In this document: positions 1 to 64,000 of the stretch, one piece after another
How the letters are laid out: each line of letters begins with the position of its first letter
How positions within the stretch are numbered: position 1 is the first letter of the stretch
Source: Schmidtea nova
Taxonomy: Eukaryota
Length of the DNA stretch: 64,000 bases
Direction: 5' to 3'
Assembly (NCBI GenBank): GCA_044892505.1
Contig: CM097882.1
Span: 336,350,001 to 336,414,000, forward strand
Notes under the pieces: model-generated
The model's input: the letters and a program-made list of their open reading frames with translations, nothing else
Databases searched by the model: none
Told to the model about the DNA's origin: nothing
Program-made: the position numbers and the translations under genes

Positions 1-1236
1 TAAAATCAATAATGTTTAAGTTAAAAAATTGTATTATTGTGAATTTATGGTGCCTTTTAAAGTAAAATTTGGTATACTATTTTAAAATAATATTATATTT
101 CATCTAGTGACAATCAATTTATTTTCACATGAAATTCAAAGATTATTATATTTCGTCTAGCAAAACATTTAAGTATTTTAATTAAAATAATTAATTGTTA
201 CCCTTGTGTATGATAAAAACCATTTTACATAAAAAGTAAAAATGCAAATAAAGTACATATATTAAATTCAGCACTAAGAAAAGATATTGGTAAGCAGTAT
301 TTGTCACTGACATGGATGACCACAACGCTGGTTTATTGGAGTCATGATCATTAGACATTGTCGCGGATTGTTGATTAATTGGGATTTGTCGATTGGATTA
401 ATTGTTTTGGATAATTGTTAGATATTCAAATCTGTCAAATAGATTAAAGTGATAAGACGTTGTTGCTAAGATTTCCGAACTAAGTTTCCATCTGTGTTTT
501 TGAAATTGAGGGCTATGAAAAGAATTAAGTTCAGCAGATCACTTAACTTAAAAATTTACTTGTTTTGCCAATAGAGAGAAATGATTTGCGTAGAAAATTA
601 TGCTTGGTGAATTTGAATGGTGTTCGGCTTGTTGTTGATTGAATGATGGATTGAAACAAATTGTTTCGGAATATCAATTAGTTATAAAAGTAAATTAGTT
701 ATAAATATAAAAATGAAAATAGAAAAAAAACCCTAATGTAGCATTAAAATATTTTCACAAATTAAGAATTAAAGTTTTGATTTTATCGTAAATGCAAATG
801 TAAATTAAAAATTTTATTTTAGAATACTTTCATTAATAATTAACATAAATTATAATATAAGTAAAATTTAATGTTTTATTAGTGTTTTGATGCTCGGAAT
901 GATTTATTTGAATGCAATAATAAATTTATAGTTAGGTAGAATATTAATGTTGAATTGCCGATAAAATTTTGTTGAATGCTTAAAGATAAATCGTCGAAGA
1001 AGGGGACAAAATGGGCAAGAAACCTTCTATCGGTAGCCCTTGGACCCAGGAGATATTCGGTCAATCATAGTTTCGTATTGACGACGCTCACTGATTGCGA
1101 ATACCCACCCACTTGTTACAGTACCAACGTTACATAGTGACGGGTAACAAGGTGGTAATTTCAATATTTTATGTGTTGGGTTGTTGATGAGAGCCATGGT
1201 AACGTCAAGGTCGTATTGACAATCAACAACCCACCA
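1..1236 (+). repeat. 3' part of the 5' LTR (truncated by the window start)
   Basis: No mismatch or indel found by eye versus 20807-22042; identity stops exactly at ...CAACAACCCACCA. Confidence 0.85.
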
Positions 1237-1246
1237 TATAAAAATT

Positions 1247-1264
1247 TGGGGGCTCAGCCGGGAA
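1247..1264 (+). promoter_or_regulatory. Primer-binding site, tRNA-Pro-like
   Basis: TGGGGGCTCAGCCGGGAA versus the canonical tRNA-Pro PBS TGGGGGCTCGTCCGGGAT (15/18), 10 nt after the LTR end. Confidence 0.75.
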
Positions 1265-1509
1265 ATCTCATCTAGTTTGTTTTGTTTGAAGCGAAAATCA
1301 ATGGAAATGACTGTACGCGGGAGATTATCTCATCTAGTTTGTTTTGTTTGAAGCGAAAATCAATGGAAATGACTGTACGCGGGATATTATCTCATCTAGT
1401 TTGTTTTGTTTGAAGCGAAAATCAATGGAAATGACTGTACGCGGGATATTATCTCATCTAGTTTGTTTTGTTTGAAGCGAAAATCAATGGAAATGACTTT
1501 ACGTGGGAG
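1265..1509. repeat. Tandem repeat, 62-bp unit x4
   Basis: CTCATCTAGTTTGTTTTGTTTGAAGCG... recurs at 1267, 1329, 1391 and 1453. Confidence 0.95.
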
Positions 1510-1943
1510 TTTGTTAATGTTTTTGCGTTGGAAAGATAAAAGTATTTTAAAGAAAAACGAGATTTGGTGAAAGTTTTATAAAAATCGATAATCATTTGAG
1601 TGTTTTCGACGAAAATGGGAAAAAGTTTGTGTTTGATTATTAATATTATATTGCTATTATTATTTTTGCGACATTTTGTACCATTATGGGTATTATTGTT
1701 GGGATTATGATTGTNNNNNNNNNNNNNNNNNNNNNNNNNNNNNNNNNNNNNNNNNNNNNNNNNNNNNNNNNNNNNNNNNNNNNNNNNNNNNNNNNNNNNN
1801 NNNNNNNNNNNNNNNNNNNNNNNNNNNNNNNNNNNNNNNNNNNNNNNNNNNNNNNNNNNNNNNNNNNNNNNNNNNNNNNNNNNNNNNNNAGCAAGATTTT
1901 ATTATTATTATTATTATCATTATTATTATTATTATTATTATTA

Positions 1944-1988
<45 letters not shown>

Positions 1989-2659
1989 GTGACAATGCTA
2001 TTATAAGTAGAGAATATTGTTTTGAGTACCATTTTAAATTGAGATTTGAAAAAAAAAAATTTTGGAAAATAAAAAGTCCCGAATCAGGATCACCGCGAAA
2101 GCGAATAAAAGTTAAGCCGAAAAAACGATCTTTAAGCCCCACGAGCAGCCAACGATTGAAATTGAGAGCGAATAATAACAACAGAGCGTAGAATAAGTGT
2201 CTTTGATACAAATGAACGTCAGACATAGCATGGGATAAAGAGTTGAGCCGGAATGGGCCAAAAGTCTAAGAAAATCACGGCTAAAATAGTAAAAACACCA
2301 AACCGCGACAAATGAATCCCACAAACAACCAAAAATCGTAAAATTGTTCAAATAACGTCCATAAAGCGTAGAAAGTGGGTACACCGCACCGGCAAGTGAA
2401 AAATACCTCGAAAGATAGAATGTGACAACGGAATCCGCAAAAGTGTAGAAAATCGCCGCTAAGAAATTTAAAAGATTGAAGAAATTACGGAATTTTGACC
2501 CAAGAAAGCAGTAACACCAAGTAATAATGATAGTATAGGTATCAGGATTATTATTATTGTCATTTTAACAGTAGAAACAGTAATTTGGTCAAATAATATA
2601 AAAATAAGACGGATTTATTATATCTTTATTATAATTATTACGTAATAATATATAAGAAA

Positions 2660-2865
2660 TATATTGAGTAAATTGCCGTATAACGCGCATTATTATCATT
2701 ATTATTATAATTATTATTATTACTATTATTATTATCATTTTAGTTATTATTAGTAGTAGTACTATAAGCATCTTAGTATAATTATTCTTATTATAATTAT
2801 TATAATTATTATTATTATTACTGTTATTATCATGAGTGTTACTGTAGATGTCATTATTATTACTA
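2660..2865. repeat. Degenerate (TAT)n microsatellite (similar tracts flank the N-gap at 1715-1889)
   Basis: Visible ATT/TAT runs. Confidence 0.85.
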
Positions 2866-3819
2866 ACGAATTCGATGTTATGTTATTTGATTGAGAATGA
2901 CTGAGGTATGACCCCTGTAATTTTATTTTTGTTGGCAAAAAAGGACATGGAAAGTATCGGGTCTGAAAGAAATAACAACGAAAATAGATCAATACGTGAA
3001 TTAATTGTTTTAATTAATACAAGTAGAGAATGAATGATATAATCTAATGAGTTTGAAGTTTGAATGTTGAAAAAGATAGATTGTTGAAGTCAGAATGATG
3101 CATGGTGATATTGGAATGTTGATCGCGACTCAATTCGGGAATCGAAAGCGGGAATAACTCTAAAACCTTATGAAACCATAAAATAAAATCTAACCACGAC
3201 TTAAAAACAAATAACGATACAAAATCAAACAAGAAAAAGTGAGACTTAACGCAAATATGAAAATTTTGAGATGCACAAAATTAGGACCCCAATAAAAGGA
3301 GATGTTATATGACCATGGGATGGAGTCCACACGAACCACATAGAGAATAAATTTTTGAATACACAAAAATTGCTTCCAGTAAACGAAAAATTACCAAAAT
3401 TGTGAATACCGTAAATAAAAAATATAATTATTTTAAAATTGATAAAAAGTGCAAAAATCATGAAAAAATTGTGTAAATAAATGTTTAATTATTTTTTTAT
3501 TTAGAAAATATTAGTATATTAAAAATTTAAAAAATCATAAAAATTATGTACATAATGGCTGATTATTGTAATATTTTATTCGAAAAATATCGAATATGGA
3601 CGAATGGAGAAAATTATAAAAATATAAAAATATAAAAAATATGTATAAAAATGGCTGATTATTCTGTTAACAGTAGTTTTGAAAAAATACAAAAATATAT
3701 AAAAAATTATAAAAATTCGTGTAAATAGCTGTTGAAGTTTTAGTATTTATTTTTCGTTCAAATCATAATGAATGGTTAATTCAAAAAGTTATAAACACCA
3801 GTCATCATGAATATTTTAG

Positions 3820-4302
3820 ATGGAATCGATTGAGCATATTTTACTACGAATCGAGTCGTTTTTCGATTTTGAGAATGACCCATTGCGGGTGTTGAGTGAG
3901 AAACTTGAACGAGTAAATGGAATAAAAGATGAGTTATTGTTGAATCCTAGACCACAACCTGAGAACCTAATAGTGATTGCAGGAATTGTAGGAACAACAA
4001 ACGATGTTTCGTTAGAAACAATTTACGAATTACAACGATTGCGACTGAATAATCCAAATTTTAATCTAAAAATACAAGAATGGATTGGTAAAATCGATAA
4101 AATCATGGACAAGCTAGAGAGATCGATAAATCAACAGATCGATTCGTTTGAAGGATGCTATATTTGTCGACAAAAAGAAGCGAACATTTTGTTCATGCCA
4201 TGTGGGCATTTGTGTTATTGCCAGCCGTGCTCTAGAGAAATAAAGCGATGCGTAATCTGCAAACAGACAATTGATGACAAAATCGTCGTATTCTGTTCGT
4301 AA
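3820..4302 (+). CDS. 160-aa protein with a C-terminal IAP/MDM2-type RING finger (putative E3 ligase)
   Basis: CYICRQKEANILFMPCGHLCYCQPCSREIKRCVICK; TTTTAG lies immediately before the ATG; intact ORF. Confidence 0.85.
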   Translation: MESIEHILLRIESFFDFENDPLRVLSEKLERVNGIKDELLLNPRPQPENLIVIAGIVGTTNDVSLETIYELQRLRLNNPNFNLKIQEWIGKIDKIMDKLERSINQQIDSFEGCYICRQKEANILFMPCGHLCYCQPCSREIKRCVICKQTIDDKIVVFCS

Positions 4303-4631
4303 AGAATGTCGTTCGAAATAAACGTTTTAGTCGTGTTGAACTTCGTCGATCATCCAGTAATACAAACCGTTATAAAATTAAATAAACAAAAAACATTAGG
4401 TAATTAATAACTGAGAATCGTGAAAAAACATAACAAGTAACGGCTAATGCCGAAAAATCAAACATTAGGAAAATGGGAATTTGTGGCAAAGTTATTTTCT
4501 TTTCTTTTTGAATTTTCTTTATTATTATTATTATAAATCCTCCTCATCATTATTATATTGAACCGAATTTCATTACTATAATCTTTCTTATTACCATTAT
4601 TATATTGATTATCATTATTATACTGATCATT

Positions 4632-5200
4632 ATATATATAAATATGTATGAATTAGGACGAGCAATAAGTAGCGTTATAGGAGTTGATTTTATAAGGAGA
4701 ATCTTCTGAAATAGAGCGATAAATGAGTGTCTGAGTAGGAAACAGGAAAATAGTACACAAATTCATAACTGAGCTATCAAAAGATAGTACGCCAAATTTT
4801 AACAGAGCTATCAAAAGATAGTACGCCAATTTTTTTATTATTGTTGAAAAATTAGTAGACAACAAACGGGGAAAAACCTGATCACCTTAAGGAGAAAGTG
4901 TAGAATAGGCCCCATCGCAAATGTTGATAAATTTCGTTTGTGACTGATCACCACAAATTGCGAAACGAGTTGACGCGATTTTTACGATTTTGAATTAGGT
5001 GAAAGGGCTAAACCCGTAATGTTCGTCTTATACACCAGTTTGCCAAGGCATGATTGGTACACTGAGGTAGAAGACAGTAACATAAGTAAGGAGAAAGTTG
5101 CTGAGAAAATTAGATGCAGATTTTAGAAAGTCGAAAGAGTAAAAAGCGAATTTCGATGATTATAGTAGATGATAGTTTAAATAAGAAAAGATTCTACCAT
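4632..5200 (+). pseudogene. Possible decayed ORF of unknown product
   Basis: Protein-like reading (...RDFYDFELGERAKPVMFVLYTSLPRHDWYTEVEDS...) interrupted by several TGA/TAG; no family recognised. Confidence 0.25.
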
Positions 5201-5343
5201 GGTAGTTAAGGAATCGATTCATAATTGAGAAGTAGTAGAACAATTTGAGAAAAACAGTCAGCAACAGCGAATTTAGTTAAAAATTTGAGAATAGGGAAAC
5301 GAGTGATTGAATAGCATAAAGAGAATAATCGAAGACGGCCGAG

Positions 5344-6118
5344 AAAAATTGAGAAACTTTGAGAGTTCATGTATGTGAGAGACTTTGAGAGTCCAGAAAA
5401 TTGAGAAACTTTGAGAGTTCATGTATGTGAGAGACTTTGAGAGTCCAGAAAATTGAGAAACTTTGAGAGTTCATGTATGTGAGAGACTTTGAGAGTCCAG
5501 AAAATTGAGAAACTTTGAGAGTTCATGTATGTGAGAGACTTTGAGAGTCCAGAAAATTGAGAAACTTTGAGAGTTCATGTATGTGAGAGACTTTGAGAGT
5601 CCAGAAAATTGAGAAACTTTGAGAGTTCATGTATGTGAGAGACTTTGAGAGTCCAGAAAATTGAGAAACTTTGAGAGTTCATGTATGTGAGAGACTTTGA
5701 GAGTCCAGAAAATTGAGAAACTTTGAGAGTTCATGTATGTGAGAGACTTTGAGAGTCCAGATAATTGAGAGACTTTGAGAGTCCAGATAATTGAGAGACT
5801 TTGAGAGTCCAGGTAATTTAGAGACTTTGAGAGTCCAGGTAATTTAGAGACTTTGAGAGTCCAGATAATTGAGAGACTTTGAGAGTCCAGATAATTGAGA
5901 GACTTTGAGAGTCCAGGTAATTTAGAGACTTTGAGAGTCCAGATAATTGAGCGCTCTGGGAGAGACTTTGAGAGTCCAGATAATTGAGAGACTTTGAGAG
6001 TCCAGATAATTGAGAAACTTTGAGAGTTCATGTATGGGAGAGACTTTGAGAGTCCAATGTTTGTGAAAATTGAGAAACTTTGAGAGTTCATGTATGCGAA
6101 AGACTTTGAGAGTCCAAT
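5344..6118. repeat. Minisatellite: about 30 x 26-bp monomers, the left part organised as a 52-bp dimer
   Basis: Core ACTTTGAGAG; GAAAATTGAGAAACTTTGAGAGTTCA + TGTATGTGAGAGACTTTGAGAGTCCA repeats with period 52 (5395 to 5447); 26-bp variants follow after 5760. Confidence 0.95.
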
Positions 6119-6886
6119 GTTTGTGAATATTGTCGAGAAATTTAGGAAAAACGTTTGAGAAATAGAATTAAATAAAACTGCAGTTATAATTTTGTTATGA
6201 TAGAGAGAAACGTTGAACGCGAATACTTAAGATGTAGTAAGAGAAACCGTTAACAAGAGCAGACAAAGATATCGAGAAATACCTAAGAAATAAAATAATG
6301 GCCATGAATAGATAATGAACAAGACATTTTTTTTATAACCTCGAATGCCGAGATGAATATGAAAACGAGTCGACAGGATCCTATTATTATTATAGTATTA
6401 TTATTGTTATTATTATTGTTATTATCAGGGTATAGATAACTGATACGACCATATAGATAATTATTACGAGATATAGATAATTTAAAATCTGAGCTCAGAA
6501 TAAAAGGGGGGTAAATGGCGTCGATGAAGAAGCGATATTTTTATTTAGATTGTCCAACAGATCAAAGTCAAGCCAAGAGATAGTCAAATCAATCAGTTAT
6601 TGAAGAGGTATATATAGAAGAAAAGAAGAAAAAGAAGTCTAATTGAAAAGGAAAGAAGTAAAAGAAAATAAATCAAAGAAGATCCAATTGAAGATAAACG
6701 AGAGATCAGCAATCGATATTAAACGCAAATTGATAATACTACCAAACCAACCAAGTTCGTAAAGTCGAAAGATAAAGAGTCAAATCTATTAAAAACGACG
6801 AAAGGAAATTACAAAGAAACAAAGCTGATAAATAAAGAAGAAAAATCCACAATATTTGAAAGTTTGTAGCCGATTTTCAGAAAGAA

Positions 6887-9800
6887 ATGGAGGAGAATCA
6901 GAAAGTTACCAGTGCAAACTCAGAAGATAATTTATTAGAAGAAGAGCAGAAAATAACCAGCCCAAACGTAGAAGATAATTTACAGGAAGAAGAAAAAGAA
7001 GTAGTAACAATGAAAATGCAACTACAACGGAATATCGAAGGAAAAGTAAATGAAATGATAACCGAATTATCAGACGTTGAAATCGAAAGAAAGGGAAATG
7101 TATATGAATTTTCAGTAAAAGATATGGAGGGAGAAGAAAAGAAGAAGTTTGTGGAGAAATATAACCGAAAAAGAAGAGAAAGAAGAAGCAATGATGATAC
7201 CTGTAGCATGGACGAGAAATGGGATGAATCTACGACAATCAAATTAGAAGAAGTGGCACAAAGATTGTTAAACATTACCATAGAAGAAATGGCGAAAATG
7301 AATCAGAAATCGGAAGAAAAGAGGAAATCAGCGAAGCTCGAAAGATTAAGACAAACAGAAACGTCAAAGACCGAACGATTAATCAGTAACTTAAGCAAGC
7401 GTGCAGGAAATCAATGTGAAACAACAACTGAATTACTAAAATGGGTTATAAAAAATAGTGCAAATATATCCAACATGAGATTGATAGTGAAAGAAATCGA
7501 GAAATGCAGACGTTTATGCCCTTGGTATTCAACACAATTTGATGACATCATGAGAAAATGGAAACAACTGGAACAAACAAATGATGATCCACAGATGTGC
7601 AGATTGGAAATTCAGTTTCCGAGTCTAGAAGAAATAAAGATGAATGTAGCATTAACAACAAAGATCAAAGAGATAAAAGAGAGATTACCATTCAATTTAC
7701 CATTTCACTTGAAATATGATGGAGAATCGCTGGATGATGATATAGAAATCGGTGTAACCCCGATACAAATCGAAACAAGTAATAATTTAACTGTCGATAA
7801 AATTGCAGGAAGCGAGTTGACCAGAAAAGCGAGAGGTGAAGATGACCCCGAGACAACGATAATTGCAATGATGAAAACTCCAGCTGGACCAACACTTACA
7901 AGTAACATCGAAGTTAATGGCGTAAAAATAGACGCGATGATAGATACTGGCGCAAATATATCAGCAATAGATATCGATATGATACCAGAAATGTTACGGC
8001 TATGCATCGAGAAAACATCAGTAGACGTAATAACATGCAGCAAAGAATCTGTTAATATCGTTGGAAAGATATGGACAGACATCGAATACAGAAATGTAAA
8101 AATATCAACTTATTTGACAGTAATAAAACAACTGGGTGCCTCATGCATTATTGGAACAGACTTAATACCAAAACTGTTAAAAGGATCTGTAATTGATTTG
8201 AATACGATGAAGTTGGAACACCAAATTGAAGAGAATTACACAAGAGAAACAATGATAGAACAATCAAATCCAGAAACAACCAGAAAAGGACAAGTATATA
8301 TGTTTCGAGAGAATAAAAATGATGATTGGTTACATCGTATATTAACTACGAGCAGAAAAGTAAATCAGCCAACAACAATATCTGAACAACCTAAGGTAGT
8401 TGACGATGTAAAAATGGAGCACCGCAAAAAGATGGAATTGATCATTGAGATTACCAAAGAAATTATGCCAGAATGGTCAAAAAGTAAAAATCTATTTGAA
8501 ATATTGGGAGGAGCAAGCTTAATGGTTGAGGAATATGCCAAAGGAAATGAGACGACAGAAGCGATGAATACCATAAAAGAAAGATTACCAATACTATTTA
8601 CAATTGCCAGTTTTAAAGATGAGATACCATTATATCACGTAATAAAAAGTGGGAATGAACAGAGAATGTTTGAAATCATAAAACTCATGGAAAAGTGTAA
8701 ACAACATACCAACACGAAAAACTGGAAAGATCAAACACCCTTGATGGTAGCAATTGAAAAAGGAGGATCCAAGAAACTCATAGCAGAACTGATGAGAACC
8801 GGATCAAGTTTTAAAGAAAGAGATGATAAAAATGAAACGGTGTTATCATATGCAGTGCAAGCAAATAACCATCAAATAATCAAATATATTATGTCAAATG
8901 CGACAGAAGAAGATATTGAAGTGCTCAGTTCAGATCCAAATCCATTAGTAAATGCAGTGAACAAAGATGCAGACGAAACAACAGCCAAAATGATTAAATG
9001 GTTACATCCAGTTACGCACGAAGGAGTGATAAATGTCAATGACAGATTTGAAGACGGTGAAAATATGATAATGAAAAGAGCCATGAAAAGAAAATGGAAA
9101 ATGTATAAAACGATTAAAGCATTGCTGCGAAGACCTGATTTCAAATTTACAAACAACAAAAAAGAAAAAGAAAGAATTGGATCTAAAAGACATGAATTAT
9201 ATCAGCAAGTCATCATATGGAAAGAACATATAAAAGAAAGCAGAATTCACCGAAGTTGGAACAATGCCAAAGATGAGATAACCAAGAGAGCAAATATAAA
9301 AGCCGAAGCAGATGAAATAGCTAAAAGGTACGAGGAAATAATAAAATTAATAAATGTCGAGGACGACATTTTAATCAGAACCGAGGGTGGTGCTGATGAG
9401 CACAATGAGCCTGACGATGAAGATGAAGGGAATAACAACAACAAAACAAAGAAAGATGACAATGAAAGTATCAACAGAAACAATGACAAAGACGAGAAAG
9501 ACGATGGAAAAAGCAATAACGATGAAATTGGGAACAAAGGTGATGAACCCAAGCAAGAAACTTCAAATTATGAAAAACGAACAGCATGTCTACATAAAAC
9601 TCGAATAAAAGACATAATATTGCTGAAACTGAGGCTGTCAACATTGAAAGGAACGGAAGCCGATGATAAAAGAAAACCAGTACAAGTATTAACATCAGGA
9701 GCAGATAATAAAGAAGCATGTTGGAGTAGCATCAATTTGCAAAGTAAAGGAGATAATCCAGTCAAAAGTCAACGAGCAGAAGGAGGAGAAATCCGAATAA

Positions 9801-9997
9801 ATGGATTAAAACGAGAAACAAAATATAAAATCTGTGTTTACAAAAAGAAAGCATCACAAGAAATGTTTAGAACACTCGTATGTCAGATAGTAACACATAA
9901 TGGTTCAAAAGTCACCCAAGAAGACATAAAAGTCATATTAACCGACGAGCCAGATGAGAACATCAGGATGTCGTCGAAACGCAAGTTGTCAGAGTAA
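6887..9997 (+). CDS. 1036-aa multidomain protein: charged N-terminus, ubiquitin-like domain (?), retropepsin-type aspartic protease, ankyrin repeats, D/N-rich linker, possible FN3-like C-terminus
   Basis: IEVNGVKIDAMIDTGANISAI (DTG at 7943) plus IIGTDL; ankyrin repeats KDQTPLMVAIEKG and KNETVLSYAVQANN; Ubl-like LEIQFPS...TKIKEIKERL...LKYDGESLDDD; FN3-like IRINGLKRETKYKICV. Confidence 0.85.
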   Translation: MEENQKVTSANSEDNLLEEEQKITSPNVEDNLQEEEKEVVTMKMQLQRNIEGKVNEMITELSDVEIERKGNVYEFSVKDMEGEEKKKFVEKYNRKRRERRSNDDTCSMDEKWDESTTIKLEEVAQRLLNITIEEMAKMNQKSEEKRKSAKLERLRQTETSKTERLISNLSKRAGNQCETTTELLKWVIKNSANISNMRLIVKEIEKCRRLCPWYSTQFDDIMRKWKQLEQTNDDPQMCRLEIQFPSLEEIKMNVALTTKIKEIKERLPFNLPFHLKYDGESLDDDIEIGVTPIQIETSNNLTVDKIAGSELTRKARGEDDPETTIIAMMKTPAGPTLTSNIEVNGVKIDAMIDTGANISAIDIDMIPEMLRLCIEKTSVDVITCSKESVNIVGKIWTDIEYRNVKISTYLTVIKQLGASCIIGTDLIPKLLKGSVIDLNTMKLEHQIEENYTRETMIEQSNPETTRKGQVYMFRENKNDDWLHRILTTSRKVNQPTTISEQPKVVDDVKMEHRKKMELIIEITKEIMPEWSKSKNLFEILGGASLMVEEYAKGNETTEAMNTIKERLPILFTIASFKDEIPLYHVIKSGNEQRMFEIIKLMEKCKQHTNTKNWKDQTPLMVAIEKGGSKKLIAELMRTGSSFKERDDKNETVLSYAVQANNHQIIKYIMSNATEEDIEVLSSDPNPLVNAVNKDADETTAKMIKWLHPVTHEGVINVNDRFEDGENMIMKRAMKRKWKMYKTIKALLRRPDFKFTNNKKEKERIGSKRHELYQQVIIWKEHIKESRIHRSWNNAKDEITKRANIKAEADEIAKRYEEIIKLINVEDDILIRTEGGADEHNEPDDEDEGNNNNKTKKDDNESINRNNDKDEKDDGKSNNDEIGNKGDEPKQETSNYEKRTACLHKTRIKDIILLKLRLSTLKGTEADDKRKPVQVLTSGADNKEACWSSINLQSKGDNPVKSQRAEGGEIRINGLKRETKYKICVYKKKASQEMFRTLVCQIVTHNGSKVTQEDIKVILTDEPDENIRMSSKRKLSE

Positions 9998-10149
9998 CCA
10001 GTGGAAGGAACAGTGTATATAGTGTATAAAATTATATTGTATTATAAAAGTAGAATATATTTGTATAATAAAAATTTAAAAATCCAAAAAATTGAATACC
10101 TAAAAACTGGGAAAAACAAATGATAATATTGTGTAATTATTTGACAGAA

Positions 10150-10785
10150 ATGAATCCGAACAACGAGAGTCAAAGTTATCAAACATCAGTTCCAACGTTC
10201 AATGAACCATCAAATCAAATTCAGTTTCCAGAAGATACCAATATACGAGAAAGAGAAAGGTCACTGCAGACCCCAGTAATCGAAAATGAAACGCAAAATC
10301 CAACAATTGATGATAGAAATCTGATATACCAAGTCGAAATTCCACTGTTTGATGAAACCATGAACCCAATTCAAACGACATTCGTATTAAATCAACAACT
10401 AACAAATAGCCAGACTCAATCAATATCAGCTCCGATGGTTTATCAGCAGACAATGACGCAAGAGTTATCATGGAAAACGCAATGTGAATTATTAAGCAGG
10501 ATGTTGAATCAAGCCTACGCACAATGGAAAAACGAACAAGCTTTGTTAACAGAAAGTGTAAACAGAAATTTATTATATCTTGCTAAAATGGAAGAACAAC
10601 AACAAATGATAATCCAAAAGGACCAGAGAATTGAATGGTTAACAAGACATACGGAGTGGCAAACAAACGAAATCAGAAGATTGAATGAGACGCGAGAAGA
10701 AGTTAGAGCATGGTATAACTGGTTAGACAATTTTCCAGAACCGGTTCGAGAGCCTGACTCGACGGGAAGGGATGAACTATTATAA
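10150..10785 (+). CDS. Q/T/P-rich N-terminus plus coiled-coil protein (about 211 aa), unknown function
   Basis: Open frame 10120-10785; ATG 10150 follows TTTGACAG-AA; heptad-like Q/E/L-rich C-terminal half; contains PIQTT. Confidence 0.7.
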   Translation: MNPNNESQSYQTSVPTFNEPSNQIQFPEDTNIRERERSLQTPVIENETQNPTIDDRNLIYQVEIPLFDETMNPIQTTFVLNQQLTNSQTQSISAPMVYQQTMTQELSWKTQCELLSRMLNQAYAQWKNEQALLTESVNRNLLYLAKMEEQQQMIIQKDQRIEWLTRHTEWQTNEIRRLNETREEVRAWYNWLDNFPEPVREPDSTGRDELL

Positions 10786-10879
10786 AAATTTAAAACCAGT
10801 GTAAATAAAATGTAAAAATGTGAATATGAATAAAACTTGGTATAAAGAGCAGAATGAAAAAATTGTAAATTATTTTAGA

Positions 10880-12283
10880 ATGCAGACCGAGAATCAGCAG
10901 AAACAAGAAGAATTGATCGAACTATATCAGATACTACAGAGACAACGGATAGAACCAACAGAATTTCAAGAAAGATTTAAATGTAAAGTATGTAGAAATT
11001 TATTGATAGAACCCAGACAAACTGAATGTGGATGTCGAATATGCACTAATTGCGTGACGAAAGTAATACGAACAAAACAGAAGCTATGTCCTGAATGTGG
11101 TGAAGCAATAATAGACCAATTTGACCAAACCAGACCAGATATCGCAATGAATCGGGAAATAATGAACGCAGCAACAACCTGTCCAAACAAACCATGTGTA
11201 TGGAGTGGGCCAATAAAATGGATCGCCAAACACCTTTATAATTGTGATGATACGAAAGCTAAATGCAAGTGGTGTGAAGAAGAAATGTTGAAGAAAGTCA
11301 AAGATAGTCATGAGGAAATGTGTGAACAACGACAGGAAATATGTGAGTTTTGCAACGAAACAGACGCTTGGATAGTGTTAAAAGATGAGCATTGGAATAT
11401 AGAAGAAGGGCAAGTATGTGACGAGTATGAAGGTAATTGTAATCAATGTGGAATGGCAGAAAACGTGAAGCTAAAAGAACATTGGGAAATATGCGAAAAG
11501 AAGCCTACTGCATGTCCACTAAAATTATTCAATTGCAAAGTAAGATTACCAAAAGAGGAAATACAAAAGCATGTAGATGAAAATAGTGTAAATCATTTGA
11601 GAACCGTTGTGGAAGCTATTGGAGCAACCGCACTGGTAATTGGAGAAGCCAACACAGAAATAAAATCTCACAAAATCATGATACAAGAGATGTTGGATAC
11701 GAGAGGAAATTTTGAAAGAATAAGAGAACAAATGATCCAAAAAATGATACTATTAGACCAGAAAATAGCAGAAATATCAACAATCCAACAAAGATTGGAA
11801 AGCATATTGCCAACAATGGAAGAACTACCCGTCACACCCTACTATTGGAAAATCACAGAATTTACAGAGAAATTGAGACTAGCAAGAGAAGGAGGTCAAC
11901 GTGTATGGACAAGTCCACCTTGTCATAGTTGGAAACATGGTTACAAGCTTAGATTCAAAGTATATCTAACGGGAGACGGACTAGGAGCCGGAACTCATTT
12001 ATCTGTATATTTTCAAATATGTAAAGGAGATTATGACGATTGGTTAGAATGGCCCTACGATTGCGATATAGCTATGAGGATCGGAACAAAGGAAAACAAC
12101 GTTCGGGAAGTATTCAGACCAAACTTGAAGAAGGTAGAAGCAGCTTATAAGAAGCCGATCGAAAACTACAACGTAGCTGTAGGAAATCCACGTTTTATTG
12201 CATTACATTATTTAACCACAGAACAATCATTATATTTGGTAAATAATATCCTGTATCTGATTATCGAAGTGAGGAAGCCGTAG
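10880..12283 (+). CDS. TRAF-family protein (RING, TRAF zinc fingers, coiled coil, MATH), TRAF2/3/5-like
   Basis: RING CKVCRNLLIEPRQTECGCRICTNC...CPEC; CPNKPCVWSG zinc finger; MATH YYWKITEF...GYKLRFKVYLTGDGLGAGTHLSVYF...LEWPY. Probable start 10880 after TTTTAG-A. Confidence 0.93.
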   Translation: MQTENQQKQEELIELYQILQRQRIEPTEFQERFKCKVCRNLLIEPRQTECGCRICTNCVTKVIRTKQKLCPECGEAIIDQFDQTRPDIAMNREIMNAATTCPNKPCVWSGPIKWIAKHLYNCDDTKAKCKWCEEEMLKKVKDSHEEMCEQRQEICEFCNETDAWIVLKDEHWNIEEGQVCDEYEGNCNQCGMAENVKLKEHWEICEKKPTACPLKLFNCKVRLPKEEIQKHVDENSVNHLRTVVEAIGATALVIGEANTEIKSHKIMIQEMLDTRGNFERIREQMIQKMILLDQKIAEISTIQQRLESILPTMEELPVTPYYWKITEFTEKLRLAREGGQRVWTSPPCHSWKHGYKLRFKVYLTGDGLGAGTHLSVYFQICKGDYDDWLEWPYDCDIAMRIGTKENNVREVFRPNLKKVEAAYKKPIENYNVAVGNPRFIALHYLTTEQSLYLVNNILYLIIEVRKP

Positions 12284-12502
12284 CGAAGATGGAAAAAGTG
12301 TAAATATGTCTGTATTATAATGAAGTATCTGTATCATAATGTACAAAATAAAATTAAAAAATCACAAAAACATAAAAATTAAAAAGAAATATAAAAATGA
12401 GAAAAACCGAAAAATCAAATATAAAAATGAGAAAAATCAAAATGTTGTAAATATAGAAAACAAAAATTGTGAAAATATAACGGAGAAAATATTGTAGATA
12501 CA

Positions 12503-13672
12503 ATGACTGAAAGGAAGATCGTGAAAATACGAGAAGATGACAGATCATTCAAAAGTTTGTGCGAATTAATGAAAAGAGGTAAAGAAAAGAAGTCAAAACC
12601 AATTACCTCAGAATTGATTTATTGCCAATTTACACGAACAATATCAAATGTCCCCAAGGAAAGAAATTATGGCAAATTCAAAACTATCGATGAAACGTTG
12701 AAAAATGAGAACCGAAGATATATAACCTTTCTACAACAAGACAATTTCTATGAGAAGCAATACAGAAAATTCGCCAAAGAGGGTTTGTATTTTGCAGGGA
12801 CAATCGAGAAACCCGATAAAGTAACTTGTGTATTTTGCAGAATTGAAATAGAACCTTGGAGAATTAACGATGATCTACTAACAGAACATAGAAAACTTTC
12901 ACCCACATGCCCGTTTGTGTTAAAGGCATACGAAAAACCAAGAAAACCAGCAACAATGAACAATGATGAAGAAGAAAAACCCAAAATAGTAACGATAACT
13001 TCAACAGGTCCAGCAAAGATACGATTCATAGAAATTGATCCAAAATATACGATTAATGGGAGAACTGACACCTTTGCAGATAAAAAGATGGGTATCAGAT
13101 TAGCAATAGAAGGTTTTTATGCAATAAATGAATCAACCGCTGAATGTTCAGAGTGTGGAATACAATATCAATTACCAAAAGAAGAAGGAGAATACCTGAA
13201 ACACAACGAATATTGTAAATATGGAGAAGAATTATATGAAGACGAAGAACCGATCAATTATAAAAACCCAGAGATGCCTGTTAATGAATTATTAGTAGAT
13301 AAGATATTAGACGAACCACGAACTCAAAAGGCAATGGAACGTACCGGCAAAAGCGAAATATTTGTGAAAGAAGTTATCAGAGAGAGATTGAGAAGAAATG
13401 GAGAAACATTTGGATCAACCCTAGAATTTTTCAAAGCTATAATACAGTTCACCAGAAAATCTAAAGTTGTCAACCCAGAATCATGTATCAAGAAAGTTAT
13501 ATTAAATAAACACCCCTGTTCAATCTGTTGGATAAAGAAAGTGGAAGTTATTCATTTACCGTGTGGACATCTGTTGGCATGTGAAAATTGTAGCAATAAA
13601 TTGAGATTGTGCTCAATGTGCAGGAAACCGGTCGACAAACGGATCAAGGGATTTCGTTATGCCGATCAATAA
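12503..13672 (+). CDS. Inhibitor-of-apoptosis (IAP/BIRC-like) protein: BIR, degenerate second BIR, C-terminal RING
   Basis: BIR FAKEGLYF...DKVTCVFC...W...DDLLTEHRKLSPTCPFV; second R.TF...LAIEGFY...CSEC...H...C; RING CSICWIKKVEVIHLPCGHLLACENC...CSMCR. Confidence 0.93.
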   Translation: MTERKIVKIREDDRSFKSLCELMKRGKEKKSKPITSELIYCQFTRTISNVPKERNYGKFKTIDETLKNENRRYITFLQQDNFYEKQYRKFAKEGLYFAGTIEKPDKVTCVFCRIEIEPWRINDDLLTEHRKLSPTCPFVLKAYEKPRKPATMNNDEEEKPKIVTITSTGPAKIRFIEIDPKYTINGRTDTFADKKMGIRLAIEGFYAINESTAECSECGIQYQLPKEEGEYLKHNEYCKYGEELYEDEEPINYKNPEMPVNELLVDKILDEPRTQKAMERTGKSEIFVKEVIRERLRRNGETFGSTLEFFKAIIQFTRKSKVVNPESCIKKVILNKHPCSICWIKKVEVIHLPCGHLLACENCSNKLRLCSMCRKPVDKRIKGFRYADQ

Positions 13673-13806
13673 TCCAATCAAGCAACCTTGTAAATAAATT
13701 GTAAAAATTTTAACTATAATCGATGTATACAAGTATTATTTAATAAGCATGAGCCACAAAAAATGTATAAACAAAAGGAAATTACCCATGTTATTATTAT
13801 TTCAGG

Positions 13807-15354
13807 ATGAATATACAACAATTGATAAACATCCTAGATCAGGAGATGGCCAAAAGACAAGAACAACTAAATCAAATGAGAAATTATGAACAAAGAATGG
13901 AAGCCATCCAAGAGAACGTTAAAATGATTGAGAAACGAACCCAAGAGATCAATAAAATAAAAGAGGAAAATGAGGAACTACGAAAAATAATAATCGACAA
14001 GGCACATATCGAAGCTGAACTAGACAATTATAAACGAGAGTACAGGGAAATGGAGAGAAAACTCGAGCACGAACAACGGAAGTCGGTACCGTTGAAAAAT
14101 CAAGCGAGATTAAGAAAAGAAGAGCTCGAAACTTATAAAAGAGATACCGAAACAAGGTACGACAACTCCATAAGATTCTATCAGCAGCAACTCGAAAGTG
14201 AAAGAAACAGATATGAAGCCATGAAAAAGAAATGGGAAAAGTGTCGAGATGAAGCATTTGTTTTGAGAGGACAACCTCAAAAGAAGCTTAAAGTCAGAAC
14301 AAGAAACATTGAACCTGAAAGCGAACAAGAAAAGATCATTAGAAAAGTTAAAGCAGAGGCTAGGAAATGGAAACAAGAACATCAAGATTTATTGGAAATG
14401 GCTCGACACAGAAAAATGCTACACGAAGAATTATTAAGACGGAGAGACGTTCAAATCGAGGCTCTGAAAGAGGAATGTCATTGGTATGCAGACATACGTC
14501 ATGAGGAAACGGAGAAACTCAGAAAAGAAATATTCCAGTTGAAAACGAGCGGGCAATTCAGAGAACGAAGCATAAAGCATCAAATAAAGTGGCTAAAAGA
14601 ACAAGCCAGAACATGGAAAAAGACCTGGAAAAGAACTCGAGACGAACTACGAGAATTCCCAAAGAAGCTGATGTCAATAAATGAAGCAGAATTGTGGGAA
14701 AATGCAGAAAAGCAAGAGATAGAAAACAAAGAATTAAGACGGCAAGTTCAATTAAAAACTGAATGGAATCAAAGGAGAATGAAATTTACCAGGAATCAAG
14801 AAGCTCGTATCAAATATCTGGAATTTGAAAATAGGCAATATGATCAACAGAAAAACATGGACGATAGAAGTATTGAAGAATTGACAATCGAATTGACTAT
14901 TGCAAACCGTGAAGTCAACGGATATCGAGGAACAAATACGCATAAAGACATTGTCATTCAACACCAGCGACGGCAGATAGAAGAAACAAAGGCCGAATGT
15001 GAGAAAGCGATCCAGCAATCGCAGTATGAGATTGAAATGGCTATCCAAAGTTTGGAAGAAAATCGCCAAAACTATGAAAGAGAGATTGAAAGGTTGAAAA
15101 ATATGGAAAATACAAGAGAGCTCGAGATAGAAAAGGAACAGCTGAGTGAAGAACTCGATTACATGACATATTTGCTAGATGAAGAGATAGAAATCTCAAG
15201 AACTTTACGAGAGAGAGTTCAGAGCCTACAAAATCAACCTCCAATAATTCTATGGCCACTATATCCAACACCAATACAACCTGTACATTTGGAGCAAGAA
15301 AATCCTCAAATCGAAGATGAAGGGTTCGGAGAAATTGAAGAGACGTTTGTATAA
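13807..15354 (+). CDS. 515-aa long coiled-coil protein with a Pro/acidic tail, unknown function
   Basis: Intact E/K/R/Q-rich ORF; TTTCAG-G precedes the ATG. Confidence 0.8.
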   Translation: MNIQQLINILDQEMAKRQEQLNQMRNYEQRMEAIQENVKMIEKRTQEINKIKEENEELRKIIIDKAHIEAELDNYKREYREMERKLEHEQRKSVPLKNQARLRKEELETYKRDTETRYDNSIRFYQQQLESERNRYEAMKKKWEKCRDEAFVLRGQPQKKLKVRTRNIEPESEQEKIIRKVKAEARKWKQEHQDLLEMARHRKMLHEELLRRRDVQIEALKEECHWYADIRHEETEKLRKEIFQLKTSGQFRERSIKHQIKWLKEQARTWKKTWKRTRDELREFPKKLMSINEAELWENAEKQEIENKELRRQVQLKTEWNQRRMKFTRNQEARIKYLEFENRQYDQQKNMDDRSIEELTIELTIANREVNGYRGTNTHKDIVIQHQRRQIEETKAECEKAIQQSQYEIEMAIQSLEENRQNYEREIERLKNMENTRELEIEKEQLSEELDYMTYLLDEEIEISRTLRERVQSLQNQPPIILWPLYPTPIQPVHLEQENPQIEDEGFGEIEETFV

Positions 15355-15445
15355 ATAATAAAAGTGAATGTAAAGTGTAAAAAGAAATTGAAATGTAGTG
15401 TAAAAAGAAAACGTTGTGTAAAAAGAAAAAGTTGTAAAATATATC

Positions 15446-15492
<47 letters not shown>

Positions 15493-15656
15493 AAATAAAA
15501 AGTAGAAAAAATAAAAATTCAATAAAAATTAGAAAAAATGAAAAACAAATAAAAATTAGAAAATGTTAAAAATGATAAAAATGATAAAAATGATAAAAAC
15601 AAAAACAAAATTAATAAAACTGTAGAAAAGAGTTATGAAAATTCGAATTATAGAAA

Positions 15657-16232
15657 ATGAGATTATTGAAGCAAAGATCAGAACCAGAACAACAAACGAT
15701 ATCAAAAGAAAGATTCAAAAAATGGAAAAGGGCAACAGAGCAATATTATCAAGACCAAATAGACCAATTGAAGGAAGTAGTGAGCAAAGATAGAAAATAT
15801 ATCGCGCAAATGGAGCAAGAGTGCGAGACGATGGAAATAATCAAGCGAGAAAATTATTTATTTCGCCAACAAAACGGTCTCACCCAAAAATATTGCGACA
15901 GACAGAAGCAAGAGATTGACAGACTCAAGAAGGAAATAAGCAGTGAACAGAACACTGATAATAAAAGGAGAATTAAGATCGAGTCACTACAACGATCATT
16001 GAAGAACAAACAGAAAAAGATTATCAAAAGAGAAAAACAGATAATAAAGTTGAAAAGTGAAATCATAGAAGCAAAATTCGATACGTTCAAAGCAAAGAAA
16101 GTTGTAGAAATCAAAACGGCAGAAAATTACGTCCTCAAAGAGCAAAGGCGAAAAGAAGCAGACGAGATTGCAAAAATGGGTAACTGGAAGCCAGAAAGTC
16201 CGCTAAAGCTAAATGAAGAGACGAAAGAATAA
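15657..16232 (+). CDS. 191-aa basic coiled-coil protein, unknown function
   Basis: Intact ORF; TTATAG-AAA precedes the ATG. Confidence 0.7.
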   Translation: MRLLKQRSEPEQQTISKERFKKWKRATEQYYQDQIDQLKEVVSKDRKYIAQMEQECETMEIIKRENYLFRQQNGLTQKYCDRQKQEIDRLKKEISSEQNTDNKRRIKIESLQRSLKNKQKKIIKREKQIIKLKSEIIEAKFDTFKAKKVVEIKTAENYVLKEQRRKEADEIAKMGNWKPESPLKLNEETKE

Positions 16233-16327
16233 AATATATCTAAACTCATGTAAATATCCCTGTAAAAATATAAAAGAGAAAATTTGAAAAATCATTAAAC
16301 AAATTTGAATCTATAAATCTATAGAAA

Positions 16328-17152
16328 ATGAGCAATCTAATGAGGATCACAACAACCATCGTGATAGCTATAATTACAAACTGCCGAAGCGAAGAAGCAT
16401 TGAGCCAATGTCAAGCAAGCCATCCATTTAGAAGATCCGATAGCATTTGTGCAAGCTATCAAGAAATTTGTATCACCAGAAATGAGGAGTGTCAACAGAT
16501 CCAACTACAATGTCAACAATGTCCAAAATCCAGAGAAGATTCAATCACTATTCTTAAACAGCTAAAAAACGAAACCCAACAATTAATCCAACTACAAATC
16601 TCCTTAACCCAAAGGAACAATCTTCAACTAAAGAAACAACTCGAAAGCCAATCATCCTTCAAACAGTTAACAACCGAACTAAAGAAATTGAGCAAGTTAA
16701 TAGAAAAATCTCTAAATAATAAAGATGAAGTTAATGAGGAAAGATCAAGTTTCACAGAAGAGTTAAATCAAAAACTGAAAAGTCAACTTCATCAGACCGA
16801 GAGAATTATAAAACAATTGATATTACCCGAAAAGCAAAGGGAGATTATCCCTAAACAAGGATCAACCAACAAAGACGTCAGAGACCGAGAAGCAGCCATC
16901 ACAGTCGTTCTACAAGGCCTCAGTCTTTTCACGGTCATAATGATCCTTAGCATTGTTGCATCAATCGGAGTAGAAAAAATGAAATTAGAGAAAGCAAAAA
17001 TCCAGTTGAATACCATTAAACGAATCACCCATGAAGACAACAACCCGTCAGAGAATTTTCTAAGATCAATATTTGAAGATCCAGTTCCAGAACCTCCTAA
17101 TCCTGAGACATCTACAACCTCGGTGCAGATGAATTATTTCTATAAACAATAA
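16328..17152 (+). CDS. 274-aa predicted type-I membrane protein (signal peptide, 6-Cys segment, coiled coil, TM, cytoplasmic tail)
   Basis: N-terminal ITTTIVIAIITNC; six Cys within residues about 27-65; hydrophobic AAITVVLQGLSLFTVIMILSIVASIGV; Pro-rich tail. Confidence 0.75.
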   Translation: MSNLMRITTTIVIAIITNCRSEEALSQCQASHPFRRSDSICASYQEICITRNEECQQIQLQCQQCPKSREDSITILKQLKNETQQLIQLQISLTQRNNLQLKKQLESQSSFKQLTTELKKLSKLIEKSLNNKDEVNEERSSFTEELNQKLKSQLHQTERIIKQLILPEKQREIIPKQGSTNKDVRDREAAITVVLQGLSLFTVIMILSIVASIGVEKMKLEKAKIQLNTIKRITHEDNNPSENFLRSIFEDPVPEPPNPETSTTSVQMNYFYKQ

Positions 17153-17744
17153 TACGATTCGATTCGACAACTCATGTATTTTCTTCCATTCATTTAATCT
17201 ATCCATCTAGTTGTATCCTCATCTTTAACAATACTTCAGCATCATTTAAATCATGACCCTGTGTAAAAATCGTAATGCCCCTGTAAATGGCCAATTAAAC
17301 CCAAATCAACAATGTAATAAAGAATCATTTGAAATCCCGAAGAGAAGATGACAAGAAACCGTTGATCAATACCGAGTCCTTCAAACTATTCCAGTCGAAG
17401 ATCCCACCAATTCAATAATAGAATTGATAATTCAACAAACTTAATAAACTTGGTAAAACTTTTATCCGAGTCGTTGTAGACTCATATTGAACTTTGATTA
17501 GCCGCTGTAGGCACATATATTACATTTAATTTTTTTTTGCGAGTCGATGTAGACTCATATTTATGTATATGTATAATTTTATTAATTTTTTTTATAAACT
17601 TTTTATTTTTATTGTCGCGAATGGCATGATCACGACCAAGTAGCTCGTGTATAATGTACAACCTTTTGACCTTTGATTAGTCTTGGTTCTTAACCCCTCT
17701 GAGAAATTGCGGGACGCAATTTTTGCGGGCCCCCGAGTATTTTA

Positions 17745-20700
17745 TGTTGGGCCAAAACCCAATTTGTTTTAATAAAGCGATAACCCCATAGGTAGAGAAC
17801 GCGCAAGATTCCATTTTAACCTTTGCTTCCATTAAAAAAATCCAACAATTAAGCGGAAAACACCAAAAGGTGAAGATGAATCAAAACACAGCAACCGGTA
17901 GAATGCGCGCTAACTGCGAATTTATAGATATTTCCACTGAAATCTCGAGAAAAATTAAAAGCAGAATGTTTGGAAGCTAGAATAGGCAAAAAACCCATGG
18001 AAAGTGCCCATAAAGAACAGAATTTTATCATAAAACCTTCAAGTGCAGAAAAACTAACACAATTCTAGAGGAAAATTGTGAATTTATCACAAAATTTCAC
18101 ATATAACAATAGAAAGAATTAATATGGATCGAAAATCATAAATTAAATCAAATCGAACAAATTTCGATTCAAACATAGAAATTTTGAATAAAAATAAATT
18201 ATTTATAGTTTATAAAAAATTATTATACAAAAATATGGAATTAATTTTCGGAAAATCATTAGAATTAATTTAGAAAAAATTAAGAGAAACTTCTAGAACA
18301 ATTTGTTTTATTGCACTACCGGAGATAGAGAAAATTTGATGGTATATATACCGCCATCAAAATGGCAGATTAGACAGAATTTTGTGGAAAATTTTTCTTG
18401 ATTAATTTGCGGAGAAATTGCGAAAAATAATTTTTGTGAAATCCAACTTGAGAATTTGATTGCAAGAAGAAAAGCTAATTTGATTTCAAGAAGAGAAGAG
18501 AAAAGCTAATATCAGAATTTGATTCCAAGAAGTTACTATCAGAAGTTGATTCCAAGAAAATTTGTGGAAAATTCGTTCCAAATTTCTAAGAAAAAATTAA
18601 TTTGTTTGAAAGAAATCGTAGCAGAAGTTAATTGGACAAACGTAAGGATTTGTTTGATTTTGGTTATTCTCATTGGGGATTGGAATGGTCGTCCATCATG
18701 CCTGACGATCATCCCATTCCCCCCTTTTTTATTTAATATGTTATTTGTCATTTTATTTATTATGGTCAATTTTATATTATTAAAGTATTTTCATGATTAA
18801 TAACTTAGTTTTTTTTTTTTTTTTTTGTTGTCATAATCATTATCACGAGCCACAATTTCCCAAAATAATTCAGGAAAGATCTCATTGAAATTCGAAAACT
18901 AAATTAAATTATGAAAATAAATAAAAATTTTTTTTTTTTATCTCCCATATCTTCTGACGATCCGTCCAGCCTTGGTTGTGCGGATCTGTTAGTAGCCTGG
19001 GTGGATCGTTGTCTGATTGGTAATCGGCCAGCCCATATTTCCACTTTAAGGTGAGGCTCATACATCCAAATTCGCGTCATCCCAACTGGGGAATCGCGGT
19101 TTGACCAAGAGCAAGGTTTTGTTATACTAATGATTTGTATTATAATAGAGTATCATATTTTTATTATCTACATAAGCAATTTCGTAATACAACATAATAA
19201 TTTCTACCTCATGTCTTGAAATCTAAAATAGGAAATATTATTGATTAAAAAGTCGACTCGTACTCACCTTCGCCTTCACACTCTCAACAACGTTCATCTC
19301 ATAAGAAAATGCAAGAAAAATGGATGCTGATGATGAAAAGAAAATGGTTCGAAATAATGCTCAAAGTCTAGAATAATGCTCATGAAGTGAAACAAATTGT
19401 GAAACAAGTATTGATTTAATCTGAATTAAAGCTCATTATGGTCTAAATAAGTTTTCCTGTGAATCTTGTTTTTCGAGAGCCTGAAATTCCTAAGTGAAGT
19501 GTCCCGAAAAATTCGCGTACACTTGGTTGGGAAATTCATGCTCAACAAAACCGAAATTTACTTTGCTTGAGGTTAAAAATATTCGCTGAAAAATTTGTAA
19601 CTTATTTTTATTTTATTTTTATTTAGCATATAAAATTTTTTAGATTAAATGCTTATTTAGATCTCGAATTTATGGATAAAAATTTATTATCATTTCATTT
19701 GGATCAGAAATAGAAATTTGCTTTTTATTATGTTGAAAAGATTTTATATGGAAAAATTGTAAACCAAATTTGGTTCCTAATGTTATTAATATATGAAAGA
19801 TTTTATCATTTCGTAAAATTCCCGAGAATTTGAAAATCAAAAGTTATATTAAACCCCATGAAAATTTAGATTGAAATTTTATTATTATATTAATAAATTT
19901 TATTATTTTATAAAAAATCTCAATTCGAGATTTTATAGAAATTTTTTTTATCTATTCTTAAAGTATAAAAATTGTAAATTCAAATCGACATTATAAAAAA
20001 TTATAAACCTTATCGTTAATTGTTTTTCGTAGAAATTTTAAAACTTAAAAATTTGTAAAAAAGTATTATGAGAATTGTTATTATTATTTCGATCTAAAAA
20101 TTATTATTATTATCTTGATCTAAAAATCATTACCATTAGTTTAATTTTAAATTTTTTTTTTATGTTAACTTAAAAAATATTTTATACAATTTATTTAATT
20201 TATAATATAACCCCCCACGACATCTTAAAATAATAATACATCACTCATTGCAAAGATTTACACCCTTTTCACTCAATAGCATCATCCATATTAATATACA
20301 AACAACATACACATAAAATACAATACACACACATGCACAGTACCATTCAATAACATCCAACAATCACATACACACCAACAAACCTTATCAAAATTCCACA
20401 CAGACATTCTAGTTAGAATCGTTCATCTAACCACACTCATAAGCACTCAATTGTTTTAAATCACTCATCATACAATCACACACAAACACAACAGTAACAA
20501 TAGGACACACAGTCATCATACTACACCTCATCCACCAATAAATTATTTACTCTCATCCAACATTCAAGTCAACATACAGACACATATAATCACATACAAT
20601 CTCCCGCACTATCAATGAAAAATTCATAATAAACCTGTAAAAGTGTATCAACAATCAAGCTCGAAATGATAGTATCCCACATCATACGTAAACATGCATA

Positions 20701-22042
20701 CCTCCAAAAAGACAATGCCAAGGTTTCATCCATTCACCCACCACAAACATTTGGTGTGGAACCTTTTTATTTGTAACGGATATTAGGAAGTTTTCAAGAT
20801 TGCCTTTAAAATCAATAATGTTTAAGTTAAAAAATTGTATTATTGTGAATTTATGGTGCCTTTTAAAGTAAAATTTGGTATACTATTTTAAAATAATATT
20901 ATATTTCATCTAGTGACAATCAATTTATTTTCACATGAAATTCAAAGATTATTATATTTCGTCTAGCAAAACATTTAAGTATTTTAATTAAAATAATTAA
21001 TTGTTACCCTTGTGTATGATAAAAACCATTTTACATAAAAAGTAAAAATGCAAATAAAGTACATATATTAAATTCAGCACTAAGAAAAGATATTGGTAAG
21101 CAGTATTTGTCACTGACATGGATGACCACAACGCTGGTTTATTGGAGTCATGATCATTAGACATTGTCGCGGATTGTTGATTAATTGGGATTTGTCGATT
21201 GGATTAATTGTTTTGGATAATTGTTAGATATTCAAATCTGTCAAATAGATTAAAGTGATAAGACGTTGTTGCTAAGATTTCCGAACTAAGTTTCCATCTG
21301 TGTTTTTGAAATTGAGGGCTATGAAAAGAATTAAGTTCAGCAGATCACTTAACTTAAAAATTTACTTGTTTTGCCAATAGAGAGAAATGATTTGCGTAGA
21401 AAATTATGCTTGGTGAATTTGAATGGTGTTCGGCTTGTTGTTGATTGAATGATGGATTGAAACAAATTGTTTCGGAATATCAATTAGTTATAAAAGTAAA
21501 TTAGTTATAAATATAAAAATGAAAATAGAAAAAAAACCCTAATGTAGCATTAAAATATTTTCACAAATTAAGAATTAAAGTTTTGATTTTATCGTAAATG
21601 CAAATGTAAATTAAAAATTTTATTTTAGAATACTTTCATTAATAATTAACATAAATTATAATATAAGTAAAATTTAATGTTTTATTAGTGTTTTGATGCT
21701 CGGAATGATTTATTTGAATGCAATAATAAATTTATAGTTAGGTAGAATATTAATGTTGAATTGCCGATAAAATTTTGTTGAATGCTTAAAGATAAATCGT
21801 CGAAGAAGGGGACAAAATGGGCAAGAAACCTTCTATCGGTAGCCCTTGGACCCAGGAGATATTCGGTCAATCATAGTTTCGTATTGACGACGCTCACTGA
21901 TTGCGAATACCCACCCACTTGTTACAGTACCAACGTTACATAGTGACGGGTAACAAGGTGGTAATTTCAATATTTTATGTGTTGGGTTGTTGATGAGAGC
22001 CATGGTAACGTCAAGGTCGTATTGACAATCAACAACCCACCA
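17745..22042 (+). repeat. Complete 3' LTR, 4298 bp (family A)
   Basis: Starts TGTTGGGC at the same point where homology to 22057-26006 begins; ends CCCACCA; its last 1236 bp match 1-1236. Confidence 0.8.
18343..18350 (+). promoter_or_regulatory. Candidate LTR TATA box
   Basis: TATATATA in GATGGTATATATACCGCCATC; conserved at the aligned position of the sister LTR (22703-22710). Confidence 0.45.
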
Positions 22043-22056
22043 CAATTAATTAAATT

Positions 22057-25000
22057 TGTTGGGCGAGAACTGCAAATTGTTTGAATGAAGTGATAACACC
22101 ACAAGTAGAGAGCGCACAAAATTCCACTTTAACCAAAATATCAATTAAAACCCAAGAAGTTGAGTGAAAACCCGCCCAAAATTTAAGGTAGACAAAAGCG
22201 CATTATAATGTAGAGAGCGCGCGAGGAAGTAGATTTGAGATTTTATGAACCCAAGACACAGAATACAACCCATTAGCAGTAGAACACATGAAATAATCGG
22301 TCAAACACGTTGAATAATTGAAACGAACAAAAGCGCATTGAGTGTATACGTGAAAAACACCCGAATAGCGTGAGAACATCAATTGTGTAATAGAATAGCA
22401 CACTAGAAAAAATAAACATCTTGTCGGTAGGAAATTTTCAAATTTTAGTGTAAAAATTCGAATAACATGAAAAAAAATTGTTTTAGTTAGAAATTATGAC
22501 AAATTAATTAAATTAGGAAAAGTTTTGATTTAAAAATAAAATTTTAGATCAAAAATAAATTATTTATTATTTATTTAAAATGTTATGCAAAAATAATAAT
22601 TCAATTTTGCGTAAAATTATTGAAATTAATTTTCAAGAATCGAAAAAATCCTTCTAGAACAATTTGTTTTAATACATCAACGAAAGTAGCCATTTAAACA
22701 GCTATATATACTGTCATTAAAATGGATTATGTCAGAATTTTGCTATTGCCATTTTGGAGTTCCCTTATAAGGCGGACCCCTACAGAATTTTATTATTATT
22801 CGGAAGACAGAGAAAAGAGAAACTCTACCAGAATTTAAAACTATCAACTTGAATCAATCCTTAATTTTAAGAATAAGGAAAGGGACTCTGCTTGTCGCAA
22901 AAGCCTCGAAGGATCCAACAAAATTCAGCCGATATTTATTTACCACAGGCGGACCCTGCACGAAAATTTACTAAGCATCGATTCTGAGAAGGGATATAGT
23001 TCAAGGAGATCTTTTGCCTAACAGAGAATCTATGTTGTTAACTGGAATGTAAGAATTATGTTTGTATAATTCTGGGCTTGCGGTTTCATGCCACCCTTGC
23101 CCCTATTGGTATCATTTTCTTTTCTTTTTATTTTATCGTGTTCATAATTGAGTTTTTATTATATGCATTGCTAACCTTAATTTGGGAAAATTAAAATATT
23201 TAATATTTACTATGATTTTGCTATTATAACCTATTGAATTTTTCTTTTGACTTTCATCGAAGTAAATTTTTGAAAAACCTGCACATTTTGCCCCTTAATA
23301 TACTTAACCTATATGTGATTTATTCTAATTTTTGATATAATTCTTTACCATATAATATATATATTTTTTTAATTAATGCATTTTCATTACGTCTGATGGT
23401 GGTCCACCTAGTTGTTGTACCGCCATTAGTCATTTTGGTGAATTATCAGTACGTTGAAGTCCTTTCAACGTGCTGATCCATATTTTCATCGAAGTGGGCG
23501 CATACATGTAAGGAGTAGTGGTTTGGTCAAGTGCAAGTTTTGTTCAAAATAAAATGATCTATATTACAGTATCGCAGTTATTCTTATTTATGTATAAAAT
23601 CTGACTCATAAATATAAAAATATTGAATGATAAAAGATGCTAGCAAACCTGCAATGTTCGTGATTTCACCTTCGTCCTAATCAATGCTTTTCGTCTCGCT
23701 CACCAATCCTAAAATCCATAATTTATTCAGCCTAAAATTAACTCAATTTTACCTAAAAAATCCTCTTTGCAAATCACAACATCCATTTCATTCATCAGTA
23801 ACATCCATATATAATACCATACAAAAATTCATTCAAACATCAACACACATACTATATCGTTCCACTCAATAGTACCTATCTGGATCAAACACCCATAAAA
23901 TACACAACCGAAATTCATATAACCACATGTGTCTGCATCATACATCCAGGAAATTCATACAAGCACCCCCATAATCTCATATTCACTGGGTTATCAACTC
24001 CACCCAACATACTATCGCGTAAAATCATCACAATGAGACATTCAGACACACACATACACACATTTGTAACCACCACAGCTCACCTTGCCCCACCGCTCCC
24101 TACACAACATCCATACAAAATTCCCATTGAACTTCACAACCCCTTTTATTCACAAGTCTCATCTGATTACTATAATCACCAATCTACATTCGCACAATAT
24201 ACTTCATGAAGTCTTCATCGCACTCATTACTACTTTCACTCACAGCATCCTATATCCGGACGTCTAGCCCAAATATTATGCAGCACTATCCAAGAATAAC
24301 CCCATACATCCAATGACCTTCAATAGTTATAAGTCTGTGACATCACTTAACCACGATCAAAAAAAAATAATCATGCATACTATCAAAAAGCAACAAAAGA
24401 ACGAAATATTATCTTTAATTTTTATATTAAAACTTAAATTTGTTACCATAACTGTCCACATAAAGTGTAAAATTAATGAACATAAGTGGTTATTAGTCAA
24501 TCCGACGAAAAAGCCCTGCAAAATGACGATTGACTATTTTCAAGTCATTAGAGTCCACCATAATGAGATTGTTATATGCTGAGTAACATGGATGTATTCA
24601 GACGATCAGACGAATGTAATTGAAGTCGGCAGGGAAATATTTTCCAATTTTTTTTGTATGAATCACAGGGGCCAAATGAAGGAGAAATCCCAGCACATTG
24701 TTTTTTGTGTAAACTATTTAGTTAACATAGGATGGACATCCAATAGTTGTCTAACATTGATGTCATATGGGGATCACTTGCGGTGAGAATCGGAGTTAGA
24801 AATGAATGTGCGAACTGGAGATCTACGATAGAATTCGCTGCTAGTTCAGAGACATTTCTGGATAGACTGATATGGATTAAATTCCCAGTTCGGGATGAGA
24901 GGAGATGATTGCATTTTTCGCCCTAAGTTTTTCATGGGATCTTGTGTAGCAATCGATTAGTGCCCTAAAGTAATTTGTCAACATTAAAAAATATAAACCA

Positions 25001-26006
25001 GGATAACATAAGTTACATTAAACCCATGTGACATGAACGTTAGAAACCTGCATGAATGTGATTTTCTATCTGTAATCGAATGAGGTAATCGATAAATCTA
25101 TTATGGTAAATTATGATTTTAATAAAATAAATTCACCAATGAAATGCCTGACCTCTCGAAAATCGCCTATATAGTTTATTTTTGTCTGCGTTTTTGGTGA
25201 TGAAATCGACGCCAGAGCGCTTGATGGTGGATTTCTCTAAAATAAAATTGAACTGGAATTCAGAGGTCTAAATAAAAATCATAAAACTAAATTAAAAATA
25301 ATAACGTAGTTGATTAACTCTCATTTATTTTCCGTAGTTAACTGTCACTAAGGCCTCGGAAAAATTTTAAAATTTAGATGTTAAATTTTAAATAAAAATT
25401 GTAAAACAATTATGAAAAGCAAGATAGACAATAGGACTAGGATATAAATAAAGTTTATTTGGATTTTAAACATTAGAAACATAATAATCTAGAAAAATCG
25501 CGAGAATAATAAAAATTCAGGTCTAAATAATGGTAATCGAATATTCCGAAATATATGTATTTTTCTAAAATAATAATTTATCCCCGAATTGAGATTGCGA
25601 TAATGTGCTTGAGTATGTACAGGCGAACAAAAATGAATGCCCGAAAATTCTTATGTTTTGAGATACCACCATGTATAATGATTGAGTGGGACAAATTAAT
25701 AAGTTTTTATCGATAAAATTACTTCGTTTTTGCCAATTTAAAATGGATATCTGCAGTTAAATCATTGAAGAAGAGACAAAATGGGCGTCAAACTTTCTAT
25801 CGGTAGCCCTTGGACCCATGAGATATTCGGTCAATCATAGTTTCAAATTTTCGACGCTCACTGATTGCGAATACCCACCCATTTGTTGCATTACCAACGT
25901 TACAATGTGACGGGCAACAAGATGGTTAATCTAATGTTTTGTATGTTGAGTTGTTGACGAGAGCCATAGTAACGTCAAGGTCATATTGACGATCAACAAC
26001 CCACCA
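22057..26006 (+). mobile_element. Diverged sister LTR (family B), 3950 bp, apparently solo
   Basis: TGTTGGGC...CAACAACCCACCA; collinear blocks with LTR A (e.g. CTTCTAGAACAATTTGTTTT, GATAAC..CA..GTAGAGA.CGC, the terminal 250 bp). No PBS or clean TSD seen. Confidence 0.75.
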
Positions 26007-26150
26007 ACTTCATGCCATTATTTGTAATTAAATACCAATTTTTTCAGAAAATCTATTCCACGTATCAAATTTTGGTTTATTTCTTTGGCTACTACAAATT
26101 TGGGTTTCAGAAATATTTTCTATTTTTTGTAGAATAGTTTAATCACAAAT

Positions 26151-29100
26151 CATTGCCTGTTTTAACATTGTGACTGCGCGACCATTTGGTCGCCTAGTCA
26201 TAATATTTTGTCGCCTAGTAATTGAAAATATTGATGACTGGGCGACCACCTTTTTTCTTTCCTAAAAAATATATAAGACTGCTTTTTGCTATACTTTATT
26301 GTGTTCTATTGAATGAACGATTGAAGGGAAGTCCTTTCTCTGTTATTCCCTTACAATATGTACTTCTAGCTCTCCTCTCATGTTTATTGTGCCTCATAGT
26401 CGCAAAAGTCTTTTCTTTTGGACTGCTTTGTACATGTGCAAGGATTGTACAATATACCATCAGCAATTCAGCAGACTCTACGAGGACTTGAGACTGTTGA
26501 AAGAAGCTGCCTGCCTTCCCTCTACAGTCTACCCTCTTCTCTGCCCTAACTGTTGTATTCTCCTTCTACTTGGGCAACATACACACATACAGAGGGACAG
26601 AGTAACTCTATGATTAGCGCTTTACTAAATAATCTATATATAGTACTACAGTGCTACACCCCCCCTCCATAGACAAAATGAAGACTTTTTCTTCTTCTGG
26701 TAATACTGGTTTGCACACAGCACACAGGCACACACTTGTACACGCCACACTTTAACCCAATAAGAATGTAACTTACAGTTATCTATAGCTAATGCTATTT
26801 CAAAAACATTGAAGCTGCATACAATATATAGACTCTACACAGTTACTGAGTTACACACTTTCCATTTGAGCATATTGTCATATACAGTGCGGCTGCAGTT
26901 ATATTTCAATAATCAACTACCAGTTAGGGTGTGCAAACATTGATTAAAGTGTTCTATTACCTTGTTGGAAAGAGTAATGTCTATTTTTGTAGATTGAAGC
27001 AATGGAAGAACTGAACGAGCCAGTTACCAAAAAAAGCAAGACATTGTTGGACTATTTTCATTCAAATCCTCATACACCTTCATCTATCACTGCAAATTCT
27101 ACACACGTGATACCTTCAAATATTACTGCTACAACCCCGTCAATCCGTAACGACCAAAAGAATCCCACTTGTCACACTGTACTCGCTTCTTGTTCAGAGA
27201 ATGAAGCAGAGAATCGATCCAGCCTGTGGTACAAAGGTTGTAAGCTGGATGCTGGCTGGTTAAAAAATTACTATCCGGAAATGCAATCTGTAATGCTTGG
27301 ACGAAGAAATGGATTAAAGTGTTTGCTTTGCTTTGACAACATTAGCGAAGCTGAAAGTGGCTCGTAATGGCCAAGTACCCATTGTTGATGGTGTAAGGTG
27401 TGATGGAAAGCAAGAATTACAGAGAATAATAGACCATCTGAAAGGAGATGTTCATGACGCTGCTGTCAAGGCTGATCAAGCCAAGAAATTGTGGGAATTT
27501 CAATCTGATAAACACCCATGGGTAAAAGTCATGAAAGCACATGATTATGGCGTAGTAAATATGCTGATTCATTTAGCCGTAGATGTCCATAATGATTCAG
27601 TTACAATGACTCTTTCAGCATGGTCATGGTCCTCTCGTTCTCTAGCTCATATGCATGCAGAAAATATTTGTAAGCAATTTTCAGAGCACGGCCTTGCTGC
27701 AGATTTTATAACATTTACGCCAACAAATGCCAGCTTACTATATCGCAACCAAAAGATGTATCACGAAATGCTCAGCATAGTGTCTAATGAGATAATGCAG
27801 GCCACTGTTAACGCTTTAAAAGTTGCTGACTGCTTTGCTTTTCAAGCCGATAAGTCAGTTGATAAATATAATGTTGACAGCGTGTACCTCACTGCTCGAT
27901 TTATGGATCCGTCCTCATTTGAAATGAAAGTGTGTTTTCTTGGAGAATGTCATAGCCACGTGATAGGCTCTGAAGGACTTTTTTGTTCCATCAAAAATAG
28001 ACTTGAGAAATGTGGCTTACTGGAAGTGGCTCGGCTGCATCTTGTTGGTCTGACAACTGATGGTGAAAATGCTAACACAGGTTGTCACTCAGGCCTTTGG
28101 GTGAAAATGCGACAGCTAGTAGAGACATCGCTGATGACTTTTTGGTGTTTCGCTCACAGATCAGATTTATGTTTGACCTCCTTGGAAAATTCTCTTTATG
28201 AGTTTAAGCATTAGAAGTCAGATGCAAAGGCTGTAGCGACATACTTCAGGGGATCAAGTAGACGTTTCGAGGATTTGGAGAGCATCGCGGATGGAAGTAG
28301 GCTACTTCGCTTTCCTCGACATCATGATGTTCGGTTTGCTGAGCATGTGCGAAATTTAGCATTTGCCATCATGAACAATCTTCCGTATATGCGGATTCAT
28401 TGGAGAAAGCTTCTCGAGTCTGGTGATAAAATGGATAAGGTTCAAGCAAAAGGATTTTTGAAAATATGGCATCCTAGCACCAATACAACTTGTTTAACAT
28501 TTTTGGTCTCGGATGTTTTGAGTTTGTTTTGCGAACTTCAGAAACAGGCACAACGAAGTCTTATTAGATTACCTGACCTTCTGGTCGAAAGAGATCGTGT
28601 TGTGAATTGTTTGACACTGATGGAGGAAAATGCATATCCTGGAGGTAAGTACTGAACATGTAATTTAGATACTTAACTAGAAGCCAGTAGTACATTGGTT
28701 AGTTTTTATATTTCTTATTCAGGTGCTGAGGAAACGTTCAACCAAAATGAAGGAAAGGAAACAGAGGAGAGTGATGACAATGAATGTCGTTCTAGCCAGC
28801 AAAGGACACCACATTCTTTCGTTACTATTTCTGGTCGTAATTTTTCAGCAATTCGTACTGAACTCATTATGTCAGCAAAGAATTTCCTTTCTGAAAGGAT
28901 AGATGTTGAGCAGGACGACAGTGTGAAGGCCATGATGCTAGTAGCTAACGCTAAGAACAGCGAGGAGATGATTCAAGTTGGCAGGTAAGTCAAACATAAC
29001 TTTGTCAATCGTCACTGAAACATTTCTTTCATTATTTTTTAACTTTTAGAAAACTTGTAAAGGAATTATTTGGAGACGCTGCGGTAATTTCATTTGCTGA

Positions 29101-29699
29101 TGAAGTCATAGGCTTTTTACATCACATGGTGCACGAACATTCCGTACCAATGACAGCATTGGAGCTAAGCTCTATGACATTCTAAAGAAGGCGCCGCCGT
29201 CATCTGTACTAAGCAAATTGATGCAAGCATTTTTAATTACATCACCTCACAGCATGCAGACAGAAAGAGTAATATCATGCCATACAGAAATAAAAAGCGA
29301 TCTTCGCTCTTCCCTCACTCGTGATACAATTAATGATCGTTTGTGTATTGCACTCAATTCGCCCGGAACAGCTTATTTTGATCCAAATACTTCTGTTGCT
29401 GCATTTTTAAAGTTAAAAGATAGACGCATGAAACTGCCAGAAACTGAAGTATACCGTTCGCAAGAGTTTGTGAAAAAATTTTTCTTCTGATAATAACTGC
29501 TGATTTAGCTGAGTTTGTCTTGTCTTCTTCTATTTCGTTGGTTGTATGAATATTGTATTAAAATTCAGTTATGTAATGCTTCATTGTGATTGGACTTCGC
29601 CGGAAAATCAACTTTTGCGTATAGCTGAAGGGGTCATAAAATTCTTTTATATTAATCGAATTATTGTCTCCCAGTGAAAATTTCTTAAAACAGGCCCTG
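26151..29699 (+). mobile_element. hAT-superfamily DNA transposon, degenerate
   Basis: Left CATTGCCTGTTTTAAC versus reverse complement of the right end CAGGGCCTGTTTTAAG (13/16); a transposase lies inside; the 8-bp flanks do not match. Confidence 0.75.
27002..29490 (+). pseudogene. hAT transposase (ZNF862-like), intron-containing, disrupted
   Basis: FAFQADKSVD, LTTDGENANTG, FWCFAHRSDL, SPHSMQTERVIS...RSSL. Frameshift near 27340 and TAG at 28212. GT-AG introns 28645-28722 and 28985-29049. Confidence 0.85.
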
Positions 29700-29749
29700 G
29701 GCAAAATATAAAAAATGATTACATAAGAATAATTAAATGTATTCTTTAG

Positions 29750-30400
29750 AAATTGTTGAAGGAAACGTGAAAATGACTCTCAGCATAATTTGGACGATTA
29801 TCTTTAAATTTACAATTCAGGATATTAAAATAGAAGGTGATGGTTTTAATACTTTTTATGACAACATACGTAATTTACAGAAGGTTCATATAAATTTATC
29901 ATTTCTCACTAACAAACTATTAAGGATAATGCTCTTGAAAATCTGAATCACGCTTTTAAACTGGCAAAAGAAATTCTCGGGATTCCTCTAATGTTGGATG
30001 CGAAAAGTAATAATATTGTACATTTATTATCCATATTACTATTGTTACCATAATATTATTGTCTCTGTAGCATTAGATTTTTATGGACACATCTTAACAT
30101 GTTATTACAGATAATATATCCGGCAAAGAAGGTCTTTTGTTATGGTTCAAACAACAAACAGCCCCATTCAAAGACGTCGAGATTTCAAGTTTTCAAAACA
30201 GTTTCAATGATGGTCTGGCTTTATGTGCTATTATTCATAGACCTATTTACAGACCAGACAAGATAGAATACAATAATTTACAGATGGTTCATATAAATTT
30301 ATCATTTCTCACTAACAAACTATTCTTGAAAATCTGAATCACGCTTTTAAACTGGCAAAAGAAATTCTCGGGATTCCTCTAATGTTGGACGCAAAAAGTA
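29750..30400 (+). pseudogene. Alpha-actinin-like calponin-homology exon fragments, shuffled and duplicated
   Basis: [34 protein letters not shown]...SFNDGLALCAIIH, and [22 protein letters not shown] (twice). Confidence 0.8.
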
Positions 30401-30959
30401 ATAATATTGTACATTTATTATCCATATTACTATTGTTACCAATTAGCAATTTTTCCTTTTATACGAATGAAGATTTAAAATGCGATTTTATCGCAAATTT
30501 GTATCAAAAGCAACGAAAAACCGTTGGTTTATATCATTGTTATTGTCAATATGAAAATTAATTAATTAATCAACAATTTAGGCATTTACTGCTTGGTGCA
30601 ATTATCACCTAAATGTAACGATAGATAAAATTAAAGTCGAGAGAGATTTCCCAGATGGACGGAATCTGAAGAAACTTCTAGATTGATTTGACACCCGATC
30701 TGACAGGGGGGCTCGTGAAATAAAAAGTGGAAAAGTTTGTACAAAGTTCGAAAATTTTGATAATGTTGTGACACATGATATTGGTTATTTTGTTGTGCTT
30801 GTTGATATTTTACAATTATCGAACATTTATTCTTACATGAATTTAGGTTCTGTTAGTGTGTTGATATTCGGAATGATCTGTTTTGATGTAATAATAAGTT
30901 TATATTGATATAGATTATTTATTTTAAATTTCCGACTTAAAACATTATTGAATATTTAT

Positions 30960-31484
30960 AGATTATTTGCAAAATTAGAGATATAATGGACATTAAACAT
31001 TCTTTCAGTGAGGTTTCTCGGCCATATCATGTTGCATAAACTATAAAGGCGTCCACAATCTAGTACAGCCATGTTAATCCCATATCGTCCATAAATCGAT
31101 TGAATATGACATCAAGCATTCTCCAATTTTCCATTTTTTTCTTCTGAATACGAAATAGATGACTTAGGTAATTTTGTCATCAATATCCAAGCGCTGTCCT
31201 TGCTGTCTTCCACAAATTCAATAAATAAATCTTCATTTGGTAAAAACTGACATACTAGTCAAATTATATTTCCCTGTTTCTTTAATAAGGTCCAAAAATT
31301 CTTTTTCTTTAATTAAACTTTTGTATTTAATTCCACGATATTTTAATATCATTTTTAGGTCATCAATTAGTAACGATTTTGTAGCAAAATCCGATTTATG
31401 TTTCTCAAGTAAATACCATAACTCCGCTATTACGAAAAATAGTGCAAAAAATAATGCCAAAATAAAAATATGTTTAGGAAACAT
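30960..31484 (-). pseudogene. RNF103: RNF103-like E3 ligase N-terminal fragment
   Basis: N-terminal TM, then FAT...LKMILKYRGIKY...EKEFLDLIKETG; after a frameshift EDLFIEFVEDSKDSAWIL and RYGINMAVLDC. One internal TGA; no RING present. Confidence 0.6.
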
Positions 31485-31699
31485 AAAAGCACAAATTCAG
31501 GAACACTTCTCAAAAATTATATATTTGAAATCAAAATATTTATATAATTTAGTTAAACAAAATGTTTATGTACCAGGATATTAATAACAGTTTAAAATTT
31601 TATATTATTTTAAACTAAGATTGTTTTTGGAGTTAACTCGTCATTAAAATGACTTGTTGAAAATCTAATATCACTGAATAAAGTGAAAGTTTGAGGCAG

Positions 31700-31930
31700 A
31701 CTATGTTCCTTTAATACTTTGAGAAAATCTTCGATATCGGCTTTCTAGACCACTTCAATCATAGTTTCGAATTTTTGACGCTCACTGTTTGCGGACATCC
31801 ATCCATTTGTTGCATTTCGAACATTACATTGTGACGGGCAATAAGATGGTTAAACTAATGTTTTGTATACTGAGTTTTTGATGTGAACCATTACAACGTC
31901 AAGGTCATTTTGACGATCAACAACCAACCA
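31700..31930 (+). repeat. Terminal fragment of a third related giant LTR (family C)
   Basis: TCAATCATAGTTTC...GACGCTCACTG...GTGACGGG.AA...AACGTCAAGGTC...TTGAC.ATCAACAACC.ACCA, as at 1060-1236 and 25830-26006. Confidence 0.8.
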
Positions 31931-32291
31931 CTAGTGAAACAATTCGCGAACAAATGATTACAATGAATTTTTATTGTACTCTTTACTAAAAATTAAAAAG
32001 AATTTTTTGTGTTTTCTTTTTTTTGAAAAATAACAAGTCATATTAATATGAGGGCCTTAAAAATTGTTGTTTTCTGATTTTTCCCCAATTAAATTGGGAA
32101 TTGGTTTGTAATCGGAGTCTTCTTGTATTCGAACAAATACTATAATAACTAAATATAATTTTTTCATTTAAGATAACATTGCAAATAATAAGTGAAATTT
32201 AATAAGATTAATTTAAATAAAAACTTTTGATTTAATTTAGATAATGTTTTATATTTGTTTTATTTCAACATTTGTACATTGACATTTAAAT

Positions 32292-33060
32292 ATGAGCACA
32301 GCAAGTTCTTATTCAACATCTAATGAAAATGAATATCATTACGATATAATCGATTATTTATGGGAAAAACAGCAAAAAAAGTTTATTTTTGAAAACAAAA
32401 ATTATTAATTCAATTTTTATTTAGGTATTTATAGCATGGTGTAATTATAATCTTGATGAAAACGAAAAAATCGAAGATTTCGAGAAAGATTTTCGTGATG
32501 GGTAGAATTTAATGCGCCTCATAGAAGTTTTAACTAAAAAAAGGACATTTAAAATTAAAAATCTAAAAAGAAAATCGGAAAAATTAATCATATCAAAAAA
32601 GTCATAAACATACTTAGTTCACACGGCGTAAAAACAAGTGCTTTCAAAGCTGACGGTAATTTAATTGTTATTATAAATTTTCGTTTTTTAGACAAAATAT
32701 AAAAAATGATTACATAAGAATAATTAAATGTATTCTTTAGAAATTGTTGAAGGAAACGTGAAAATGACTCTCAGCATATTTTGGACGATTATCTTTAAAT
32801 TTACAATTCAGGATATTAAAATAGAAAATGATGGTTTTAATACTTTTTTACTGCAACATCTTATATTTGTTTTATTTCAACATTTGTACATTGACATTTA
32901 AATATGAGCACAACAAGTTCTTATTCAACATATAATGAAAATGAATATCATTACGATATAATCGATTATTTATGGGGAAACACCAAAAAAGTTTATTTTT
33001 TGAGAACAAAAATTATTAATTCAATTTTTATTTAGGTATTTATAGCACGGTGCAATTATA
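32292..33060 (+). pseudogene. Alpha-actinin-like 5' exons, partly duplicated in tandem
   Basis: MSTASS...LWEKQQKK / VFIAWCNYNL...IEDFEKDFRDG*NLMRLIEVL / [18 protein letters not shown]; short introns retained; exons 1-2 restart near 32903. Confidence 0.8.
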
Positions 33061-33514
33061 ATCTAAAGTTAAAATAAAATTTTATTACAAACTCTAAAAT
33101 AAAATCTTAATATAAGTTAGATTGTAAATTAAATAAAAATTTTCAAAGTTATATTACAAATTATAAATTAGATAAAAATTATCAAAACGTGTTAAGTTCA
33201 TTATTATTTTATACTTGTGTGAAGTTTAATATAAGTTACAAATTTTAAATTACATATATTAATTAAGTTCTTAAATTATACTTTAAGAAATTTTATATTT
33301 AAATACTAATTTAAAGTATGTAGTTTGTTTTATGATTTCATTTTAATTGTTTTTATAATAGAAAATTTGAACTTGAACATTTTGTTGAAGTTAGTTTAAT
33401 CTTATTATAATATTTATTGATTCGCTTTTAGATAATATTCAATAGAAAATTTGAACTTGAAAATTTTGTTGAAGTTAGTTTAATTTTATTATTATAATTA
33501 TTGATTTGCTTTTA

Positions 33515-33805
33515 GGTAATATTCAAAATAGAAATGATAATTCAAAATGGAATTAAGGTAAATTTTATTTATAATTTTGATTTAAATATTTTGTAAACTT
33601 TATATAATATCAATATTTAAATAATTTATCTTAGATTTGCATCAGAAAGAAATTACCATGTAATATATATTAAATGAATATTTAGAAATTGATTTTTGAA
33701 TTTTACAAAAGAATGGAAACAGGTAATTAAAACAAATTTGATATTTATTTAAACCTTTATTTTAGATAATTATTTCAGAACTTTGGGAGAAACCTCTGTA
33801 AATGG
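33515..33805 (+). pseudogene. Possible myosin motor-domain mini-exon remnants
   Basis: Short AG..GT-bounded segments reading RNDNS, ERNYH and GETSV in the order expected for a myosin head; very short and degenerate. Confidence 0.3.
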
Positions 33806-36646
33806 TAAATTATTTTTAATTTAAATTATTTATTAATTTGAGATAAAAGTAGATACTTGAGGAAAAAAAAAGATAAAAATTTTATTTGTTTTTTATTTTA
33901 AAATATATTAGGATGGGTGGGTTCCGTTTTCACGCTTTATTTTTGTGAAGCATGCCAGTCGTTGTGGTGGGCCACCGTAATCCAACCAAATTGGAGGCCT
34001 CTGCGATCTTTGCCTATTTTTGACTTAACATTAATTAAATTCGGTCAGTGTCTATGAGGACATCTTGCCGGCACATTCATGGCGTATGAAACACTACGAT
34101 ATGTTGGTAGCTGGATACCCTTGATTATCCGAGACATGATCGCTATATATATATATAACGAACTATAGATGCCCACGTACTATTGACACCCCTTTTTGGG
34201 GGAGGCACAGAAGACCCTTGTGGACGCTATTACTTGCCCAACAAGGATAATTTTAGTAATAATTGTAATAATATTTATAAAAAAAATTATTAATTGTAAT
34301 AAAAATAATATTAAATAAAAAAATACTTATAAAATAAAAAAATACTTATAAAATAATTATAAAAAATAATACTTATAAAATATTATTAGTAATAAAAAAA
34401 TTCAAAAATTGCGCCAAAAAATATAAACATTTACTGTATTTAAACAAAACCTAAAACGGCGGTAACATTTAAAAATTGCACCAAAAAATTTATTATTTTC
34501 CTTCTTTTAAACAAAAACTAAAACGGCGGTAACATTTAAAATTTGTGTCAAAAATTAAAACAAAAAATGACCTTGACCCCGATTACACAATGACCTCTAA
34601 ACGATCTTGACCTTTAACCGTGGTTACGAAACTATGACATCATAATTTACGAGGTGTGTAAGAAGCCGAGAAGTATTACGTAACAACATGTGTTATGTAA
34701 AACCCGAGAAATACATAATGATTTCGTAATCGTATGTGCGGTTATGTACATTGAAAAGTTGGTCTGGTTGGTACATCAAAGTTGTTGATGACTTTGTTGA
34801 CCACTAATTTCATATCAGTCATGAATTTATCGATGATATTATATTTGCTAAGTTTACAGCATTTCATTCTGGTTATCAAGTACGGTTTGTTAGTTAGTCG
34901 TTACCCCCTCGGTCAGGGAATTCTTCATTGATTGCATTAATGATCTCATTTGTGTTGAAGTTTGCCCATTTGTTAAAAAAAGTAGATTAAAATTAATTAT
35001 CCTCTGTTTGATTGTGATATTTACTGTAACATTTTTATTTATTTTAGTTTTACCCTGCCAGTCAATTTTATCATTTTCCTTTACATGGAGGACCAAAGAA
35101 TTCACAATGTTTCCAATGTCGCGCAAGTTAAAATTTACAAGGGCAAGTCTTTAGAAAAATTATTAATAAATGTGCACAAAAGGATTTTACTTAGTAGACC
35201 CGAACCACGGATGTCATGAGGACATTCACAAAGATTTAAAACGCGACCAGGGGTTTCTTTTATGTCGTTGATTTTATTTCTGAAAACTCTACATGTTGAC
35301 AAATAATTATCGTTCACAGTCAAGGATGTTTGGTTGCTGAGATAATATGCATCATCATTATAGTCGAGAATAAGCAAATTTCACGAATCACAACTTTCAA
35401 ATTTTTTTACTTTTATAATCTCAATTTATAATTTATAATAATTTGTTTTAAATATCTTTAAATATCATTTATTTAAATTAAACGTAGTATCGATTTCTCT
35501 ACTACATCAACAGTCTGTAATTAAGGGCCACAAAGACACTTGATACATGCAGTTGGTGAGTGTTAATGTTGTATAATTTCATTATTATTATTATAGTCAT
35601 AGACAATATTTATTTTTGGTTCCCCCATGTGCGGTTTTTCCCCCTTATGTTTATTATATTTATTATTACGTGAAAATAGTAATAATAAATATTTTAAAAA
35701 TTTAAATAAAAATCGAAAATAAAAGAATAATAAATTATTACAAAGTTGCAATTCCGATCTGTCCATCTTTATTATCCGTATACCGAAAACAGTTATTAAA
35801 AGAAGAATAACTAATTATTACAAAGTTGCAAATCTCTCAAAGTCAAAAGAAACTGATAAAGTAATTTTTTGTGGTTTTTAGCGTTTGATCTAATACATTT
35901 TTATTAAATAGAACTTTTGTAAGTAGCGTTGGTTGAATAAATTTTGTTAAAATTTTATTATATAGTGAATTTTTACATTACACACACAGTCACCCCGACT
36001 GTCCTAATATAAATCGGTGACTCTCTCGGACTCTATATCTCTTTCAAGCGACAAACATTTACGAACAAACATCGAATAAACAACCTACATTAAATAACAA
36101 ACATTTATTAGACAACTTCTTACACAACACAAATCTATTTCACAACACACGTTCATCCCCGACATAAATACAAATAAAAAAACTATTTATAGAACCATAA
36201 CAGTGAATAATACTATTTATTAACCAATTATTTTTTTTAAAATTTAAATTTTAAATGAAAATAATCTAATCCAGCTATTTGCATTGATTTCGGTATTTAA
36301 AGCGAGTCAAATTTTTGCTTTTAGATCATTTAAAATTATAACACTTCGTGTGGACGAAGATATCGATATTTATTTATCCTATCTTAATAAATTAAGTTGC
36401 AACCATCAATGATGAATGAACTGAGTTTTGCATTGTGGAGAGCTTACTACAGTCCAGAAAAAAAATAAATAAATATTGGTGAAGAATTTTCAAATTTTCC
36501 CAATTTTTATTTATATAGTTAAAATTTGGAAATAAATCATGTGACTTTGTCTTCAGAGAAATTTAAAGAACTTCTCTTAATTCTTCTCGACCGCCGTATA
36601 TAAAAGTAGTTATTTGTACAAAAAATGTAAGTGCACTATTAAACAC

Positions 36647-36816
36647 TGTGATGAGTTGTAATACACCACATAGCATACACCCCGAGTGTCTGCACACGAG
36701 TATTGCAGGACTCTCTCGGGGCCTTTCATTTCTCCTGTCACACACTCACACGACAGATATCTACATATATATATTTATTTATTCAATTATAATAAAACAT
36801 TTAATAACATAATAAC
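36647..36816 (+). repeat. Gypsy 5' LTR
   Basis: TGTGATGAGTTGTAATACACCAC...; matches 41276-41288 plus 41991-42137. Confidence 0.85.
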
Positions 36817-37000
36817 TGGTGTCAGAAGCAAAAACCATAACACACAATCGCCGAATTTTGTTATTTCAATCACTACGCCTTTTAGAATAGCTATTAGATA
36901 GAGCTATAAAGGATAGTTGACTCTGTTAGCCGAACACAGTAGGCTATATTCTTCAACCAATCTCATTGTTTTCACATAAACAAACAGCAAGAATATAATA

Positions 37001-38001
37001 ATGGCATCAAACCAAACAAACTCAAACAATTCACAAACACCACTTGACCACAGCACCATAAACTCAATCATCAACCCTAAGGCAAACATCCCCAATTTTT
37101 TACCGATGAAAACGGAACCCCGCAAAACTGGTTAGAGTTCGCCAAGCTAACACTGACTCTATCGGGAATCAAGTCATCAAAAACACTATGCGCCCATATA
37201 ATCGCCGCATTGCCAAGCAACATACTAAACGAAATCGGCGACAGAATAGAAGAAATAGAAAAAAATAATGACCCTTTCGAAACATTGTACTCAACCTTAT
37301 TAAATAGAAATAAGATAAACAGGATGGAAATACTAGAATCTTGCTTAAAAGACATTCAGCTAGGAAACGACAAACCTAGCGAATTTTTAAGGCACCTTAA
37401 AACAAAACTGGAATTCCTACAACCCAAAATAACAAGCTCGGGATCGAGCGAATTCGTAAAGGACCTATTCATGAGGGCTAAGCCACAAGAAATAAGACGC
37501 ATTTTAGCCGCAAATGACAGCACCAACCTCGACAAAATAGCCGATATCGCGGACAAAATAAATGATGAATTATTCCCAGCGGTTTGCAAAACATACCGAA
37601 AACAGCACCCATGGGAAAATAAGCAAGAAGACTGCCAAAAACGAGATAACCCTAACAACGATACCAACCTTCTACTTAACTCGTTAATAAAGAAAGTCGA
37701 CGAGGTCCTAATAGAAAACAAGAACCTCCGAAACGACTTACAAGAGGCACAAACAAGAGAAACGAAAAGAAACCAGCTCAATCAAAACAACCGTACAGAA
37801 CAAAACCCATACTTTAACCGTTACCAAAATAACTACAACAACCCCACTGAGCAAAAACCAAATTTGAACCGATACAATAACACAAACAACAACTACATAC
37901 CAAATGAAAATTGGTGTTATTTTCACAATAGATTTGGGGACAAGGCTTTCAAGTGCAACGCACCTTGTACCTTCCACAACAAAAAGCCGGAAAACAATTA
38001 A
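37001..38001 (+). pseudogene. gag: Gypsy gag (frameshifted near the 5' end)
   Basis: IQLGNDKPSEFLRHL...DLFMRAKP and C-terminal WCYFHNRFGDKAFKCNAPC. Confidence 0.85.
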
Positions 38002-40960
38002 AGTCGCCAATGACAGCACCGACATTTGGCGACTACGAAACATTCACGGTGCAAAGCAACAATATAAATTTTCTTGTCGATTCCGGTTCAATAGTTAGTT
38101 TGTTACCAAGTTATTTATACCAATCCTTAAAAAAGGAAACTACAACCTGTGCACAGCAAATGGCAGCAACATCAAAACCTACGGCAAACAGCAACTAACC
38201 ATTAATATAAACAAAACAAACTACAATTGGGAATTCATCATCGCCGACGTGAAACAGGCCATTGTAGGAGCCGATTTCCTAGCGAAATATAACTTGCTAG
38301 TAGACTGCCGAAATAAAAAAATTATACAAAATACTTCCGAAACAGAAAAATACCCAAACAACAAACCTAACCAAGAAAACTTAAAAACCTTAACAAATTG
38401 TGACATCGGGGTAATAACCGCAAACACAACCAAAATACAAACTAAAGGATTACAAACTAAAAATACAACAAAATGCGAAAAAACAAACGCAGACAATTCC
38501 ATACCAAAAGAAATCAAAGAATTACTCAAAAACTACCCTACAATCACAGATAAACTATCAATAGAAACCACAAATAAATGCATCACAGAACACGCCATCA
38601 TAACAAATGGTAACCCTGTCCACGCCAAAGTAAGACAACTGGACAACAAAAAACTCACAATAACCAAAGAAATCTTCGACGATTTACTGGAAAACAGAAT
38701 CATTCAACATTCAAATTCCAACTGGTCATCCGCACTGATGCTAAAAGAAAAAGCAAATGGCGAATGGAGAGCACGCGGAGATTACAGAGCTTTGAACAAT
38801 ATTACAATACCCGACAAATACCCTATACCAATAATCAACGACATCATAAACAGAATACATAATCCAAATTATTTCAGTAAAATCGACCTGCAAAAGGCGT
38901 ATCACCAAATTCCGGTGCGTGAAGAAGACGTAAAAAAGACTGCAATAATAACACCGATCGGGTTATATGAATACAACCGAATGCCATTCGGTTTAAAAAA
39001 CGCAGCCGCCACTTTCCAAAGGTTCATGGACCAAATCCTGAGAAACCACAGGAATACGGTAGCGTATTTAGACGACATCCTAATCGCATCAACAAACAAA
39101 ACCGAACATATTCAGGACATCACGGAAGTTCTAAACACCCTCAACAACCACGATCTCAAAATTAATATAAAGAAGTGCGAATTCTTAAAACACGAAGTCA
39201 AGTTTTTGGGACATATCCTTAACGAAAATGGAACAAGACCTCTAGACGACAAAATAAAGGCCATCAAAGTATTCCCACTCCCCAAAACAACAAGAGAATT
39301 AAGACGTTTTATGGGAATGATAAACTTTTACCACAAACACATCCCAAAGTGCAGCGAGATACTCGCACCACTAAACGACCTAAACACCAACAAAAGAAAC
39401 ATTAAAATCAACTGAAACAAACAACTAGAAAGTGTTTTCGAAAAGGCAAAAACAAACCTATCCAACACAAGTCTATTAAACTACCCTGACCCAAACTTAA
39501 CATACATCCTTAACACTGATTGCTCTGGAACAGCAATGGGAGGTACAATATACCAAGAAAAACATAACGAAAAAAAACCCATCGCATTTTTCTCAAAAAA
39601 ACTCAAAACTCACCAAATGCGATATTCCACTTTTGACAGGGAACTGCTGGCGATACACGATACAATAAAACACTTTCAATACCTTTTAGAAGGGAAAGAA
39701 TTTGAAGTGTATACAGACCACAAACCCCTAGTAAACGCAATGAACATGAAATTACCATCACCAAGGCAAATAAGACAGTTAAATTACATTTCACAATTCA
39801 ATTGCGAAATAAAATATATAGCAGGAGCAGCAAACATATGCGCAGATACCCTTTCGCGAATCGAAACAGAAACGAACGCCATCAGCATGATTCCAACAGT
39901 GAATCAAGAAACAATAAATAACTTCCCAAAACTCAACTCATTAATACTAAAAGAGATCGATGGAATTTGGTACGATGTCTCTAACGAAAACAACATAAGA
40001 CTAACAGTACCTGATGAACACAGAATCGAACTAATCAAACAATTTCACAGCATATACCACCCAGGAGCGAAAGCCACATACGAACTCATGCACACAAAAG
40101 TGGTATGGCCGAACATGAGGAAGGACATCAAAGAATACGTAAACTCATGTATAAACTGCCAGAAAAACCAAATAACAACAAAATTCAAAACAACAAAAAT
40201 TGAATTCCCAAAAAGAGAACCTTTCCAAACAATACATATAGACATAGTTGGCTCATTACCACCTAACAACAAATACAAATACCTATTGACGATAATAGAC
40301 CGATACACCAACTGGTTTGAGGCGATCCCAATCAAAGAGATCTCAGCAACAACAATTTGCAGAAACCTAGAAATAAACTGGTTTGCGAGATACGGATGTC
40401 CAAAAACAATTATTAGTGATCAAGGCAGACAATTCGAGTCAGACTTATTCAAAGGATTGTGCTCAAGATATAAAATAAAGAAGTCCGAACAACAGCCTAT
40501 AACCCACAGTCAAACGGCAAAGTGGAAAGATTGCACAGATCTTTAAAACAAGCGATTCGGACTAAAGCCGATGACAGAAACTGGTTAGAAAAACTCCCAG
40601 AAATCCTAATTGGTTTACGAAACAACCCTTCATCCTTAACCAACAAAAGCCCAAGCCAATTAACTTTCGGGCATTCAACAAACCTCCCAAACTTAATAGA
40701 TAAAAAAAAACCCCCGATAAAACTTACAAGAACAGAACACTAACATTCCAAAATGAACCAAAAGAAGTCTAAATAGGCAATGACAGCAAACAAACCAAAA
40801 CAAATTTAATGGTCGATATGGTTTTAATAAAAAAACCTTTTACCAGTGGTTTTGAATTGAAATATGAAGGCCCTTACAAACTTCTCGAATTAGACAAAAA
40901 CGTGGGCACATTAGTGATAAACAACCGAAAAGTTAGATTCAACATCCGCAGACTAAAACC
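38000..40960 (+). pseudogene. pol: Gypsy pol: protease, RT, RNase H, integrase; several frameshifts and stops
   Basis: FLVDSGS; KIDLQKAYHQI, MPFGLKNA, YLDD; YSTFDRELLA, TDHKPL; HPG, IHIDIVG, SDQGRQFES, ERLHRSLK. Confidence 0.93.
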
Positions 40961-41275
40961 CTATCATTACAACAATCAAAATTACACACAACGCCTCACA
41001 CAGTCTAACTCAAGAAAAAACGTTATAGCTAATGCTTTAAATAAAAACACAAATACACACAAGCATAACACAGGCACAACATAGCTAATTGTACAGTTTT
41101 TTTTAAAAATTTTTTTTCGCGTAGCGTTGTAAATTTTATGATTTAACGTTGTAAAACAAAACAAAAACATACAAAAAAACAAAATAAAATAAAACAACAA
41201 AAATATGTTATCAACCTTGTTAAATTGTAAATTTTTCGGTCAAATGTTAACCTCCGATTTTAAAGGGGGAAGTTG

Positions 41276-42137
41276 TGTGATGAGTTGTGAAATTGTTATC
41301 CAGTCGTTATTATTTATTTTTAATACTATATGCATTTTTCATATCGTTACCGGCAAACGAGATTGTACCCCCCCCAATTATTCGTGTACTGGGCGATTGA
41401 AAATTATGTTTATTATGATAATTATTATTATTTTTAATTAAAATTTTTAGTTTAAAATTCGAATCTGGCTTACTATAGCAAATGCTATAGTAAGCCAAAT
41501 TGAAGATTAGAAAATGGATTAATTATTAATTTAAATATCCAAAAAGATAAAATTTAATTACCCAGAGTATAATAAGCTAAATAGCAAATTTTACTACAAC
41601 AACGGAATTCCTCCTCAATTCCTCTAATACCTCAATAAAGAAAAGTATAGAAAAAGTATAGAACAAGTATAGAAAATATTATCGCCTCAACAATAACAAC
41701 AATCATCCTACAATTTTGTTGCAAACAACAACCGATATCAGAATCCAATAGGGAAACAGAAACTGAACAAAACTACCGTACCGCTCAGATTGTCCTCAGA
41801 TTGTCCTACCGCTCAGATTGTCCACTAAAATTGAATAGAAGAAAGATAGTCGATATTACCCTACAAATCATCTACTACACCAAATTAGCGCCAGGTTTTT
41901 GAATTTGAACTAACTTGTTAATAATTTAATTTAATTTAACTTGCAAATAATTTAACTGATATTTATTGTTTTCTTTTATCTTATATTTATTGTAATACAC
42001 CACATAGCATACACCCCGAGTGTCTGCACACGAGTATCGCAGGACTCTCTCGGGCCCTTTCATTTCTCCTCTCACACACTCACATATATATATTTATTTA
42101 TTCAATTATAATAAAACATTTAATAACATAATAAACA
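41276..42137 (+). repeat. Gypsy 3' LTR split by a ~700-bp insertion (41289-41990)
   Basis: PPT, then TGTGATGAGTTGT, unrelated sequence, then TGTAATACACCAC resumes at 41991. Confidence 0.75.
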
Positions 42138-43391
42138 CCAAGAAAAATGTGATCATAAATGGAAATTCGAAAATATATAACATAACGTTTGTATTGAACT
42201 TCAGAGTTGGAAGTTCGTCTATTGAATTAAACTAAGGGTGGCCAAATGTTGACTAAGAAATGAGTAAAACAATTTGGAGGTCAACAAGTTTTATTTATTT
42301 AAGTATATTTTTAAAGCAAATGTTATTTCAAATCATATTTGGATCAATTTTGAAGAAAATAAATTGAATAATGTTACGCAAATTTTCAGAGTTGATCTGT
42401 ATGTGTTACGTCATTCTCTTTTTACTTTTAAAAATATAGTTTAGTTTGGATGTTGGGAATAAATTATATCGTTGGCATGAATGTAGTAAAAATTAACAGA
42501 TAAGGTACATACTTTCAGGTCGGAAGGTTTAGATATCGATATTAAAATTGATTTATGTACAATATTCCTAAATCGAAAATATATAGAACATAGGAAGTAA
42601 AAGTATTCAATTAAAATAGAATTTTATGAATAGAATTTCACAATTCAGCAGTTATGCTGATTATTTGAATAATTACTAGTTTAGTTTGCTGTTTATTTAA
42701 ATAATAGAAATTATGAGGGATACTAAGAGTTCTGATATCAATGTTATTAAATCCGATGTAACTGGCAACCCCGCCGAATACAATAAAGTTAAAGTAAATA
42801 TGTAAAAAATGTTAATGCATTTTGTATACAGAAAATAAAATTATTCTTGTGTACTTTTCCATCAAAAAATAAAAAAATGATATGTTGATATAAATGTTCC
42901 TCCTTAGAATATAAGCTATTTTTATGAAATCCAAAATTACCGCATGTTTTAGATACGATAAACAACACATGCTATTACTCATAATTTCCTTATTTATTGC
43001 CTTTTCTTGGAAGAGCCTAATATTCGGAGAGCGATCACCAAGAAAATGACTCATGGGGAAATTGCTAGCTGCCTCATAACCTACAAATGAGCGCTACATA
43101 AATATGTTAATATTTTTTGAACGATAATAATTGACTACTGGTATGGGTGATAGTCACGAGTGAGTGCTAGAAGAAATCGTTGTCTATCATATTAATTAGC
43201 GTAAAAAACAGTCCAACAGATGGTCAAATAAATAGATCCTATTTTACTTTACCTTTTACATTACAGATATGCTATTGTTTTCATTTTGTGTCAATCACAA
43301 GTCTGGTATATTTTTGAAATATAGTTGGAAAGTTGTACATGAATCATAAAATATAATTTTAATAATATTTATTTTGAGCGGCTATTTAATA

Positions 43392-45008
43392 AAATTTAAA
43401 ATGTATTATAATCAGATCTACACGCAATGAAATTGAAAATAATTCCAGGGCGCATGATTTTCTCAAATCGGTTAGCATTAACAGGAGAATATATGTCCTC
43501 AGCTATCGCAGATTTTAAGAGGACGGGGAATGCAATCCATCGTTTTTACAGCTCCCGTCAGAATAACGCAGGTCAGCCGGGAATATCCCCAAACTTTGAT
43601 CAATTTCATTATATAAACATGATATTTTTAAATTTTTACCAAAAAAAAAACAATTAGAAAAGTTTTTAAATTTTAAAATGTATTATAATCTGATCAAACT
43701 TGTTAAGATATGTGATGGTTACTGCAGACAAGTTGGGAGACATCAACAGCATAAATTATGATTTTATGTATCAGAGCCTTTTAATATATGCAGAAGTTCA
43801 AATGGTTCAAAAGAAAATATCTAGTCCATACATGCATTTTCATATCGGATGTCGAAATTGTCTAAGACAAATAGATTATATATAATTGAATTCTGAAGCA
43901 GAGTACGAATTCAAAGATGTGTCACATCAAATAGAGAAAATGCTACCCACTAAGATACATATGAATAAGAGAATCTCGGTTATGTCTTCTGAAGAAAGGA
44001 CTTTAGAAAACATAGATGCTATAGAATTATCCTATCAGATCGGTCGCAATTAAGGATTTTTGTGGGGTTTGAAATCTCAGGACCAAATGTCTGAATCTTC
44101 AGATTCAGCTATTTTCCTATGTGGTTTGGAAAAGAGTCATTCCTGATCCATACCTGAGGGGAATGTTGTTGGGTTTTATGAATGCGGCCGTGCTGAATGT
44201 GATTACACGACGTTTTAGTTCTATGACCATAGAGGCCCAACTCATACTAAAAGGCAGTATATATTTCATTATAGATCGATTTATATCAGAAATTAATGTT
44301 GAATCTTTGTTCGAATTGGAAGACTTCTATAACTATATAACAATATAGTTATAGAAATGAATGAAGATACCAGTTAGATTTCGAATTAGGATTGAATAGG
44401 ATTATTTTATAATCGAACATGTTCCATTAATAAAACATATTTCGCAGCAAGAGCTTATTTTGTTATTTATTATTTTTATTTAACACCTAATGATGCTACC
44501 AAGGAATCTCCATTTTATACTCTCTAAAAGCCTGAAGGAGGCTCGAACCTTAGATTAACGCAATCTAGCTGAAATCAATAAAAAGATGGCAAAGTTATAC
44601 ATCCAAATATACTTCCTACGACGTTGTAAAGAATCAAACGTATATCCAACAACTATTGACAGCATCCATCTATCGCTAAAACAAAAAGCAAAAGAAAAAC
44701 AACAAGCTAAAAGAAACCATAAAAGAACGTATCTTATCAAGTCTAATCAGAATCCTATATGGAAAAGTTCACCGACAAAGAAAGAAACAGAAACTGTCAT
44801 ACAAGCATGTACACTTAAGCATCCAAGACACACGTTCGTCACATAGAAGACAAATCATTTTCTAAGACTAAAAAGTAGATTCATTAACCTCTTAAGAAAG
44901 AATGAAGCAATAACAGGCCCCAATACGAAAATAAATAAATCAGACGAGAATATATCCATTAAAAATAATAAAGGTAAACTTGTAACCGATCTCACAAATA
45001 GCCTAATC
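43392..45008. repeat. ~1.6-kb direct duplication, copy 1 (copy 2 at 48612-50237)
   Basis: Near-identical ORFs at a constant offset of 5220 (43700/48920, 44121/49341). Confidence 0.92.
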
Positions 45009-45130
45009 AACAGTGGCAAAGGATTACTATCACTCGGTCCTAAATTCAGTTTAAACAGCAAAACTACTGATAAATTTTGTTCTTGATATCAAAGCCGCCC
45101 TATGTCGATTATTATACAAAATCAAATGGT
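44560..45130 (+). mobile_element. Penelope-like element N-terminal ORF remnant (partial copy at 49780-50237)
   Basis: IYFLRRCKESNVYP and GLLSLGPKFS resemble motifs upstream of PLE RT; frameshifted; no RT seen. Confidence 0.45.
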
Positions 45131-45446
45131 ATGATCACATAGCTGAGACTGATAATCAGAATAATTTATCCATTTTTACCAAACATTTCTTCAAAATCTG
45201 TAAAATTATGTATATAATTAAAAACTTATAGTAATTATTTATTTTTAAGTTTTTATTTTTTTGTCAAGTTTTTAATTAAGTCAAATATTATTATTCGCGC
45301 TGTCTAGAAATTTATTTTGAACTTTATCCATTGAAAAGAATCGCATCAATAAAATATATTTTCTGTTTTACACAAGAATAATTATGACTTAAATATAAAT
45401 ATAAACAACAAACAATTACATGAGAATAATTCGAATTATTCATTAG

Positions 45447-45880
45447 AAATTGTCGACGGAAATGTGGAAATAACGCTCAAGATAATTTGGGGTATTGTAT
45501 TTAGATTTACAATTCAGGATATTAAAATGGCAGGTGACGTTATTATTACTTTTTTATAGCAAAAATATCTCAACCAAATAATATTACAGATAAGTCCGGC
45601 AAACAAAGTCTTCTACTGATGTGCCAACGAAAGACAGCACCTTACAAAAACGTCAAATTGTTAGATTTCCACTCAAGTTTCAATGATGGTCTGCCGTTCT
45701 GTGCTCTCATTCATCAGCACAGACCAGATCTCATAGAATTCAATAAAATACAGAAGGTTTATATAACACATTCATTATATCTCACTGTCAAACTATCCAA
45801 GATAATGCTCATGCAAATATCAATTTCGCTTTTGATGTGGCACAAAAACAACTCAACATACCTCAAATGTTGGATATGAA
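45447..45880 (+). pseudogene. Alpha-actinin-like CH-domain exons (more divergent paralog)
   Basis: EIVDGNVEITLKIIWGIVFRFTIQDI / SLLLMCQRKTAPYKNV...SFNDGLPFCALIHQHRPDLIEF / INFAFDVAQKQLNIPQMLD, with about 55-nt introns. Confidence 0.8.
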
Positions 45881-45978
45881 AGATAGGAATATTTTACATT
45901 AATTATCTGTAATAATAATAATAATAGTAATAATAATAATAATAATAACAATAAAAATAACAATAATAATAATAATAA

Positions 45979-48354
45979 GGGGCATTAAAAAAAATAGCAT
46001 TTTTTTTCTTAAAAATAAAAAAAATAGCACTTTTTTTGAAATAATAAAAAATATAGCACTTTTTTTGAAATAATAAAAAATATAGCACTTTTTTTGAAAT
46101 AATAAAAAATATAGCACTTTTTTTGAAATAATAAAAAATATAGCACTTTTTTTGAAATAATAAAAAATATAGCACTTTTTTTGAAATAATAAAAAATATA
46201 GCACTTTTTTTGAAATAATAAAAATTATAGCACTTTTTTTGAATTGCAAAAAAGAGTTTGATGATTGTATGGCCAGTATCAAAGAAAAAAACTTGAATTT
46301 CTATGATAGATTAATTGCAAGCAATGTTGAGACCTGGGCTAACTCGGCTTTTCCCATTGCCAGATATGGGAAAAATACCAATAACCCAGCCGAGTCTATA
46401 AACTCTGCGATAAAGAAGTTCATCAGTTTAGACATATCTACCTTTATAATCCATCTAAATAATTATACGATGGAAAAATATGCAGAGAGAAAAAGCAAGA
46501 AATTTGATAGTCCAATAACAAAAAATTCTTATAGCATTTTAAACAAGAATATATCCAGAGGTCGATTAATGAATATTTTACGATCTAACAAGGATGTTTT
46601 TTTAGTTGATAATAAATACAAGGTAGATTTAGAGAGCAAAACATGTGAATGTAAAATAACCGAAGATGTGGGGATTCCTTGTGCGCATATGTGTTCCGTT
46701 TTAGAAAGTAATTATGTTGATCCCGTTAGTTTTGTCGCAAATGTTCATCTTAGTGAAACTTATTATAAACAATACTCCCAAAGTATTTTACCTTTGAGTT
46801 CGTTTAACATTGAAAAATCGGATCTTAAAGCTCCTATAATGAAAAAAGGTCGAGGAAGACCCAAAATTAAAAGAATCCGGGAATATGCAGAAAAATAGAA
46901 ATAAACCTTTATTTTTCGGCTTTTTTAAGAATTGTTTCTTCGTTAAATATATCCTTTCTGTATCTTTTTTAAAATGCGCTATTTATTTTATTGTTTTATA
47001 AAGTGTGCTATTTATTTTATTGTTTTATAAAGTGTGCTTTATTATTTCAAAAAAAGTGCTATATTTTTTATTATTTCAAAAAAAGTGCTATATTTTTTAT
47101 TATTTCAAAAAAAGTGCTATATTTTTTATTAATTCAAAAAAAGTGCTATATTTTTTATTATTTCAAAAAAAGTGCTATATTTTTTATTATTTCAAAAAAA
47201 GTGCTATATTTTTTATTATTTCAAAAAAAGTGCTATATTTTTTATTAATTCAAAAAAAGTGCTATTTTTTTTATTTTCAAAAAAAAAAGTGCTATTTTTA
47301 TAATTTTCCCTAATAAGGGGCATTAGTGAAACTTATTATAAACAATACTCCCAAAGTATTTTACCTTTGAGTTCGTTTAACATTGAAAAATCGGATCTTA
47401 AAGCTCCTATAATGAAAAAAGGTCGAGGAAGACCCAAAATTAAAAGAATCCGGGAATATGCAGAAAAATAGAAATAAACCTTTATTTTTCGGCTTTTTTA
47501 AGAATTGTTTCTTCGTTAAATATATCCTTTCTGTATCTTTTTTAAAATGCGCTATTTATTTTATTGTTTTATAAAGTGTGCTATTTATTTTATTGTTTTA
47601 TAAAGTGTGCTTTATTATTTCAAAAAAAGTGCTATATTTTTTATTATTTCAAAAAAAGTGCTATATTTTTTATTATTTCAAAAAAAGTGCTATATTTTTT
47701 ATTAATTCAAAAAAAGTGCTATATTTTTTATTATTTCAAAAAAAGTGCTATATTTTTTATTATTTCAAAAAAAGTGCTATATTTTTTATTATTTCAAAAA
47801 AAGTGCTATATTTTTTATTAATTCAAAAAAAGTGCTATTTTTTTTATTTTCAAAAAAAAAAGTGCTATTTTTATAATTTTCCCTAATAAGGGGCATTAGT
47901 GAAACTTATTATAAACAATACTCCCAAAGTATTTTACCTTTGAGTTCGTTTAACATTGAAAAATCGGATCTTAAAGCTCCTATAATGAAAAAAGGTCGAG
48001 GAAGACCCAAAATTAAAAGAATCCGGGAATATGCAGAAAAATAGAAATAAACCTTTATTTTTCGGCTTTTTTAAGAATTGTTTCTTCGTTAAATATATCC
48101 TTTCTGTATCTTTTTTAAAATGCGCTATTTATTTTATTGTTTTATAAAGTGTGCTATTTATTTTATTGTTTTATAAAGTGTGCTTTATTAAAGTGTGCTT
48201 TATTATTTCAAAAAAAGTGCTATATTTTTTATTATTTCAAAAAAAGTGCTATATTTTTTATTATTTCAAAAAAAGTGCTATATTTTTTATTAATTCAAAA
48301 AAAGTGCTATTTTTTTTATTTTCAAAAAAAAAGTGCTATTTTTATAATTTTCCC
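45979..48354 (+). mobile_element. Mutator-like (MULE) deletion derivative with tandem-repeat TIRs and a triplicated 3' end
   Basis: GGG...CCC ends in (TAA)n; 29-bp units AAAAAATATAGCACTTTTTTTGAAATAAT on the left and inverted on the right; 573-bp period with right ends at 47310, 47883 and 48354. Confidence 0.8.
46239..46898 (+). pseudogene. MULE transposase C-terminal fragment (catalytic E region, SWIM finger, AT-hook)
   Basis: RYGKNTNNPAESINS; CECKITEDVGIPCAH; GRGRPKIKR. Confidence 0.85.
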
Positions 48355-48368
48355 TAATAATAATAATG

Positions 48369-48414
<46 letters not shown>

Positions 48415-48611
48415 TAATAATAATAATAATATTTATTAAATCTCAGAAATAACACGATTTGCCTTTCCTGAAGAACAATCAGCTATGGTATACGTTTCGT
48501 CGTTTAACCATGCCACTTCAGGTCCTGGACAGGTTATATTTGATTAATTTCATTATAAAAACATGATATTTTTAAATTTTTACAAAAAAAAAACAATTAG
48601 AAAAGTTTTTA

Positions 48612-50237
48612 AAATTTAAAATGTATTATAATCAGATCTACACGCAATGTAATTGAAAATAATTCCAGGGCGCATGATTTTCTCAAATCGGTTAGCATTA
48701 ACAGGAGAATATATGTCCTCAGCTATCGCAGATTTTAAGAGGACGGGGAATGCAATCCATCGTTTTTACAGCTCCCGTCAGAATAACGCAGGTCAGCCGG
48801 GAATATCCCCAAACTTTGATCAATTTCATTATATAAACATGATATTTTTAAATTTTCACCAAAAAAAAAACAATTAGAAAAGTTTTTAAATTTTTAAATG
48901 TATTATAATCAGACCAAACTTGTTAAGATATGTGATGGTTACTGCAGACAAGTTGGGAAACATCAACAGCATAAATTATGATTTTATGTATCAGAGCCTT
49001 TTAATATATGCAGAAGTTCAAATGGTTCAAAAGAAAATATCTAGTCCATACATGCATTTTCATATCGGATGTCGAAATTGTCTAAGACAAATAGATTATA
49101 TATAATTGAATTCTGAAGCAGAGTACGAATTCAAAGATGTGTCACATCAAATAGAGAAAATGCTACCCACTAAGATACATATGAATAAGAGAATCTCGGT
49201 TATGTCTTCTGAAGAAAGGACTTTAGAAAACATAGATGCTATAGAATTATCCTATCAGATCGGTCGCAATTAAGGATTTTTGTGGGGTTTGAAATCTCAG
49301 GACCAAATGTCTGAATCTTCAGATTCAGCTATTTTCCTATGTGGTTTGGAAAAGAGTCATTCCTGATCCATACCTGAGGGGAATGTTGTTGGGTTTTATG
49401 AATGCGGCCGTGCTGAATGTGATTACACGACGTTTTAGTTCTATGACCATAGAGGCCCAACTCATACTAAAAGGCAGTATATATTTCATTATAGATCGAT
49501 TTATATCAGAAATTAATGTTGAATCTTTGTTCGAATTGGAAGACTTCTATAACTATATAACAATATAGTTATAGAAATGAATGAAGATACCAGTTAGATT
49601 TCGAATTAGGATTGAATAGGATTATTTTATAATCGAAAATGTTCCATTAATAAAACATATTTCGCAGCAAGAGCTTATTTTGTTATTTATTATTTTTATT
49701 TAACACCTAATGATGCTACCAAGGAATCTCCATTTTATACTCTCTAAAAGCCTGAAGCAGGCTCGAACCTTGGATTTACGCAATCTAGCTGAAATCAATA
49801 AAAAGATGGCAAAGTTATACATCCAAAGATACTTCCTGCGTTGTTGCTAAGAATCAAACGTGTATCCAACGACTATTGATAACATCTTTCTAGCGCTAAT
49901 ACAAAAGCAAAAGAAAAACAACATGCTAAAAGAAACCATTAAAGAACGTATCTTATCAAGTCTAATCAGTATCCTACATGGAAAAGTTCACCGACAAAGA
50001 AACTGTCATACAAGCATGTACACTTAAGCATCCAAGAGACTTAGCATACGAAGTACTGAGACATACGTTCGTAACAGCGAAGACACATCATTTTCTAAGA
50101 CTAAAAAGTAGATTCATTAACCTCTTAAGAAAGAATGAAGCAATAACAGGCCCCAATACGTACATAAATAAATCAGACAAGAATATATCCATTAAAAATG
50201 ATAAAACTTGTAACCGATCTTAAAAACAGCCTAACTA
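48612..50237. repeat. ~1.6-kb direct duplication, copy 2
   Basis: Matches 43392-45008. Confidence 0.92.
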
Positions 50238-51689
50238 ATTATTATTTTTATTATTATAAATATTATTTTTTTATAATTATTAATAATAATATTGTTATTC
50301 TTGGTTCAAATATACTTTAAAAGTTTGGAATTTGTTATTCCACGTGTTAATAATTAAGGCAAGTAAATATAGAGAAATATTGAGAATTCATCAATAAAAG
50401 TTACATAATAATTTATGACAAAAACGTTGATGATAAAATTACAAATTTTCAATTTTTGTAAAAAATTTTAGTTTTCATTTTAACTACGTTCATAAATAAA
50501 TTGAAAAATAAATATTTATTTCAATCAAAGGGAAATTTGATTTAAATCTCCAAGAGCCGAATAAAATCTTGTCAGTAGATTTTTTATAATCTAAACATTC
50601 GGATTTGAACCGAGGTTTTCACAAATACCTTTTAAGGATTCTAGCTCTGAATGGCACCTGTCTATTACACTTTTAATAGCATAGCGTGTTAATAGAAATG
50701 GATTATCTCTCAAATTATAGCGAGTAATATCTATTATGTTATCCGTATGATTTATCATTTTTACTACGTCTCTATTACAATGTCTCCGAAAGGTTTCACT
50801 TGTATAAAATCTATATAAACCCATATCAACATCAATAATATCTTTCACTAGCATTGGATCTCTGTGTCGTTCTCAAAGTATTTCAGTGACACACACGGTG
50901 GTACCATTTCTGAAGTTGTCTGATCGAAGAAATAAAATTTTGTAGCAAAAATTAAAAATTTTAAAAATTTCAAGTACCAAGGTCAAATTTGGTATCATTC
51001 GAAACACCTTCGCTACATGAACACGATGCTGTATAATTTCATACCCTATTTTAAACAACGACATAGTTAACAAACACATTGCCAAAATAATAAACAAAGT
51101 CATTGCAATCCATGTGCAATATTAACAAAGACATTGTAAAGGAAAAGATTTCTCTGTATTCGAGTTTCAGAGCGGAGTCAAGTAATGGGATTTAACGTTG
51201 TCTTCAGACATATCGATGTTTGTGAATATGTGAGTGTGAGAGTTTTAAGTGCGTGTGTTTGCCTCATTTTTGCGTTTTAAATAAATTAACTGATGTGGTT
51301 GTTGATGATGTTTATTTTTTTCTTTTGATTTGTGTTCTATACTCGTTTAATTTTTCAAATGTCAAGGGCGAAATGCCACATACTTTGGACAAGACTGACC
51401 TGACCGTCTTTTCTGTACTCGAGTATTAGAGCATTTTCAATTGGGGATTGTGGTTTTTGGTTTCAATCATTCTGTTGTTTATAAATATGGAAATATTTAT
51501 AATATATTCTTAAAAAAATATTTTTTTGTAAAAAGAGAATATTATATTTTTAAGATTAATTTATTTAAATTAAAAAAATTTTAATCACTTTAAATTTTTT
51601 GACTATTATATAAAATTTATAATATGCATTTTATTTTAAAAATTAATATTAGTTCGTTTGAAAAATCGATTTATTATAGTTTATTTTAG

Positions 51690-51982
51690 TTCCACGTCCC
51701 TTTATGGAAATTGGATGTGACACAATCGATATATCTAGAGATAAAGTTACTCAACATTTGGAATCGGAATTAGTGACTCACTTAAACAAGTTGAAGGACT
51801 TTATTCTCAAAGAGATGGATGATTTGAAAGTAAATGCAATATTTGACTTGATGTAGATAATACAGGAGGAAATTGCTGAATTGCAATTGCTGAATCAGCA
51901 ATACGTGAAGAGATTTGAGAATTTGGAAACGGATAATAAATTGTTAGAGGCCGAAATATATGATTTGACTTTAGCATTGTAA
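51690..51982 (+). pseudogene. TRAF-like zinc-finger end plus coiled-coil exon fragment
   Basis: After TTTTAG: PRPFMEIGC...QHLESELVTHL (TRAF CPF..GC...HL pattern), with an internal TAG; the coiled-coil part recurs at about 55370-55450. Confidence 0.55.
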
Positions 51983-52799
51983 ACGAATGAAGTTTGTCAA
52001 TAAATTGCAATATTAATTTTTATTGATCAATTTTGATTATTATTAAGATTGAAGTTGAACTTTTACATATTAAATTTAACGTTCACCGTGAAAATTTGAA
52101 GTTATTACCCATGAAAATTTGGAATTGCAAATAATAATTTGAGAGATCTATTGGATGGATTGAAATGTGATGTCGAGAGGAACCAGGTGATATATTGATG
52201 AAATAATTGATTATTTTACGCGGCAATATTTCAGCGGTCCATTCAAGGATGTACGAACAATGCGAATCAATAGATGAATAGTAAAGTATTCCTTAGCTGC
52301 AGTGGTCCATGCTATATTAATATTTATTGATCAATTTTGATTATTATCAAGATTGAAGTTGAACTTTTACATATTAAATTTAACGTTCACCGTGAAAATT
52401 TGAAGTTATTATCCATGAAAATTTGGAATTAGGAATTTAATTTGGAATTAGAAGATTTCCCATTTGCTGCCTCAAATATTGCAAACCAGATTTTTGGAGA
52501 TCCTTCTTTTCCTAGATAAAACTCTGGTAATTTCAGTTTTTCCACTGCGGAAACGCTTTCTAATCGATAATCTTCCGTCTCATTGGTTTTGATATCCATT
52601 TTTTCCAATTGTTAGGTTTTCTTCTGACACCATTTTGTTATGAATTCAAATATAAGATTTTCAATAATTTATTTATATCACACTTTGATTCTTTCCAAAT
52701 TTGAATTTCTACTTTACCTTTTCTTCTAGTTATTTAAACAAAAATAATTTATAATATATTTCTACAATATCATTTAATTATATAATAATAAAACACTAC

Positions 52800-53570
52800 A
52801 GGTGAGCCCAACGTGATAGAATTATTATCAGTATGCATATTTTCAATTATAAAAATAGCTTTTGGAACTCGATCAAAAGTAAAATTAGCGATTAAAATGG
52901 CAGAGGAGAATAATTTTATGCAAGATATCCCGCTTTACCTGTCAAGACATTTAGCGGAGATCCAGGAGATTTTCCATAGTTTATGTCAGAATATTATCAG
53001 ATGGCAAAGGCCTATGGATACCCAGACGCGATTAAGATACAAAGGTTACCGATATATTTAAAAGGTATGGCAAGGGAAAATTACGACGCTATTATGGCGT
53101 AACCGGTAGCTGATAAACCAAGCAAATGGGAAAAGATGAGAGAAGCACTAACAGCTAGAATATTACTGGGAGATTCAAGCAGAACTTTCCGACAAGAATT
53201 TTATCATAGAAACCAGAATGTAAATGAACATATGGGAGAAATATTGTATCAATTATTGTTGCTTCCGTTTGTAGAGCCTGAAATCTCCCACTGAATGTGA
53301 ATTTTAATATAAAAAGGGATGATGCAAATTCATCAGGCAAGATAAAGTTTCACGGATGTGGAAAATTCGGGCATATTTTGAGGTCGTCCTCAAAATCAGA
53401 GTAGTAACACAAATAATAGGACTATCAATAATGGTATGTCAACAAGCCGAAAAATACATCCATGGTCAATCAGGAAAAAAATTGACTTATTTGGAACAAC
53501 TGGAAATGGAAATTCAGGAGAAAATCGATTTGCACGGTAAATGGATCGCGACGATACAGTTTTTATGATT
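52800..53570 (+). pseudogene. gag: Degenerate Ty3/Gypsy gag with an upstream PBS-like motif
   Basis: KTFSGDPGDF...KIQRLPIYLKGMARENY...W...L...RTFRQEFYHRNQ with stops; GGTGAGCCCAACGTG at about 52801 resembles a tRNA-Lys PBS. Confidence 0.6.
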
Positions 53571-55992
53571 TCAGCTGAGAAAAATCACGCGGCTCACATA
53601 AATGTGGCAAGAAACAGTTTTGATGAAGTCAACTGAGAAGAATAATGAGGCTCACACAGATGGGCAAGGAACTGTTTTGATGATTTCATATAAGAAAAAT
53701 CATGATACTCACACAGATGAGCAAGGATATAGCGAACCCATGGATTCCAGCAGCGAGAATCGCGAGGAAGCAAAATCGGAAATTAATTCTGATAATGATA
53801 ACGAACCTAGTATGAGTACCATAATGAGCGAGTTCAACCAGGCTTTGTTCAAGGAAACAAAAGATAAAAAAGAGTCAGAGACCCTATCAAAATGTTTAAA
53901 ATTTGTGGATTCCAAATATAAGTAACAGCAGAGACTGACTCGAAAATAGAGGAATTATCACAAGGTGATATCAAGGATAACGAAATTGGAAAGATATTAC
54001 AGTTAATATCTCAGGTCGAAGACGATTCAAGGTATCATAGCGAGATACACAAAATCCTACGGAATACATGAACAGCAATGGAGCATGAATGGGATCTTCA
54101 GGATTCGCATTTAAATATAACACTTCCTCATAAGCAGGAGTTTAACATCGACATGAATGTAAGATGTCGAACAGACAAGTTGTCGAAAACAATGATGAAA
54201 TTAAAACATAATAGATATGATTATTATCTTTATGGAGAAAAGTCAGTGGTTGGGGTAACACTACTACAAAATATAATACAGTGATGCCTTGCATAACGTG
54301 CTTAATTCGTTCCAGAACAAGTTTCCTCATAACAATACATGTTAAACAATAGGATGCAGTCCGCTGTGTGGGTCGCGTAATGGACAAACTGAAAGTTCGA
54401 TATGCGCAGCTTTCGTTATTAATATTATTATACTAATTATTATTAATATAAATATAATTATTTATTATATTATCATTATTAATTATTTTATTGATTACGA
54501 TTACACCAACTGCCTTATAACTTTTATATAAGCAGTTGGTGTAATTTATTAAATTTTTTATTAAATTTTATATAAGATATTTTATTTTTAATATTATTTT
54601 AATTTTGATTATTATTAGAAATTATTTTTAAGGTTTAGATGAACTTTTTATTGTAAAAGGTAAGATTTTCAATTTCTTAAATATTTATAAAAATTGTTCA
54701 ATACATTCAATACAACTATTTTGATATAAATATATTCATTTTATTGTTATGAATAAATAAATAATGAGATAATTAAATAAATAATTGGAATTTAATAGGT
54801 AAAAAATAAATAACTATTAAATGTTATTATCAATAATATTATCGTTGTATTTATATATTTTTAATTATAACGGTAATTATTTATTTACTTTAACAAATTA
54901 TTATTTTATAATATTTGTAAATTATTATTTTTTATTTTTAAATTTATTAAGCAATTTATAGATGCATATGTTTATTTGTGAGATGCAGTTCAATGCAGTT
55001 AACATACAAAATGACTAAATGAAACTAAAATTCTCATTTGCCAGGCCTTAATTGCTGCCATAGTGACCGTTATAACTGACATTAATTCTTTGACCTTCAT
55101 ATGATTATTTGACTCAGCAATATTTCAGTGGGCCATTCAAGGATGTACGAACAATAGATTAATAGTAAAGTATTCCTTAGCTGCAGCGGTCCATGCAAGT
55201 GCTCCTCTATGTTGACAATGAAAATCAATTAAATCATTGTTGTTTATAATATGTTTTGTTTAAATGATATGATTTATTAAATTTTGACCTTTACTGGTCG
55301 CATATAATATGTATAAGTTTATTATTACTAATATATTTTTTAAAGTTTATTATTTTTATAATTGCAATTTTGCAATTGCTGAATCAGCAATATTTGAAGA
55401 GATTTGAGGATTTAGAAACGGAAAATAATGTTTTAGAAACTGAAACTAAAATGTTACTGGAAAAAATAAATAAATTGACTTATTATATGAAAACCATTAA
55501 AGTTTGTCAATAAATTGCAATAGAGATTATTATTAAGATTGGAATTAAATATGCAAATCGATGTAAATTAATACTAGAGGAAGATGAAGCCAGATATCCT
55601 TTGCGGTCCAAACAAAATGAAGCATCACGCAAAACAAAATTGAAACAGAAATTTACGAAAAATCCAACTCCAGTCAGCTATATTAATAAAATACTATTTG
55701 TAACAACAATGCTGATGTTATTAACAAGTGCGAATGGAAATAAAATTGATCTTCCATACACGGTAAACCAAATCCAAGTTATGGAAAAAATCGATATCTA
55801 CTCCACCATAACAAATATTGTATGGAGTTACCGATGCCAGATTACAGATCAAATAGAAATTATTAATTATGATAGAGACGTGTTTGCGGCCCGAAATGTA
55901 AAGCTAAATTTTAAATATCAATGGTTATTAAAACATAACGTGTCTGTAATGGTTATGTTTTATTGTTAATTATTATTTTTTTTATTTAGGGT

Positions 55993-56135
55993 ATAGAGAA
56001 CCCCCCCCTTTTCTTCTGTACAAAGAGATCGAAAATTTTCTACGGTTTTCGGCACATCTGCATCATAAAGTGTAAACACAATCCTACCAAGCTTTTTCTT
56101 ATCAACAGCTATGTCGAAGAAAATTTGTACCACCG
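55993..56135 (-). pseudogene. Cyclophilin (PPIase) 5' exon fragment
   Basis: [40 protein letters not shown]; no further exons recognised. Confidence 0.75.
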
Positions 56136-58989
56136 TATTGAGAAAATAAATACTGCTTTGACAGAAAAACAAGAAAGTTCTTTAATTAAAACAAAAGAAA
56201 ATATTAGAATTAGTTTTTCAAACAATTTGCAAAATAATATTATTTTTATTATTTAATAATTATTATTTAAATTCGATTTTCAAATTTGGGTTGCTATAGC
56301 AAAAGCTATAGTAAGCCAAATCGACAGAATAAAAAAAATCGATGGAATAAAAATTATATGAAAGAAGAAACAAAGTTTCCCAGATTTTGAAAGCATTAAT
56401 TGTAATTTATCGAAATAGAGAAATAGAAAGGATCGACGAAATAAAATAAATTAAAAACTTGGAAACCAACTCCAATATCAATCACCTAAGTCATCCACAA
56501 CCTTTCGGAACGAAATTTTACAATTACTGAAATTAACAAACTACATCCTTTGAATATACAGACGGAAATTTGCAATTATTGAAATTTGTAATTACTGAAA
56601 TTTGCAAACAAGTCGCCTTTATCTGTTTATTTGATCAACTCCTCGATACCACATCGCCGCCAACTTCCGAACCGGACTTGTCTGAATTTACGCGAGTAAT
56701 CGGTTATTGAAAATATAGAGTTTATTGTTGCTGGTTGTTTTTATTGTTTCAAATATTTATCTCATTTTTATTGTTAATTTGTGCACCACATAACAATCAC
56801 CCCGAGTGTCTCCACACGACCTTTTTTTTATTGGAAGACTCTCTCGGGCTCTACAAATATTTCTAAGATATTCGCACCCTATACACATTAATAGTTCACA
56901 TAAATAATATACCCTATTCCATCCTCCATAGGCCATAATAGTGTCAAACTGGTATACGCAAATTCCTATAGAAGTTCAAACGAAAGAACTACGGAATTTA
57001 ATCGAGATAGAGCCAGTGATAAATGGAATCAAAGTATATTGGAATCCGGTCAATTTAGTTAAGGTGCAAATCACATTTCAGAGCGTAAATGTCAACACAC
57101 TCAATTCGCTTCTCAAGGAAAATGAAATTAGTCTCTAAGCAGATGCGAATCAAGTGAGAATTTACCCGAAAACTAGCGGCCCAAATTGATCATCTCAATG
57201 AACTATAAGAACTAGACCTTTTAAATGAAAATATGTTAATTTAATGTAAATAAAAGTATCAGTTCAAACCCTCGAGTTGAGTTATTTCTCGAATCGTAAT
57301 AAATTTGCTAAGGTAACAAGTTCCGATGTTTCTGTGTCGCCTGGGGTTAGAACTTTTCTAGTAACCATAAGACAAGAGTAACAGAAGTTAACAAGTGTCT
57401 GAAGGACCACACATAGTAATGACGGCGTAAGACCTTCCATCGGCAGCGCGAACTCGTTGAGGAAAGTAAATGGAGAGTAGTTTCGGCGACGAGGCTCACC
57501 TGTACATCATCTTTCCGCTTCTGTATGCAATTCCAACCCAACTAGTAAGGGAATGGTTAGGGGCTAACGAGTGTGTTAGTTGTATTTTATGTAAGGTTAT
57601 GGGTGAGGAATACCTAGCACACATGTTTAAGTTTTTGAAAACCTACCCATAAACCCATCAATATAATAAAATCAAATGAAATTCAGTTTTATATTTGATA
57701 TTGGATTGTATTGATGGTCGTTGTTGTCCTCTTTGTCTATATACATGTTTATCCAATATCTGTTAACTCCTATTTCATAATATTTCAGTTTTATTGTTTT
57801 TAATATTTTTACATCTTCCAACATAGTCAAAAAAACCACTTTTTAGAGAAACTATCGGAACTCATTTTAAGCAACTAAGAAACACTCGTGGAAGACAACC
57901 GTTTTAGTACTCACTGACAGAACCGATTTTCTATAACTCTTGTGTGAATCTATTGGAGTACCAGAGACCCTAGAAAAATTTGAGATACGGCAATAGGAAT
58001 GATTTGTGGCGGGCAGGATCTATATATTATTTATTAATTTTATTTCCATTTTCTTACGATTTTAGTCCTATAACAACTTTTGTTAAATATCATGTTCTCA
58101 ATAGAATTTGTTTATCATAATTTCATTTTATAATTTTCTAACTAAATCAATGCAAAGAAGTAAAATATATAATTCTTTTGTTAAAAACTTCTTCCATACC
58201 GGCCAAATCGACTTGAGCGCTTAAACGTAGCGTACCGAGGAAGGTAGGCCAAAGTAAATCCCTGGGGAAAGTTGACTGTTCTCCTGGTCCATGTCTATAC
58301 GATGAGAAACTCACACATCCTTGTTCGCCTCATACCATGCGAAGATGGACGGCTTCGTTAAGAGTAAGGACTTTTTCAAACTAATGTTTTATTTTTTTAA
58401 TTAATTTATAGCATGCAAAAAATGTATAAAACGAAAACAACATTTATAAAGGAATTGATAGAATACAAACGATTTACGAGAAGTTTAGACAACAGATCTA
58501 TTTTGAATATATACCTGTAGGATCATAAAATTTCTTTTAACTCAAATGATATAACAATTGGCAATAAAAACAATTCATGGTGATTGCTATTCAAATAAAA
58601 CATTTTCTAAATCATTAGATTTAACCACTATATACAGAACAAACTCTATCAATTTAGAAATGCTGATCAAATATGCTAATCATGCACAAATAATGGTTAA
58701 TCCGAAAGTTTCGTCTACAAATCTAACCTCTAACTCATCTTTAATATTACCAGATTCCCGTACTGATATAATTAATTTATTTCATGTTCAAAAATGATGT
58801 TAAACTGAAAATGAACCTAACCAAAACTTTTATTTATTATTTTATTTATTTGCATTCACATCTCGACAAAACTTTAGAGGTATTTTTTCAGTTTTGAAAC
58901 CCAGACTACATTAACACATTGATAATTCATTATACACGGTTATATTTTCTTAACCCTGTCATTAAATTGACTTTATCATAAAAAAAAAA

Positions 58990-59250
58990 CCCTCCCAAGA
59001 CAAGCACATAAAAGAAAATCAGAGACAGAGAAGCAGCAATTACAGTCGTCTTAAAGATATCAGCCTTTTCACTGTCATAATGATATTATTGCGTCAATCA
59101 AACTTGAAAAATATTAAAATTCAGCTGAGTAGCCTTAGACGAATCACCTATGAAAACACAAATCTTAAGATCAGTATTCGATGATCCAGTCTATGATCAA
59201 CCCCAATCCCGAAATATCTACAGCAACCGCAAATTTTTAATATAAACTGA
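58990..59250 (+). pseudogene. Decayed homolog of the 3' third of the membrane-protein ORF 16328-17152
   Basis: TCAGAGACAGAGAAGCAGCAATTACAGTCGT...CTTTTCACTGTCATAATGAT...ACGAATCACCTATGAA...AAGATCAGTATTCGATGATCCAGT aligns to 16878-17090; frameshifted. Confidence 0.8.
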
Positions 59251-59324
59251 ATATATACTTAACGTATTTCAAATTTTTATAAAATTTGTTATCGAAAATT
59301 AGTCTCACTCTAAGATCGCCTTAC

Positions 59325-59325
59325 A

Positions 59326-59403
<78 letters not shown>

Positions 59404-59463
59404 CATTACATTATTATTATTTTTATATATTATTATTATCAATACATTATTATTATTTTTATA

Positions 59464-59517
<54 letters not shown>

Positions 59518-59520
59518 CAA
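59325..59520. repeat. (TAA)/(TAT) microsatellite with an internal strand switch
   Basis: A TAATAA run turns into a TTATTA run at about 59357. Confidence 0.9.
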
Positions 59521-59527
59521 TAATTCT

Positions 59528-59942
59528 CATAATGATGACTATAGATCAAAAATTTTTTTTAAACAATACCACAATATTTCGGCACAGCCTTTATCAACTT
59601 GTTAAAGGCTGTGCCGAAATATTGTGGTATTCTTTAAAAAAAAATTTTGATCTATAGTCATCATTATGNNNNNNNNNNNNNNNNNNNNNNNNNNNNNNNN
59701 NNNNNNNNNNNNNNNNNNNNNNNNNNNNNNNNNNNNNNNNNNNNNNNNNNNNNNNNNNNNNNNNNNNNNNNNNNNNNNNNNNNNNNNNNNNNNNNNNNNN
59801 NNNNNNNNNNNNNNNNNNNNNNNNNNNNATGACTATAGATCAAAATTTTTTTTTATAAACAATAACACAATATTTCGGCACAATTGTGCCGAAATATTGT
59901 GTTATTGTTTATAAAAAAAAATTTTGATCTATAGTCATTATG
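59528..59942. repeat. Two palindromic hairpin units flanking an N-gap; a half copy at about 62535-62637
   Basis: About 65-bp arms ...ATATTTCGGCACAGCCTTT / AAAGGCTGTGCCGAAATAT...; the second unit is centred on GGCACAATTGTGCC. Confidence 0.8.
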
Positions 59943-60966
59943 AGAATTATTGATAATAATAATAAAAAAAGATCAAAGGTGAAAAAAGATAATTATGATA
60001 TTTTTATTATTATTATTATTATTATTATGATTATTGTTATGATTATTATTATTATGATTATTAGAATATTATTATTATTATTATATATTTTTTTATTATT
60101 ATTTTTTTTATATATTATTGTTATCATTATCATTATCATTATTATTATCATTATTATAATATANNNNNNNNNNNNNNNNNNNNNNNNNNNNNNNNNNNNN
60201 NNNNNNNNNNNNNNNNNNNNNNNNNNNNNNNNNNNNNNNNNNNNNNNNNNNNNNNNNNNNNNNNNNNNNNNNNNNNNNNNNNNNNNNNNNNNNNNNNTTG
60301 AACATATTTCGGAACCCGATGACAATAAAATATTCAACAGTTTGCCACAGGTTCGGACCAAGGGTTCGGATGGGCTTCATAAAAGACGGTTGAAAAAAAG
60401 TGATGAAAATGACAAAATGTAATAATAAAAAAACTTTACTCACAGAAGACTAAAAAGCAGAAATAAATAAATATAAAACTTTTTAATATACCACGTTTTT
60501 AAAATAGACTAAAACGTGGAACGCATGTAATATATGCATTGTATGTATAAATTATAATACAATTCCAATGGCTACATAATACTTAAGAAGTTTAACTATG
60601 ATGTTAAAAGAATTCACTCCTTAGTTAAAACCACTTGTGAGTTGAGCATAATTAATTGTTAATGAACAATCTGAACTATATTATATGCATATATTACATG
60701 CACTCCACGTTATTAAATTTCACAAACGTTTTCATAGATTTTAAAATCTTACAATCATAAGCCTCAGAATTTTCTGTGTGGGAGTACAAAAATTATTTTC
60801 TTTTTAGTCCCTTTTAAAAACGTGGTACATTATAAAGTTTATTATTTATTTTACAATCATTTTTATTTGTTTCAATATGATTTTAGATCAGGTGAATTTT
60901 ATAATAAAATCAATAAACTTAAAAAGTTAATTATGAACAAATATAATTTAAAAACTAAAATTTTAG

Positions 60967-61369
60967 ATATTAAAGCACGAATGGCCAAAAAATTGGCCGA
61001 CATTTATCCAGGATATTGTCGACAGCAGCCGTAGCAATGAAGCGCTGTGTCAGAATAACATGGTTATAATAAAACTGTTTAGTGAGGAAGTGTTTGATTT
61101 CGCTCTCGATCAAATGACACAAACAGAAATCAAAGATTTAAAAGTTTCAATGTGTAGTGAATTTTCCCACATTTTCCTATTGTGTCAATACGTTTTGTTC
61201 CATTCTCAAAATGCAATGCTTGTCGTGTCGACTCTCGAAACGTTGTTGAAATTTATGCACTGGATTCCACTAGGATAAATTTTCGTAAGAAATCTGAATA
61301 AAACTTTAATAAAATTTCTCAAAGTTCGGATGTTCCGGAATGTCACGTTGCAATGTTTAACAGAAATGG
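60967..61369 (+). pseudogene. XPO1: Exportin-1 (CRM1) internal exon with an in-frame stop
   Basis: ILKHEWPKNWPTFIQDIV...LCQNNMVIIKLFSEEVFDF...TLETLLKFMHWIPLG*IF...FRNVTLQCLTE; AG and GT boundaries; TAA at 61276. Confidence 0.88.
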
Positions 61370-62897
61370 GTAAATTTCGTTTTTGTTTGTATTGATTAAA
61401 TTTTATTAAATTTATTATTAATATTTTGTGAATTAATTTAATTATTTTTAATTTTAGTTGTTAATTATTGATTANNNNNNNNNNNNNNNNNNNNNNNNNN
61501 NNNNNNNNNNNNNNNNNNNNNNNNNNNNNNNNNNNNNNNNNNNNNNNNNNNNNNNNNNNNNNNNNNNNNNNNNNNNNNNNNNNNNNNNNNNNNNNNNNNN
61601 NNNNNNNNNNNNNNNNNTACTATTGTTACCTTATTATTATATTTTAATAAACTCTGCTAACGNNNNNNNNNNNNNNNNNNNNNNNNNNNNNNNNNNNNNN
61701 NNNNNNNNNNNNNNNNNNNNNNNNNNNNNNNNNNNNNNNNNNNNNNNNNNNNNNNNNNNNNNNNNNNNNNNNNNNNNNNNNNNNNNNNNNNNNNNNNNNN
61801 NNNNNNNNNNNNNGCCTTAAAGAATAAAAAGATAAAGGTTTAATAATAGCAATACTTAATTACTTAAAATAGATTAAAATAATAAATAATTACTATAAAT
61901 ATAAAATTAGAGAAAACAATTACTAAAAATAGAATCAAGCTATTTTTGGTAATTATTAATAAAGAATTAGTTAAAAATAGTAATTTTTAAATACTAATTA
62001 TGGAATTATTAGTTTGTTGTAAGTATATAAACCCTAGCAAAACAAAGCGAGGGGACGAAAATACTTTTGACGAGATAGTAGACGAGGAAATTTGGGACGA
62101 CAATTTAACGATCAAGAAAACGTTGTGGAACAACCCGATGCTTTTGCTTTTCCAAAAATATAGTATATAAACTTTCTTGTCAAAAATGTGACGCTACTTA
62201 CATAGGAGAAACACATAGAACTTTTCGCACCCGACTTAATGAACACACTAAAATCAAAACCAGTAATTATTACGAACACTGGGAGAAAGTACATAAAACA
62301 ACTCCATCTATAGAAGAAACAAAATGCCAGATTCTACAAGAGGGATTCAAAAATTCATTACAAAGATTAGCTTCCGAGACTTTTTTCATAAAAAAATACA
62401 AACCTTCCATCAACATTCAATTCGCACAAAAAAATTAAAATAAATTTTTTTATCCAATAAAATCATTATAAAATATTAAAAAAATAATTAAGGCTACTAT
62501 TTAGGATTAAGTAAATATAACGATAGAAATACACACTTGATAAAGGCTGTGCCGAAATATTGTGTTATTGTTTATAAAAAAAATTTGATCTATAGTCATT
62601 ATGAGAATTATTGATAATAATAATAAAAAAAGATCAAANNNNNNNNNNNNNNNNNNNNNNNNNNNNNNNNNNNNNNNNNNNNNNNNNNNNNNNNNNNNNN
62701 NNNNNNNNNNNNNNNNNNNNNNNNNNNNNNNNNNNNNNNNNNNNNNNNNNNNNNNNNNNNNNNNNNNNNNNNNNNNNNNNNNNNNNNNNNNNNNNNNNNN
62801 NNNNNNNNNNNNNNNNNNNNNNNNNNNNNNNNNNNNNNNNNNNNNNNNNNNNNNNNNNNNNNNNNNNNNNNNNNNNNNNNNNNNNNNNNNNNNNNNG

Positions 62898-64000
<1,103 letters not shown>

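Follow-up and report, generated by a model that had tools for sequence, protein, structure and literature searches.

The present analysis identified a 25,104-bp LTR element, hereafter the satellite, in Schmidtea nova (GCA_044892505.1, CM097882.1), most of which lies at the start of the window, i.e. the whole 64,000-nt stretch of DNA analyzed (positions 336,350,001 to 336,414,000). Its 5′ LTR starts with TGTTGGG 3,062 nt upstream of the window (contig position 336346939), and pairwise comparison including this upstream stretch revealed 0 differences and 0 gaps between the two 4,298-bp LTRs (within the window, 1-1236 matches 20807-22042 with 0 mismatches). The repeat breaks off exactly at both element boundaries, its termini TGTTGGG...CCCACCA form an inverted repeat (6/7 match) and CAAT flanks the element on both sides as a 4-bp target-site duplication (TSD). 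The primer-binding site (PBS) matches 17 of the 18 3′-terminal bases of tRNA-Pro(TGG) of the same genome, CCA included, and sits 10 nt past the LTR end, an unusually long spacer. These results bear out a sequence-only reading of the window, which had noticed a direct repeat without differences, TG...CA ends with a 7-bp imperfect inverted repeat and a tRNA-Pro-like PBS, and had expected an upstream TGTTGGG and a TSD matching 22043 onward. No canonical polypurine tract was found before the 3′ LTR; the 20 nt preceding it are identical across the five satellites and four helpers (autonomous elements described below) compared. The 16.5-kb interior includes a leader stretch of 175 N (1715-1889) in which the same reading had left room for a pol gene; since the matching interval of sibling copy A is only 176 nt, this stretch cannot hold one.

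Table 1. Features of the satellite (window positions; dN/dS from variants shared among copies)
Feature	Position	Strand	Remarks
5′ LTR, 3′ part	1..1236	+	identical to 3′ LTR; whole LTR 4,298 bp, preceded by CAAT
10-nt spacer from LTR end to primer site	1237..1246	+	common to satellite and helper
Primer-binding site, tRNA-Pro(TGG)	1247..1263	+	17/18 nt complementary to host tRNA 3′ end + CCA
Leader tandem repeat, ~4 copies of a 62-nt unit	1265..1508	+	repeat analysis
ORF1, 160 aa, IAP-type RING	3820..4302	+	Pfam zf-C3HC4_3, E 1e-13; dN/dS 0.31
26/52-nt tandem array	5340..6130	+	also found in helper leader
ORF2, 1,036 aa, internally deleted Burro polyprotein	6887..9997	+	helper alignment, Pfam; dN/dS 0.42
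ORF3, 221 aa	10120..10785	+	homologue in F-type Burro cassette, 38%; dN/dS 0.25
ORF4, full-length TRAF: RING, zf-TRAF, linker, MATH	10826..12283	+	Pfam; dN/dS 0.13
ORF5, 389 aa, BIR + RING, IAP-like	12503..13672	+	Pfam BIR, E 2e-15; dN/dS 0.25
ORF6, 515 aa, charged, coiled-coil-like by eye	13807..15354	+	F-type homologue, 29%; dN/dS 0.11
ORF7, 191 aa, basic, coiled-coil-like	15657..16232	+	dN/dS 0.13
ORF8, 274 aa, predicted type I membrane protein	16328..17152	+	hydropathy scan; dN/dS 0.29
3′ LTR, 4,298 bp, TGTTGGG...CCCACCA	17745..22042	+	matches 5′ LTR
Target-site duplication CAAT	22043..22046	+	other copy directly before 5′ LTR

The satellite carries eight uninterrupted ORFs on the + strand (9,837 nt, counted from first ATGs). 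Their earlier description as unbroken stands, whereas "intronless" needs qualification, an acceptor-like site being present at each 5′ end. No Pfam match to RT, RNase H or integrase was found in any of the eight; the non-autonomy proposed on this ground holds, and gag and env are absent as well, the satellite showing no match to the helper Gag CA/NC region. As previously suggested, the only retro-like enzyme is a protease, found by Pfam in ORF2 (E 6e-5) together with ankyrins. ORF2 comprises a linker, a SUMO-like domain, the aspartic protease (DTG), ankyrins and a C-terminal region; it aligns with four separate segments of the helper polyprotein (41/53/66/40% identity), whose Gag CA/NC, MATH, Env, RT, RNase H, IN and TM tail it lacks. 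Its SUMO-like fold is a prediction (pLDDT 82) whose top structure match is Rad60 SLD2. Among sampled satellite and helper proteases pooled, DTG was kept in all 17 that the motif search matched.

The other ORFs include several regulatory proteins. The top PDB matches of ORF4 are TRAF1/5/2 (E 1e-23) and that of ORF5 is BIRC2/cIAP1. No Pfam family exceeded the cut-off for ORF3, ORF6, ORF7 and ORF8. ORF6 belongs to a small protein family (11 clusters) and is itself found in nearly every satellite subtype. ORF8 has a hydrophobic N-terminus and a Cys cluster (by eye) and a hydrophobic segment from residue 188; a weak atlas match (score 0.76) to the TNF receptor Grindelwald is only a lead. The MATH/TRAF, BIR, ankyrin, RING and SUMO-like motifs listed for Burro elements (PMC6431247) are all present in the window ORFs, in which no Pfam match to the BCL2-like and Smc domains of that list was found.

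Contrary to a possible single-copy interior, the satellite is highly repeated. Genome-wide searches retrieved 2,233 exact LTR-end/PBS junctions (control: 0), 1,944 matches to an ORF6 marker, 1,220 to a TRAF marker and 246 to a helper RT marker (controls: 0), i.e. about 1,900 satellites compared to about 250 helpers (about 8:1). The satellite would account for roughly 3-4% of the genome (estimated from 1,944 copies of 20-25 kb in 1.25 Gb). Among 50 LTR/PBS junctions taken from the start of contig CM097882.1, 38 belong to satellites, six to helper-type elements and one to an F-type element (see below), five being unresolved; copies were mostly sampled from one contig end or are young. Ten additional young copies were compared, and each is flanked by a 4-bp TSD of its own and shows 0-3 LTR-LTR substitutions. 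ORF2 and ORF6 are near-universal among sampled satellites, and TRAF and IAP genes are both missing from 14 of 37, indicating that the satellite can spread without them.

The search for a pol-bearing partner, suggested by the sequence-only reading, yielded a candidate: an autonomous Burro-type element, the helper, that has its LTR ends and PBS in common with the satellite. It encodes CCHC, MATH, viral fusion glycoprotein, PR, RT, RNase H, IN, Ank and fn3 domains, and its polyprotein is present in 3,333-codon open stretches. This domain order agrees with the description of Burro in section 7 of PMC6431247, which upholds the suspected Burro relationship at the level of domain order. In the four of 10 helpers whose two LTRs were both recovered, 0, 0, 7 and 8 LTR-LTR substitutions were counted; with so few, the helpers are active too. 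None of the 10 helpers has room or cassette homologues behind the polyprotein, and in all five helper-type copies in which ORF1 was seen, it is interrupted. Besides the helper, this genome hosts a second autonomous Burro family, the F family, which carries both the core and the same cassette. One copy has an intact polyprotein (4,966 aa, Gag...Env-PR-RT-RH-IN), and seven of eight copies harbor homologues of ORF3, TRAF and ORF6 in the same order (27-39% identity); no clear homologue of ORF5, ORF7 or ORF8 was found in the F-type copies compared. Helper and satellite therefore resemble the two complementary parts of one ancestral arrangement, and much of the cargo would be an accessory cassette inherited from ancestral Burro elements, not newly captured.

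Helper and satellite LTR segments interleave on trees. The first 600 nt of the window LTR differ by 2.5% from a helper and by 5.5% from another satellite, and the LTR 3′ ends of two of 13 satellites differ by 4-6% from a helper and by up to 14-15% from other satellites. Satellite and helper proteases are only 66% identical, and 38 of their 81 same-residue codons differ. The claim of a recent element thus holds for the insertion (0/4,298 LTR differences) but not for the lineage, which is old and likely co-packaged with the helper. LTR sharing and exchange make it likely that the helper mobilizes the satellite.

Shared variants among copies give dN/dS values of 0.11-0.42 in all eight ORFs, indicating purifying selection, in agreement with the earlier proposal that the cargo is maintained by selection. 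Singleton values (0.27-0.77) are also below 1, so that the contrast between shared and singleton variants is only partial, and ORF3 shows no significant contrast (p 0.28). Most frameshifts and stops occur in one copy each (one shared stop across all ORFs), and most shared variants are synonymous. The TRAF gene is among the most constrained.

A YAG lies 0-6 nt before the ATG of all eight window ORFs if ORF3 and ORF4 are counted at their second in-frame ATG, the only one that the acceptor fits and one picked after the fact; considering first ATGs only, six of eight have it (p 3.7e-4). Translation likely starts at these second ATGs (10150 and 10880). In ORF1, the acceptor-like TAG immediately precedes the ATG. 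A YAG was also found 1-7 nt before the ATG of five of five F-type accessory ORFs, compared to 11-21% of other ATGs, and the acceptor AG is preserved at 197 of 198 copy-sites. The extra ORFs of other subtypes, inspected in two variant copies, have no YAG within 6 nt of the ATG, nor has the helper polyprotein. In the 130 nt following the stops, 26 TGTA motifs were counted versus 11 in dinucleotide shuffles (0/500 reach 26), and stop-to-first-ATG spacers from ORF2 to ORF8 are 40-302 nt. Acceptor-like sites before each ORF, short spacers and putative 3′-end motifs are operon-like traits. Spliced-leader (SL) trans-splicing, reported from Schmidtea (PMC10899757), has close to an even chance of being the predicted route of mRNA processing; cis-splicing from a common leader is a serious if tentative candidate, and some other route would be rather improbable. 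Our literature search found no operon-like expression strategy for LTR elements.

We propose, with a probability of roughly 0.78, that the window carries a fresh copy of a non-autonomous element of about 1,900 copies, likely driven by the Burro helper, whose eight selected genes would each yield a spliced mRNA of their own and are predicted to modulate host ubiquitin and cell-death signalling. The retrotransposed structure, the copy numbers, the missing core genes and the partner with the same cis ends are observed directly. A Burro ancestor would have carried a polyprotein and an accessory cassette, a layout surviving in the F family; the satellite would have lost most of the core by in-frame deletion while retaining the cassette, and the present helper would have retained the core and lost the cassette. 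Satellite RNA, primed by tRNA-Pro, would be co-packaged in helper particles, the helper packaging, reverse-transcribing and integrating it; template switching in the particles may explain why LTR segments are exchanged though the coding cores diverged long ago. A single long transcript could be processed into single-gene mRNAs through the acceptor before and the 3′-end signals after each ORF. The TRAF, IAP, RING and SUMO-like products may sustain survival of the expressing cell or dampen its defence, and the resulting higher copy rate of the element would maintain the cargo genes.

Helper and satellite may instead depend on each other like a segmented retrovirus, the helper providing capsid, envelope and enzymes and the satellite the lost accessory cassette. 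The F family, in which core and cassette are still together, the absence of the cassette from all 10 helpers with ORF1 interrupted wherever seen, the selected cassette genes of the satellite and the swapped LTR segments all favor such a two-component element. However, the helper polyprotein has its own MATH domain and the 8:1 excess fits a parasite. Moreover, Burro domains reportedly shift from polyprotein to accessory ORFs and back (PMC6431247), so that cassette loss may need no partner; we regard mutual dependence as possible but doubtful. Its fullest version, a segmented endogenous animal retrovirus whose env-bearing Burro core (gag-env-pol) numbers ~250 copies and whose accessory segment, carrying an SL-operon TRAF/IAP/receptor-like survival module, numbers ~1,900, the two being co-packaged, LTR-trading, interdependent and spread by keeping host stem cells alive, is unlikely. 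A pure cis-parasite, whose ORFs would be selected for packaging or stability of their own RNA or for interference with the helper (the protease, ankyrin and SUMO-like parts acting as a decoy) and not for host cell fate, would account for the universal DTG motif in the sampled proteases and for the dispensability of TRAF and IAP beside near-universal ORF2 and ORF6; trans-acting products are also hard to keep under selection among 1,900 copies. Against this stand the strongly constrained, full-length TRAF and an IAP that retains BIR and RING, domains for which we know of no packaging role, and we give this reading little credence.

Two further readings are largely or wholly refuted. Intact TRAF and IAP genes, and the reportedly greatly expanded and expressed TRAF family of S. 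mediterranea (PMC6109357), could evoke a host-domesticated cluster in which animal-level selection amplified survival genes. Nevertheless, the copies lie scattered, each with its own TSD and with identical LTRs, and mostly private disruptions combined with mostly synonymous shared variants indicate selection during replication and not at fixed loci, which leaves domestication very improbable. Segmental duplication or an assembly artefact, which perfectly identical repeats and the N stretch might suggest, has a negligible probability: the repeat is bounded exactly by LTR termini and TSD, the architecture recurs in 38 sampled copies, and the window LTR diverges by ~1-10% from those of the 10 young copies and is therefore not a collapsed repeat.

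The satellite resembles Burro/GYPSM1, the giant planarian Gypsy-like elements, in its multi-kb LTRs and its protease, ankyrin, MATH/TRAF, BIR, RING and SUMO-like (PF11976) domains (PMC6431247, section 7). The Gag...Env-PR-RT-RH-IN polyprotein described there is present in the helper and the F family. Autonomous Burro elements exceed 30 kb and encode a single polyprotein of ~4,900-5,100 aa, whereas the shorter satellite has no giant polyprotein, gag, env, RT, RNase H or IN and carries its regulatory domains as separate ORFs, each with an acceptor-like site. Since its ORF2 is only a remnant of the polyprotein carried by F family and helper, the satellite is a Burro derivative and not a Burro. 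Section 7 of PMC6431247 describes neither a non-autonomous Burro derivative nor a processing mechanism for accessory ORFs. In the plant autonomous/non-autonomous pairs BARE-1/BARE-2, RIRE2/Dasheng and soybean SARE/SNRE (with LTR swapping), the non-autonomous partner likewise exceeds 1,000 copies, has cis ends in common with its partner and exchanges LTR sequence (PMC4079214). Unlike them, the satellite is an animal element with an env-bearing helper, and purifying selection acts on its ~9.8 kb of coding sequence, most of it for host-signalling domains that the helper lacks. LARDs are also large non-autonomous LTR derivatives relocated in trans, as the satellite presumably is, but their interiors are seldom longer than 10 kb and may be non-coding (PMC6431247). 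The satellite interior reaches 16.5 kb, with eight ORFs all under purifying selection. TR-GAG elements are non-autonomous LTR derivatives that retain gag, which the satellite has lost. Replication-defective, helper-dependent retroviruses carry host-derived genes, and complex retroviruses splice accessory genes. The satellite would share with them cell-fate genes in place of the core, helper dependence and several putative acceptors for accessory ORFs; it differs by its long-lived endogenous lineage, by a cargo apparently inherited from the element family and by 3′-end motifs after each ORF and not only in the 3′ LTR.

Non-autonomous LTR elements usually retain cis signals while their coding sequence decays. 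The satellite retains the protease as its only core gene, yet nearly 10 kb of coding sequence is under selection, and its acceptor and 3′-end pattern predicts an operon-like expression strategy. It is an expanded LTR family of the kind whose identification in large planarian genomes was left for the future (PMC11410931). It also becomes testable whether one retroelement can divide into complementary segments. The TRAF/IAP cargo is predicted to affect cell survival, and the likely helper appears to have lost or broken its cargo genes. Manipulation of apoptosis by Burro elements, proposed as a hypothesis in PMC6431247, can be tested here, the cassette being silenceable separately from the replication core. 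Overall, the satellite has placed ~1,200 TRAF genes and linked IAP genes in one genome, and it makes testable whether the planarian TRAF expansion (PMC6109357) may partly be retroelement cargo.

The LTR element at the 5′ end of the window (G000:C1:336350001-336414000, in a 1.25-Gb genome) is 25,104 bp long overall and carries eight uninterrupted ORFs on its + strand, totalling 9,837 nt. The sequence-only reading had described it as an LTR element with multi-kb LTRs, a tRNA-Pro-like primer binding site (PBS), eight intact ORFs and a protease as its only retro-like enzyme, and each of these structural claims holds. Extension upstream reached the start of the 5′ LTR, and CAAT, found from 22043 onward, borders the element on both sides. 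The PBS, located 10 nt beyond the 5′ LTR, can pair with the genome's own tRNA-Pro(TGG), 17 of 18 positions being complementary to its 3′ end plus CCA. The genes for this tRNA were located with a loosened sequence pattern (1,772 matches at ≤1 mismatch), the Rfam tRNA loci inspected being Arg and Lys. Since the interval corresponding to the leader N stretch is only 176 nt in the sibling copy A, no pol is concealed in it. The GC-rich 20-mer that precedes the 3′ LTR, where there is no canonical polypurine tract, and the 10-nt spacer ahead of the PBS suggest unusual priming or end processing.

Features of the element, of other copies and of the surrounding sequence (window positions unless stated)
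Feature	Position	Remarks
5′ LTR	starts 3,062 nt upstream of the window	4,298 bp; begins TGTTGGG; from comparison including the upstream 10 kb (L001)
10-nt spacer ahead of PBS	1237-1246	common to helper
GC-rich 20-mer	17725-17744	conserved; common to helper
3′ LTR	17745-22042	identical to 5′ LTR, gap-free
Solo LTR of a related older family	22057-26006	87% identical over last 250 nt; 14 nt past the element
Transposase-like ORF	26993-29490	interrupted; by eye
Further LTR-end fragment	31699-31930	
Conventional Gypsy-like gag-pol	37081-40546	interrupted; RT YLDD motif by eye
Transposase-like ORF	45900-48450	interrupted; by eye; amid 29-bp tandem and inverted repeats
ORF fragment, ubiquitin-like	63150-63608 (-)	
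Extra 482-aa ORF, predicted membrane protein	L065:6563-8011	between ORF2 and ORF3, in the subtype without TRAF and IAP
Extra 264-aa ORF9, predicted membrane protein	L013:2842-3636	between ORF8 and 3′ LTR
tRNA-Pro(TGG) genes	G000:C1:459.6 Mb (L059-L063)	long tandem array, 308-bp period

Genome-wide, there are 2,233 exact matches to the LTR-end/PBS junction (control: 0). Ten additional copies were picked because their TRAF segment is ~100% identical to that of the window, so this sample over-represents young insertions. Each of the ten is flanked by a 4-bp target site duplication (TSD), its own LTRs are 0-3 substitutions apart, and these LTRs differ by ~1-10% from the window LTR; together, these observations exclude segmental duplication and collapse of a repeat. 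Contig C1 was sampled from its first 53 junctions, of which 50 were taken as 10-kb stretches (the other three, chosen earlier for their spacing, were omitted from the tally): 38 are window-type, six are helper-type (two of them internally deleted), one belongs to a third family (F) and five were not placed. Genome-wide 22-mer markers (≤1 mismatch, controls 0) find ORF6 at 1,944 sites, TRAF at 1,220 and the helper RT at 246, revealing both the multi-copy family and the pol-bearing partner anticipated from the sequence. TRAF and IAP are present in 23 of the 37 satellite copies covering that region and both missing from 14, consistent with the TRAF:ORF6 marker ratio. Copies A and B (L002-L007) are tandem elements with a common LTR (LTR-interior-LTR-PBS). 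The extra 482-aa ORF encodes a hydrophobic N-terminus, a Cys cluster and a C-terminal hydrophobic segment, with no Pfam family above cut-off and no PDB match; ORF9 is found in many copies and missing from the window copy.

The LTR ends and PBS of the satellite recur in six copies (E, C, L023, L027, L083 and L088) that encode a giant polyprotein with CCHC knuckles, MATH, viral fusion glycoprotein, protease, RT, RNase H, integrase, ankyrin and fn3 domains, which is uninterrupted over all 3,333 codons examined in each of L023, L027 and L088. This layout matches that of Burro, including an env between gag and pol (PMC6431247, section 7), and suggests a planarian host. ORF2 matches four separate segments of the helper polyprotein with the frame preserved: (i) the post-nucleocapsid linker (41%), (ii) the segment following MATH (53%), (iii) the protease (66%) and (iv) the ankyrin/C-terminal region (40%). 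Gag CA/NC, MATH, Env, RT, RNase H, IN and the TM tail are missing. Pfam identifies a RING in ORF1, a protease and ankyrins in ORF2, a complete TRAF in ORF4 and BIR plus RING in ORF5, and no family above cut-off in ORF3, ORF6, ORF7 or ORF8; the best PDB matches are TRAF1/5/2 for ORF4 and cIAP1 for ORF5. All 17 proteases that the motif search matched in the samples, satellite and helper pooled, retain DTG. The second ORF2 segment contains a SUMO-like domain (PF11976, E 0.014; predicted model with pLDDT 82 and Rad60 SLD2 as best fold match), for which an earlier BCL2-like assignment was dropped, and a SUMO-like motif is reported at the corresponding position of Burro1 (PMC6431247). The single-sequence fold of the N-terminal half of ORF2 (pLDDT 41) is too low for use, an atlas search with residues 145-320 gave no usable match, and limited word-matching searches of a protein database returned two ankyrin-family proteins only for the ORF2 region and no match for TRAF. 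ORF6 as an intermediate filament, an idea based on a motif, is unsupported by any Pfam or PDB match. ORF8 was rejected as an env, the helper env being a fusion-glycoprotein domain within the polyprotein that is absent from the satellite; a predicted complex between the TRAF MATH domain and the tail of ORF8 (score 0.00) was uninformative in either direction.

Helpers are also young: both LTRs were recovered in four of ten sampled, with 0, 0, 7 and 8 substitutions, and three of these four have a 4-bp TSD, the other lying within a tandem. The satellite and helper proteases differ at 38 of 81 same-residue codons and identity over the main LTR and leader blocks is 83-95%; the satellite lineage is probably old, with cis elements common to the helper. 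On trees of the first 600 nt and of the last 450 nt of the LTR, built without support values, helpers and satellites interleave. The first 600 nt of the window LTR are 2.5% from helper 140 and 5.5% from satellite 114, and satellites 112 and 120 have LTR 3′ ends that diverge by 4-6% from that of helper 140 and by up to 14-15% from those of other satellites, despite TRAF segments nearly identical to that of the window. Exchange during co-packaging, the standard explanation, would account for this interleaving, and such exchange would be the best available sign that the helper mobilises the satellite. The neighbouring solo-LTR family was rejected as a helper: the PBS was found in 0 of 10 stretches adjoining its best matches, five minus-strand ones of which began just beyond the LTR end.

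The F family (134 junction matches, LTRs of 1,565 bp; copies L163-L182, L084 and L154-L156) is an autonomous Burro that carries core and cassette together. Its polyprotein (4,966 aa; one copy has it intact) is preceded by an ORF1 homologue and followed, in the window order, by homologues of ORF3 (38%), TRAF (37%) and ORF6 (29%), then by a short ORF whose product has a hydrophobic N-terminus. The cassette was seen in seven of the eight F copies inspected, with no clear homologue of ORF5 (IAP), ORF7 or ORF8; a BIR is reported in Burro1 of S. mediterranea (PMC6431247). Since the ORF2 remnants show a similar range of identity to F (25-51%), the cassette fits inheritance rather than recent capture. 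In each of ten helper copies, cargo homologues are absent and the 3′ LTR begins 6.1-6.3 kb past the RT marker; ORF1 is interrupted in all five helper-type copies where it was seen. By parsimony, the ancestor would have carried core and cassette, with the core then retained by the helper and the cassette by the satellite. Two F copies show simple internal deletions sparing the cassette, possibly an early stage of the same process.

The cargo was proposed to be maintained by selection, and dN/dS between copies agrees. Distinct single-base codon variants were counted against the commonest codon per column, using for each ORF the window and 21-41 other copies (kappa 4; multi-base differences and codons close to indels dropped; one helper-type copy in the ORF1 set). 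For ORF1 to ORF8, variants shared by at least two copies give 0.31, 0.42, 0.25, 0.13, 0.25, 0.11, 0.13 and 0.29 (p ≤1.5e-5 against neutrality for every ORF), and singletons 0.77, 0.70, 0.41, 0.31, 0.47, 0.27, 0.52 and 0.69. This contrast, significant for seven of the eight ORFs, and the presence of only one shared stop across the copy sets indicate selection on replicating lineages, not on fixed loci.

A YAG lies 0, 6, 2, 1, 5, 1, 3 and 3 nt upstream of the ATG of ORF1 to ORF8, using the second in-frame ATG of ORF3 and ORF4 (ORF3 of copy B begins at the position of the second ORF3 ATG, and the F-type TRAF near that of ORF4); with first ATGs only, the count is 6/8 (p 3.7e-4), against 16% of interior and 11% of non-coding ATGs. 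The pattern recurs in 5/5 accessory ORFs of F (26-38% protein identity; background 21%). The AG is preserved at 197 of 198 copy-sites, the adjoining columns also varying little (2-10%), and neither the helper polyprotein nor either of the two inspected extra ORFs is preceded by a close YAG. TGTA and AATAAA are 3′-end signals. TGTA occurs 26 times downstream of the stops versus 11 in dinucleotide shuffles (0/500 reach 26), and TGTA...ATAAA follows five of the eight ORFs (0/2,000 base shuffles). From this pattern, one transcript is predicted to be processed into single-gene mRNAs. Scanned for strong donors (GTRAGW only), the LTR and leader have well-shared sites only in the tandem array. SL trans-splicing occurs in Schmidtea, according to passages of PMC10899757; cis-splicing from a common leader would be only slightly less likely.

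The element is thus young and real and, we infer, dependent on a helper that would package and copy it; its genes would be expressed through splicing, and the TRAF, IAP, RING and SUMO-like products may, given the known roles of these families, act in survival or anti-defence. Two alternatives keep the same structure, co-packaging and ancestry. Helper and satellite could be mutually dependent, which we consider doubtful; selection of the cargo for a cis-advantage or for interference with the helper appears less probable still. The 14 satellites missing both TRAF and IAP argue against a required role of these two proteins.

A satellite of a Burro helper would work like BARE-2, Dasheng and SNRE, described in passages of PMC4079214 as non-autonomous partners with LTR swapping; it is a derivative, not a member, of Burro. 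Full-text searches on Burro, whose coverage does not extend to Grohme 2018, where a prior annotation is possible, returned no pol-less satellite; the Burro section of PMC6431247 mentions none, and no matching case appeared among the hits of searches on trans-splicing and on bipartite retroelements, screened by title and the opening of the abstract. Elsewhere, the available passages report a TRAF expansion in planarians, drawing no link to retroelements (PMC6109357), PIWI silencing of Burro1 and its expression upon derepression (PMC8532177), and large planarian genomes partly due to LTR/Gypsy expansion, the families not being identified there (PMC11410931). The unusual feature of this satellite is its large selected cargo, which complements what the helper lost.

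What the first reader, a model, noticed from the sequence alone, without database searches (positions are those of the whole stretch)
3811..16330. All eight ORFs have a splice-acceptor-like YAG 0-6 nt before the ATG: a eukaryotic operon inside a retroelement
Seen: TTTTAG|ATG (3820), TTTTCAG|AAAGAAATG (6887), TTTGACAG|AAATG (10150), TTTTAG|AATG (10880), TTGTAG|ATACAATG (12503), TTTCAG|GATG (13807), TTATAG|AAAATG (15657), CTATAG|AAAATG (16328). Spacers among the last seven ORFs are only about 95-300 nt. Inference: one LTR-driven transcript is resolved into monocistronic mRNAs, either by spliced-leader trans-splicing (known in flatworms) or by cis-splicing of an LTR leader to alternative acceptors, as in the adenovirus late unit.
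Basis: partly seen in the sequence, partly recalled or inferred. Interest (0 to 1): 0.8.

Follow-up and report, generated by a model that had tools for sequence, protein, structure and literature searches.

The report
Operon-like gene cassette in giant retroelement
A young, high-copy jumping element that lacks its own copying enzymes carries eight genes in a row, each with a splice-acceptor-like site just before its start codon; precisely spliced genomic copies show that four of these sites work, so the element likely cuts one long RNA into single-gene messages, probably by borrowing the host's spliced-leader system, which is untested.

Summary
Observation confirmed: all eight ORFs have YAG 0-6 nt before the ATG (about 15% per ATG by chance; joint about 1e-6). 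They lie in a 25.1-kb LTR element with identical 4,298-bp LTRs and about 1,500 copies. It encodes RING, protease-ankyrin, TRAF, IAP and four unnamed proteins but no RT, RNase H or integrase, and shares its ends with a Burro-type polyprotein element in the same genome. New evidence: genomic copies lack exact GT...AG stretches ending at the acceptors of ORF2 (154 hits), ORF3 (1), ORF6 (20 of 21 inspected, four different donors) and ORF8 (6 of 6 inspected), so these acceptors are used. None was seen for ORF1, 4, 5; ORF7 is ambiguous. Also new: TGTA sits 14-16 nt after six of eight stops, followed by AATAAA, and again after the helper's polyprotein stop. Likeliest: each spacer is a 3'-end signal plus acceptor giving single-gene mRNAs, by SL trans-splicing (0.45) or LTR-leader cis-splicing (0.27); spacer introns with re-initiation remain (0.2). 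No RNA data were available; no SL or leader junction was seen.

The parts
1..1236 (+). 3' part of the 5' LTR (whole LTR 4,298 bp, beginning 3,062 bp before the window); TG...CA ends, 4-bp target duplication CAAT
   Evidence: 0 mismatches over 4,298 bp to the 3' LTR
1247..1263 (+). primer-binding-site-like stretch, 10 nt after the LTR (tRNA-Pro-like; label recalled, not tested)
   Evidence: LTR end plus this stretch occurs 2,086 times in G000, shared with the helper family
3820..4302 (+). ORF1, 160 aa, C-terminal RING finger; TAG directly before ATG
   Evidence: PF13920 E 1e-13; TAG|ATG kept with diverged upstream letters in helper-lineage L130, lost in L154; no spliced copy
6511..6549 (+). donor-like and acceptor-like pair in the leader, matching a canonical donor just after an ATG and an acceptor upstream of the helper's gag (predicted only)
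   Evidence: read; a junction probe for the helper form found 0 copies
6840..6880 (+). 41-nt intron ending at the ORF2 acceptor; this copy has GA instead of GT at the donor
   Evidence: absent in 154 hits (7 aligned); 1,256 copies have a non-A at 6841, the 100 listed all T; 68 copies share the GA
6887..9997 (+). ORF2, 1036 aa: retroviral-type protease plus ankyrin repeats, a trimmed polyprotein without Gag, Env, RT, RNase H, integrase
   Evidence: PF00077, PF12796; 65% identical over 134 aa and 40% over 555 aa to helper polyprotein pieces
9998..10149 (+). spacer 2/3: TGTATATA 16 nt after stop, second TGTA, AATAAA, acceptor 10147|10148
   Evidence: one copy (L082) lacks exactly 10024-10147, GT...AG
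10150..10785 (+). ORF3, 211 aa, no known family
   Evidence: no Pfam hit, no homologue among 43 candidates
10786..10879 (+). spacer 3/4: TGTAAATA 14 nt after stop, AATAAA, acceptor-like site 10878|10879
   Evidence: no spliced copy found
10880..12283 (+). ORF4, 467 aa TRAF-like (RING, zinc finger, MATH); holds a donor at 10988 used in three copies
   Evidence: best database hits TRAF3/5 at 22-34%; MATH 37% to helper MATH
12284..12502 (+). spacer 4/5: TGTAAATA 15 nt after stop, AATAAA, acceptor-like site 12497|12498
   Evidence: only hit is a small non-GT-AG deletion
12503..13672 (+). ORF5, 389 aa IAP-like (BIR plus RING)
   Evidence: PF00653 E 2e-15, PF13920
13673..13806 (+). spacer 5/6: TGTAAATA 16 nt after stop, AATAAA, acceptor 13805|13806 used with donors at 13690, 13701, 13765 and 10988
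   Evidence: 24 hits against 1,518 unspliced copies; 20 of 21 inspected are exact GT...AG removals
13807..15354 (+). ORF6, 515 aa, coiled-coil-like by eye, no known family
15355..15656 (+). spacer 6/7: TGTA 14 nt after stop, several AATAAA, A-run, acceptor-like site 15653|15654
   Evidence: one ambiguous joined copy (L158)
15657..16232 (+). ORF7, 191 aa, coiled-coil-like by eye
   Evidence: only a sub-threshold BRE1 hit
16233..16327 (+). spacer 7/8: TGTAAATA 16 nt after stop, acceptor 16324|16325
   Evidence: 7 copies with the joined form, 6 of 6 inspected lack exactly 16250-16324, GT...AG
16328..17152 (+). ORF8, 274 aa, hydrophobic N-terminus and a hydrophobic stretch near the C-terminus (by eye), no known family
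17745..22042 (+). 3' LTR, 4,298 bp

Best explanation
This is a non-autonomous, likely helper-dependent satellite of a Burro-type giant LTR retroelement whose eight ORFs each sit behind a splice-acceptor-like site, four of them shown to be used, and each short spacer likely acts as an operon junction: the RNA would be cleaved and polyadenylated behind one ORF and the next ORF would receive a cap by host spliced-leader trans-splicing. Shown: the structure, the lack of RT/RNase H/integrase, the helper family with the same LTR end and primer site, the use of the ORF2, 3, 6 and 8 acceptors, and the fixed post-stop TGTA. Inferred: a planarian host; TGTA pair plus AATAAA as 3'-end signal; full-length genomic RNA escaping cleavage and being copied by the helper, in which the acceptors are now and then captured by any nearby GT, leaving the spliced genomic copies; SL as the 5' partner.
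For: Acceptor use: exact GT...AG losses at ORF2 (154 hits), ORF3 (1), ORF6 (20 of 21 inspected), ORF8 (6 of 6 inspected). No dedicated donor: ORF6 takes four donors, on several deletion backgrounds, in only 24 hits against 1,518 unspliced copies; a young 68-copy lineage including this copy lost the ORF2 donor but kept acceptor and ORF. Copies lose spacers piecemeal: L104 lacks the ORF2 and ORF8 introns but keeps the ORF4 and ORF6 acceptors. Post-stop TGTA at 14-16 nt in ORF2-7 with AATAAA in every spacer, and the same arrangement 14 nt after the helper's polyprotein stop in L137. No leader junction at ORF8, where such an RNA should be copyable if its donor lay behind the primer site (0 of 90 hits). 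Literature (passages or one section read): flatworm operon spacers are 300 nt or less, cis-splicing is lowest at operon-internal SL acceptors and commoner at first-gene acceptors, SL trans-splicing occurs in Schmidtea (PMC12582326; PMC10899757); a weak GT upstream can capture a flatworm SL acceptor in cis (PMC4558846).
Against: No SL junction was seen in anything examined: genomic hits (54 of 154 ORF2 hits unlisted) or contig loose ends over 6200-15440 (24 shown, 936 not shown; runs of unknown kind). All proven splices are in cis. An SL RNA gene in G000 and the host's identity were not tested. No poly(A) site was mapped. The post-stop TGTA is itself used as donor (13690, 16250), which would out-compete SL unless cleavage removes it first. 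Flatworm SLs end in ATG (PMC12582326), which would be out of frame at four of eight ORFs. ORF1, 4 and 5 show no spliced copy. The helper's first in-frame gag ATG in L156 has no YAG within 6 nt.
Confidence: 0.45

Rival explanations
1. Adenovirus-late-unit or complex-retrovirus logic: one non-coding leader exon from the LTR or leader is cis-spliced to whichever acceptor follows, and alternative poly(A) sites in the spacers end each mRNA.
For: All proven splices are cis, including a 2.8-kb skip from inside ORF4 to the ORF6 acceptor. Donor-like sites exist in the LTR (window 288-294) and in the leader (6511), the latter matching a canonical donor just after an ATG in the helper. Uses the same acceptors and 3'-end cassette.
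Against: No genomic copy joins a leader donor to ORF3-8 among the hits listed, including ORF8. This does not test a donor inside the LTR, whose spliced RNA would lack the primer site; conservation of that site was left unexamined.
Confidence: 0.27
2. The spacers are ordinary introns: donor about 15 nt after each stop, acceptor just before the next ATG; full splicing gives one polycistronic mRNA with 16-21-nt gaps translated by termination-re-initiation.
For: The first post-stop TGTA is the donor in copies at ORF6 (L037, L040) and ORF8 (6 inspected); computed post-splice gaps are a narrow 16-21 nt.
Against: Different donors per acceptor (four at ORF6; the second TGTA at ORF3); spliced copies are rare and lose spacers one at a time; AATAAA in every spacer; the cassette also follows the helper's polyprotein stop; six serial re-initiations after long ORFs would be inefficient (general knowledge).
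Confidence: 0.2
3. The YAGs are chance or start-codon context, the junction copies are template-switch deletions, and ORFs have own promoters or are silent.
For: Non-GT-AG deletions near ATGs exist (L083, L110) and three joins are ambiguous (L107, L158, L159); AT-rich sequence makes YAG and AATAAA common.
Against: Joint chance about 1e-6; exact GT...AG ends with four donors at one AG, with no microhomology at the main ORF6 join since most copies read CAG|AATG; spacers of 94-152 nt leave little room for promoters.
Confidence: 0.08

Closest known systems
Burro / GYPSM1 giant gypsy-like LTR retroelements of planarians (PMC6431247, passages read; original description not held)
   Same: Long LTRs, thousands of copies, RING, MATH/TRAF, BIR and ankyrin domains. 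The helper family in G000 has the described order Gag with three CCHC knuckles, MATH, mononegavirus-like fusion Env, protease, RT, RNase H, integrase, ankyrin.
   Different: Burro packs these into one giant polyprotein plus accessory ORFs; this element has eight separate ORFs, no Gag/Env/RT/RNase H/integrase hit, and an acceptor before each ATG, which the passages read do not mention.
SL-resolved operons of flatworms and nematodes (PMC12582326 section 11 and passages; PMC8629364 passages)
   Same: Co-oriented genes 94-302 nt apart, acceptor just before each ATG, little cis-splicing at inner acceptors and more at the first.
   Different: Here inside a mobile element whose full-length RNA must also survive; SL joining not shown.
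C. elegans Cer1 (PMC3315495, passages)
   Same: Gypsy-type element with a spliced, SL1-trans-spliced mRNA and an unspliced genomic RNA that must skip its splice sites.
   Different: One subgenomic mRNA, not a row of eight ORFs each with its own acceptor.
Adenovirus major late unit and complex retroviruses (recalled)
   Same: Many ORFs under one promoter, each with an acceptor before its ATG.
   Different: A common leader donor is their hallmark; none was found joined here.
LARD-type non-autonomous LTR derivatives (recalled; only a reference title seen)
   Same: Long LTRs, no RT or integrase, high copy number.
   Different: Internal region is coding, with eight open ORFs.

Membership tests
Burro (autonomous) | very long LTRs, giant size, many copies | tested here: met
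   4,298-bp LTRs, 25.1 kb, 1,518 copies of the ORF6 start
Burro (autonomous) | protease-RT-RNase H-integrase | tested here: not met
   only protease in the eight ORFs; all four in the helper family
Burro (autonomous) | Gag with CCHC knuckles and in-frame Env in one polyprotein | tested here: not met
   no such hit in the window ORFs; present in helper pieces
Burro (autonomous) | extra RING, MATH/TRAF, BIR, ankyrin domains | tested here: met
Burro (autonomous) | sequence homology to the named Burro1-4 elements | not testable with these tools
   no Burro protein surfaced; homology shown only to the helper in G000
Non-autonomous satellite of the helper | shared LTR end, primer site and pre-LTR sequence with an RT-bearing family | tested here: met
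SL-resolved operon | co-oriented genes 300 nt apart or less | tested here: met
   94-302 nt for ORF2-8; ORF1 lies 2.6 kb upstream
SL-resolved operon | functional 3' splice site before each downstream gene | tested here: inconclusive
   shown for ORF2, 3, 6, 8; ambiguous for ORF7; not seen for ORF1, 4, 5
SL-resolved operon | SL joined at the acceptors in mRNA | not testable with these tools
   no RNA holder listed
SL-resolved operon | poly(A) site in each spacer | not testable with these tools
   motifs only
SL-resolved operon | host has SL RNA genes | not tested
   no planarian SL sequence was obtained from a readable paper
Common-leader alternative splicing unit (adenovirus-like) | one leader donor joined to every acceptor | tested here: inconclusive
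   no leader join among listed genomic hits; a donor upstream of the primer site cannot show this way

The most novel reading that the evidence does not exclude
A selfish satellite of a giant retroelement has broken up and re-stocked a polyprotein into an eight-gene operon of anti-apoptosis and ubiquitin-signalling proteins, evolving a 3'-end-plus-acceptor cassette in every spacer and using host SL trans-splicing to release each mRNA, while the uncut RNA is packaged by the helper: a mobile, self-spreading animal operon in about 1,500 copies.
Probability: 0.4. Interest if true: 0.87.

Novelty: new variant of a known kind. Interest (0 to 1): 0.74.

Why it matters
LTR elements usually express several proteins by polyproteins, frameshifts or one spliced env mRNA. 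Here a retroelement appears to use a repeated RNA-processing cassette for each of eight genes, which would show how operons can arise and spread and how a transposon can exploit trans-splicing. The cargo (IAP, TRAF, RING) bears on the open question whether Burro elements manipulate host cell death. The spliced genomic copies are a built-in record of the element's RNA processing, and the 94-302-nt spacers are small enough for direct reporter tests.

Tried and rejected
They did point to the ORF2 and ORF6 joins. Protein databases: none of 10 exact look-ups present, ORF3 without homologues, ORF2 hits were generic ankyrin proteins plus one protease-region hit among 150 listed, ORF4 hits fish TRAFs; the structure atlas gave no answer. 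A related LTR family: 19 of 20 sampled LTR ends had no primer site, one a decayed one. A variant primer-site pattern had 0 matches. Of ten LTR-primer loci fetched to find a helper, eight were listed; one (L130) gave the lead. Junction hits dropped from counts: 81 of 90 ORF8 hits were unspliced A-run variants; L083 and L110 are non-GT-AG deletions; L107, L158, L159 ambiguous (the last two fit a donor at 8096 only with one substitution each; 8 of 9 aligned homologous copies read T there). Whole-window counts of TGTAHATA are not above shuffles (21 against 15.6) and AGGTAAG-like sites are below; only the position after stops is striking. No tRNA gene in the window. Earlier scan notes: none. The script machine was lost, so later counts come from pattern searches, which are exact-match lower bounds.
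Full report
Observation. The eight contexts are in the sequence as quoted, with YAG 0, 6, 2, 1, 5, 1, 3 and 3 nt before the ATG. About 15% of other ATGs show this (62 of 383 in the element, 323 of 2233 in the window), and local shuffles give a joint chance near 1e-6, or 1-2e-5 for the six ORFs where no choice of ATG was involved. ORF3 and ORF4 have earlier in-frame ATGs in this copy; in L114 and L124 ORF3 starts at the post-YAG ATG.

The element. Two 4,298-bp LTRs with no mismatch, TG...CA ends and a 4-bp target duplication bound a 25.1-kb element. Pfam finds RING (ORF1), protease and ankyrin (ORF2), TRAF (ORF4), BIR and RING (ORF5), nothing above cut-off for ORF3, 6, 7, 8, and no RT, RNase H or integrase. 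The 40 scored matches of a 1-kb probe are 99-100% identical, from 1,639 candidates; the ORF6 start occurs unspliced 1,518 times and the LTR-primer junction 2,086 times. One of those junctions (L130) led to a second family (1,139 candidates) with the same LTR end, primer site and pre-LTR sequence and polyprotein pieces reading Gag with three CCHC knuckles, MATH, fusion-protein Env, protease, RT, RNase H, integrase, ankyrin, fn3 (copies examined are broken). This is the domain order given for planarian Burro elements (PMC6431247, passages). ORF2 is a trimmed version of that polyprotein (65% and 40% identical in two blocks); ORF4's MATH is only 37% identical to the helper's. The element is thus best read as an old, still open, non-autonomous satellite; helper dependence and a planarian host are inferred.

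Are the acceptors used? A retroelement copies its RNA into DNA, so spliced RNAs can be found as genomic copies. I searched G000 for each post-acceptor sequence preceded by letters unlike the acceptor. ORF6: 24 hits; of 21 inspected, 20 are exact GT...AG removals ending at 13805, from donors at 13701 (14), 13690 (2), 13765 (1) and 10988 inside ORF4 (3), one is ambiguous. The 13701 join occurs on three different deletion backgrounds and the 13690 join on two, which suggests repeated events, though recombination between copies could also spread a join. ORF8: 90 hits, 81 unspliced A-run variants, 7 joined, of which 6 inspected lack exactly 16250-16324, one ambiguous, one non-splice deletion. ORF3: one hit, exact removal of 10024-10147. 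ORF2: 154 hits (100 listed, 7 aligned) lacking 6840-6880; this reads GA...AG in the window, but 1,256 copies have another letter at 6841, T in all 100 listed, so it is a 41-nt GT...AG intron, and the window belongs to a 68-copy lineage that lost the donor. Many of the 154 probably descend from few events. ORF1 and ORF4 gave 0 hits, ORF5 one non-splice deletion, ORF7 one ambiguous join. The patterns miss joins with T at the tested positions or changed exon starts, so zeros are weak.

A second regularity. TGTA begins 16, 14, 15, 16, 14 and 16 nt after the stops of ORF2-7, as TGTAHATA in five, with a second TGTA 7-12 nt later and AATAAA in each spacer; ORF1 lacks it and ORF8 has it at 22 nt. At the shuffled rate five such hits in a 3-nt slot among eight stops is far below 1e-10 by hand estimate, though the motif was chosen after seeing it. 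The same arrangement follows the helper's polyprotein stop at 14 nt in L137. UGUA pairs before AAUAAA are known 3'-end elements and UGUAHAUA a PUF site (recalled); here the same letters also serve as donors in the spliced copies.

Mechanism. Strong acceptors right before each ATG, promiscuous and rarely used donors, piecemeal loss of spacers (L104), a lineage that dropped the ORF2 donor, and a 3'-end-like cassette after each stop fit spacers that end one mRNA and start the next. Flatworm operons have spacers up to 300 nt, with cis-splicing lowest at inner SL acceptors and commoner at first genes (PMC12582326, section 11 and passages), matching about 10% joined copies at ORF2 against 1.6% at ORF6; a weak GT can capture an SL acceptor in cis (PMC4558846, passages); Schmidtea species trans-splice (PMC10899757, passages). 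I put SL trans-splicing at 0.45. An LTR-derived leader (0.27) is not supported by any copy, even at ORF8, but cannot be seen if its donor precedes the primer site. Spacer introns with re-initiation across 16-21 nt (0.2) stay possible because the post-stop TGTA is a real donor. Against the favoured model: no SL join was seen, the host's SL gene was not tested, and the SL's terminal ATG would be out of frame at four ORFs. No RNA run was available.

Prior knowledge. Seven literature searches (listings and abstract starts) showed no paper describing acceptors before Burro ORFs or an operon inside an LTR element; the original Burro paper and the planarian SL3 paper were not held, so this is not proof of absence. 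Passages of PMC8532177 show BURRO1 is transcribed but do not mention trans-splicing; Cer1 has one SL1-spliced mRNA (PMC3315495, passages); PMC12582326 reports 597 partial SL loci in LTR and LINE elements of parasitic flatworms. Passages of PMC8629364, PMC2770079, PMC11410931 and PMC6681497 added only background. Verdict: real feature, acceptors shown functional for four of eight ORFs, a new variant of Burro-type elements that works like an operon; membership among SL-resolved operons is unproven.

Noticed in passing
window 1237-1246 and 1265-1508: The primer-site-like stretch lies 10 nt from the LTR end in 2,086 copies, unusually far, and is followed by about four 62-nt tandem repeats that each begin with letters like its 3' end.
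   Followed up: partly
window 5345-6116: 26/52-nt tandem repeat array between ORF1 and ORF2, also present in helper-lineage leaders (L130).
   Followed up: no
window 10580-13655 and 10378-13676 (L022, L023, L040): Common deletion subfamilies remove ORF4 and ORF5 (TRAF and IAP) yet remain multi-copy.
   Followed up: partly
L130, L134, L140, L142, L146, L148: A second non-autonomous derivative of the helper: leader joined to the integrase C-terminus, ankyrin and fn3-like repeats, about 5 kb after the primer site.
   Followed up: partly
L156:8153-8256; window 6511-6549: In the helper an ATG is followed within a few bases by a canonical donor and about 100 nt later by an acceptor, upstream of gag, as in gypsy-type env splicing (recalled); the satellite keeps the pair but lacks the ATG.
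   Followed up: partly
window 22043-22671, 25755-26006, 31699-31930; L001:946-1198: Older LTR pieces of the same clan (73-88% identical) flank the element; it seems inserted into a related LTR in inverted orientation. 19 of 20 sampled relatives were solo or 3' LTRs.
   Followed up: partly
window 37324-41084: A separate, broken gypsy-type element with RT, RNase H and integrase hits.
   Followed up: no
window 43390-50234: 1.6-kb direct repeats around 29-nt and 573-nt repeat arrays in inverted arrangement and a weak SWIM-finger ORF (46269-46898), possibly a Mutator-like remnant.
   Followed up: no
L131:4191-9720: ORFs that look by eye like a DNA polymerase B region of a Polinton/Maverick-type element next to L130.
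   Followed up: no

What the first reader, a model, noticed from the sequence alone, without database searches (positions are those of the whole stretch)
3820..17152. Mobile TNF-receptor/NF-kB/apoptosis signalling kit: TRAF, IAP, a second RING E3, ankyrin repeats and a membrane protein in one cassette
Seen: a full RING-ZF-CC-MATH TRAF next to a BIR-RING IAP, plus another IAP-type RING, an ankyrin module and a type-I TM protein. Known: TRAF2 and cIAP1/2 act as a physical complex in TNFR signalling, IkB proteins are ankyrin proteins, and viruses separately use IAPs (baculovirus), IkB-like ankyrins (polydnavirus) and TRAF-recruiting membrane proteins (EBV LMP1). Inference: a retroelement carrying cooperating pathway members to block death or innate defence of its host cell (e.g. 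stem or germ cells). I do not know of TRAF and IAP being co-carried by a retrotransposon.
Basis: partly seen in the sequence, partly recalled or inferred. Interest (0 to 1): 0.88.

Follow-up and report, generated by a model that had tools for sequence, protein, structure and literature searches.

The report
Enzyme-less Burro retrotransposon carrying TRAF, IAP
The cell-death and signalling genes are real and ride in a very abundant jumping gene of the known planarian Burro kind, but this version has lost its copying enzymes, likely borrows them from a rarer helper element, and carries the anti-death gene that the helper copies examined lack.

Summary
The ORFs are real: RING, protease+ankyrin, full TRAF, BIR-RING IAP, two coiled coils and a membrane protein. 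They lie in a 25.1-kb LTR element with identical 4.3-kb LTRs and a 4-bp target duplication, but no RT, RNase H or integrase. What this genome adds: the element is a non-autonomous satellite (1,133 exact TRAF words) of a 30-kb Burro1-like helper (237 RT words) with the same LTR ends, primer site and leader. It carries the BIR-IAP that 3 of 3 helper copies lack. All eight ORFs show purifying selection. Each start codon follows a splice-acceptor-like site and a TGTA-rich spacer, as in a trans-spliced operon (inferred; no RNA data). Against a single cooperating 'kit': the ankyrins are a leftover of the helper's polyprotein, the membrane protein has no canonical TRAF-binding motif, a second Burro family has TRAF without IAP, and lineages lacking TRAF+IAP have also multiplied. 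TRAF-IAP binding is untested. Verdict: new variant of a known kind.

The parts
1..1236 (+). 3' part of the 5' LTR (the LTR is 4,298 bp and begins 3,062 bases before the window; TG...CA ends)
   Evidence: 4298 of 4298 bases identical to the 3' LTR
1247..1263 (+). Primer-binding-site-like motif, 10 nt after the LTR; same in helper A and family B. Likeness to a tRNA-Pro end is recalled, not tested
3820..4302 (+). ORF1, 160 aa, IAP-type RING without BIR; shared with the helper (93.75% identical in 2 of 3 helper copies, frameshifted and more distant in the third)
5345..6132 (+). 26/52-nt tandem repeat in the leader, shared with the helper
6887..9997 (+). ORF2, 1036 aa: internally deleted Burro polyprotein (two N-terminal pieces, aspartic protease, ankyrin repeats, FN3-like end); no Gag core, MATH, Env, RT, RNase H or integrase
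   Evidence: (FN3 lead, score 0.89)
10150..10785 (+). ORF3, 211 aa from Met11 (Met1 at 10120 is missing in 4 of 6 other copies); no family; homolog in family B (38%)
10826..12283 (+). ORF4, full TRAF (RING, zinc fingers, coiled coil, MATH); likely start is Met19 at 10880
12503..13672 (+). ORF5, IAP: one clear BIR, a possible decayed second BIR (by eye; no solved-structure match), UBA-like helices, RING
13807..15354 (+). ORF6, 515-aa coiled-coil-like protein; homolog in family B (26-29%)
15657..16232 (+). ORF7, 191-aa coiled-coil-like protein
16328..17152 (+). ORF8, 274 aa: signal-peptide-like start, helical ectodomain, one membrane segment, short tail
   Evidence: (low confidence)
9998..16327 (+). 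Intergenic spacers (40-300 nt) rich in TGTAAA/TGTAHATA, each ending in a YAG acceptor-like site 0-6 nt before the next start codon
17700..17744 (+). Conserved GC-rich motif just before the 3' LTR (plus-strand priming region by position), identical in helper A
17745..22042 (+). 3' LTR, 4,298 bp
22043..22046 (.). 4-bp target-site duplication (same four bases precede the 5' LTR)

Best explanation
This is a 25-kb Burro-type LTR retrotransposon without RT or integrase that is likely copied in trans by a co-resident 30-kb Burro1-like helper, and whose IAP and TRAF genes likely damp cell-death and stress signalling in the cells where the pair replicates. Shown: the anatomy, the shared LTR ends, primer site and leader, the descent of ORF2 from a Burro polyprotein, the copy numbers and purifying selection on all eight ORFs. 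Inferred: (1) helper Gag/RT/integrase package and insert the satellite RNA, and co-packaging lets the two swap LTR and leader; (2) the downstream ORFs are made as separate mRNAs by splicing to the acceptor before each start codon, most likely spliced-leader trans-splicing, with the TGTA-rich spacers as 3' ends; (3) the BIR-RING protein works like Burro1's B-IAP, binding and ubiquitylating caspases or IAP antagonists, and TRAF acts as a decoy or E3 scaffold in host TRAF signalling; (4) because these products act in trans, deletion lineages lacking TRAF+IAP can free-ride.
For: No RT/RNase H/integrase in the window copy, no such ORF in 6 of 6 further full copies (picked among best TRAF matches), and no pol hit in the 10-kb stretch read for 14 of 14 satellite copies in a positional sample of 20 junctions. 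Helper: 3 of those 20 junctions lead to a 4,892-4,893-aa ORF with Gag, CCHC, MATH, Env, protease, RT, RNase H, integrase, ankyrin and FN3, against 4,873 aa and the same order for Burro1. Same LTR start and end, primer site and pre-LTR motif; LTR and leader 84-97% identical in DNA. ORF2 blocks are 39-66% identical to the helper protein with dS 1.3-1.7, while ORF1 has dS 0.18: an old split with recent exchange of the 5' part. Exact 24-mers: TRAF 1,133, ORF6 1,441, helper RT 237, controls 0. dN/dS of variants shared between copies 0.06-0.24 in all eight ORFs; TRAF 0.12 (35 copies), IAP 0.18 (14 copies). 28 of the 30 best BIR loci in the genome are this family; no BIR in 3 of 3 helper copies or in the 2 family-B stretches read. 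YAG within 6 nt of the start in 8 of 8 ORFs against 18% of 390 ATGs; kept in every aligned copy for seven ORFs and 16 of 17 for ORF2; TGTAAA 16 times in 1,442 nt of spacer, shuffle mean 1.6, 0 of 2,000 as high; same features in family B. Spliced-leader operons are documented in flatworms, and trans-splicing in Schmidtea mediterranea (passages). Burro1 B-IAP protects stem cells from caspase-mediated death (as cited in PMC13465017).
Against: No expression or binding data of any kind here. TRAF+IAP are missing from 7 of 13 informative satellite copies in the junction sample, with two shared breakpoints (5 and 2 copies), and 36 of 100 ORF6 words have no TRAF word nearby (an upper bound, as words mutate), so they are not needed in cis. 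The acceptor rule was drawn up after looking at the window, two starts (ORF3 Met11, TRAF Met19) were chosen partly with it in mind, family B copy P scores 4 of 5 once the ORF3-like start left out of the script's count is added (its YAG is 7 nt away), and two optional ORFs have their acceptors 15-18 nt upstream. Cis-splicing is not excluded: donor-like hexamers exist in the LTR and leader. Family B shares the primer site and could also act as helper. dN/dS used simple site counts without mutation bias; the shared-versus-singleton contrast is not significant for IAP (p 0.52), ORF1 or ORF3. The host donor genes of TRAF and IAP were not identified.
Confidence: 0.7

Rival explanations
1. One reading: TRAF, IAP, the second RING, ankyrins and the membrane protein form one cooperating TNFR/NF-kB module, with IAP bound to the TRAF coiled coil and TRAF recruited by the membrane protein's tail.
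For: TRAF and IAP are adjacent, intact and selected; both known deletions remove them together; the MATH domain is closest to TRAF1/5/2/3 among solved structures.
Against: Family B has full TRAF, coiled coil and membrane ORF but no BIR; the ankyrins are part of a polyprotein remnant; no canonical TRAF-binding motif in the ORF8 tail (motifs recalled); the BIR matches NAIP, DIAP1, survivin and cIAP BIRs about equally and is not specifically BIR1-like; joint loss follows from adjacency.
Confidence: 0.15
2. The cargo serves the element's own replication or spread (ubiquitin-dependent particle assembly, evasion of silencing, cell-to-cell spread with the helper's Env) rather than cell survival.
For: Protease, coiled-coil and membrane ORFs are as well or better conserved than IAP (dN/dS 0.06-0.24) and persist in the lineages that lost TRAF+IAP; the helper carries Env.
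Against: A BIR-RING IAP on Burro1 is reported to act on host caspase-mediated death (second-hand); TRAF+IAP are dispensable in cis, which fits a product shared across the cell.
Confidence: 0.2
3. The cargo is neutral baggage: intact only because the copies are young.
For: LTR pairs are 99.8-100% identical in 7 of 7 copies measured and identical in the window; single copies do carry stops and frameshifts.
Against: Shared variants are mostly synonymous in every ORF; TRAF keeps its full architecture at 36% identity to family B; ORF2 has dN 0.19-0.38 against dS 1.3-1.7 to the helper; acceptors are conserved.
Confidence: 0.03

Closest known systems
Burro1 / GYPSM1 and Burro-2 to -4, giant Ty3/Gypsy elements of Schmidtea mediterranea (PMC6431247 section 7, read whole; Jurka 2007 and Grohme 2018 only as cited there)
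   Same: Giant LTR element with RING, Smc-like coiled coil, MATH_TRAF, BIR and ankyrin. The helper found here matches the described Burro1 polyprotein in length (4,892 vs 4,873 aa), three CCHC knuckles, in-frame MATH, Env between Gag and protease, then RT, RNase H, integrase.
   Different: The window element has no Gag core, Env, RT, RNase H or integrase; TRAF is a full-length separate gene; the IAP sits on the satellite and not on the helper copies read; the cargo is an array of short separate ORFs.
Burro1 B-IAP (Lee et al. 2026, Dev Cell; not held, known only from passages of PMC13465017)
   Same: Retrotransposon-borne BIR+RING protein, reported to protect stem cells from caspase-mediated apoptosis and aid regeneration.
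   Different: There on an autonomous element; here on a non-autonomous partner, beside a BIR-less RING paralog (ORF1) shared with the helper. Orthology with B-IAP was not testable (no sequence on hand).
Burro-like element of Dugesia tigrina (PMC6431247 section 7)
   Same: MATH_TRAF encoded by an accessory ORF outside the polyprotein, as in the satellite and in family B here.
   Different: Described as an upstream accessory ORF of an autonomous element; here TRAF lies downstream in an ORF array.
RLG_Cereba / RLG_Quinta autonomous and non-autonomous pair of wheat (PMC11302176, abstract)
   Same: An old protein-coding non-autonomous partner recognised by shared LTR, primer site and polypurine-tract motifs.
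   Different: Quinta contributes Gag; this satellite contributes protease and host-derived IAP/TRAF, and outnumbers its helper about five- to six-fold by exact-word counts.
Human TRAF2-cIAP1/2 complex; baculovirus IAP; EBV LMP1 (recalled)
   Same: Domain types (TRAF; BIR-UBA-RING).
   Different: No evidence of the complex; one clear BIR, not three; no canonical TRAF-binding tail on the membrane protein.

Membership tests
Burro (giant planarian Ty3/Gypsy) | Giant LTR element, multi-kb LTRs, total near or above 30 kb | tested here: met
   Helper 29.8-30.2 kb; satellite 25.1 kb with 4.3-kb LTRs
Burro (giant planarian Ty3/Gypsy) | Cargo domains RING, coiled coil, MATH_TRAF, BIR, ankyrin | tested here: met
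   All five in the satellite; list
Burro (giant planarian Ty3/Gypsy) | Single ~4,900-aa polyprotein Gag-MATH-BCL2-Env-PR-RT-RH-IN | tested here: not met
   Satellite: only a 1,036-aa deleted remnant. Met by the helper, except that Pfam gave no Bcl-2 hit in the helper; the region is 31% identical to a Bcl-2-motif region of another family
Burro (giant planarian Ty3/Gypsy) | Sequence identity to published Burro1-4 | not testable with these tools
   No Burro sequence on hand; protein searches found no planarian relative (blank; only generic ankyrin and protease hits)
Non-autonomous LTR retrotransposon with an autonomous partner | Intact LTRs, primer site and target duplication but no RT/integrase, stable across copies | tested here: met
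Non-autonomous LTR retrotransposon with an autonomous partner | Partner sharing LTR ends, primer site and plus-strand priming region | tested here: met
   3 of 3 helper copies
Non-autonomous LTR retrotransposon with an autonomous partner | Mobilisation in trans shown directly | not testable with these tools
   Inferred from shared signals and from low dS in the 5' part
TRAF (canonical) | RING, TRAF zinc fingers, coiled coil, MATH in order | tested here: met
   the RING's His position is Cys in satellite and family B
IAP (BIR-RING) | BIR with CX2C...H...C ligands and C-terminal RING | tested here: met
cIAP1/2-type TRAF-binding IAP | BIR1-type domain that binds the TRAF coiled coil; three BIRs and CARD | tested here: inconclusive
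   One clear BIR, no CARD hit; BIR type not resolved
IkB-like ankyrin protein | Stand-alone ankyrin-repeat protein | tested here: not met
   The repeats are within the protease-bearing ORF2 and match the helper's post-integrase region at 39-40%
Spliced-leader-resolved operon | Same-strand genes at 300 nt or less with an acceptor before each downstream gene | tested here: met
   Spacers 40-302 nt between ORF2 and ORF8; acceptor-like YAG 8 of 8; threshold
Spliced-leader-resolved operon | Reads bearing the spliced leader at those acceptors | not testable with these tools
   No RNA data obtained (see Tried and rejected)

The most novel reading that the evidence does not exclude
A division of labour between two retroelements: the helper supplies the copying machinery, while a five-fold more abundant satellite supplies the anti-apoptotic IAP and a full TRAF from a modular operon that hijacks the host's spliced-leader trans-splicing, making the satellite the main source of BIR genes in the genome and a public good that TRAF/IAP-less cheater lineages exploit.
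Probability: 0.3. Interest if true: 0.78.

Novelty: new variant of a known kind. Interest (0 to 1): 0.48.

Why it matters
The headline claim (TRAF and IAP on one retrotransposon) has been in print since the GYPSM1/Burro descriptions. What would matter is the arrangement: if the host-protective IAP reported for Burro1 has, in this planarian, moved to a non-autonomous satellite with over a thousand copies, then host-transposon mutualism becomes a three-party system (host, helper, satellite) with measurable cheaters, testable by element-specific RNAi. A retroelement expressing captured genes as a trans-spliced operon would be a mode of accessory-gene expression that my searches did not find described. 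It also warns that counts of planarian TRAF and IAP 'expansions' can include element-borne copies, though this genome has many host-type TRAF loci too.

Tried and rejected
Expression: no RNA holder listed for the TRAF-IAP stretch (4 holders, one study, two organism labels, kind unknown); nothing was laid on the element, so expression is open. TRAF-IAP binding: no verdict, the pair was not folded. Single-sequence folds of ORF8 (pLDDT 45) and IAP (pLDDT 34) were too poor to use; no fold search was run. Homolog searches for IAP and TRAF found nothing at E 0.001; ORF2 gave generic ankyrin proteins and one protease; ORF2 residues 100-335 gave no atlas hit. The Bcl-2-motif family with 3,030-aa ORFs was tested as helper and rejected: 1.1-kb LTRs, another primer site, no DNA or protein match to the cargo in 4 of 4 copies. 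A related-LTR copy with a primer site (L119-L121) had no ORF of 200 aa or more. Recent capture from host TRAF genes was rejected: satellite, helper and family-B MATH domains fall on one side of a branch against 21 host-type rows (98/95; 9 identical host rows and 2 identical satellite rows dropped; long-branch warning; midpoint root). A second BIR could not be confirmed. No earlier scan findings. Papers not held: Lee et al. 2026 and Grohme et al. 2018; their texts and supplements may already describe non-autonomous Burro forms or the spread of B-IAP across species. No supplements were opened.
Full report
Observation. The window holds eight same-strand ORFs between 3820 and 17152. Pfam confirms a RING in ORF1, an aspartic protease and ankyrin repeats in ORF2, RING, TRAF zinc finger and MATH in ORF4, and BIR plus RING in ORF5; solved-structure searches put ORF4 nearest TRAF1/5/2/3 and ORF5 nearest cIAP1 and other IAPs. 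ORF8 has one strongly hydrophobic segment.

The unit. With 20 kb of upstream DNA, the array lies between two LTRs of 4,298 bp that are identical, start TG, end CA and are flanked by a 4-bp duplication; the element is 25.1 kb, from 3,062 bases before the window to 22042. A primer-site-like motif follows the 5' LTR. No RT, RNase H or integrase is present. Six further copies, picked among the best TRAF matches, have the same layout and no pol ORF; two more target duplications were seen. The exact LTR-end/primer junction occurs 1,720 times, control 0. I read 10 kb behind every fifth of the first 100 listed junctions (20 loci): 14 were this pol-less family, 3 had a giant ORF, 1 was an integrase-ankyrin remnant, 2 could not be assigned.

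The helper. The three giant-ORF copies are 30-kb elements with LTR pairs 99.8-100% identical, the same LTR ends, primer site and pre-LTR motif, LTR and leader 84-97% identical to the satellite, the same RING ORF, and one ORF of 4,892-4,893 aa. Pfam on one copy gives Gag, CCHC, MATH, viral fusion glycoprotein, protease, RT, RNase H, integrase, ankyrin and FN3. This is the Burro1 plan as described in PMC6431247 section 7 (read whole): 4,873 aa, three knuckles, in-frame MATH, Env between Gag and protease. ORF2 of the satellite aligns to four separated blocks of that polyprotein (41%, 54%, 66%, 40%), so it is a deletion derivative; dS is 1.3-1.7 for three blocks measured but 0.18 for ORF1, meaning an old lineage whose 5' end has been exchanged with the helper recently. 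Exact 24-mers count 1,133 TRAF, 1,441 ORF6 and 237 helper RT sites (lower bounds, not strictly comparable). The host is taken to be a planarian from this likeness alone; the species was not determined.

Origin of the cargo. A second Burro family in the genome carries ORF3-like, full TRAF, coiled-coil and membrane ORFs in the same order behind its polyprotein, without BIR (TRAF 36-37% identical). All Burro-borne MATH domains lie on one side of a branch against 21 host-type domains (support 98/95, long-branch warning, no outgroup). The cassette is therefore an old Burro possession, not a fresh capture. The IAP was seen only on the satellite: 28 of the 30 best BIR loci are this family, and the 3 helper copies have only the BIR-less RING ORF, which aligns with the IAP's C-terminal 90 residues at 31%.

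Selection and dispensability. Yet 7 of 13 informative copies in the junction sample lack TRAF and IAP through two shared deletions (5 and 2 copies), and 36 of 100 ORF6 words have no TRAF word within 3.5 kb (upper bound). The products are useful to the lineage but not required in cis.

How the ORFs may be read. Each start follows a YAG within 6 nt (8 of 8, taking Met11 for ORF3 and Met19 for TRAF; background 18% of 390 ATGs), conserved across copies, and the spacers are rich in TGTAAA (16 in 1,442 nt; shuffle mean 1.6). Met19 is backed by the alignment to family B and by a one-base insertion after Met1 in 2 of 6 copies. Family B shows both features (4 of 5 starts in one copy, counting the one left out of the script; 11 TGTAAA in 624 nt), while the two polyprotein starts examined lack the acceptor. 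The rule was made after seeing the window, and two optional ORFs have acceptors 15-18 nt upstream. Flatworms resolve operons by spliced-leader trans-splicing (PMC12582326 and PMC8629364, passages), so that is the likeliest route; cis-splicing remains possible. That TGTA motifs act as 3'-end or Pumilio-type signals is recalled, untested.

Mechanism. Shown: anatomy, helper relationship by shared signals, copy numbers, selection. Inferred: trans-mobilisation by the helper, separate mRNAs, an anti-apoptotic IAP working like Burro1's B-IAP (known to me only through PMC13465017, passages), TRAF as decoy or scaffold.

Novelty. RING, coiled coil, MATH_TRAF, BIR and ankyrin on Burro elements, and the idea that they meddle with apoptosis and ubiquitination, are in print. 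I found no description of a pol-less Burro satellite carrying the IAP, or of an operon-like Burro cargo, in searches (listings; passages of PMC11410931, PMC8532177 and PMC6109357; abstract of PMC11302176), but the two key papers (Grohme 2018, Lee 2026) and all supplements were unseen and may cover it. Verdict: new variant of a known kind; interest 0.48.

Noticed in passing
L181-L188 (G000:C1:552092000-552131999 and C1:195924000-195963999): A second Burro family (B): same primer site, polyprotein of at least 4,807 aa with Env/RT/integrase in one copy and a pol deletion in the other, followed by separate ORF3-like, full TRAF (470 aa), coiled-coil and membrane ORFs in the satellite's order but without IAP; its LTRs seem to hold two ORFs (229 and 209 aa).
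   Followed up: partly
L043-L058 (e.g. G000:C1:524744800-524758800): An abundant ~14-kb Gypsy family with 1.1-kb LTRs and a ~3,030-aa ORF holding a Bcl-2-like motif, homologous to the BCL2-Env region of the Burro helper.
   Followed up: partly
L124, L136, L137, L138 (between ORF2 and ORF3): Optional 482-aa ORF with signal-peptide-like start, an EGF-like cysteine cluster and a membrane segment, flanked by similar TGTA-rich spacers; absent from the window copy.
   Followed up: partly
copies D, E, F, L122, L126, L133, L135 (after ORF8): Optional ~264-aa signal-coil-membrane ORF resembling ORF8 in layout; absent from the window copy.
   Followed up: partly
L075, L076: Copies in which a deletion joins the first 173 residues of IAP region to the ORF8 region, seen twice, so possibly a multiplied BIR-membrane variant.
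   Followed up: no
window 22057-26006, 30840-31931 and 200 bases before the 5' LTR: The element sits between older solo LTRs of the same LTR family (71-87% identical in parts), one starting 14 bases after its 3' end; may reflect local clustering of insertions.
   Followed up: partly
L021-L023 (G000:C3:74041000-74070999): Tandem copy: the 3' LTR is followed by a primer site and leader again.
   Followed up: no
G000:C2:405-455 Mb (L151-L180): Dense clusters of host-type TRAF/MATH loci, several with a long single exon.
   Followed up: partly
window 37324-40546: Broken, unrelated Gypsy element with RT, RNase H and integrase pieces.
   Followed up: no
window 63150-64000 (- strand): Ubiquitin ORF (112 aa) next to an Hsp90 fragment at the window end.
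   Followed up: no
L057-L058 and L052-L054: Polinton/Maverick-like ORFs (packaging-ATPase-like and capsid-like by eye) beside the 14-kb Gypsy copies; label recalled, not tested.
   Followed up: no

Follow-up and report, generated by a model that had tools for sequence, protein, structure and literature searches.

Introduction

On the forward strand of Schmidtea nova contig CM097882.1 (assembly GCA_044892505.1), an intact open reading frame (ORF) of 1036 aa, here called POLY, joins a retropepsin to ankyrin repeats, which raises the question of how such a protein arose at a place where gag and pol would be expected, and of what it does there. An earlier note on this locus had read it as a polyprotein with ubiquitin-like (Ubl), retropepsin, ankyrin and FN3-like parts, whose protease had been redeployed either to release an IkB-like ankyrin module or to cleave host targets, and had compared it with DDI1. 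DDI1 and DDI2 consist of a Ubl, a helical domain and a retropepsin, and are encoded by a cellular, single-copy gene, with the Ubl at the N-terminus and a DSGA-type protease motif. Coordinates given below are those of the window, meaning the whole stretch of 64,000 nucleotides that was analysed (positions 336,350,001 to 336,414,000 of the contig).

The element that carries POLY

POLY lies within an LTR element of 25,104 bp, which has two identical 4,298-bp LTRs, TG...CA ends and a 4-bp target-site duplication (TSD), and whose internal region spans 1237-17744. Two related families, a complete relative and a sister family, have the same primer-binding site, which we take to be tRNA-Pro-like. The boundaries and leader of the element are as follows.

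1-1236, forward strand: 3' part of the 5' LTR (4,298 bp in total, starting 3,062 bp before the window, locus L021; TG...CA; TSD CAAT; zero mismatches to the 3' LTR)
1247-1263, forward strand: primer-binding site, 10 nt inside the LTR, common to the complete relative and the sister family
3820-4302, forward strand: RING-finger ORF of the leader; a complete relative has a counterpart at 94% identity
5345-6116, forward strand: tandem array in the leader with a 26/52-nt unit, present in complete relatives too
17745-22042, forward strand: 3' LTR, identical to the 5' LTR

The internal region contains eight ORFs, namely RING, POLY, a 221-aa ORF, TRAF, a BIR-RING inhibitor of apoptosis (IAP), two charged or coiled-coil ORFs and a 274-aa ORF. 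When the domains of the complete relative were used as tblastn queries, no match to RT, RNase H, integrase, Gag or Env was found in 1237-17744, and Rfam gave no match within 1-26500. Five additional copies were fetched, and the three full ones have 4-bp TSDs and LTR identities of 99.9-100%. In a genome-wide search with the protease, the best 150 of 6,543 candidates were all at least 97% identical, and none of their frames was longer than 1,081 aa. The element has the LTRs, primer site and TSD of a non-autonomous LTR retroelement, encodes neither RT nor integrase, and is present in many young copies. The ORF is multicopy within LTRs and is borne by a retroelement; it is not an ordinary host gene, the reading that would have undone the earlier note. 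The 4.3-kb LTRs, giant size and MATH/TRAF, BIR, ankyrin and coiled-coil cargo fit a Burro-type lineage, while the Gag, in-frame Env, RT, RNase H and integrase of an autonomous Burro are found in its relative and not in the element itself.

Domains of POLY

6887-9997, forward strand: POLY, deletion-derived polyprotein, intact ORF, 1036 aa
6980-7315, forward strand: aa 32-143, a helical post-Gag block with 41% identity to aa 441-552 of the relative; not capsid
7340-7579, forward strand: four-helix bundle, aa 152-231, model pLDDT ~80, no specific fold match
7592-7810, forward strand: likely SUMO/ubiquitin-like domain, aa 236-308, on a weak basis; IAG end in all three aligned families
7859-7873, forward strand: IIAMM, a candidate cleavage word preceding the retropepsin; the relative and 6/28 copies have TIAMM
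7874-8215, forward strand: retropepsin, DTG at 7943-7951, 66% identical to the protease of the relative
8291-8305, forward strand: QVYMF, a candidate cleavage word preceding the ankyrin block; QVCMF/QICMF in 20/28 copies, QICML at the integrase/ankyrin border of the relative
8402-9376, forward strand: ankyrin-containing helical block, aa 506-830, Pfam match at aa 595-672; the most constrained part of POLY
9377-9601, forward strand: acidic low-complexity linker, neutral evolution
9659-9907, forward strand: one remnant FN3-like domain, homologous to repeats of the relative

An intact DTG protease had been noticed earlier and is borne out, as Pfam RVP matches aa 340-430 above cut-off (E 6e-5) and the catalytic DTG (codon 7943) is invariant in 28/28 copies; Pfam Asp_protease also matches, below cut-off (E 3e-4). 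It is likewise correct that ankyrins (Ank_2, aa 595-672, E 3e-9) follow the protease in place of RT. By motif, only two clear repeats can be recognized, and against the PDB the region matches generic ankyrins, with no IkB among 60 of the 61 matches listed, so that an IkB-like character of this module is not specifically supported. A search for a host Rel-domain family gave no match and no help on this question.

The Ubl fold and the FN3-like C-terminus fared less evenly. As an isolated piece, aa 236-308 match PF11976 at E 0.004, which is sub-threshold and was seen for POLY only, not for the relative, and the position of this segment in the relative fits the SUMO-like slot between MATH and Env; the best PDB sequence match (E 0.098) is presumably a SUMO-like peptide. 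Against this, alignment to ubiquitin with hhalign was not significant, and AlphaFold gave no confident fold (pLDDT <50). The C-terminal tail has a weak Pfam match of its own (E 0.063), but is homologous to repeats of the relative that match fn3 above cut-off (E 1e-6), and its best matches in the ESM Atlas were fn3 clusters (0.90, 151/256 features), taken as a lead only. From these comparisons, both domains are likely, if weakly supported, in POLY.

A capsid fold had been suspected in aa 1-235, where none was found: aa 32-143 match the relative past its Gag and zinc knuckle, and aa 152-231 form a generic four-helix bundle. A single-sequence AlphaFold model of POLY was unusable (mean pLDDT 37.5), and the ESM Atlas gave no usable match for aa 150-316. 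With a model of the helical-Ubl region, of which the Ubl part was barely covered, no specific match was obtained with Foldseek (best E 0.19) and only generic helical repeats with VIA (best Z 9.5). TFIIS-type LW/TND domains were recurrent in VIA (Z 7.4-7.9), tied with many others. Protein databases returned for POLY only generic ankyrin matches and one small protease, with no Burro1 sequence among the matches.

Origin by deletion from a Burro-type polyprotein

Complete-type copies measure ~30 kb (about 29.8 kb) and have LTR ends, primer site and leader in common with the POLY family, the leader being mostly 80-96% identical. Their polyprotein of 4,892-4,906 aa (4,893 aa in the reference), unbroken in three of six copies, runs in the order Gag, zinc knuckle, MATH, fusion-protein Env, protease (PR), RT, RNase H (RH), integrase (IN), ankyrin and fn3, with Retrotrans_gag at aa 55-148 and no Pfam match to BCL2 or dUTPase. 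Its several FN3 repeats lie between a signal-peptide-like stretch and a transmembrane helix, and both of these flanking features are missing in POLY.

POLY aligns to this polyprotein in four collinear blocks, in which its aa 32-143, 154-314, 311-443 and 469-986 correspond to aa 441-552, 1322-1482, 2629-2761 and 3805-4342 of the relative, at identities of 41%, 54%, 66% and 41%, respectively. What POLY has lost is Gag, the MATH region, ~1,150 aa with Env, ~1,040 aa comprising RT-RH-IN, and the later FN3 repeats with the transmembrane helix. Because the blocks are collinear, the adjacency of Ubl to protease and that of protease to ankyrin are products of deletion, the former having arisen through the loss of ~1,150 aa, and the likeness to DDI1 is accidental. 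The Ubl, the protease and the ankyrins are known parts of the Burro polyprotein in the accessible portion of a review (PMC6431247), so the idea of a protease redeployed in a new architecture gives way to one of known parts joined here by deletions. On this alignment POLY is a deletion derivative of a Burro-type polyprotein and not a DDI1-like invention, and it is an old one, with dS of 1.2-1.7 to the complete relative across the four blocks.

In one relic copy (L238), remnants of Gag and zinc knuckle persist within the N-terminus, and the protease is already joined to the ankyrin region, which suggests that Pol was probably lost before Gag. In the protease tree, POLY is grouped with the complete relative and the sister family (99/98 support), apart from other Env-bearing elements. 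The sister family, with 673 matches to the primer-site pattern, has these modules too, 25-53% identical, and RT-RH-IN was lost independently in one copy of that family. The direct autonomous ancestor of POLY was not found, the complete relative being a sister lineage. An origin of POLY from spliced RNA was considered and is unsupported, as the block ends in the DNA of the relative have no evident GT..AG pairs (by eye, at joints blurred by divergence).

Processing and expression

In the polyprotein of the relative, a word recurs at domain borders, and a profile built from six border words recovered three held-out ones at ranks 4, 9 and 10. Two homologous words flank the POLY protease; in the window copy they rank only 6 and 8 of 1,029 windows, and their commoner variants rank first or second. 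Cleavage at these two retained words, by the protease of POLY itself or by that of a helper, would yield three products, namely helical-Ubl, protease and ankyrin-FN3 pieces, and self-processing that frees an ankyrin module is the likeliest reading. With its signal-like stretch degenerate and no membrane anchor left, the ankyrin-FN3 piece would probably be cytosolic.

A splice-acceptor-like motif lies just 5' of the ATG.

6874-6880, forward strand: splice-acceptor-like TTTTCAG, of which CAG is kept in 23/27 copies

Similar motifs also precede several other ORFs of the element, which suggests spliced RNAs, and POLY is likely to be translated from one of these. Among the matches listed from four sequencing runs (kind unspecified, contigs only), no clear splice joint was seen, a result that bears neither way.

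Copy number and possible helpers

Forty sites with this LTR end and primer site were sampled from the position-ordered list of primer-site pattern matches, and comprised 27 POLY-type, 6 complete-type and 2 copies of another deletion form, with 5 unmatched. Exact active-site patterns were found in 1,523 POLY-type versus 267 complete-type copies; each pattern is family-specific and both counts are lower bounds, the POLY pattern having caught 23/27 sampled copies. The POLY family exceeds 1,500 copies, and in some of these the two LTRs are identical.

In a tree of the 800-bp leader (33 rows, three POLY copies with a short match or none being dropped), complete copies are nested among POLY copies, which are monophyletic in 0/200 bootstrap trees, and mean identity is 90% between POLY and complete copies versus 92% among POLY copies. 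The leader thus looks to have been exchanged recently between the two families, and recent exchange of the leader together with old divergence of the ORF is the pattern expected from template switching in shared particles. It is likely, from these comparisons, that the POLY family spread using the machinery of its rarer complete relative, with which its RNA would be co-packaged, as the shared LTR ends and primer site and the recombinant leader indicate. A second possible helper is the sister family, whose RT is 92% identical and whose primer site is the same. Families of 14-17 kb that bear BCL2 and Env were rejected as helpers, having other LTRs and primer sites and a protease identity of at most 25%. 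A search for the Gypsy-env family gave no match, and a dUTPase family search was of no help either.

The accessory cassette

Six ORFs lie between POLY and the 3' LTR.

10120-10785, forward strand: 221-aa orphan ORF (ORF221), under purifying selection
10826-12283, forward strand: full TRAF-like gene (RING, zf-TRAF, MATH)
12503-13672, forward strand: BIR-RING inhibitor-of-apoptosis-like gene
13807-15354, forward strand: 515-aa coiled-coil-like ORF, ~27-31% identical to a 3' ORF of the sister family
15657-16232, forward strand: 191-aa charged ORF, no clear family
16328-17152, forward strand: 274-aa ORF without a Pfam family; by eye, it has hydrophobic stretches at the N-terminus and internally

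The TRAF/IAP cassette is missing in all six complete copies, where only 0.75-1.35 kb separate the end of the polyprotein from the 3' LTR. In the sister family, by contrast, ORFs for TRAF and a coiled-coil protein and small ORFs are retained 3' of the polyprotein. When the best BIR loci were fetched, 28 of the 30 were the IAP of the POLY family beside its TRAF. Upstream of atypical BIR matches, RT or integrase was found in none of 20 stretches (POLY was whole or nearly so in 13, a portion of the element was present in 3, and 4 were unmatched). By these counts, survival-type cargo is carried in this genome mainly by the defective POLY family. A BIR-RING gene of Burro1 has been reported to protect planarian stem cells, a report given second-hand in the accessible part of its source (PMC13465017).

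This distribution allows a further reading, in which dependence is mutual: the complete relative, having lost its 3' cassette, would supply Gag, Env, RT and integrase, and the POLY family would supply TRAF, IAP and further accessory proteins required for replication or for survival of the host cell. The absence of the cassette from the complete copies and its partial retention by the sister family, the concentration of BIR loci in the POLY cassette away from RT and integrase, the strong selection on the cargo and the reported stem-cell protection all fit such an arrangement, which we nevertheless consider possible rather than probable. The complete relative has MATH, Ubl, protease and ankyrin parts of its own and shows no sign of needing the cassette, the sister family has young copies yet no IAP, and the same signal of selection would be left if only the host, or only the carrier copy, profited. 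It is equally tentative, and more doubtful than not, that a giant retroelement has here been split into co-packaged halves, one a replicator with Gag, Env, RT and integrase but devoid of the cassette, and the other a six-fold commoner partner that has lost every replication gene, supplies a self-processing ankyrin module, TRAF and IAP, and carries most of the Burro-type anti-apoptosis genes of the genome. If the two-part reading were true, mutual need would bind the halves into an LTR element that is bipartite by nature.

Selection on POLY and its cargo

Omega was estimated from variants present in at least three of 28 copies, all of which have the deletions in common, and four-fold sites supplied the mutation bias. 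POLY as a whole has an omega of 0.38 (100 synonymous and 117 non-synonymous variants; p 5e-12), with 0.14 for the ankyrin block, 0.33 for aa 1-150, 0.37 for the protease and 0.44 for the helix and Ubl, while the values for the linker (0.67) and the FN3 tail (0.66, p 0.14) are not significant and the acidic linker reaches 1.31. Among singleton variants, omega for POLY is 0.63. The cargo gave 0.10 for ORF221 (24 copies), 0.10 for TRAF (18 copies) and 0.17 for IAP (18 copies). By this measure the N-terminal part, the protease, the ankyrin block and the TRAF/IAP cassette are under purifying selection that continued after the deletions.

That the element is a plain parasite is improbable on these data; the ORF would then be carried along as a passenger, and the signal of selection would stem from a small number of master copies or from the need for an open frame for RNA stability. 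Non-autonomous forms do commonly outnumber their helpers, as in bovine ERVK (85% vs 15% in the accessible text of PMC10924933), and the full POLY ORF is retained in only 13/27 sampled copies and is broken or shortened in 14/27, a loss that is as expected from decay after insertion or from assembly error. However, amino-acid changes are depleted and not merely stops, and unevenly so (shared synonymous to non-synonymous variants of 35:16 in the ankyrin block versus 5:18 in the acidic linker), and the bovine D-type elements are described there as having no intact genes (PMC10924933).

Discussion

The closest known systems are Burro1-4/GYPSM1, giant Ty3/gypsy elements of planarians, which, as far as the accessible text of the review goes, resemble this element in their long LTRs, tandem repeat, MATH/TRAF, SUMO-like (PF11976), protease, ankyrin, BIR and coiled-coil parts (PMC6431247). 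The polyprotein of Burro1 has 4,873 aa, with a SUMO-like domain after MATH and BIR and ankyrin cargo, and that of the complete relative has 4,893 aa in the order Gag-MATH-Ubl-Env-PR-RT-RH-IN-Ank, a likeness of description and not of sequence; that text names no FN3 repeats, which the complete relative has (PMC6431247). The POLY element differs from Burro in being without Gag, Env, RT, RNase H and integrase and in having TRAF and IAP as separate 3' ORFs. Two further sources, in their accessible parts, mention Burro in passing only (PMC11410931, PMC8532177).

Another set of examples is provided by non-autonomous LTR elements with helpers, such as LARD, TR-GAG, ETn/MusD, IAP-I-delta-1, RecKoRV and bovine ERVK D-type, which, in the accessible parts of the sources, also keep LTRs and primer site, outnumber the helper and recombine with it (PMC10924933, PMC13570524). 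In contrast to these, the POLY element is 25 kb long, has eight ORFs of which at least four are under purifying selection, and carries a protease without Gag or Pol together with genes missing from the putative helper that shares its LTRs. The ANK domain of the planarian nidovirus PSCNV, a proposed IkB mimic, is also a short and divergent array of ankyrins, belongs to a viral-type polyprotein from a planarian and has a predicted release by cleavage, as described in the accessible text (PMC6211748). The comparison with PSCNV is one of description only, and the ankyrins of POLY differ in showing no specific kinship to those of IkB/NF-kB.

Taken together, POLY is, in the reading that we favour with fair assurance, an old deletion derivative of Burro-type Ty3/gypsy whose non-autonomous family likely relies on a complete relative for copying in trans, with a protease that likely cuts the polyprotein into helical-Ubl, protease and ankyrin pieces. 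The freed ankyrin piece, with TRAF and IAP, would likely tune survival or immune signalling in the expressing cell and so keep these genes selected. Several points weigh against this account: the protease has no obvious route to dimerisation without Gag, the cleavage words of the window copy do not rank first, fewer than half of the sampled copies retain the full ORF, the FN3 tail is not significantly constrained, the autonomous ancestor was not found, and the sister family could also act as helper.

A protease redeployed in the manner of DDI1, cutting host proteins recruited through the Ubl or the ankyrins, would account for its being kept intact although its main substrates Gag and Pol are gone, but this seems very unlikely, since nothing points to host substrates, the retention of both flanking words is explained by self-processing, which would detach the protease from both putative adaptors, the protease groups with those of Burro type, and the Ubl was brought next to it by deletion. 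POLY resembles DDI1 in the Ubl-like domain and helical bundle that precede its retropepsin, and differs in being multicopy inside LTRs and in having a DTGA motif, an internal Ubl that follows the helical part and a cleavage-like word between Ubl and protease.

While each module was already known from Burro, as were helper-dependent LTR families, the most unusual aspect of the derivative described here is, by the copy counts and substitution patterns, a high-copy, recently mobile, non-autonomous family with ORFs under purifying selection. The literature searched nowhere describes a non-autonomous Burro family whose ORFs are under selection, and the primary Burro papers may do so. Non-autonomous LTR elements are usually viewed as cheaters with decaying genes, with which the selected protease, ankyrin, TRAF and IAP of the POLY family contrast. 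Genes that are selected long after the loss of RT imply that selection acts through the cell, the host or the helper, and not through the replication proteins of the element itself, and with this, two questions become testable, whether hosts and transposons live in mutualism and whether segmented genomes arise through complementary deletion.

Related elements and deletion forms

In the complete relative of the element that carries POLY (the 1036-aa ORF at window 6887-9997), represented here by the copy L222, the end of the polyprotein (aa ~4245-4893) starts with a segment resembling a signal peptide, continues with several FN3-like repeats and includes a transmembrane helix, and this region is predicted to be a second membrane protein. 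No such protein at the polyprotein end is mentioned in the review of Burro elements (PMC6431247, section 7).

Two other deletion forms were recovered from the same genome. One, a copy of the sister family (L162-L164), has a 3,960-aa ORF that retains Gag and Env, with the protease fused straight to ankyrin: a Pol deletion of independent origin. The other (L193 and L197, with L236 and L237) retains only half of the integrase, the ankyrin block and the FN3 repeats, and was found at 2 of the 40 sampled sites; L193 is 96% identical to the complete relative, from which this younger deletion form is judged to derive.

Elements of 14-17 kb (L057-L058, L079-L080, L089-L090) have a single ORF of 3,030-3,370 aa in the order Gag-BCL2-Env-protease; for the single element whose scan reached its end, RT, RH and IN were also confirmed. 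Their primer sites differ from that of the POLY element, and they are classed as abundant small Burro-like relatives.

Other elements

Three other features were recorded, of which the first seems to be a BEL/Pao-like element with captured host genes and the last is MULE-like:

L093:4183-9099, (-): 1,638-aa ORF with HECT, Hsp70 and ubiquitin pieces, then DUF1759 and an aspartyl protease
window 36656-42134: separate broken gypsy element of 5.5 kb, carrying short repeats plus fragments of RT, RH and IN
window 45900-48440: SWIM-domain ORF (46269-46898) flanked by inverted 29-nt tandem arrays

Ends of the element and of the Ubl-like domain

No purine-rich tract lies immediately 5' of the 3' LTR (window 17725-17744); this flank loosely resembles the primer-site side (window 1237-1263) when the latter is reverse-complemented, and the corresponding flank in the sister family resembles it. 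The final 250 bp of the LTR match a dispersed repeat, present elsewhere in both orientations at 77-95% identity and without a match in an Rfam search of window 1-26500:

window 984-1236, 25755-26006 and 31755-31930: LTR end and the dispersed repeat that it matches

In each of the three aligned families, IAG closes the Ubl-like domain (POLY: window 7799-7810), at the position where ubiquitin and SUMO have GG, and this may be a processing or conjugation end.
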